Position numbers and translations under genes: made by a program. From Spirogloea muscicola (Eukaryota), in the NCBI GenBank assembly GCA_009602725.1, contig WELB01000026.1, positions 28,454 through 71,461 on the forward strand: DNA of 43,008 nt. The letters are read 5' to 3'. Below, piece by piece: positions 1-43,008 of the stretch (position 1 is the first letter of the stretch; every line of letters begins with the position of its first letter). The notes below the pieces were generated by a model, which was not told the DNA's origin, did not search any database, and saw only the letters and a program-made list of their open reading frames with translations.

Positions 1-3000
1 CGCTGCGCACCGCCGCCGCCCGCGCGCCGCTGCCCCACGCCCGCGCCGCCCACCACACCGCCCGCCGCCTCTCGCGCCTCCACCAGCCCCTGCCCCGGGA
101 GCCTCCGCCAGGTGCGCCTCGACCCCCTGGAGGGCAGGGCCTTGCGCCACGCACGTTGCCACAACCCCCGCAGCTCACTGCGCCGGGGCCCTCTGGGCCT
201 CCTCGACGGTCTTGTCGTGGACGGAAACCCCCCTTGCTGCGGCATGTCCTGCGCCTGGCCCGCCTGCGGGCTCCCTGGGCCGGCGCCGGCCACCCGCCTC
301 CAGACCGTCCCTCTCGGCACAGCTCGCCTGTGGGCTGCCCCTCTGGCGGGCACGGCGCTCGTCGGATCAGTCGTGTAATGATTGGGCCGGACTGCACTCT
401 GGCTGCAGGGCCCACGGTGTGGAGCGTGGACGGGAGGCGGGTGATGTCCGGAGGCTCCTACATGAGCAGCAGCAACGGCGGCAGCAGCTTACGGCGGGTC
501 GAGCAGCTCGAGAGGGACCTGAACCGCTTCGAAGTGGAACCGGAGAGGCAGGCACAGCTCATGGCGGAGATCAGCCAGTACCAGCCGGAGGTTGTGGTCA
601 GGTGGTACGAGTCCCGGCCCCAGGTGCAGAGCAACTCCGCCGCACTGGCCGAGTACATCAAAGCCCTGGTGAAGCTCGACCGCCTGGACAACGCTTCCCT
701 GCTCAGGACCCTCCAGCGAGGTGAGGCCCACGGCAGTCACGAATCCAGGTGTGACCCCCGTGCATCGGCCACAAGCACGTGAGCCTTACCCCACGTGACC
801 AGCATGATGCTCTCCTTCATCTGGTCCGCCTTGTGAACCCTTCAGGTGTGATGGTTGGCGGCTATCGTCCAGAGGCAGGCTTCGCCCCGGCTGCCCCTGC
901 TGCGCCCACGCCCTCGTATCTGGGTGGAGTGGGCACGATGACCAAAGAGGGTGTTCTGGGCTCTCCCACAGCCCCTATTCACATGGTCACTGCCGAGGGA
1001 AGCTTCAGATCGCAGGCATGGCGGACATTCCGATCACTTGCTGTTGGCTTCCTGTTCCTGTCAGCTCTGGGAGCCCTCTTGGAGGACAGAGGGATCACCA
1101 AGGGTGAGCTGACGACGACAACAGCTCTGCAGACTCTTGTTGCCTCACAAATGTAGCGGCTGCCTTATGACATGTAGAGCTTATGGTCACTGGCACATGA
1201 CGACGACAGCTTGTCCACTGGCTCACAGGTCTTGGTCTCAACGAGGAAGTGCAACCAAGCATGGAGTCCACTACAAAATTCAGTGACGTCAAAGGAGTTG
1301 ACGAGGCAAAGGCAGAGCTTGAGGAAATTGTCTTCTACCTGAGGGACCCGAAGGTATAACGAGGTCACCTGAACATGGGCCCTTTCTGGGTCAGGTCGAG
1401 CATGTTGCATGTGAGAAGCAGAGAGGGAGAGATGCATGCGTCTGCTTGCTTGCCTCTCTCCACCGCTCCTGCTTGTTCTGGTCGAAGTCCGGCAATGGCC
1501 TGGTCGTGATCAGATTGTCATTACTTCCTGTCAGCGCTTCACGCGACTAGGAGGAAAGCTGCCCAAAGGGGTGTTGCTTGTGGGGCCACCTGGAACGGGG
1601 AAGACCATGCTGGCCCGTGCTATTGCCGGAGAAGCTGGTGTTCCATTCTTCTATTGCAGCGGCAGTGAATTCGAGGAGATGTTTGTCGGGGTGGGTGCTA
1701 GGCGAGTGCGTGACCTCTTTGCGGCTGCAAAGAAGCGGTCACCATGCATCATCTTCATGGACGAGATTGATGCCATTGGTGGAAGCCGCAACCCCAAGGA
1801 CCAGCAGTACATGAAGATGACCTTGAACCAGTTGCTAGTGGAGTTGGATGGCTTCAAGCAGGTGAGGCCCCCTTGCCAACCCTGCTTGCATACCATGCGC
1901 TCGTTTAGCCTGGGCCGTGCAGCCTGGGCAGTTTACAGATATGTGGAAGCCCATTCACAAAGCCGTATCTTTGCTGATATGAAACAGAATGAAGGCATTA
2001 TTGTAATAGCTGCGACCAACTTCCCGGAGTCATTGGACAAGGCTCTGGTGCGGCCGGGCCGGTTTGATCGTCATGTCGTGGTGCCAAATCCCGATGTGGA
2101 GGGGCGCCGCCAGATACTGGAGGTGCACATGGCAAAGGTGAGGCTATTGATGATCAGCTGATGTCAGCTGTATTACATACGAGGGAAGAGGCACAGGTTT
2201 TCACAGGGTAAAAATCTAACCTAACTGCCTGCACGTACTGCACTGGCAGGTGAAGAAGGCGGAGCAGGTGGACTTGAGCATCATTGCGCGTGGGACACCA
2301 GGTTTCTCAGGTGCAGACCTGGCCAACTTGGTGAATGTGGCTGCGCTGAAAGCTGCCATGGATGGCCTCAAGGAAGTGGGCATGGAGGAGTTGGAGTTTG
2401 CTAAAGACAAGATCATGATGGGTGCCGAGCGGAGATCGGCCGTCATATCGGAGGAGAGCCGGAAGCTGACGGCTTACCACGAGGGCGGCCATGCTCTGGT
2501 GGCCTTGCACACGGCGGGTGCCCTGCCGGTGCACAAGGCGACCATTGTGCCGAGAGGCATGGCCCTGGGCATGGTGTCGCAGCTGCCGGATAAGGATGAG
2601 ACGAGCGTGTCCCGCAAGCAGATGCTTGCTCGGCTAGCAGTGTGCATGGGAGGCAGGGTGTCCGAGGAGCTCATCTTCGGTGAGGCCGAGGTGACATCTG
2701 GGGCATCCTCTGACATTGTGCAGGCCACTCGATTAGCACGCGAGATGGTGACCAAGTACGGCATGAGCAAGGAGGTGGGTGTGGTGGCCCACAACTACGA
2801 AGACGATGGCAAGAGTATGAGCACAAAGACCCGGCTTCTCATTGAGAAGGAGGTCCACGATCTGCTGCAGACGGCCTATGAGGACGCCCGGCAAATTCTG
2901 GTCAGCAATCAGCAGGAGCTCCACGCGCTGGCCAAGGCACTGCTGGATCGAGAGACGCTTAGTGGGCAGCAGATCAAGACGTTGCTTGCGCAGGTGCGGT

Positions 3001-3188
3001 CCACTTCTCCTAGCGCCGAAGTGATTCCCCAGCCAGCAGGGGCGGTTGCAGCAACTTCCTCTGCAGCAGCTGCCGCAGCGGCCGCTGCCGTGGCAGCTGC
3101 CAAAAAGGGTGCCGCGGCAGCAGCAGGCGCAGCAGCGCCTGTTTCTGCTTCCAGAAGCAGTGCCTCTCCGCAGTCTGCCAGTACATGA
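1..3188 (+). CDS. FTSH4: Mitochondrial FtsH4/YME1-type i-AAA zinc metalloprotease, 5' end probably outside the window. Exons approx <1-111, 409-720, 846-1103, 1229-1353, 1535-1861, 1988-2137, 2250-3188
   Basis: Walker A GPPGTGKT, Walker [36 protein letters not shown] zinc motif, [15 protein letters not shown] segment [19 protein letters not shown] introns keep phase. First exon is Arg/Ala-rich, like a transit peptide. Confidence 0.95.
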
Positions 3189-3717
3189 CCCAAAAACTTT
3201 GTACATCTAGCCCCTGCTGAGCCCTTCACCACTTGAGCGCGAGTGCAGACCAGCCTTGCTTGATAGTAGCTCCTTAGCCAGGAGGTTAGGCTGGTTGCGT
3301 TTGCATACACCCCTTATGATAACACAAGTTGCACTTTGAGCCCATGGTGACATCACTTTAACTGAAGCCCTTCTATTGTCCAGAAGAAAGCTGGTGCTGC
3401 TGGTCGACACCACAGCATCAGACCATTACCATGTTGTCCTTCGGCATACACTTGCCAGCTGCATCATCAGGAAATGGACATGATGAGGCAAACAGGATCT
3501 GGCGATGCATCTCCATGCAGAGGTTGACGGCAACAGCATATGACAATCTGCAAGTTGGGGGGTCCTCCAGTTCGCATGGCTAAGCAAGTGTGTTGAGCAT
3601 GACCACTTTGCGCTTGTATGGTCTGCCGCAAGTTGCTAAGAGAGTATATAGGGCAGAGGCCTAAGCACCCTCACTAAGCATCACCACCGTTGCCGCAAGG
3701 TTTCCAGGTCACTGCAA

Positions 3718-4880
3718 TCATGCAGCTAGGGACTTGCTGCCTGGTGGTTTCTTCTTGTCCTTCTTTTCCCGCTTCTTCAGCGCGTCCATATGAGCTCGAA
3801 GCACAGTGGCATATGCGGCTTGAAACCTTGCCTGCTCTTTGGCGGAAATCTGAGACGCAGGGGAGGCAGGCAAGCCAATATCAGAGCTAATTGCAGAATC
3901 CAGTGTAGGCCTAGGGCTCTGTACTGCAGTGCAGTCAAGCTTGGAGCAATTGAGCGGACTTGTGCCAGAACAATGCAACCCTGCTGCGGGTTGTGGTCTG
4001 CCAAGCAAGCCAGCAGGATGGGTAATCTGCAAGAAAGCCTCCATGCCGAGCGCTGACCGAAGGATGAGGAGGAAGCAAACAAATGCAACACATATATATC
4101 CGGTCTGCAATGACCACGAGTACGGCTATCTCCGCCTGATAAAGGCCCCCCCCCCCCGAGCGCACCGGAGGGGCACTTTGTCTGTGCGGCAGCAGAGCCG
4201 ACATAACATTCGGCCTTGAGCAGTGCGGGTGCGTGTGCAAGCGAACTGTACCGACGTGCTGATCTTCTTTTTGCCGTCGGTAGCGCGCACGAGGCACCGG
4301 AAGCTCTCAGCAGGAGCGTCGGCTGCCTCCCGCTCCCTCTTCTTGGGGCTCAGCGTAGCTGCGGGTGCACAAGGGGATGGTGAGGTGGAGGGGTGGCCTC
4401 GTGGGCCCAGGGGAGGCCAAGCTTCAGCCGGTGCCCCGCAAGAGCCCTGCCCCGTCGCTCGAGCGTGCACGCTCGTCGAGGAGGGCAGGTCTGCCGGGCG
4501 TAGGCGTCGGGGGACTAGGGTTCTGGTTCTAGGTTCAGGAGGGCCAGGAATGCCACGGCTGAGGCTGTGGCTGCTGCTACAGCAGAGTGGCAGTGCGCCT
4601 GTCCCTCCCCTCGCGCACTCGGGGGGGTGAGCAAGCCGGGCAGCTGCCGGGCGGGCGAGCGGGCGGAGGAAGGAAGAACGAGGAGAGGGAGCTCACAGCG
4701 CTTGAAGGTGACCCAGACGGTGCCGGCGGCGCGGGTGCGGTCGTAGAGGCGTGTGAGCTCGGTGAGGAAGGGGTCGGGGTCCAGCAGCACCTGCGAAGGG
4801 GGGGGGAGGCGACGTGAGAAGGGCGTGGAGGAAGGCAGGCAGGCTGCGGGGTGGGGCCGCGGGGGGCTGGGGCTGACCAT
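3718..4880 (-). CDS. SRP14: Signal recognition particle 14 kDa protein. Exons 4880-4878 (ATG only), 4790-4697, 4358-4252, 3849-3718
   Basis: Spliced product M-VLLDPDPFLTELTRLYDRTRAAGTVWVTFKRS...CLVRATDGKKKISTS-ISAKEQARFQAAYATVLRAHMDALKKREKK matches SRP14 hallmarks. All introns are GT-AG and in phase. Confidence 0.95.
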
Positions 4881-4944
4881 GGCCGGCGGCGGGGTCGCTG
4901 TGCAGTGCGGCGGACTGAGGAGGGAATGCGAAGGGCGGTGAAGG

Positions 4945-5640
4945 ATGCCGCTTCCAGCGGGGAAGACGTGTGTTCAGTGAGTGATGGAGGGCCTGAGTGG
5001 CCAAGTGCGGCAAGCAAGCACATCTACAGATGTACAGCACCTGCACCGGTGGGGGATGAATTCGCGGCCCTGGCGATGGATGTACACGGGGCTTTCGGCA
5101 GCCGCTGGCTGGATCGCATTCAGCGGCTTGCCCGCCAGGCCATTGACCGGCGGCCGGGTCTGCCAGGGGCGATGCCCGGCTTCAACGCCGCCGGTTCGCT
5201 CGCACAAGTCTTCCGCATGCGCCTGGCCGTATCGCTTCAACGCTCCCTTGCCCACGCCGTCCACACGCGCGCAGGCCGTGCTATGGCCGCCGCCTCTGGG
5301 TCTCGGCGGAGTGCCTCTTTCCCGACCTGGCTTCTCACAGCCCTTGCCCCCATTGGGAGAGCCACTTCTTCTTCTTTCCCTGCAGCGAGCTACTCAGACC
5401 TGACGTTGCTCACTCGTGGGTACTGAGCTTTCCTTTGCATCGTTTCTGTGTTCTGCAGTGTTTTGTAGTGTAGTCCTTTCTCCGGCTCCTCTTTCTTTGG
5501 CTTTGGACATTGTCCATTCTTTTTTGGGCTGGCTTTGCCAGCCCCTCTTCTCTATGGGCGCGCACCTGCTGCTTAGCCGACCCGCTCAGTGACCACGGGA
5601 CAGCACGCTGAGGTCGCCAATGAGGGGGAAGGGCGGCCAC
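4945..5640 (-). mobile_element. 5'-truncated family-D non-LTR retrotransposon 3' end, split by a family-B insertion
   Basis: Minus strand reads ...DLSVLSRGH* then gcgggtcggctaagcagcaggtg|ctgtacatctgtagatgtgcttgc..., collinear with the 3' UTRs after the stops at 18479 (-) and 31473 (+). Confidence 0.8.
5045..5561 (+). mobile_element. 5'-truncated family-B retroelement (RLE C-terminus plus 3' UTR), carrying a nested family-C tip at 5324-5372
   Basis: Translates PVGDEFAALAMDVHGAFG...RMRLAVSLQRS...LLTRGY*. Near-identical to 15644-15940. Flanked by GCACCTGC at 5037-5044 and 5562-5569. Confidence 0.9.
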
Positions 5641-5659
5641 ATCAAGCCAGCACACCACT

Positions 5660-7015
5660 CAGACAAACCTCAGTGCAAAGTATGGGGCACACAAAGCGAA
5701 GTCCTATGCTGGGGGGTCAATGGCAGCTCTGCCAAAGGGGGCGAGGGCTGTGAAAGAACAACAAGCACAAAAAAGAAACGAAGCAGCTACGAAGCACTCA
5801 GTAACCCCTACTATGCAGCCTCAGGTATTTTGTGTGAATGTAAGCTCATCCGAAGGGGGCGAGGGCTGCCGAAGGCTAGCCCAAAGAAGGGGCCGAGGGC
5901 TTTGAATGGCCAGCCCAGACAAACTGGACAAGGTTCAAAGGGCCGAAAGGTGCTGAAGCACACAGCTATCAAGTAGCCACAACAACAAGAATTACAAACT
6001 ATTTGTTCGACGGAACAGGAAGACTTGCAGCCGGAAATGCACTTCCAGTAGAGGGCGATGGCGGTGAGAGGCCAGCCGGCCTGGAAAGCAGCCCTCGCCA
6101 CATCTGGAACTGGAAGAGGTGCTTGTTCTTCAAGACAAGCAAAGTAAGACGATGGCTGTAAGAAGTGAGCTCTTCTGAAGGGGGCGGGGGCTGTGAGAAG
6201 CCGGCCCAGAAGGAATCGACAAGGTCCAAAGGGCTGAAAGGCTTTAAGAAGTCAGCTCTTCCACAGGGGCGGGGGCTGTGGAAAAGTAAGGTTTTCCAAT
6301 GTGAAAGAAGAGCAAGAATGGACGGATTCCGAAGGTGCCGGCAAGCGCCGCAGAACCCCCGCACAATTGAGCAGTACCCAAAGGATGGTCATTTAGATGG
6401 TTACTCAGCCACTGACTTACTATGGAAAAGCTGTTTCTTTCTTTGGTTACCCCCAATAAGCTGGAACCTTGTCCATTCTTTTGGGCTGGCCTCTCCCAGC
6501 CACCAGTTAATCTGGCCGCGCTTGCTTCGAATGGCCAGCCCGAGAAGAATGGACAAGGGCCGGACGGGCCGGACTGCGCAGAGAGGAGCGTGTACGTCGA
6601 GTGTACATGTAGAGTGTGTATGGAGTGATGCACTCGCCTCTGCTTGAACTGTGTATAGGCTTGAATTGGCCTCCCTTTTCATTTCATGCGCCCCGCGCGC
6701 CTTTCTCTCGAGTGGTGGAGGCCACGAGGTACGAAGGAGAGCACTTTCCACTGGTGGGCCACTGCACGTGTCCTGTCCACCAATGGAGGTCGATGCTGAG
6801 CTGCTCCCGGTACGCCTCCGACACTGCTTAGCTCCTAGGACCTTGTCCATTCGTTTGGGCTGGCCTCTCCCAGCCACCAGTTAATCTGGCCGCGCTTGCT
6901 TCTTAGCTCCGTCGCGGCTTAGCTCGTAGTTTGGCCCCTTCGAACCTTGTCAATACTTTTCGGGCTGGCTTCTCACAGCCCTTGCCCCCATTGGGAGAGC
7001 CACTTCTTCTTCTTC
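5660..7015. repeat. Stack of short retroelement 3' termini in both orientations (about 10 pieces), including family A at ~6466-6527 and ~6839-6903, family E at ~6629-6706 and family C at ~6911-7015
   Basis: Repeated ccttgtccattc..tttgggctggc..cagcc..gagc motif. Pieces match 3' UTRs that follow RGY* stops elsewhere in the window (17645-17719, 17883-17958, 21091-21190). HSRGY* on the minus strand near 5800. Confidence 0.8.
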
Positions 7016-7101
7016 TCTACGACACGGCCACATCGCCCCCGGCTCGCGGGGACTCGCGCCCCGCGCGCCCGGAGCTCGGCTCCCGCTCCGGCGGCGGCGC
7101 G

Positions 7102-10318
<3,217 letters not shown>

Positions 10319-10333
<15 letters not shown>

Positions 10334-13205
10334 CCGGCGCCGCCCGACGACGGCGACGGCGGCGCCGGGCTGCGCACCTGCCGCATCTGCCTCGAGCCCG
10401 GCCCCGCGCCCGCCGCCTCGCCCTCCTCCTCCGCGCCCTCGCCCTCCAGCTCCTTCCTGCCCTCCGCCTCGGCCCCCCCCCCGCCGCTCCTCGACGACCA
10501 CCTCGTCTCGCCCTGCGCCTGCTCCGGTGCGTACCATGGCTTCCCGCGCCGCAACTGCATGCGCGACAGGCTTGCAGCCCCCACCCCCTTGCGCACTTCG
10601 TTCCTGCCTGCCGGGCCCACCACCCGCCGAGGCACATGCAAGCCACCAAAGCTGCACGGCACGGCCCCCGCTGGGCTCGCGCCGTTGGGGTGCTGTGCAA
10701 GCTCTCCAGTGGCCCCAGGGGCGAATGCAGGGCTTGTGGGCAGTCCCTCCGCAGCTCCAGCAGCCACGGCTGCCGAAGCTCTCAATGCCCCCCTCCTCTG
10801 CAGGCTGTGCGACTGCTAAGCCTGCGTCCTGCTGCTGTGCCATGCTTTGCAGGAACGCAAGCGCATGTCCACCTGAAGTGCCTGCGCCGGTGGCAGATGG
10901 CTGTGCTGTCCATGCGACATCCGGGTGCTAACCACAGCCCCGCTGTTGTGTAAGTGGCCCCTCGGCTCCAGCAGTCTCATGCAAGAGTCGAACGCTGCAC
11001 GTGCTTTGCCTGATCACGCGCTAACACTTGCATGCTGTCATTACCCTGCTGCAGGTGCTCTGTCTGCAGGCAGGTACACAGTCGTCGCAGGCTTCAGTAC
11101 TGGTCGCTACACAGTCATCGCAGGCTTCAGTACTGGTCGCTGTCTCTCATGACATACCTCGTCATTGTCCCTTGCGCTTCATTGTGTTGCTTTCTCTAAC
11201 TCTTCTTTGTGGCAATTGTGGCGCTCATGCAATCGGTTGCAGCGCTTTGCTTTTGCGCCTCCAAAGCCAGCTTTTGGTCTGCGGATGGTTGGCATATTCG
11301 ACTGCTATGCACGGGAGGTGGCTGCCCTTGCGCTCTTTATGGTAAAGATGATGGAGCATGTCCTCAGCACAATGCTTTTTACTTATGTTGATGAGTGTAT
11401 CAAGCAGGTCAGTATTGACCTGACTTCAGCAACAGGTGTTCTGCTTGAAAGCTTGTCGGTGAGCCACCACGAGGCAGTTGCTGATGGCCCTGGCCTCGAG
11501 GTCTTGTGCTCCTTGGTGGTATCTGGGGGCAGTGTTCCTGCTATGTGGCCTTGGCCTACCACTACAACCTCAGGCCATTGCTGCTTCTTCAGCCTCTACC
11601 CCTCCATACAGCCGAGGCATTTGCTTCCCTCAACCTCCCAAGACAAGCAACCCCCCTCCAGTATCTTACAGAGTACAAACCCATTGTCCCCTACTCTCAC
11701 ATCCATCGGCTGATGTCGAGCCTCTGCAACTACTATGCAGAAATCCATGTTGACTGACCACTTCTTCTGGTTGTTATTCGTCATTGTACCACTGAATTGG
11801 CTAAAATGGTATTGGCCATGCTTGATTGAAGCCAAGAACTAGATGTGGATGCTGGGGATGGTCTAGCTGCTGGCGTTGTGCTGGTGGCCTCCCCAAGCAT
11901 GATAGAGCAATTGCCCTCTATGCCTCCGCGATCCAACATATTCTACCAGTCAGTGGTAAGGCAATGAAGAGGAAGCAAGCACAGCTCCTCTTGAACGATT
12001 AGCTGCTGTCTTTCGACACCTTTTCTGAAGCAGAAACATTTGTCAAACTCCTTACATAACCTTGGGTTGGGTCTTTGCCCTGATGACCTTCTCTTTGTCC
12101 ACGTGTGGCAAGGTCCTGCTCTATGAGCACGAAGAGGAAGGAGGTTCACTTGGCATCATTCTCAACAAGCCAATTCAGGTGACTGCTATCTTCTGTATGT
12201 CAGGTCAAGTAGCACCAATGAACAACCTGACTGCGTCATCCAGCAGCCGCTCTTCTTGGCCCTGCCTGTTTTGGCCAGAGATGAATGACAGCATGGGTCC
12301 ATGTGGACAGGGGGTCGACTTGGAGCACAAGAGATTGCCTCCAACTTTGAGACACCCCACGCCAGATGCCAGTGGATTGCTGGGTGCGGGTTGGGGAGGG
12401 CCTGTAGCCCAGCACCAATGGTCACTGCTACATCGCTGCCCCTCCTTGATCTCTCCTTCCCTTCAGTCAGCATCATCCTCAACCTCAAGGAGCGTGCACC
12501 GAGGGAGGTGCTGCGCCTCCCTCTGCAGGTGCCATTGCCAGCGAGCAGATAAAGCCAGGAGACGTGTTGGTTGGCATTCGGCACAGGAGGTTATTCCTGG
12601 CATGTGCCTTGAGATGGACCCCCACCATCTGCCTTTGCACCGCCGCGGCCGCGTACAGCGCTGCAGGTGCTAAGGCTTACTGTGTCACTTGTTATACATA
12701 CAAATCTACTCTCAGGTCATCTGTCATCATACTACTAGGAATAGGTAATCAATGTCGTCGAACTTGTTGTTTGCTGAGCATGAGTAGCTAAGACGGAAGG
12801 AGCCTTTGTGGAGCGCTTTGCTGTCATGCACAGCAGGTACCACAAACTCTGATAACCATCCAGTGTCACTTGCTCTCCAGCCAACAGTTGCTACCTGATA
12901 GGGCAGAGAGTGAGGCTGTGGAAGACTGCGACTGCCCCAGGTGGAGTAAGGGTGATGATGTTGACAGAGGCAGCCAGTTGGACGCGACGGTGGAAGCAGA
13001 GGAGGATGAGCCAGAGTGGGGCGAGCACACGCACCACCTGCTTCTGGGTCGAGCAGGGTGGAAGGCAGGCCAACTAGCAAGGGAGCTCGAGGAGGGCCTG
13101 TGGTCTTTGCACCGCGATGCTGGATCAGTGTTGCTCACCACGCCCCTGACCTCATTGTGGCAGGCTCTCTCTCATGTTCCCCAGGCTAATGATAGCAATT
13201 ATTGA
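10319..13205 (+). CDS. RING-CH (C4HC3) zinc finger + transmembrane segments + DUF179 (AlgH/YqgE-like) module, multi-exon, apparently the 3' part of the CDPK transcript
   Basis: CRICLE...SPCACSG|TQAHVHLKCLRRWQ...V|CSVCRQ. Hydrophobic EVAALALFM|LLMALA...WWYLGAVFLLCGLG. DUF179 motifs GVVLVASP..IFYQSV|VLLYEHEEEGGSLGIILNKP, GGPV and LGRAGWKAGQLARELEEGLW. Some middle exon borders are uncertain. Confidence 0.85.
11075..11140 (+). repeat. Intronic 33-bp tandem duplication (2 copies, 1 mismatch)
   Basis: tacacagtc[g/a]tcgcaggcttcagtactggtcgc occurs twice in tandem. Confidence 0.9.
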
Positions 13206-13897
13206 TCAACAGACAGGCAGGGTTGCACCGTTCTTGTGCTCCCATACTATTCTGAGGGTCTAAATGTAGCATGACCTTGAAGGACTTGAAAAGTAGCACA
13301 AAGCTCAGTAGCCCTTGTACAAAGTCTTTGCCGTGTGTTCACATGGCAAAGGCGAAGAAGATTGTTGCGTTTCCGTCTTGTGGTAAGGATCAAATGCAGG
13401 TTAGCTGGAGGATCCTAATAAGATGTGCTTGACATAGCTACACTCAAGCAGATTATGTTGTCTCAACTTTTACAGATTCACATGGTTGAGCTCTAGAAGC
13501 TGATGTGTCACAGTCGTGCACTTGGCTTCTGCCTCAAACAAACCACGAGACCAAGTGAAGATGCGGCCTCAGACTCAAGCAAGGCAGGTGATGGAGCTTG
13601 AACAAGATAGAATCCCTGGGTGCAGCATGTTGCTATACTCGAAGAGCGATGCCAATCAATTGTAACTGAAGGCTTTCGTCAGTTTGTCATAGACAGTGAT
13701 GCAGAGAAAGAACATGGTGCATTCCTGGCAGATGTTGCCAACTTTGCAAGCAGTGTTGACAGGTATGCTTGCTATAAGCCTGTGAAGAGAAATGATCGCC
13801 TTCCCTTCAGAAAGAGCTGTTCCTCAATCAGCAAGGCCGACTAATGGTCTTGGCCAGTCCTGAGCAAACAGCAACGTCCATAACACCTGTCTCCGGA

Positions 13898-15530
13898 CTA
13901 GCTATCGCCTGTGCGCTCTGGCAAGGGAGGGCGTACTGCAAGATAGATAGCTGGCCCCACAAACGGCAGCAGGGCCAGAGGCAGCCACCATCTGTCACGT
14001 CCAGACCTGTGCCCACAGCCACAAATGCAAGAGCTGCATCAGGCCATGCTTCAATGTGGGGCTCCATCGTAGCTTCAGGGAGTCGGACAGAAACATGCAG
14101 TTCAACACCAACCTCCAGTGAGATAACACTCACTTACCACCGCCGAATGTTCATATCCTGGTACAACCAGAATGGGGCAAATGCGCAGAGGATTACAAAG
14201 TCCAAGGACATTACGTGTATCTGCGCAAAGTAAAGTGAAGTGAGCAGGTGCCTGCAGATCGGTGATTGATAAGGGATCTAAGATAACGGAGGCCTCAATT
14301 GCCGCATGGCTCGCTTCTCGGTGGTTGATGTGCTGTTGCAGCACATGGACAGTGACAGCAAGTGTGCAAGTGAGATCAGTGCCAGGCAAAGGCGGTGCTG
14401 GGATCTGAGTGCCAGTGTCTACTGCTAAGAAAGGGTGGCTTACGAATCGAGACTCGCGGAAGTACTGCGCGTACTCTGCCCAGCTTTCTGGCGCGGCCAA
14501 AGCTGCCCCTACAGACAGCCCAACTGCTCCCAGCAAGGTGGCCTGTAACATGTCACAATCTGCAGCATCAGGTGTCTTGTTGTGCAATGGGACCATATTG
14601 CCAGCTTTCAGGCTGCTCTAGCTAGGAATGTAGGGCTGCTGAGGCAAGGCAGGTGGTAGCGGCACTCATTCCAGCCCCCACATGTACGCCAGGTTGGGTT
14701 GGTAGTGCCAGGAACGAACCAGTGCTGTAATCCTGGAGTTGAGTATCCTGAGTGGCAGCTTACTCCTCTCCTCGGCAGAGGGGAGGGGAGAGCGGGGTGG
14801 GTCCCACAGAGCAAAGTAGGGGAGCAGAGCGAACGCGCCCACCCCAACGGATGTGACCGAGAAAGGCCAGATGGGGATGCCCCCCTCTTTGCTGTAGAGC
14901 GCGACGGTCTCACGGGGAGTGCAGTCGTGAGTCTTTCAGCCTGGAGGGGGCAGGCTTCTCAGTGTCACCCGTTGCACACTCGGAGCTGTCCTGCATCTGC
15001 TCTGAGGCGATTGAATGTGTCAGCGAGAGAAGTAGCAACGCTGCCCTTGCCTGCGGCCCGAGGGGAAGAGGAGCTGCGCATAGATGAGCGGCCAGACTCC
15101 CATGATGTTGAACACGCATAGGAGGACTTGGTTGACGGCGAATCCATCGTCCGCACGCAAGCCCACCAGCTTCTGGACAAAGTAGAAGTCTCGGAACTGG
15201 CGCGTCTCGCCAGCCCACCAGCACACACGGCACCCCCGTGGGGACGTGAGAGAGGCATCGGGCGGCGCTGACGGGCAGGGCCGCTGCCAAGCCCTGGGCC
15301 GCGAGGCGGAGAGCGCAGCTCACGGGTGTCTGGTTGGGAGAGAGGAGGAAGGCGTAGGCCGCAAAGCCCGCCCAGAAGGCCCAGATGCCGGCGCTGTACA
15401 GCAGTGCCCCTCCGTCGCCGCCGCCAGCGCCGCCGCCGCGGGGTGCTGCCGCGGGCGGCGCGCCGGGCNTGGCGGCGGCGGCGGCGGCGGCGGCGGCGCC
15501 GGGCAGAGCCGCGGCGGCGAGGGAGGGCAT
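13898..15530 (-). CDS. Conserved plant/cyanobacterial multi-pass membrane protein (DUF2834-like), probably plastid-targeted, multi-exon
   Basis: Spliced pieces WAGFAAYAFLLSPNQTP|FRDFYFVQKL..VFNIMGVWPLIYAQLLFPSGRS|KEGGIPIWPF..GAFALLPYFALW|..EYAQYFRESRF|IHVMSLDF..APFWLYQDMNIRRW|..WWLPLALLPFVGPAIYLAVRP. Family name is from recall, not from a search. An N at 15469 interrupts exon 1. Confidence 0.8.
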
Positions 15531-15643
15531 GGTTGGGCTCCTTTTCCGATGGGCCCGAGCGGCGCCCAGCTGGGGCTCCGTGGCGGCACCTGCTCCTGGC
15601 TCTGGCCAGGGGTCCCGCTTCCAGGAGCCTAGCGTCTCTGACC

Positions 15644-15940
15644 GCATGCGCCTGGCCGTATCGCTTCAACGCTCCCTTGCCCACGCCGTCCACACGCGAG
15701 CAGGCCGTGCTATGGCCGCCGCCTCTTGGTCTCGGCGGAGCGCCTCTTTCCCTGCAGCGAGCTACTCAGACCTGATGTTGCTCACTCGTGGGTACTGAGC
15801 TTCCCTCTGCATCGTCTCTGTGTTCTGCAGTGTCTTGTAGTGTAGTCCTTTTTCCGGCTCCTCTTTCTTTGGCTTTGGACATCGTCCATTCTTTTTTGAG
15901 CTGGCTTTGCCAGCCCCTCTTCTCTATGGGCGCGCACTTC
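15644..15940 (+). mobile_element. 5'-truncated family-B retroelement with 9-bp TSD
   Basis: RMRLAVSLQRS...LLTRGY* plus a 3' UTR near-identical to 5216-5565. TCTCTGACC at 15635-15643 and 15941-15949. Confidence 0.92.
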
Positions 15941-15960
15941 TCTCTGACCTGAGGCTGCTT

Positions 15961-17110
15961 AAGAGCAAGCGCGGCCAGATTAACTGGTGGCTGGGAGAGG
16001 CCAGCCCAAAAGAATGGACAAGGTCTGAAGGAGTCGGAATGCTAAGGACTGCGACAGCAGTAAGCGAACTCTCAGTAACCTCTCGTCAGTAGATGCAAAT
16101 CTGAGTAGCTAGCAGGCGGAAAGACGTCGCCCTGACGGAAGCCGGAGGCCGCCGCCAGAGCGCGGCCTGCGCGCAAGTGGAACGCAAAAGCTAGGGACCG
16201 CTGCAAAGAGACGGCAAGGCGCATTCGGAAAACTTGGGCGAGGGACCCGGCGACATGGAAGCCAGGCTGCTCGCCCTGCTGCCCGTTGCGGCGGGCCGCT
16301 GCTCGCCGCGCAAGGCGGTCAAGCCATTTGGCGCCAAAGGCGCCGTGTACGTCGACGGCGAGTGGGATAAACTCGTCGCCTACCGGGTGATCCGAGTACT
16401 TGCGCTCCTTTGCGTCGGCCGCCTGGCGGACGGCGTAGCCCGCCTCCTCCGCCGAGCGTGTAGCGCTCCTGGAATCCAAGGAGTCCATTGTGACGACGTC
16501 GGCAATGAGCCGAGGCCCCCCGCCGAGCGCGCTAGCGACGAGATCGGCGCACCGGGTGTGGAGGCGGCCGTCCGCCCCAGCAGTCAGAGGCATGATGCTG
16601 GAGTTCTCCAGCGCCACAGTGTAACCGGCTTCGACAAATATGCCGAACATCGCGTTCCGGAGCAGGTCGTGTGTGCCGGTCCGCTCCCCTCCCCGTGCGC
16701 ATCGGAGCATATGAGCCGCCAGTGACGCCGCGTCCGGGCTGCGCTCGCCGCACTCGCATTGTTGTACTCCACCTAGGCATGGTGGGTGGAGGCCGAGTAG
16801 GCGGTGCACCGCCGTTCGGAATGCGTCGTCCGGCATCCGAAGCACGTCGTGGATTGGCAGAGCAGACAGCCAAGCAGCCGCCCCTGGTGAGGACGCCGAG
16901 AGCAGGCGCGCGCCCCCCCGGAGGTTAGCTGGAGGCAAAAGCCCCAGCGCCGTGGAGAAAGACGCCGCATCTACCTCCGCCATGCAGCGAGCTTGGGCCC
17001 GCAGGTCGGCCGTGCGCGCGAGGAGAGCGAACGGGACGGCCCGTGGCACCAGGGCGGGGTGATCCGCAAGCAGCAGCTCATCCCGGGCTGAGCGGAGAGC
17101 CGTCTGGAAT
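15961..17110 (-). mobile_element. Family-A retroelement 3' portion with an open CCHC + RLE endonuclease frame (16072-17049)
   Basis: AWLSALP, CECG..HMLRC, HDLLRN, RCADLV, IADVV, KERKY, PLAVDVHGAFG, LLTRGY*. The 3' UTR matches 17609-17719. Confidence 0.92.
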
Positions 17111-17117
17111 GGCAGCA

Positions 17118-17222
17118 GTGGTTACTGAGAAATCCTCCGTAGCTTCTTTTTGTCTTGTTGTGCTTGTGTTTCTTAGCGCTTCCCCTTGGCCCCCTTCTCG
17201 GACTTGGTTCCTTCCTTCTTTA
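17118..17222 (+). mobile_element. Short retroelement 3' end (family G)
   Basis: gtggttactga (..GY*) followed by a pyrimidine-rich UTR resembling the minus-strand piece at ~5740-5810. Confidence 0.45.
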
Positions 17223-17234
17223 CGGCTTAAAATG

Positions 17235-17963
17235 GTCCTCCCTCATCCAGCATCTGGCCCGGCTGGTTGATGCGCGTCGTAAAAGTCGGGGGGGCAGCTT
17301 GGGCCACTCCAGCATTCCACAGGCCTTAATTGCATATTATAGAATGCGGCTCTCGCTTTGTTTGCTGCGCTCGCAAGCCTTGGCTCTTCCGCGACGAGCA
17401 GCAATGCGAGCAGCCTGGCTTCCATGTCGCCGGGTCCCTCGCCCAAGTTTACCGGATGCGCCTGGCCGTCTCTTTGCAGCGGTCCCTAGCTTTTGCGGTC
17501 CACTTGCGCGCAGGCCGCGCTCTGGCGGCGGCCTCCGCCTTCCGTCAGGGCGACGTCTTTCCGCCTGCTAGCTACTCAGATTTGCATCTACTGACGAGAG
17601 GTTACTGAGAGTTCGCTTACTGCTGTCTCAGTCCTTAGCACTCCGACTCCTTCAGACCTTGTCCATTCTTTTGGGCTGGCCTCTCCCAGCCACCAGTTAA
17701 TCTGGCCGCGCTTGCTCTTCATCAACGTGCAGGGCGCGCTCTAAGTCGGGCCTCCGGCTTTCGTGGCGGCGCTCCAGCTCCCCAAGTTAGCTTGTCCGAT
17801 TTGTTTGTGCTCTCCCGTGGGTACTAATGTCACCTTAGGCACCTTAGTTTAGGTCTCTATATTATGTAGCCTTGTTTAGTTTGCACTCGCCTCTGCTTGA
17901 ACTGTGTATCGGCTTGAATTGGCCTCCCTTTTCATTTCATGCGCCCCGCGCGCCTTTCCTTCC
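17235..17963 (+). mobile_element. Family-E retroelement 3' end interrupted by a family-A copy (17390-17713)
   Basis: Removing the insert and one GCTCTTC copy restores YYRMRLSLCLLRSQALAL|HQRAGRALSRASGF...SDLFVLSRGY*. UTR matches 6629-6706. Confidence 0.88.
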
Positions 17964-17964
17964 T

Positions 17965-18360
17965 TTGGGCTGGCTTTTCCAGCCCCCTATCCTCAATTGG
18001 CGAGCCGGGATGGGCCCCGGCCCCCGAGCGCCGGCAGGCGCCTCCTCCTCCTCTGGCCTGGCCACTCACAGCCATCGCCCTCAACTGGAACACAAAGACG
18101 CTTCCAGGAGACGCTTCTCGGGGAGATTAGTGTCCCCCTTAGCCAGCTCATCACCCAGTCAACAGGACATCTGTCAGGCCAGAATTGGCCTACCTTCCAA
18201 TTTCATGCGCACCGCGCGCCTTCTCTCTCTTTCCAGGAGAGGGCGGTGGCTGTGAGAAGGAGAGGCCAGCCCAGAAATAAGAATGAAGCACTACTGGAAG
18301 AGTCGTCCTTCCTCCAAAGAAAGTGGCTCGGCTTAAAGGGGCCGAGGGCTGTAAAAGAGA
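17965..18360. repeat. Cluster of short retroelement 3' terminal motifs, both strands
   Basis: gggctggcttttccagccc (17967), ggccactcacagccatcgccc (18060), E-like gaattggcc..catgcgc (18182), and minus-strand gggctggcctctc (~18260-18272). Confidence 0.65.
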
Positions 18361-18361
18361 G

Positions 18362-20705
18362 AAGACGCTTCCAGGAGAGGAAATGCATGTGTATTAAGAG
18401 ATGGGGAGGCCATGTGTGGCCAAGTACAAGGGCAAGCACTTTGACAAATGTACGTCACCTGCTGCTAAGCTGACCCGCTCAGTAACCACAAATCAGCACA
18501 TAGAGGTCGCTAACTGATGCTCGAATACCGGACGGCAATCGACAAGCTCTTGAACTACCAGCTAAGGCTCGACCAGCTTTCTGATGCAACGCATGAGCCT
18601 GAGCTCGCTGCAGACAAGCTGACACTCAACGACGCAAGAATGACAAGTAGGCTGCCGGCATGCCCATCTGAGCTGGAAGCATATCCTCACGTCGAGCATA
18701 TCCCAAACTTGCGATATTCTCCAGTAAGGTGTGGAAGCGAGGGCCGATGCAGCCGAAAGTATCGATTGCCGCCGGTAGGAGGTGGTCGCTGCGGGAGTAG
18801 TCAGAGTAGTATCGTAGCTTTCTCTGCTCAGCACCTCCCACTGCGTGGCCAGCAATGTGCATCGAAGCGGAACTCTTGTATGCCTCCGTCACCACCACAT
18901 CAACCAAGGCTCGTGGGCCTCCGCCAGGTTGTACACCCACAATCTCCAGGGTGCGACGGTGATGGCGTCCCTGGGAATCCGTGGTGATGGGCATTACATT
19001 GCTTACTTCCACAATGGCGCGATAGCCGGCGTCGCGCATCAGGCCCTCCAGGGCGTCCCGTAGGAGATCATGGACGCCCACCATTTTCAGGGCCTGTGGG
19101 ACACCCCAGCATGTGGGTGGCAAGGTCTCCGCCCTCCGCACGGAAGCCACACTCACACTGAGTTACTCCAATCAGGCAGGTCGGGGGCAGGCCCAAGAAC
19201 AGCTGGAGAAGCGTCCGGAATGCTTCAGGGCTGACTCTGAAAGCGTTGTGGACGGGGTGCATTGTGAGCCAGTCCGTTGCCCCAGGTGTTGCAAGCGATG
19301 TGCGACGTGCCAGACTCCTTGGATTGGTCAAGATATCTGGCATCTTTCCAATGTCTTGGGACGCTCATCCTCAACTGCAGCAACGAGTCTGGCCTGTGCC
19401 CCTTTGTCTGATGCTTGAGCAAGCGCTGAGAAGGGAGTGAAGAGGGGTCGCAGGGAGGGGAAGGAGCAGAGTGCTGACTCGCGGGTGCTTCTCAGTTGCA
19501 CTTGCAATGCCAAGGAGCCTTCCTCCACCTCGGCTGCAGGGCTCGCCAGACAAGGGAAACGCAAGGGGAGGAGGGAGGCAACCTGGTGCCAGCAACCGAG
19601 AATGGCTGCCTGCGCCGTCTGTTCAAGTGACCGGCAGCCCAGGCCGCCCATGCGCGTGGGAAGGGATGCCTGCAGGGAGGATGAAGGTGAGGGGAAGGAT
19701 GGGTGTTGAATCAGGGAAGCCAGGGTTTGCAGGAGGGAGGTGTCGAGTTCCTCGTACAGCTCGCCCACCATGTCCGTTGGGGCGACTGTCCGCTGCAGGT
19801 AGCCCGCTCGTTGACCAATGCAGCGAGTAACGATGGCCAGCGCCAGCTGCGGATCTCCGAGGAGAGGAAGGGAGGAAAGGGGGGCAGGGTGTTGCTGCAG
19901 ACGTTCGCGTAAGTCCTCCGCAACGTGGGATGGTGTGCCAAGGGGAAGTTTGAGAACAGCCAGCCCATTGGCAGGGGTCTGGCAGCCTGGTGGGAGCTGG
20001 AGGTTGGTGGGGAGGCCGCGTGGTGACCATGCCACATTCTTGGGGGGGCAAACCCGCAGGCCCATCGTGCTCAGTTTGTGTACGAGCAAGGGATAAGCCG
20101 CCATGACTTCTGACGGTGGGCCGACGATATGTGTGGCATTGGCGTAGGAGGGGAAGAGGAGGTTGGGGTGCAGGCTCTGGGTGCGCCGTAGTGACCGGGA
20201 ATGTGCCAAGGCGAAAAGTATGGGGCTGAGGAGATCTCCCTGGCGTGTGCCAATCGTGGACCATAAGGTCGTCCAAGACTCCTCCGAACGCCACAGCAGC
20301 CGCCCTGGCCGGCCATTGGCAATGAAGAAATAGGGGATCAAGGAAGGGAAGTGATCACGCAGCTCCTCCATGATGGCTGCGCTCCACAGAGTTGAATGCA
20401 TTGGCTATGTCCAGTCTAAGGACCATGTGTGATGGGTTGACATCCAGAGCTGCACGGATCCCGTGGACGAGGGCCTCTGCCCCGCACGACATGCCAGCAC
20501 CAAACTGGTGGGGTGGAGAATGGGTGGACAGCTGGGACTTTAGCTCGCCGCACAAAGCCTTGGTCACCAGCCGCATGATGACTTCCGTCGCGGCGATGGG
20601 CCTCACACTACCTGACGGCTTGGCCAGAGCCAGCAGGTGGCTGGAGTTGAGAGCGTCGGCGATGCGGGGGGGAATGGTGGCTCTGGAGATATGCAGCGCA
20701 GGCCG
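18362..20705 (-). mobile_element. Degenerate family-D non-LTR retrotransposon (RT + CCHC + RLE), frameshifted
   Basis: LALAKPSGSVRPIA, QFGAG, LDIANAFNSV, GTRQGDLLSPILFA, SYANATH (YADD mutated), LPTRMGGLG, WLTMHP, CECG, HDLLRD, VDVVV, RKLRYY, IDTFG. Confidence 0.93.
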
Positions 20706-20734
20706 CCTATGCAACCTTTGATGCAGGCATCCTG

Positions 20735-20960
20735 GCCAGCACAGCGGCCCTGGTCCAACACCCGGCCTTCCTGGAGACGCCGGCTGCGGTCCAACAGGCC
20801 TCCCTGCCTGTGAGCCGCGGGGGACTAGGCTGCCGCCCGCTGGCTCGTGCCTGCCGGGCAGCACACCTGGGGAGCTGGGCACAGGTTGCGGCTTCGGTGG
20901 CCAGCGATTCATCCGGCATGGGGGTCGCCTCCTGGAGCAGGCGGCAGCGGACGTGGAGAC
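20735..20960 (+). mobile_element. Internal RT-thumb fragment of a related element
   Basis: LVQHPAF...QASLPVSRGGLGCRPLARACRAAHLGSWAQVA, homologous to QASLPTRMGGLGCRSLEQ in family D. Confidence 0.8.
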
Positions 20961-20979
20961 CGGCGCGTTGCCTTTCCAG

Positions 20980-21238
20980 AGAAGGGCTCGCCCATTGATA
21001 GGGGCTGGAAAAAGCCAGCCCAGAAAAGAATGAACGAAGGACGAGAAGGGGCCAGGGGAAGTAAGAGGTGGTCCAGGCGGCTCTTCATTCGAAGAAGAAG
21101 TGGCTCTCCCAATGGGGGCAAGGGCTGTGAGAAGCCAGCCCCAAAAGAATTGACAAGGTTCGAAGGGGCCAAACTACGAGCTAAGCAGCGACTGCGGGGC
21201 CTGAAGAGGCTATGGCAGAACGGGGGAGGATGGACCAC
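20980..21238 (-). mobile_element. Family-C 3' UTR (21091-21238) plus a further terminal motif (~20980-21045)
   Basis: Near-identical to 27160-27303 and 27590-27733. Ends gagccacttcttcttc. Confidence 0.85.
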
Positions 21239-21242
21239 TCAT

Positions 21243-22385
21243 TCCAGCCCGGGATGCGCTGCTTGCGGATCAACCCCCTTGTGCCACGGGCCGTCCCTTC
21301 CGCGCACCTCTCGCGTACGGCCGACCTCCGGACCCAAGGTCGCTTCATGGCGAAGGTGGATGCGGCCTCATTCACCACGGCGATGGGGCTTTTGCCTCCT
21401 GACCACCTCCGGGAACGCGCGCGGCTGCACTGGTATCCTCACCAGGGGCGGCAGCTCGGTTGTCTGCCCTGCCGATCTACGACGCGCTTCGGACGCCTTC
21501 CGCACGGCTGTGCATCGCCTCCTCGGCCTCCACCCACCTAGCCTAAGTGGTGTACAGCAGTGTGAGTGCGGAATCTTGGGCAGCCCATGTACTCAGGTGC
21601 GCACGGGGAGGGGAGCGGACCGGCACCCACGACTTGCTCCAGGATTGCGATGTACGGCATATTTGTTGAAGCCGGTTACACTGTGGCGCTGGAGAAATCC
21701 AGCATCATTCCTCTGAGTGCTGGGGCGGATGGCCGCCTCCACACCCGGCGCGCCGATCTCGTCGCCAGCGGGCACGGCGGGGGGGCCCGGCTCACTGCCA
21801 ACGTGGTCATCACCGACTGCTTTGATTCCAGGAGCGCCCAACGCTCGTCGGGGGAGGCGGGCTACGCAGTCCGCCAAGCGGCGGGCGTCAAGGAGCGGAA
21901 GTACTCGGGTCACCCAGTGGGAGACGAGTTCGTCCCACTCGCCGTCGACGTACGCGGAGCTTTTGGGACAGGATGGCTTGACCTTCTTCACCACCTTGCG
22001 CGGCGTGCAGGCCCGCGGCCACGGGCAGCAGAGCGAGCAGCCTGGCTTCAATGCCGCCAAGTCCCTCGCTCAAGTCTTCCGGATGCGCTTGGCCATAGCC
22101 TTGCAGCGGTCCCTTGCCTTTGCTGTTCACTTGCACGCAGGCCGCGCTTTGGCGGCGGCCTCCGGCTTCCGTCAGGGCGACGTCTATCGGCCTGCGGAAG
22201 GAATGGCTATTCCGATTTGCATCTACTGACTAGAGGTTACTGCGAGTGAGAGAGAGTGTGAGTCCCCTTGCTGTCGTCTGAGCACTTGAGTCCCGTGCTT
22301 TCTGCGCCATCCGGCTTCCTCAGACCTTGTCCACTCCACTGTGCTGGCCTCGCACAGCCACCAGTCCACCTGGCCGCGCTTTTCC
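21243..22385 (+). mobile_element. Family-A-related retroelement 3' portion (CCHC + RLE, frameshifted) ending ~128 bp before the squalene synthase ATG
   Basis: Collinear with the reverse complement of 15961-17110. RRADLV, KERKYSGHPVGDEF, LLTRGY. Confidence 0.92.
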
Positions 22386-22512
22386 CCTTGTCCGCTTCAG
22401 CCTCACGTCCGGGTCGACGGTGTTCACTCTCTCGCCCGCCCTCCCGCTCTGCCAAACAAGACGAACAGCCGCCCCCGCCTGGCCAGGCTGTGCCCCCCAC
22501 CCCCCCCCGGCC

Positions 22513-25500
22513 ATGGCGCTGCTGCGCCTCCTGGCGGCCGCNCCGCGCTCGCCTTCTGCTACGCCATGCTCGCCCGCGTCTCCCGCTCCTTTGCCGTCGT
22601 CGTCCAGCAGCTCGGGCCCTCGCTCCGCGACGCCGTCAGTGCCCGCGCCCCCGCCCTCAGCAAAGCCCGCGTCGCTTCTCGTCGTCAGCCACCTCGCCTT
22701 CGCCACCAGCCCCTCCCCTCCCCGCCCTGTGCTTGGCAGCTCAGCTAGCTCCGCTGACTGGCCGGCGCTGCTGGCACCTCGCACCCGCCGCCCCTTCTGG
22801 GAGCGGCCTCAGTCACCCCCGCCCTCTCGGCGGCTCGTCGACCGCCCTGACCAGCTGCGCCTGCTTGTCCCCGTGAAACCTGCTCAGATTTGCATCTTCT
22901 ACCTCGTGCTCCGCGGCCTGGACACCGTGGGTGAGTGCCTTCTTCCTCACTGCTGTGGTACTGAGTGCCCGCACCGACGCCAGAGCCAGGAGCGCTGCCT
23001 TGATCCACTGCTCGAAAGCCTGCGCGGGCATCAGAGGACGACATGGCCATCTCGGTCGAGACCAAGCTGCCCATCCTGCAATCCTTCCACAAGCACATAT
23101 ACGACCCCAAGTGGAACTTCAGCTGTCAGTGCCTCTGCCCTCTCCCTTACGTCTTATGTCAGCGAGCCCCTGCGCTCCTGGCCGCTTCACTCTGACAAAG
23201 AATGCCGGATCTCGGGCCCCAATGATGCTTGTTGGGCACAGTGCCCTCCACTGCTGCAATTGTGACCTGAGGCTGCGACAACAATGCTCCTGCATATCCC
23301 GGAATACTTGGGCGCCCTGTGACTCCAGCTTCAGTCATTGCAGAGCTCATTGAGGGCCAGGACAAGAGGGGCTTGGCTTTAGCACACAGGAGTAAGTTAT
23401 ATCACCACTTCTCTTTTGGCCAACATTCTTGCCATGGGTGGTGGCAGGTGGGGAGAAGGACTACCGGACTCTCATGGACAATTTCCAGACTGTCATTGGG
23501 GCTTTCCTCAAGCTGGATGAAGCGTGTGTACACGCTTCCAGAGTCGCATGCTTGCCAATGTATACTTCATAGGTAGCATGCGCGGGCAATATTTTGCTTG
23601 TGGCAGAGTCTGCTTAGATTTTGAACCACTCCCGGAATGCTCCCGGAATGTTCCCGGAATGCTCTAATCCTGGTACACGTGTAGGTACCAGAATGTCATT
23701 GCAGATACCACAAGGCGAATGGGTGATGGGATGGCTGAGTTTATTGTCAAAGAGGTGAACTTGTCAGGTGCCCTCCACTGTCCAGGCTCAACGTCCAGTT
23801 CACCTGCAGTCTGTGCACGTCCTTTAGCCACTTGCCCTATTCAACAACCCCTCCAACACACCTGCATAGCAAGACCGTGTCCAACTTCTGTATGTCTGCC
23901 GACACTGATGCAGGTGATTACTGTGAAGGATTATGACCTGTATTGTCACTATGTTGCCGGTTTGGTGGGGATTGGCTTGTCGGAGCTCTTTGTCGTCGCC
24001 AAGCTGGAAGAGCCCGTGTCTGAGGCACTCTCAGAGTCCATGGGCCTCTTCTTACAGGTGAATTGGTACAGGAGAGTGCACAAATCCAGTGCTTCCTAAG
24101 GGCTGCGCTTCCAAGTGGGTGCTCATCTTCTGCTTGGCTTCTTCAATTGCAGAAGACCAACATCATCCGTGACTATCTTGAGGACATCAATGAGCTGCCT
24201 GCCCCACGAATGTTCTGGCCCAGAGACATCTGGGGCAAGTACGGGGAGTCGTTGAATGTCAGTTCTAAACTTCTCGGTCTATCCATAACCCTCGGCCTTG
24301 TTACACCGTCACCAAGCATGGGTTACTTGCGTGAGGCTCAATACATGCTTGACATTATCTTGCATACCTCTTCTGAAAGAGAGGCAATGGACCAACACTG
24401 TGCAGGATTTCAAGAGTGCCGAGCCTCATGTCCAGAGGAGGGCAGTACATTGCCTGAATGAGTTGGTGACAGACGCTCTGCGTCATGCCTGCGACAACCT
24501 CGAATACATGGGTCGCATCAATGATCAGGCCATCTTTCGCTTCTGCGCTATTCCACAGGTTGTCAGCCTCTCCAGATTGGCAAGTGTTCATGCAAGTCCG
24601 GGTGTGACTGCACCCTGTTGTGGACTCGTTCTGGTCACACATACAGTGAACTGGTGTGGACAATCAAAGGCGTACATGTTCTGCAGGTCATGGCCATAGG
24701 TACGTTGGCCATGTGTTACCAGAATGTGAAGGTCTTTCAAGGAGTTGTCAAGCTACGGAGAGGTAAGCTTCCTAAGATGTGAGCAGGCTGCTAAAAAACT
24801 CTCTGCACATCTGGATCTGCACTGAGTTGTGAGGCTTGTGTTACTGAAGTTGGGGGCAGGGGTCTTTCTTAGCTGTGCTGACTGTCTCTTGCTGGCTGTG
24901 TGAGTAGGGCTCAGCGCCAAGATCATGGACCGCACCCGTTCTATGGCAGATGTCCTTGCTGCATTTCATGGCTTTGCAGCCGACATAAAGTTCAAGGTCT
25001 TCTCACTTACTCATAACAACAGTAACAATGCAACAACTCTGAGGTGTCTTCCAAAGATGACTGGCTGCTAGAGGGAAGCATTCTTAACTCATATCACGTT
25101 GCGTGCTTTTATACACTGGACACAGGAGTTCCTGGTGTTTGAGCAGGAACTGCAGTCATTTGTAGGCCTGTAATCATTATTGAACTTCTGTCAGCATCTT
25201 GCAGGTGCAGAGGGATGACCCAAATGCAGAGCTCACAAGGAAAAGCGTTGACAAGATCCAAAATGTTTGCAAGGGCTTTGGCATAGATTTCTCCCCGTAT
25301 GCATCTTCCTGACATTTCTACTCCTATTATCGAAGCTCCCTCTTCAATTTGCTGGGAAATTGCTACCATGCCATTGCTTTGCCCTGATGCAACATCTGGT
25401 GGGGTTCAATGCAGGAGCAATCGAACTCTGAACGGCAATACAAGTGCACCAGCAGTGTTGGTGAGCTTCAGTTCTCTGCCTTGTCAACATACTGAGATCT

Positions 25501-25953
25501 CCCTTGGTCACAGGGAATGACAAACTTTCGTGCACTTGCATGTCTCATGTGAGGTGTCTGCCTTCGAAGCAGAAGAGAGTTTACCTTTCCACATTCTTAA
25601 TTGTCATGCAAGTGGGTCATGCACAGGTCTTGTGGTGCACGTTCGTGCTGTTCCTGGTCTACGCATATAGCCTACCCAAGAGAGCGGCTGAGGATGGAAG
25701 TTCTGCAGTGCTGGCAGCTGATTCGATCCTACAGGTATGCATCTTGCTGCGTAAGATCTTGGGCGAGGGGCTTCCAGAAGTTGGTAGCAGGAGAAAAGCA
25801 GCTGCAGTGAGCACATGAACCGTGTGCATACTGAGTTGGTCGAATGATGTGCAGGGCGTGGCAGCGATCCTGGTGGGCGTGATGAGCGCAGTGGCAGTGG
25901 TGATGGTGGGGTTGCAGGCTGGGAAGCAGGCCAAGAATGTGACAGAAATGTGA
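22513..25953 (+). CDS. SQS: Squalene synthase (farnesyl-diphosphate farnesyltransferase), multi-exon, with two predicted C-terminal TM helices. N at 22542 in exon 1
   Basis: [83 protein letters not shown]. The last exons are less certain. Confidence 0.95.
23630..23662 (+). repeat. Intronic 11-bp tandem repeat x3
   Basis: tcccggaatg[c/t] repeated three times. Confidence 0.9.
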
Positions 25954-27114
25954 GTGAGTGGAGGCGAAGGTCTTTTTCAGGTGAAGGGCTCTGACGCACT
26001 CCGTTGGCCCTAGGGGCCCTTGTAGACAGGGAGAGAGCTAGTGGAGAACGGCAGAGCATCCTTGAGGTCTTGCGGCTGGCAATTGGCAAAGAACCCTCCC
26101 TTGGGTTGGCGCATCTCCCTGGGCCAGCGTGTCACAATCTTGGCTACTGACCAGGGAAGGTGCTGCGGTCCTTGGAAGCTTTCGCTGATCTCAGCGAGCT
26201 TCCCCTGTTTATCTTCTTGATGGTGCTTCTCCTTCGTCTTGTATGGCCTGGACCCCTCTGCAGCCATAAGTGCCGTCGGCTGTTGAAGCTTTACTATACC
26301 TTTGCCAATATGGCTTGTGCTGCCCCAGCACTCCTCCATAATACAAGCCCAATTGCTGCTGTTATCATTGTCACCCCCCAGCGCACACGCCCCCAGCCTG
26401 TGGCCCACCATTGCGCGTAGGGAGGTGCCACTTCTCAGCTGCAGGCCCTGAGAGTGGGGTAAAGAGGAGCTGTGGGCATGGTGAATCAAGTAGGTCATTG
26501 AAGGACAAGGCAGCCTTTCTCCACAGTTGACCTTCATAACTCAAGGCGATACTCAACAGACGTTCTTTGGGTCGTCTGAGGTACTGGTAGGTCGCCAGAG
26601 AAAACAGATGGGAGCAATAGCACTTCTTGGGGCCTGCGGTCTTTGTGTCAGCTGGCGAATGATTGAGGGTGAGGGAAGAGGGTGGCATTAATGGGCTCGT
26701 CATGCACCTTGCATTCCAAACCTCAGTGAAACTGGGGCCTTGTTGAGGGGAAGTCGAGAGAAAGGAAATTTCGTGTATTTGAAAGGATGGTGTAAATGCT
26801 GACGCTTGGACACTCTAATGAAGCTGTACTTAGCGCAGACAGGGTAGGCAGACAGACTGTCCCTGCCCAGAAAAAGTAGAGAGGGGGGGATTGCTGGAAT
26901 CTGGGATCGTCTGAAAACCCCATTGCAAAGTTGCAAAGATGGGTAAAGGATACTTCACGACCCGAGCCGGAGGCCAGGACGGGTGCTCCGTGCCAATTTG
27001 TCTGCGAGAAGTAGTGAGTGCACTTGCTTGCGAAGGAGTGTGGCAGCAAGAGGCAGACCAGGAGGGAGGCAAAGTCAGGCCAGCAGCGGTGGCAGAACGG
27101 GGCCTCGTCCAAGC

Positions 27115-27765
27115 GAGAGCAAGAAGTGAGCTTCTTCCAAAGGTGGCGGAGGCTGTGAATGAAGAAGTGGCTCTCCCAATGGGGGCAAGGGCTGTGAGAA
27201 GCCAGCCCGAAAAGAATTGACAAGGTTCGAAGGGGCCAAAGTACGAGCTAAGCAGCGACTGCGGGGCCTGAAGAGGCTATGGCAGAACGGGGGAGGATGG
27301 ACCGCTTAGTAGTTACGAGTGAGGAGCCTCACATCCGACAGACTAGCTGCCGGTAAGAAGCAAGCGCGGCCAGATGAACTGGTGGCTGCCGGTAAACTAT
27401 CCCCCTGACGAAAGCCGGAGGCCAATGTGAATGGCCAGCCCAGAAAGAACGGACAAGGTCCAAACTCAACACGAGAGGGCTGCCAGTCCATGCCTATCAC
27501 CGCTGCAATCGCCAGAATCGCGAGGAGCTGGCAGCGAGTTCACAAGTGCCTGGCACCGTCCGGCCTCCCACCACCCCCTTCTTCAGAGAAAGAAGCGGCT
27601 CTCCCAATGGGGGCAAGGGCTGTGAGAAGCCAGCCCGAAAAGTATTGACAAGGTTCGAAGGGGCCAAACCACGAGCTAAGCAGCGACTGTGGGGCCTGAA
27701 GAGGCTATGGCAAAAGGGGGGAGGATGGACCACTCCGTAGTTACGAGTAAGGAGCCTCACATCTT
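27115..27765 (-). mobile_element. Two family-C 3' ends (27160-27350, 27588-27765) plus additional terminal fragments
   Basis: DVRLLTRNY followed by the same ~150-bp UTR in both copies. A-like fragments at 27355-27430. Confidence 0.88.
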
Positions 27766-27769
27766 CAGA

Positions 27770-30500
27770 GAGCTGGCATTGGGCTGCCACAGTGGACCTC
27801 ACCCCCCTTCTCATCCCTGACGGCCTTCGAAGTCTACGCCACATTTCCAGATGGGCACGTCTTGAGTGCACCAAGGTTCTTACGCCTTACCTCGCACGCA
27901 TCGAAGCGGGACGCTATGGACGAGGCGGCCTGGGCGTTTTACATGCTTTTTCCCAAGCTTGTTCTTGGCCATCTGTCCTCCTTCGGCGTCAGTGGCCGCA
28001 AGCCTTTCCAGGACAGACTGGCTGCATTTACAAGTGGAGAATGGGAGGAGTTGGCTCAGCAGCGTGCAGCAGCTGCTCGGGTCGCGCTCTCACAGCGGCG
28101 GGCGCGCAATGGATCAGTCAATCAGCCCTCTCAACAGTCCAGAGCTGGCAATCTAGCGCGCACAAGACGCTTTGGCAGGGCAGGAGAACTTTCTCGGGCC
28201 GCTCAGGCCCTTTGCCCTGACCCCCTGGCTACTACCAACGACGCCACGGAGGCTATCCTGCGTCAGCTCCACCCCCCTCCACAACATCCCCTCGAGCCCT
28301 GGGCTGGCGAGCTCCCCAGTCCTCTTGACCTGTCGGCAGAAGTGCTAAGTGTGGCCCTGACCAAAGCCCCCCGGATGGTGTCTGGAGGCACTTCTGGATG
28401 GCTCTTTGAGCACCTACAGGACCTTTTCCTTGACGGGGATGAGAGGAGGTTCTCCCTGTTCCTGTCCACCTGCCGGCACATGGCCAGGGCTGCCATTCCA
28501 CCACGCATTGCCGACGCCTTAAATTCCAGCCACCCGCTGGCCCTTCGTCCACGGCATTCGCGCTGCTCTCGGACTGGATATCAGTAACGCCTTCAACACA
28601 GTGGAGCGCATCGTCATCATGGAGGAGCTGCGCAACCACTTCCCTTTTTCCTCATGGCCTATGGCCGCCCAGGGCGGCTGCTGTGGCAAGCCGGAGAGTC
28701 GTGGAAGACGCTGTGGTCATCTTCTGGCACACGCCAGGGGGATCCCCTTAGCCCAATCCTTTTTGCCTCGGCACATTGTCGGGCTATACGGCGCACCCAG
28801 ATGCAACACCCAGACCTCCTCTTCCCCTCCTACGCCGATGATACACACATCATTGGACCTCCAGCTGAAGTCACGGCGGCTTACCCCTTACTCGTTCGTG
28901 AACTGGACCTGATGGGCCTGCGGGTTTGCCCGTCCAAGAGCGTGGCATGGTCCCCACGCGGTCTCCCCGCCAACCTTCAGCTCCCCCACGGCTGCCAGAC
29001 CCCTGCCAATGAGCTGGCCATCCTCAAGGTCCCCCTTGGCACACCAGTTCACAGGGTGGTGGACTTGCGGGAACGCCTCAAAAACACCTCGCCCCCCTCC
29101 CTTCCCTTCCCCTCCTTGGGGACACACAGCTGGCGTTGGCCATTCTCACCCGCTGCATTGGCCAATGGGCATGCTACCTGCAACGGACAGTCGCCCCAAT
29201 GGGCATGGTGGGCGAGCTCTACAAGGAATTCGACAAACTCCCTGCTGCAGTCCCTGGCATCCCTTCTACAATCTTCCTCTTTCCCCTCCGCTTCTGCCCT
29301 CCAGGCTTCCCTCCCCACTCGCATGGGCGGCCTTGGCTGCCGGTCGTTGGAGCAGACATCGCAAGCAGCCTTCCTGGGCCTGCTGGACCAGATCGCCTCT
29401 ATGCTTCCCATGCGCTTCCCTTGCCTCCACAATCCCGCAATTTGGAGGAAGGCTCCTTCCCCTCCCAAGCGGATCTGAGGAGCATCTCTGACTCGGCAAT
29501 CGGCTCTTTCCCCTCTATACAACCCCTACTCACGCCATTCTCCGCCCTCGCCCAAGCTTCAGATAGAGGGGCACAATCCAGACTGGTTCCGGCAGTGGAA
29601 GATGAGCGCCGCAGAAGCTTGAAGAGGCTGCCAGAGATTCACAACAATCCAAGGAGCCTGGCAAGACTTACTTCCCTCGCCACACCTGGAGCCACAGACT
29701 GGATCACCTCACACGCCCTGGCCAGCGCCTTCAGCATCAGCTCCGAGGCCTTTCGGACGTTGCTTCAACTCCTCCTCGGCCTCCCACCTAAATGCCTGAC
29801 TGGGGTGCGCCAGTGTGAGTGCGGCTTCCGTGCAGAGGGTGCTGAGCTCGCCACTCACATCCTGCGATGCCCTACTGGACCAGAAGTGGTGGGCATCCAC
29901 AACCTCCTCCGTGATGCCCTGGCGGGTTTGATGCGCGACGACGGGTACCATGCGGTCGTGGAAGTGAACAACATCATGCCTATCACCACGGATGCCCAGG
30001 GACGTCATCATTGCCGCACACTTGACATTGTGGGCGTGCAACCTGGTGGAGGACCCCGGGCCTTGGTCGATGTTGTGGTTACGGAGGCCTATAATAGTCC
30101 AGCATCGACACACATCGCTGGCCACGCAGTGGGCAGTGCTGAACAAAGAAAGTTGCAGCACTACTCCAGTTATCCCCAATGTGATCAGCTCCTGCCACGG
30201 CAATCGACATCTTTGGCTGCTTAGGTCCTCGTTTCCTTACTCTCCTTCAAAACATAGCCAATCTAGGCTACACACGACGTGCAGATGTGTTTCCGGCTGA
30301 GATGGGCCTGCCAGCTGCATATCTGTCATTCTTGCAACGACGAGTTTCGGCCTTTTTGCAGCGTGCTCAGGCTAATGCTTTGCACCAGAAAGCTGGGCGA
30401 GCTCTAGTTGGTGGCAGAAGGGCTTCGTATCTGCCATCTAGTATTCAGGCATCGGTTAACGACCTTCATGTTTTGACTCGTGGTTACTGAGCGGGTCAAT
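27770..30500 (+). mobile_element. Longest non-LTR retrotransposon copy (family D, CRE-like RLE clade), degenerate
   Basis: N-terminal FPKLVL, GELSRAAQAL, LRQLHP, SGGTSGWLFEHL. RT motifs LDISNAFN, GTRQGDPLSP, SYADD (28831-28842), LPTRMGGLG. CECG..HILRC. RLE motifs HNLLRD, RTLDIV, VDVVV, RKLQHY. Ends VLTRGY*. Has a deletion near 28545 and several frameshifts. Confidence 0.94.
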
Positions 30501-30584
30501 CTACTGTAGGTTATGTAGGTCTTAAGATGTGGTTGCCTTTGTACGTGGCCATTTGGCCTTCCGTTTGTTTCATATACACGAAAT

Positions 30585-30945
30585 TCGCCTGACGAAAGGC
30601 AGAGGCTGCAGCGAGAGCACGGCCAGCCCGCAGGTGCAAGGCGTGGGCCATGGACCGCTGAAGGGAAATGGACAAGCGCATGCGGTAGACCTGTAAGAGG
30701 CCAGCCCAGGAAAGTGAATGAACAAAGTTCGAAGAGGCCAGAGAAAGCTCTAGAGCACACAGTGCATCAAGTAGCCACGAAGCACTCACTAACCTCTTTT
30801 GAATAGCCGCAGGTCCGAGAAAGTAGTCTCCGGGTAGCGTGTCCCCTGGCCAGAGCCAGAGGCTGCAGCCAAGAAGCCAGAAAGCCAGAAGGAATGGACA
30901 AGATCCAAAGGGCCGATGGGCGCCAAAACCACACAGCTATGCTAT
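30585..30945 (-). mobile_element. Fragments of A-like coding end and family-F 3' UTRs
   Basis: VYRMRLSISLQRSMAHALHLRAGRALAAASAFRQ. gtggctacttgat..tgtgtgc..gggctggcc is shared with 5905-5980 (-). Confidence 0.8.
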
Positions 30946-31585
30946 GTGAGCAATGTAATGCCCATCAGCACGGATTCTCAGGGACGCCAGCACCGTCGCA
31001 CCCTGGACATTGTGGGTGTGCAACCTGGCGGAGGCCCACGGGCCTTGGTTGACGTGGTTGTGACAGAAGCGTACAAGAGTTCAGCATCGACTCATACTGC
31101 TGGCCACGCAGTGGGTGGTGCAGAGCAGAGAAAGCTCCTACACTACTCTGACTACCCCCGCAGTGATCACCTCCTACCAGCCGCACTTGACACTTTCGGC
31201 TGCATGGGTCCTCGCTTTCATACCCTACTTGAAAATATTGCAAGTCTAGCATATGCTCGACGTGAGGATATGCTTCCAGCACAGATGGGCATGCCGGCAG
31301 CCTACTTGTCATTTTTGCGACGTCGAGTGTCAGCAAATCTGCAGCGAGCTCAGGCTCATGCGTTGCATCAAAATGCTGGTCGAGCCTTAGTTGTTGGCAC
31401 AAGAGCTTGTCGATTGCCTTCCAGTATTCGGGCATCAGTTAGCGACCTCTATGTGCCGACTCGTGGTTACTGAGCGGGTCAGCTTGGCAGCAGGCGACGT
31501 ACATCTGTCAATGTGCTTGCCTTTGTACCTGGCCACCCAGGCCCTCCATCACTTGATACACACACTCTTCCCTTTATGCAAGAGA
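30945..31585 (+). mobile_element. 5'-truncated family-D copy (RLE C-terminus plus 3' UTR)
   Basis: VSNVMPISTDSQGR..RTLDIV..RKLLHY..LDTFG..YVPTRGY*, highly similar to 18479-19010 (-). Confidence 0.93.
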
Positions 31586-31609
31586 CAACGGCGACTGGGA
31601 TTGCAGGCC

Positions 31610-31835
31610 TTGGCCATTCCTTTGGGCTGGCCTCTCGCAGCACCTGCTGTCAATTTGGCAGAGCTGTTTCTTTGATTGGGAGCTTAGTAACCCCGAGTCA
31701 GCAGCAGCCGCAAGCCGGATGGACTGGCAGCTCGAAACGAGGCACCGCGAGGAGGCCCAGAAACTGGCAGCAGCAGGCAAAGCGCGGCCTGCCCTCTTAA
31801 GTGCGCGCTCTGGGCTGGCTTTCACAGCCACCCCG
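31610..31835. repeat. Terminal motifs (+ at ~31610-31672 and ~31810-31835) around a minus-strand coding-end fragment (~31683-31797)
   Basis: ccattcctttgggctggcctctcgcagc and tgggctggctttcacagcc on the plus strand. Minus strand reads [12 protein letters not shown]...LTRGY*. Confidence 0.7.
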
Positions 31836-31891
31836 CCAGATCCACACACCCGCACTCCGTGAGGCCGACGCCCGCCCCCCCGGCCGCCGCC

Positions 31892-33784
31892 ATGGGCGCC
31901 AAGACGTACCCGCCCGTGTCCGCCGAGTACGCCGCCGCCATCGCCAAGGCCCGCCGCGAGCTCCGCGCCCTCATCGCCGGTGCCCGACCCCCCCCGATCT
32001 GCCCGATCTTGCCGCCCCCGCATCGCTCCCACCGGGCAGTACTGACACCGCCGCGCGCGCGCCCGCCGCAGAGAAGAACTGCGCGCCCATCATGCTGCGC
32101 CTCGCGTGAGGCCCTGCTCTTCGCCAGCCCACATTGCCTAACCCCTGCTGCCAGCCTCCAGCCTCCGCACCTCCACCCCACCGTGCTTGCATCTGCAGCC
32201 CCGCCAGCTACCTGGACGCCCACGCCCCCTCCTCACCTTGCCCCTCCTCTCTGCGGCAGCTGGCACAACTGTGGCACCTACGACGTCAAGACCAACACCG
32301 GCGGCCCCAATGGCACCATCCGCAACAACCACGAGCTCTCGCACCAAGCCAACGCCGGCCTCACCTGGGCTGTGCAGCAGCTCGAGTGCATCCACGACAA
32401 GCTACCAGTCTTGAGCTATGCCGACATCTATCAGCTGGCGGGGGTGGTGGCTGTTGAGGTCACTGGCGGACCCGACATCGACTTCGTCCCGGGCCGCCTA
32501 GTGCGTTTGCTTCCCTAGCTCCCATGGACTGCTTGAATGCCCACTCGAGGGCAGCGACCTTGGCGCCCAAAACCGTCCAGCCTCTACTTTAGCAGCTGGG
32601 GCTGCTTGTATGGCAGAGGACCCCTTGCACCAATGCTCGTACTGCAGATGAAGCTCAGTCTGTCCCTGTGAGCGACAAAATACACACGCGGACCTTGGAC
32701 CTGCTCCTGCAGGACCTCACTGACAGTCCTGACGAAGGACGTCTGCCGAATCCAACCAAAGGTCAGCTGGACCCTTGCTCGGGCAACTCTGTGCAACAGT
32801 CATGGCTGGTGGGGCCAAACGCATGCAGATGGCTTGAGTTTCTGTTTCACTGGAGTGACATGTGTAAGCTTTACCCCCACACTATTATGTTGTCTATGAC
32901 AAATAAACCCTCCCGTCCTTCAGGTGCGGATCACTTGCGGCAAGTCTTTGTCACACAGATGGGCATGAGTGACAAAGACATTGTGGTTCTCTCGGGGGCT
33001 CACACACTGGTAAACTTGCAGAATAGTCTGCGCACACTTGATGAAGTGTTGACTTTACGTGCCAACCGCAGCGCCCTTGCTTTGACTTAGTGACAATAGG
33101 CCCACTGATGCTTGTCAGAGGGCGCAGGTTGCCAGCAGTATTCTCTAATCGCAGATTCATGCAATTTTGTTTTGGCAGGGGCGATGCCACAAGGAGAGGT
33201 CAGGTTTTGAGGGACCTTGGACAGAGAAGCCCCTCAAATTCTCCAACGATTACTTCCAGTTAAGCAGGCTTTGCCTAGCACTTGTCACTAAAGTCTCTGT
33301 CATTGTTCATTCTGCAGTGTCTCACCGTCTGTATCCATAATTCGATACATGATGGCAGGGAGCTCATGGGCGGAGAGAGGGACGGTCTTCTGCAGCTTCC
33401 TTCAGACAAGGTCTTGGTCGAGGACGACAAGTTCCGCCTATATGTTGAGCTTTATGCCAAGGTGCGCGAGTACAGCTGCGGAAGCTTGCATGCCTCTGTA
33501 CACTATGAACGTCAATTTTCTAAAAATCCTGCTGAGGCTGGAGGAGAATGCCATTGCAGGACGAGGATGCCTTCTTTGCTGATTATGCTGAGTCACACAA
33601 GAAGTTGTCGGAACTCGGGTGAGTGATCAGCTTCTGGGCTCTACAAAAAAGTCCTGACCCTCCTGGTGTTGCTGATACTGCACCTATGAACTTGTTTACG
33701 ACCCTCCTCATGTTACTGATAGTTCACCTATAATACGTGAGACTGCTCGGGCACATCTCGTGCAGATTTGGCAAGGAGAATTGA
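31892..33784 (+). CDS. APX: Cytosolic-type ascorbate peroxidase, multi-exon
   Basis: [98 protein letters not shown]. No transit peptide or TM tail. Confidence 0.96.
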
Positions 33785-35083
33785 TGAAGAGGAGCACTGG
33801 AAGCTCGCAAGCAGGTTGCTCTTCTTTCCTTTGTTATTAGCGATGTTAGCTACAGCTTAATCACTATACTTGCTTATCATATCAAGCTTACTGATTGAGC
33901 TGCTTAATTCATGAACTGGCATTAGAGAAAATGATTTCGTTATGAAGACATTATTGATAGCTGTTGGTCACCTTCACTTATATACTGTGCATTGACTGCT
34001 GCATGCAACTTTCTATAGCATGCATACAGAGGCAAATATGAGAGGTAAGTATGAGAGTGGGTAGCCCCTCCGGCTACAGGTTGTCCAGTCTGCAGGTCTG
34101 GTACTGTGCAGGACATCAGGTAGTCACTCGCAAACAACTTGTAAGCATAAGTCAGTCACAGACTCTTACATTTCCATTGACACGGCAACTACTTTGAGGA
34201 GATGAGAGTACCATGTCTCACTAAGGCCTGTCATTGCATTGGGGTTACAAAGGAGGGAGGGCGTCCATGGTCCTGTGAGAGACATGATTGTTCAGATCAA
34301 GAGAATGGCTTAAGTTGAGCTTCGGTTGACCATGCTAACTGCTGCACATTGCCGGCAGATTGCCACCAAGAGACCATCGAAATCATCGAGTGTCCACCGA
34401 GTGTGTGTGTAGACACAGTAGTATGATCAAAGTCTTGCTGCTACCATGATCACTGTGAATTTGTCAGATAGGGCGCAGCATTGGACAAAGACAAAACCGA
34501 GATGTCCTCAATATCTGGCCAAGGCAGGTGCAATCATTCGCCCTTCCAGTAGCTGCAATGGCCTAGCCTCAAAGTTACACAATTGCTGGGTTGAGAAGGT
34601 GCCAGACAAGGAGCGGGGGCTTCTGCGTCTGCTGATCAGGCTGCTTAAGCAGTGCACTGTGCTTCATCTCCTGCACATGCACATGCAGGCGTGATAGCCC
34701 ATAAGTCAGGTATTGAGGTCAAGCATAGGCTTGTAGGGGATTAGGGATGAGTATCCCCGTGGAATGCCTGCCACAGCATCGGGGAGGTGCGCCCAGCACA
34801 TACATTGAGGTAATAACCTGCTATCTCCTCCGAGACACAGAGACCAAGCAACTGTACATCACATGCATCTTCAAGTGGCCTGTCAAGGCTCGTCTACAAC
34901 CATCTGCCTGGCGGCTATTTGCCAAAGGCAGTAGCAGCAAATAGCAAGACGCTTTGGAGATGCTTATATCATGGGGAGCTGTTTACACTGTGCAGCCTTC
35001 CATCTTGTCATCCTCCGCTAAGTGGAAGGTAATCTTGCTGTCACTGATGAGGACCTCCAATCAGGACCTCAAGTGCTTGGAGC

Positions 35084-38000
35084 TTACTCAGCAGCATTTC
35101 CCAATACTGCCTGCAGAGACCTGCAAAAGTGCAGACCACATGCCTTGACAAATTCAGCAACCACGATGATGACGTCTTCACTTGTCTCCCCCCCGTTCCT
35201 CAGCACCCCATGTGCTCTTTAAACACAGTTCTGGCCGTGATCACAGAGGTACTTGAAGGAATAGAGTCAAAAGATACCCTCTGGGCAGGAATGCACAAGC
35301 AGCACTACAGCTAAGTGCAGTAGTTGTCTATGCCGCCAAATATCAGAAGAGAAGTGCAAGGAGCATACTGTGCATTCTCCATTGCCAACTGTAGCATACT
35401 GAGGTGGTATACTTGTTTCTGGTGAACAGCAACAACTGCTGCTTTTAACAGCAAAGCTCATGGCTGAAGCTCATGAAACAAAAGGCAAACCTAGGGATAG
35501 AGTTGAAAATGGATGGTTGAGCTGCATGAGCTGCAAGAGGAGCGCGCAGGTCTGGGTAGGTTTTCAGCGCCTCTTCAAGCTGCGCACTGGGAAGCTGCAA
35601 CCAACCAGTCTGGGTATCTGTCAGGAGCCCATACTTCGTGGGTGCGAAGCATCACAAAGCATACGCAGCAGACTGACCTGCACAATCACATCCCTTCTTG
35701 TAATGGACCTGTTTAAAAGCTATGATTTGCAGGAGACCAAGTCACCTGCAGGAGGACAGTGAAGGAGTGGGGCTGACTTTGCTCGGCACATTTTAAAAAG
35801 CCTACCCATAGCTGCTTTGCCATCTTCCATATCTGCAGACAAAAAGGTTCCTATTGGCATGATGACTTGAAGCCACTTGTAAGCCTGCCCAATGAATTCT
35901 TCAGGCAAATTGCAAAGCAGGCTTCAATGCAGTCCCCACATGAGTTGTGCAACCTACCTGTCGGTTGACTAACTTAGACAAGAGCTCCATCACGAATCTC
36001 ATCTGCAAGGTATTGAAGGTATTTAGCTACAGAGGAGACCTTTATTTCTGTGAAATACATTTTTTGCATGCGATTGGACGACAACAGCAGGGTGCTTGGA
36101 GGCTGCAGGGCCTCATGGAAAGACCAAGTGCACAGATTGTAGCTCGCTCATCGCCAAAACAAAATGCTGGACACTGAAACGATATGTGGGGCTGATATGC
36201 TCATACCAATGGAGGATGAGCAGCAAGTGCCTGTATAATAGTCCGAAGGAGCAGTACTGGCAGTGGCGTGTTCTCAACCTGTGGATGAGAACGCACAGGT
36301 TGTTTTCTGGGAGATGTCCAGTGCATTCAGCGCAACAAAGCACAGGCACATGGCTGAGAGGTCTTACGAGCTGATTAAGTGCCTTTGCAAGCACTGGCTG
36401 AGTGAAGATAGACCGTTGCTGCAGGCATGCTGTGATGGCATCTACCACCTGCCATTATAAGTAGCATAGAAGCGTAAGTGACATCACATTGACTTCCTCG
36501 CACAGGCGATATACGATACTGTCAAAGTGCTGGCTAACAAAAATGCATAGGTAGGAATTCGCTTTGCTTGCCTTCTTCAGTGGCACTTTGTCCCGCTGAG
36601 AATCTATAGTGTGCAGCGCAATCAGTGCGTCTGTGGGAGTCAGAGCAGGCCCGCTGTGAGGCGACCCCTGCAGCAGTGGACACAGCTCAGTCAGCAGTCT
36701 CCATGAATACAGTAGTCACCAATCTGCATAGACTTGTCAAAATCCACAACACAGATGAAAAGCAGGTGGTGACGACCTGTAGAATGCGCGCAAGAGCTAT
36801 CTGGAATTTCTCCAGTGGGAGGTCCAACAGCCGGGGGAAGATGGGCATCACCTAGTGATCAAGGTTCTCCAGTGTGAGCAGCTTTCAGAAAGATAAGCCT
36901 ACAAGATCACGGCATTCGTCTATGACATGCTTCGTCCAAGCTGATATAGCCATGATATAGCCATACCTGATCTCGCAAGAGGGAAGGCAAGATTGGAATG
37001 AGGATCTCCGTATCCTGCATAGCGTGCCAAGACAGGATCATATATACACGATAATTGGGAAAAGCTATGATGGCAAGTTTGCAATCAGATACTAAGACAC
37101 CAGGCACGTGATAGATGATACCGCAGTATCCTCCAACCTTGAGCTTGTTTCTGTAGAGCTCCAGTATCCGCGCGATTATGTCTGGAGACAAGGGTGCAGC
37201 CTCACTCAAGCTGTGCAAGATCTGCCAAGTGACACCAACGATGGTGTCACTCAGTACTTGTCGACCACCACAGACATACCGGACTGCATTTGCCCAGGCG
37301 CAAAGAAGCGATGACAAGGCTGACCTTCAGCAGCAAAAGCTTGCACTCTGGAGGAGTGCTAGATATGTGTTCCAGTAAATCTGGCGATTGAGGTCCAATA
37401 GAGCGCATCAACTGCGGCACCTGGCGGTTCACTACCTGAATGCCCATGAGAACTGCCTCAGCCAACAGATCCCGGCCCTCTTTCAAGGCAGGTGAACAAG
37501 CTTGCAGTCTAATCAGACCCAGTGAGAAAAGCGGTACTCACCACTCTCGCGGGCTTGTCAGCCACAGCATATGCTTGAAAGAGCTTCCCAAGGAGCGAAT
37601 GCTTCTGCTCACATTTAAACAGGACAGTAATCAGCAAACTGAGCCCTAGACCGGAGGCAGATGAGCACTTGCAGGTCCACGGGTCTTACACGCGAGCAGA
37701 GGGCCAGGAAGAGCGACATGTGCCGAAGGGCCTCTGCTGCAGCGGAGGAAGTGCCAGCTGGTTCGGCGCTGCGCCGCCTGCGCTCCTCCGCAGTGCCATT
37801 GACGTCCTCTTCCGGTTGCATGGCCTCCGCCCCATCTCCAATTACTGCTGGAGGATGTGCAGCAAGCAGAAGCCCCTTGGTTGCAAACTCCTCAATGTCC
37901 TCAGTGAGGTAGCTCAGAGGGTGGAGCCTGTTAGCAACCTGCAAGAGGCTTGCCGATAAGCAACTCACCCCAAGGCAAGCAGCAGTTGCATTCACTTACT

Positions 38001-41000
38001 GCTTGAAGTCATTTGCATGACAATCGCATTCATGTAGTACGCACTCATTGCGGGATTGCCAGCCCAGGTTGGACAAAAGTCATGCGGGAGAGAATCATGC
38101 TGCACCAGCTCTTATACCGCAACCCACATTAGCACAGTGTGAAACGAGGAGGTGTTTAGCTCTTGCCAAAAGTTTCCTTACCAGACGGATGGCCACGGTG
38201 CGGACCTCCTCCTGCTCATGGGTGGTGCACTGCAATTGCGACGCAAGCCCCAAAACCAGGAGCCATCAGGAATTGAGGAAGTCTGTCACTGGGGCTGCGT
38301 GCTCCAGTGAAGCCTCTTGCCTGCATGGAGGCAACCTTACCTGCAGGGCGAGTGCCAGACAGCTCTTGCGCAAGGAAGGGCGGTGTAGCAGGAGAGCCCA
38401 GAGTGTGCTCAGGCCCTGCATCGTCCGCTCTCCTCCCCCGACAGGAGCTCCTCGACCTCCCTCCTCATCGTCCTCGTCGTCCTCAGTAAGTGGCTTCTCA
38501 ATCTGACCCTGGCAGAGGCGCCCAACAACATCCAGCACCGCCTGGGGCACTACTGGTGCCTCACACAGCAGCCGCTGCAGAGACTTGTCGGTTGCAGGCA
38601 GCTTGTTGATCACTCCCCCCGCCTGTACACAAAGCAGAACAGAAGTCACTTGGGGCGTCAGCGCAGACCGCCAACTGACAGCATTACATTCCACAAGAGT
38701 AAGCATAAGCAGCAAACTTGACAGGGGCCAGCAGCAAGAGAAATAGCTCGACCATCGCTTACCATTGCCAGGAAGAAGCGGTCATACTGAGCTTGCGGTG
38801 AGCTTTGTGACCTCTGTGCATCAGTTGGCACGGGGGCCAGAGCATCCTCAGGCACTTCAAGTGGGGGCTCCACTGCGTACAGGTGAAAGAGGACCGCCTG
38901 CGCGACCTCGTGGCCCTGCTTATTGCACAAGGAGTTCCTTATCAGTTGCGTGGCAAGACCGGCAAAGCTTGAAACTATGACTCTGCAGCCTGCAGCTTTA
39001 CCTTCCGATTGCTGTAGTCTTCCAGCAGGTATTCTTGCAGCATCTTGTAAGCGCTGTCTGCTCGGCAGTCCTGCAAGCAGCCCTCAACAATCCATCTGTC
39101 AGCTGCTGCCTTGGATTGAATACATAGAGTGCTTGAGCTACTCGTGAGCCGTGGTGGGACAAGCCATGGAGGTGCATGCCTCCTCACCTGCACCAGCAGG
39201 CGTGCTATTAGAGCACTCCGCAGGTCCAAAGTACCGGCCAACACAGCTGCCCCATGTGCATCGACAATCCGGCGCAGAGCTGCACTGTGCATGGCCTGCT
39301 GCTGCTGTGGCATGAGGATGACCACTGGCAGTCTTCTTGCCACAGTAACTGTCATGGCCCCTTCGACTTCCCGCGCTCTCTGGGGCTTGTCTAGCTCATT
39401 TATCTGATCAACCTCCATGACACTCCCTTCAACTTTCACATCTATTGAAGCTGTGGGTGCAGGAGATTGTGCAGTCTGCAGATCATGGGTGGCTGAGACT
39501 GACTGTGACGTTATCAGACTTGGGGACAATATTCCAACTGCGTCCTCGCTCTTTGCAGGGGTGCGCCGCGGGTCAAGGAGCCGCGGATCCTGCATGCCAT
39601 TGCCGTTATGGTCACCAATCACTTTCTGGCAGTGGATGACTGCCTGCAATCTGGAGGACTGATTGACTGGGTGAGAAGGCCAGACACTGAACAAAGAGGG
39701 TAGCCCCAGAAACGGGGCTAAGCTTGAAGAGGTCAATCAGAAGCGCACTACCTGGCAAGTGCCAGATCCTGGTCTCAGCAAGATATACTGAAAGAGCACG
39801 CACCCTTCGTGTGTCTTTGACACTCGATGCAGCGCTGTTGGCAGTATCTGATGCCGGCGGCACGGCAGGGGCTGCTTCAGAGGGCGGTGGCCCCAGGTGC
39901 TGCATGTTGAAGATGACAATGTCGGCCAGCATGTCTGCAGGTAAGCTGCCCACGAGCAGCTGAGCAGACGCTGCACCCTGCTCGCCCTGTGCTGCAAGCT
40001 CGCTCAGCGCGTTCACCATCTGCTGCAGGCCCGGGGCCAGGGGTGGGAACATTAGCTGTGCTGGAGTATCGCTCCGCTTCGGCTCCACCTTGGCCCGCTT
40101 GGCCACCACTGCGCCGCCACTGCCGTCCCGCTCAATGAGTTGCACTTCTCCTGGACCACCATTCTCATGCGCTCTCTCAAGGCTGCCATTCTCGTGCATG
40201 CGCTTCAGGCTCTCCGTCAGGCCCCCTGCCCCATACTGATCCTCCACCTGCAAGCACATCAAGGTTCTGTGATATCAGGCGCTCAAGGAACACTATTGTG
40301 CCAGGGACCTTTGGACCTTGTTCAGAGCAGTTAACTACACAGCAAGCATCTATATCCCCTCACCTTCACTTTCACAGATGGTGTGATGGAGTCAAGGTTG
40401 CCGTCTTTGTTTGCCTGGTGCTGAGCTCGGTCCAAGTAACGAAGTGCAGCGTCCACAGACTCGCCCCCGTTCATGCGCCGCAAAGCATCAGCGATGCGGT
40501 CGCGCCACTGCACATCACAGGTAAGTCCTTGGTGGACCCTTACATTCGCTCTGGCACTTGCTGTCAACCTCTGGCCTCAAGAATGACTAGTCAATACGAA
40601 GCACAAGTAGCAACACACTGATGTATGACCAAGAGCATCAAGGTCACATGCACAGAGATGCAACAACTATGTGGAGGTCAAGCATGAGGCATCAACCTCT
40701 CCATCAACTGTAGCGCCTAGATATAGGACACGCAAAGGGAAGGTATGCTTGGGCCTGGTGTGGCAATGCTGCTCACCGGCATAGCTCCGGCGTTTGTGCA
40801 CTTGAGAAGAGCCACCAGGGAAGCTTTGAGAGCATGCACTACGCTGGCAACCTGAGCACCCCCACGCATGACCTCGCAGCCAGGGGCCAGGGCAAGCAGT
40901 ACAGGCGCCACTCTGCCGAAGAAGGCAACCCGCTGCCTTGCGATGCTGCTCAAACTGCCAGCGAGACAGATTGACATGCACGATCATATACTCCCAAAGA

Positions 41001-42509
41001 GCTACTTCTCCGGACCAAGCAAGTACACAGCTCAGGCGGCAAGCCCCACCCCTGCCATGGGTTCTGCCTGCTCCTTTGCCGAAGAAAGGAGGCATCTGCT
41101 AACTTCAGCATAGGCATCATGCACAATTCTTACATGAAGGAATATGCTCTCACCTCTGAATGACCACGATGGCCACCGGCCCAGGTAGAGAGACCACGCT
41201 TGGTTCACGCAAGAGGCTCGTTAGGCTGGCCAGCAGGCGACTAGCCTCCTGGCTTAGCTCCGCAGCATCCAGCAGCGGATGCCCCCCAGCAATGGCCTCC
41301 ATGCTGAAGCCCTTCTGGCCTGACGACTCTGCTCTTGAGGATGCAGAATAGATTGGCATCAGGGAGAAACCACACCGTTGTGGTCTTGGAGGCAACCCTG
41401 ACAGCAGAACCATCAAGCCTGATGACCAACCGTCTGTGGCTGACTCGGTCCCTCTGCAAGCTAGCTCAGCAACAACCAGGCCGGAGCCAGGAACAATCAG
41501 CAATCCTAGCAGCTCTGCTAGACCAAGAAACTTGCCGCAAGAGCGAGTGTAGTCACCACTTCTCGGAGAAGCCTTGCCGCCAGAGGGTGATGCTGGACCC
41601 TGTGTGTACAGAAGGATGACCATCTCCACAAACTTGACAGCATGCAGTCGAACGCCGTCATACTCGTGCTGTACAACAACACACAGCACAGTTGATGAGC
41701 CAAGGGACTTCGCAGCCGATATATCCCGCTTGCAGGGCGCAGCGCTGTGACAGAATGAGAAGGGTGTCAGAAGGGGGACTGCGGACCTGCAGGCCAGACT
41801 GGAGGATGGCTTCCTTGAGCCGCAGGACTGCTGACCAGGCCACGGCCAGCTCGGGCGACACAGCGCGCAGCTCGCAGCCCTGCCCGGCGAGCAGCCGCGA
41901 CAAGGGTTTACGAATGCGTGAGATGAATGAATGAATGCGGCTGCTGATATCAAAAGAGCGTGAGAGCAGGTCCTCCGAGGCACAGGTGCGCAGGGCGGAG
42001 AGGGGACGGGGGCGACGGGCGACCTGGCGGGCGACGTGGTGCAGTGTGGTGCGGAAGAGGGCGGTGGAGGCGATGAGGGCGTGCTTGGCGACGGCGTGGG
42101 CGTCCTGGCGCAGCATGGTGGCCAGCACGGGCTCCAGCGCGGGCACGTGCTCCACGTGCTTCACGCCAATCTCCTCAACCATCCTGGAGGGGCGCGGGCG
42201 CGCGTGAGCAGCGGCCCGGGCGGCCGGCGGCGCGCGCGTGCGGCGGCTGCGGGCGCGCGCGGGGGACTCGGAGGCTGACTGGGAGAGGAGCTTGCGGACG
42301 GGCGCGGAGGGGCTGAGGTGGAAGGCGAGGAGCGAGGGCAGGAACTCGGGCAGGAGGCGCGTGTCGTGGCGGTGCACCACCAGCTCCAGCAGCTGGCGCA
42401 GCAGCTCCGCCTGCCGCTCGCCCTCGGGCGCCAGCTGCGCGGCCGTCAGGGCCGCCACGGCGGCGGCGCGGGCGGCGCCGGCGTCCGCGGCGGCGGCGGC
42501 GGCGGCCAT
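35084..42509 (-). CDS. SYMPK: Symplekin (ESP4/Pta1 family polyadenylation scaffold), many exons
   Basis: N-terminal LPEFLPSL..SAPVRKLL..VEEIG, VRLHAVKFVEMVILLYT, GHPLL, SIARQR. C-terminal ACLQQRSIFTQPVLAKALNQL, PLPVLLLRTIIQA, WVGFLKC..PHSFTVLLQ|LPSAQLEEAL. Last exon RSLQAVLGNAAE* is inferred. Confidence 0.9.
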
Positions 42510-42715
42510 GGTGGGGCGCCTCGCCTCCCTCGGGCACAGCCGGGTGCAGCCGGAGTCTCCCGAGCCCTGGAGCAGGCCTGGCTCGGTGCGGCCGAGAGCG
42601 GAGAAGCATCGAGCCGTGTTGCTGGGCAGCGCCGACCCGAGCCAGCGGCCGCACCCCATCGTGTTCCATGGCCGAGTCCCCTTTCTTTTCTTGTTTTCTG
42701 AGTAGCCGGCCGGGA

Positions 42716-42799
42716 AAGAGCAAGCGCGGCCAGATTAACTGGTGGCTGGGAGAGGCCAGCCCAAAAGTATGGACAAGGTCTGAAGGAGTCGGAGTGCTA
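42716..42799 (-). mobile_element. Family-A 3' terminus pointing at the symplekin ATG
   Basis: Near-identical to 15961-16044. Confidence 0.92.
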
Positions 42800-42882
42800 G
42801 CTTCCTTTGGCTTTGGACATTGGGTTCAGTTCTCTTTGGGCTGGCTTTGCTTCTCTATCCATGGCCGAACACTTCCTTCTTC
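42799..42882 (+). mobile_element. B-like 3' terminus pointing at the next gene
   Basis: ctttggctttggacattg...tttgggctggctttgc is shared with 5495-5538. Ends cacttccttcttc. Confidence 0.7.
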
Positions 42883-42908
42883 ATCGCCTCCCCCCGCCCG
42901 TCCCCGCC

Positions 42909-43008
42909 ATGGCGCCCAAGCGCGCCAAGCGGCCCGCCTCCGCCGCCGCCGCAGCCGAGCCCGCCCCCGCTCCTGCCAAGCGCGCCAAGCCCGCGGCCGC
43001 GCCCGCTC
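42909..43008 (+). CDS. 5' start of an unidentified protein (MAPKRAKRPASAAAAAEPAPAPAKRAKP...), possibly nuclear
   Basis: gccATGg context, very GC-rich first-exon composition like the other genes, basic KRAK motifs. Truncated by the window edge. Confidence 0.6.
   Translation, partial: MAPKRAKRPASAAAAAEPAPAPAKRAKPAAAPA

Follow-up and report, generated by a model that had tools for sequence, protein, structure and literature searches.

Most clades of retrotransposons with a restriction-like endonuclease (RLE) target multicopy repeats, for example rDNA, spliced-leader genes or telomeres (PMC4640811, partial text). The CRE, SLACS, CZAR, Cnl1, MoTeR and FoTeR elements resemble those described here in that a CCHC knuckle and a PD-(D/E)xK-type nuclease come after the reverse transcriptase (RT), at corresponding motif spacing, and they are site-specific or telomere-associated (PMC12857005, PMC4640811, both in excerpt). 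A preference for Pol II gene starts is documented, in the available parts of the papers, for LTR and DNA elements (Tf1, Mu and P; PMC5371812, PMC7337890). Tf1 of S. pombe accumulates in nucleosome-depleted regions of Pol II promoters, and its LTR carries a site for Sap1, which is also an insertion guide, a possible parallel to the hairpin motif described below (PMC5371812, partial text); maize Mu and Drosophila P are strongly enriched near Pol II starts and nearly absent at gene ends, as are the elements studied here (PMC7337890, partial text). Drosophila HeT-A is a non-LTR element that forms head-to-tail arrays in which the 3' UTR promoter acts on the downstream element; these arrays are telomeric, always run in one direction and serve their own kind, not host genes (PMC5537684, partial text). 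Our literature search, with subscription journals outside its scope, retrieved no paper describing RLE elements with a preference for Pol II gene starts, or such a pattern in this algal group.

Within the window (the whole stretch of 43,008 nucleotides that was analysed), element-derived DNA was found 26-206 nt upstream of all seven visible start codons, as the initial annotation had claimed, beginning 26-128 nt from the ATG in six of the seven genes, and the slot is indeed filled by different families at different genes. A tail profile built from 22 window tails yielded 30 matches at E<0.1, all 30 of them inside the four upstream gaps; its best match in gene bodies reached only E=0.76, and the three convergent gaps gave zero matches at E<=20. 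Self-blastn and tblastn of the window returned the same distribution, in agreement with the earlier statement that convergent gaps and introns are free of fragments: not even one 30-nt tail was detected in the gene bodies, which comprise ~21 kb and are rich in introns, or in the 1.17 kb that follow the squalene synthase (SQS) gene. The upstream gaps (n=4) are 41-96% element-filled, with only ~1.3 kb of their 14.4 kb assigned to non-element DNA on a hand map. In this single 43-kb window, whose elements are all fixed insertions, copies thus lie near gene starts (7/7) and are missing at gene ends (occupancy of 4/4 upstream vs 0/3 convergent gaps, Fisher p=0.029). Between the ATGs at 15530 and 22513 and the respective gene bodies, the sequence contains a single N (15469 and 22542) that has to be bridged. 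The gap between SRP14 and CDPK contains the following features:

4878..4880, minus strand: SRP14 start codon (Pfam SRP14, E=1e-4; ATG checked), nearest element base at 58 nt
4939..5627, minus strand: family D 3' piece directed into SRP14 and flanked by a 9-nt target duplication (4930-4938 / 5628-5636)
5046..5565, plus strand: family B piece nested antisense in the D piece, 8-nt duplication
5324-5372: co-oriented C tail nested in the B piece, with an empty-site joint (5315-5373) in the contig sets X1, X3 and X5
5700..6585, minus strand: stack of short tails pointing towards SRP14
6466-6526, plus strand: A tail nested in the hairpin of the last tail of that stack
6629..6705, plus strand: family F terminus without hairpin motif, 98.7% identical to 17882-17958
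6706..6825, no strand: non-element stretch with matches to TGGGCC (6755) and CACGTG (6765)
6839-6901 (within 6839..7012), plus strand: A tail pointing into CDPK, 9-nt duplication
6911-7012 (within 6839..7012), plus strand: C tail pointing into CDPK
7102..7104, plus strand: CDPK start codon (Pfam matches to Pkinase and EF-hand), nearest element base at 89 nt

The TGGGCC and CACGTG matches would correspond to a putative site II and a putative G-box, respectively, and contig joints showed loose ends behind 6703, in the family F terminus. In the gap between the 15530 gene and SQS, we mapped:

15528..15530, minus strand: start codon of the 15530 gene (earlier label DUF2834-like), nearest element base at 26 nt
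15557..18008, plus strand: family E element running antisense to the 15530 gene between two copies of a 9-nt duplication (15548-15556 / 18009-18017)
15642..15947, plus strand: family B piece nested in E, 8-nt duplication
15961..17117, minus strand: family A piece nested antisense in E, with CCHC and RLE motifs
17218..17958, plus strand: family F piece inserted into the E tail and flanked by a 10-nt duplication
17391-17719: A insert inside the F piece, 7-nt duplication
18368..20700, minus strand: family D copy whose RT and RLE frames are broken (Pfam RVT_1; tblastn of P0006, E=1e-77)
20705..22384, plus strand: A-like copy pointing into SQS, split by two antisense tails (20975-21085 and 21093-21240)
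22513..22515, plus strand: SQS start codon (Pfam SQS_PSY), nearest element base at 128 nt

The DUF2834 label found no confirmation, the exons of the 15530 gene having no Pfam match. The four pieces of the family E copy (15557-18008) are colinear with another E copy, a repeat such as its duplication has a chance of ~0.9%, and the copy was later struck by B, A, F and A inserts. An A terminus claimed to lie 125 bp from the 15530 ATG is present; it is a later insert inside the antisense E copy and not the nearest element. The remaining features, upstream of the ascorbate-peroxidase-like gene (APX) and around symplekin and the last gene, are:

27121..27470, minus strand: tail stack pointing away from APX, downstream gene not found
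27475..30575, plus strand: longest family D-like copy, RT and RLE frames broken, 6-nt duplication
27588-27762: antisense C nested in the D-like copy, 10-nt duplication
30578..30945, minus strand: stack of an A-type ORF end, an E piece and a tail, pointing away from APX
30946..31575, plus strand: family D 3' piece, 5-nt duplication
31602..31672, plus strand: tail with a diverged hairpin, at a distance of 219 nt from the APX start codon
31809..31832, plus strand: lone 24-nt hairpin motif (E=0.009, 10.6 bits), the nearest element base lying 59 nt from the APX ATG
31892..31894, plus strand: APX start codon (Pfam peroxidase)
42507..42509, minus strand: symplekin start codon (Pfam SYMPK_PTA1_N and Symplekin_C), nearest element base at 206 nt
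42716..42799, minus strand: A tail directed into symplekin, sharing 97.6% identity with a second A tail
42800..42880, plus strand: B-like tail directed into the last gene, abutting the oppositely oriented A tail 42716..42799
42909..42911, plus strand: start codon of the last, candidate gene (gene status from composition only; cut by the window end), nearest element base at 28 nt

The APX motif compares with a best score of 5.1 bits in 20 window shuffles. No gene was detected ahead of the stacks at 27121-27470 and 30578-30945; a possible eighth gene (25953-27120, minus strand), towards which tails point, was provisionally rejected because three frames had no Pfam match (176-aa frame without homologue; CpG o/e 0.46).

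Judged by their sequence, the elements are RLE-type non-LTR retrotransposons, an identity already proposed in the initial annotation and borne out by an RT domain and CCHC/nuclease motifs. Pfam RVT_1 matched two broken frames at E=6e-6 and 2e-6, in each case narrowly missing the curated cut-off, and P0006, a full-length relative consisting of one 1068-aa ORF, matched RVT_1 at E=4e-17 and aligned along the window copies at E=1e-77. A CCHC knuckle and PD-(D/E)xK nuclease motifs were found in both frames tested (A, 16072-17121; D-like, 29013-30224) with a search pattern that missed all three database proteins tried, and the C-to-H spacer of the knuckle measures 11-12 residues vs 7-8 in the published consensus (PMC12857005 or PMC4640811 group, in excerpt). 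Copies range from 24 nt to 3 kb with common 3' ends, i.e. they are 5'-truncated, and no intact copy is present in the window. P0006 has 48 homologues, without clade names, and no relative in the PDB; Atlas matches comprised only unnamed RVT_1 clusters, and scanning metagenome contigs for a 27-nt A-tail pattern yielded 0 loci. From RT motifs, not from a tree, we place the elements provisionally in the CRE clade. Sequence-specific insertion into a multicopy repeat, a trait of that clade, was not seen, the target duplications being different, and a common RNA-gene target was rejected as the window has no Rfam or tRNA match. Unlike the CRE group, the elements occupy the starts of single-copy Pol II genes, and their 12 target duplications (5-11 nt, from 12 of 21 junction pairs with hand-set borders, with further ones elsewhere in the window) share no common sequence beyond a pyrimidine lean (61/91 bases; nine lean to pyrimidine, one to purine). 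They also differ from Tf1, an LTR element with an integrase whose preference is known from de novo insertions (PMC5371812, partial text), in being non-LTR and represented by fixed copies only, and from Mu and P, which are DNA transposons without nested piles of 5'-truncated tails (PMC7337890, partial text).

Co-orientation with the gene had been claimed at all seven starts; it holds at six, where the nearest element points into the gene (one-sided p=0.0625), and fails at the 15530 gene, where the antisense family E is nearest (26 nt). Just past a spacer of 28-128 nt, a co-oriented tail or tail motif occurs at five of the seven genes. Overall, 17/40 mapped termini point at the nearest ATG (7/8 within 300 nt, 10/32 beyond), at least 12 insertions are nested within older elements, and nested insertions divide into 6 co-oriented vs 6 antisense. 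Within the gaps, minus-strand elements lie left of plus-strand ones in 41/53 pairs (permutation p=0.017; the underlying hand map includes stacks that are not independent), and insertions very near ATGs run in both directions (co-oriented D at 58 nt, antisense E at 26 nt, and antisense, nested B at ~111 nt). These mixed directions are unlike HeT-A, and promoter activity is here hypothetical.

Gene starts are GC-rich and CpG-island-like (CpG o/e 0.94, vs 0.52 in gene bodies and 0.36 in convergent gaps), and no TATA match was found upstream of any of the seven ATGs, so the host's own 5' island may be what carries the promoter information. DNA contigs running past the B terminus (100 in X1, 117 in X3) gave a C-rich, GC-rich consensus that fits the sense strands of gene starts or elements and not convergent gaps, gene starts and element piles of both orientations being not separated (P=0.06-0.29). 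An ATG in the X1 flank consensus was rejected as start-codon evidence, since it is similar to the final 20 nt of the B tail and absent from X3. Summed contig depth, which was not taken as copy number, reached 1e5-1.8e6 for tails vs 50-700 for genes.

With little more than even confidence, we propose that several RLE families piled up, for the most part as short truncated tails, directly upstream of ATGs through a preference for open, CpG-island-like gene-start DNA, not for a fixed target sequence. Such a preference is compatible with the window data, and the earlier claim of insertion near transcription starts fits to the extent that fixed copies of one window allow. The RT/RLE motifs, 5' truncation, 5-11 nt duplications, nesting order, location and CpG-rich starts are observed features, and the openness and methylation of gene starts are read from CpG counts only. 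Target-primed reverse transcription would insert copies into accessible DNA near start sites, and later inserts would displace older ones outward or land within them, so that piles would grow. CTT-type tail ends would favour pyrimidine-rich top strands, and with a sense strand that is C-rich at gene starts, insertions would be tilted to point into the gene, a step weakened by the 6:6 split of nested inserts. Of the inserts adjoining a start, antisense ones would then be lost to selection more often, and weak strand bias and selection together could leave partial polarity. Tails would be tolerated passengers, of which single ones may have become leader or promoter DNA.

Selection could also have acted with little insertion preference, in a compact genome that tolerates elements solely in upstream gaps and where old elements are neutral landing ground, which we consider rather unlikely. 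The nested insertions and the mixed orientation past 300 nt would follow from it, and X5 contigs cover the one convergent gap that was inspectable (3300-3757), as expected of 3' UTRs, X5 being RNA only as a guess since no listed run is on record as RNA; convergent gaps may be 3' UTR under selection, and targeting is then not needed for their emptiness. However, element DNA begins within 128 nt of the ATG in six genes, where selection should peak, and gene bodies and the stretch behind SQS lack any tail.

That the last 80 nt supply a core promoter or leader, co-oriented inserts being harmless or kept and promoters turning over among families, is distinctly unlikely, and promoter donation or mimicry finds no positive support in the window. 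It would suit the orientation of the nearest elements, the left-right ordering of the two strands, the tail-ATG spacing of just 28 nt at the last gene, and the persistence of the hairpin motif alone before the APX ATG with a TGGGCT match, again a putative site II. The hairpin stem, with four pairs and 0 compensatory changes among 16 sequences, may likewise represent a motif at the DNA level and not an RNA fold. Yet the element adjoining the 15530 ATG is antisense, the D and F termini have no match to the tail profile although D occupies the SRP14 slot, leaving no motif common to all slot-filling families, and the distance from hairpin motif to ATG varies widely (~70 to 250 nt). TGGGCY occurs 83 times in the window, so a single match means little, and host-type motif matches lie upstream of the CDPK inserts. 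Among the listed X5 contig pieces on 3300-10000 and 4500-7400, none bridged a terminus and an ATG, with 4791-4887, 6731-6827 and 7022-7215 being without cover; one X5 contig extends 44 letters beyond a C terminus at a different locus.

In a bolder version, which we regard as a long shot, an RLE radiation targets Pol II starts genome-wide and its conserved 80-nt terminus bears a promoter motif of the host, which both maintains the gene's expression and draws in the next insertion; many housekeeping promoters would then be rebuilt from tails and turn over between families. Self-targeting by sequence, i.e. priming on CT-rich tracts and above all on the elements' own hairpin T-run and loop, so that one seed grows into a head-to-tail stack with no role for chromatin, is very improbable: inserts do lie in or beside older-tail hairpins at 27162, 6466 and 17218, and 8 of the best 15 of 725 DNA-contig joints run from a C, B or F terminus into a same-direction tail, but the CT-rich tracts of introns and 3' gaps are unused, so sequence alone cannot place the seeds, nested inserts split evenly, and CT-richness is lacking in several of the target duplications.

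Gene models are corrupted by the piles: of 18 models from this type of organism that match the elements, 7 fuse element pieces to other sequence (at least 200 non-element residues), the element piece beginning within the first 70 residues in 7/7, with a C-terminal piece as well in 4. The tails have matches in thousands of contigs, and the copies of duplicated genes may carry different inserts. The host is likely a close algal relative of land plants, and its one genome lets the question be asked whether start-site inserts survive as harmless or by repairing what they break. If the preference for open gene starts is true, an RLE group would have shifted to this niche by a further, independent route.

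All tests were based on the window, the contig sets on window stretches and protein matches. The genes of the window, GC-rich with short introns, are FtsH, SRP14, CDPK, RINGv/DUF179, a DUF2834-like gene (label of the initial annotation), squalene synthase, peroxidase, symplekin and one more, of which only the first 100 nt lie inside the window. Every label except DUF2834 and the last gene had Pfam support, the RINGv match being weak (E=0.035). Using a profile of 3'-terminal pieces (tails) of RLE-type retrotransposons in the window, we found 30 matches at E<0.1, all of them inside the four upstream gaps preceding gene starts, while the best match over gene bodies and convergent gaps had an E-value of 0.76 and the top score among 20 shuffles of the window was only 5.1 bits. 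Elements made up 73, 96, 95 and 41% of the four upstream gaps in a hand map, and were present in 4/4 upstream versus 0/3 convergent gaps (p=0.029). The nearest element base was located 58, 89, 26, 128, 59, 206 and 28 nt from the ATG at the seven starts, close to the distances initially proposed except at the DUF2834-like gene (hereafter the 15530 gene). The location pattern at gene starts is real and strong.

Among proteins, the elements matched EukProt gene models best, whose prefix we take to designate a zygnematophycean alga, and Closterium proteins were among the homologues of a relative. Broken element frames contained an RT domain together with CCHC knuckle and RLE nuclease motifs, with a spacing matching the consensus quoted in PMC12857005. 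One ORF-end peptide motif was common to at least 6 families; A, B, C and E shared an 80-nt terminus that contains a short hairpin and closes on a CTT-type sequence, unlike the termini of D and F. The hairpin stem was near-invariant in 16 sequences with compensatory change in 0/4 pairs, so that folding of the RNA is indistinguishable from a motif at the DNA level. Most copies were 5' truncated, many being reduced to 30-90 nt, and most resolvable junctions carried target duplications of 5-11 nt. The families are abundant, as judged from the DNA contigs matching positions 3300-10000 (17,674 in set X1 and 27,507 in set X3, numbers that do not represent a copy number), with depth concentrated over tails. 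An A tail stood back to back with a B-like tail at 42799-42800, with zero spacer, non-element DNA between the two flanking start codons amounting to only ~230 nt.

This siting resembles that of Tf1, Mu and P, described at Pol II start sites in PMC5371812, PMC7337890 and PMC6719617, but these elements, unlike those three, belong to the RLE non-LTR group. Most RLE clades are specific for repeats as targets (PMC4640811); sequence-specific targeting, a CRE-clade trait, was not observed for the window elements. HeT-A arrays are strictly one-directional (PMC5537684), whereas the window elements are mixed. Our literature search found no report of RLE elements at Pol II gene starts.

Co-oriented termini had been annotated at all seven starts because the nearest co-oriented terminus was sought; taking the nearest element of any direction, we found 6/7 pointing into the gene (p=0.0625), one of the six being a bare 24-nt motif. 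The antisense E element is nearest to the 15530 ATG, hence the lower count:

15530, minus strand: ATG of the 15530 gene
15548 and 18009: 9-nt duplication bounding the E element
15557-18008, plus strand: E element in four pieces colinear with another E copy, with B, A, F and a second A as later inserts
15557-15641, plus strand: ORF end of the E element, antisense to the gene

Among 40 termini, 7/8 within 300 nt and 10/32 beyond were aimed at the nearest ATG. Geometry inflates the former count, since any co-oriented element has its 3' end on the gene side. Of the nested inserts, as many were co-oriented as antisense (6:6, two judged by eye). For top-level elements, minus lay left of plus in 41/53 pairs (p=0.017, hand map, stacks not independent); this polarity was clean between SRP14 and CDPK, reversed beside the 15530 gene, and aimed at no detectable gene near 27100. 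The direction pattern is weaker than the location pattern and has one clear exception. At 25953-27120, two stacks of minus-strand tails aim into a stretch where no gene was found; a gene may have been lost there, the stretch may yield a non-coding transcript, or the arrangement may be due to chance.

Among the 18 gene models matching elements, 7 also held at least 200 other residues; the element piece began within the first 70 residues in all 7, and 4 had a second piece at the C-terminus. The remaining 11 were mostly element sequence. The ORF end of B (P0013) or E (P0009, with NAP domains) was joined to an apparent host gene start. The models show co-oriented pieces only and are thus uninformative on direction. 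Public models fusing element and other sequence were P0004, P0005, P0007, P0008, P0009, P0013 and P0020, with AP2 and NAP genes among them. The consensus of DNA contigs past the B terminus was C-rich and GC-rich; simulations of it excluded convergent gaps and antisense flanks, made gene bodies unlikely (8-13%), and did not separate gene starts from element piles. Eight of the best-supported 15 of 725 joints ran from a terminus into a same-direction tail, so head-to-tail stacks are common at other loci too. The tail-hairpin loop and T-run were repeatedly struck by later inserts (6466, 17218, 27162 and 30691, and in contig joints).

Gene starts had 77% GC and a CpG o/e of 0.94 (gene bodies 0.52, convergent gaps 0.36); their sense strand was 49% C and 29% G, and a TATA match was absent upstream of all seven ATGs. 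Targets were without fixed sequence, though pyrimidines were in excess (61/91 bases) when read on the sense strand of the element. From composition, we infer that gene starts may form open islands free of methylation within an otherwise methylated genome, which would be the likeliest insertion cue. Going by the established target-primed mechanism, the CTT-type tail end could prime on the C-rich gene-start strand, tilting inserts towards the gene, a tilt that might become sharper if antisense inserts were selected against. On balance, we lean towards elements preferring open gene starts, strand tilt and selection giving the polarity. Selection alone is an unlikely source of the distribution: contigs of the RNA-like set X5 over the 3300-3757 gap speak in its favour, but inserts 26-60 nt from an ATG and empty introns would be left unexplained. 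The initial proposal that element tails donate promoters appears more doubtful still, since the antisense E at the 15530 gene, D and F without the common motif, and the varying distance from motif to ATG argue against it; in favour of such donation are the remnant of the motif ahead of the peroxidase (APX) gene, the spacer of only 28 nt at the last gene, and what polarity remains, and the X5 contigs neither spanned nor excluded a junction of terminus and ATG. Pure self-targeting is very improbable, as it accounts for the growth of piles but not for where they begin.

The CDPK exon with the fourth EF-hand continues in frame into the RINGv/DUF179 gene (10020-10340), and beside it lie a T run of 120 nt, one N and a short duplication. 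This fusion is likely an assembly join, or alternatively may be a real deletion, and the join hides one gene start from the location and direction tests. Lone N positions occur in GC-rich first exons at 15469 (61 nt past ATG 15530) and 22542 (29 nt past ATG 22513); the squalene synthase start near the latter is presumably short, so sequence may be missing there. Contigs with 11-15 differences over 200-400 nt cover CDPK at 7880-10000 in both DNA and RNA-like runs, which suggests duplicated gene copies. If the CDPK gene is duplicated, redundancy could relax selection against promoter inserts.
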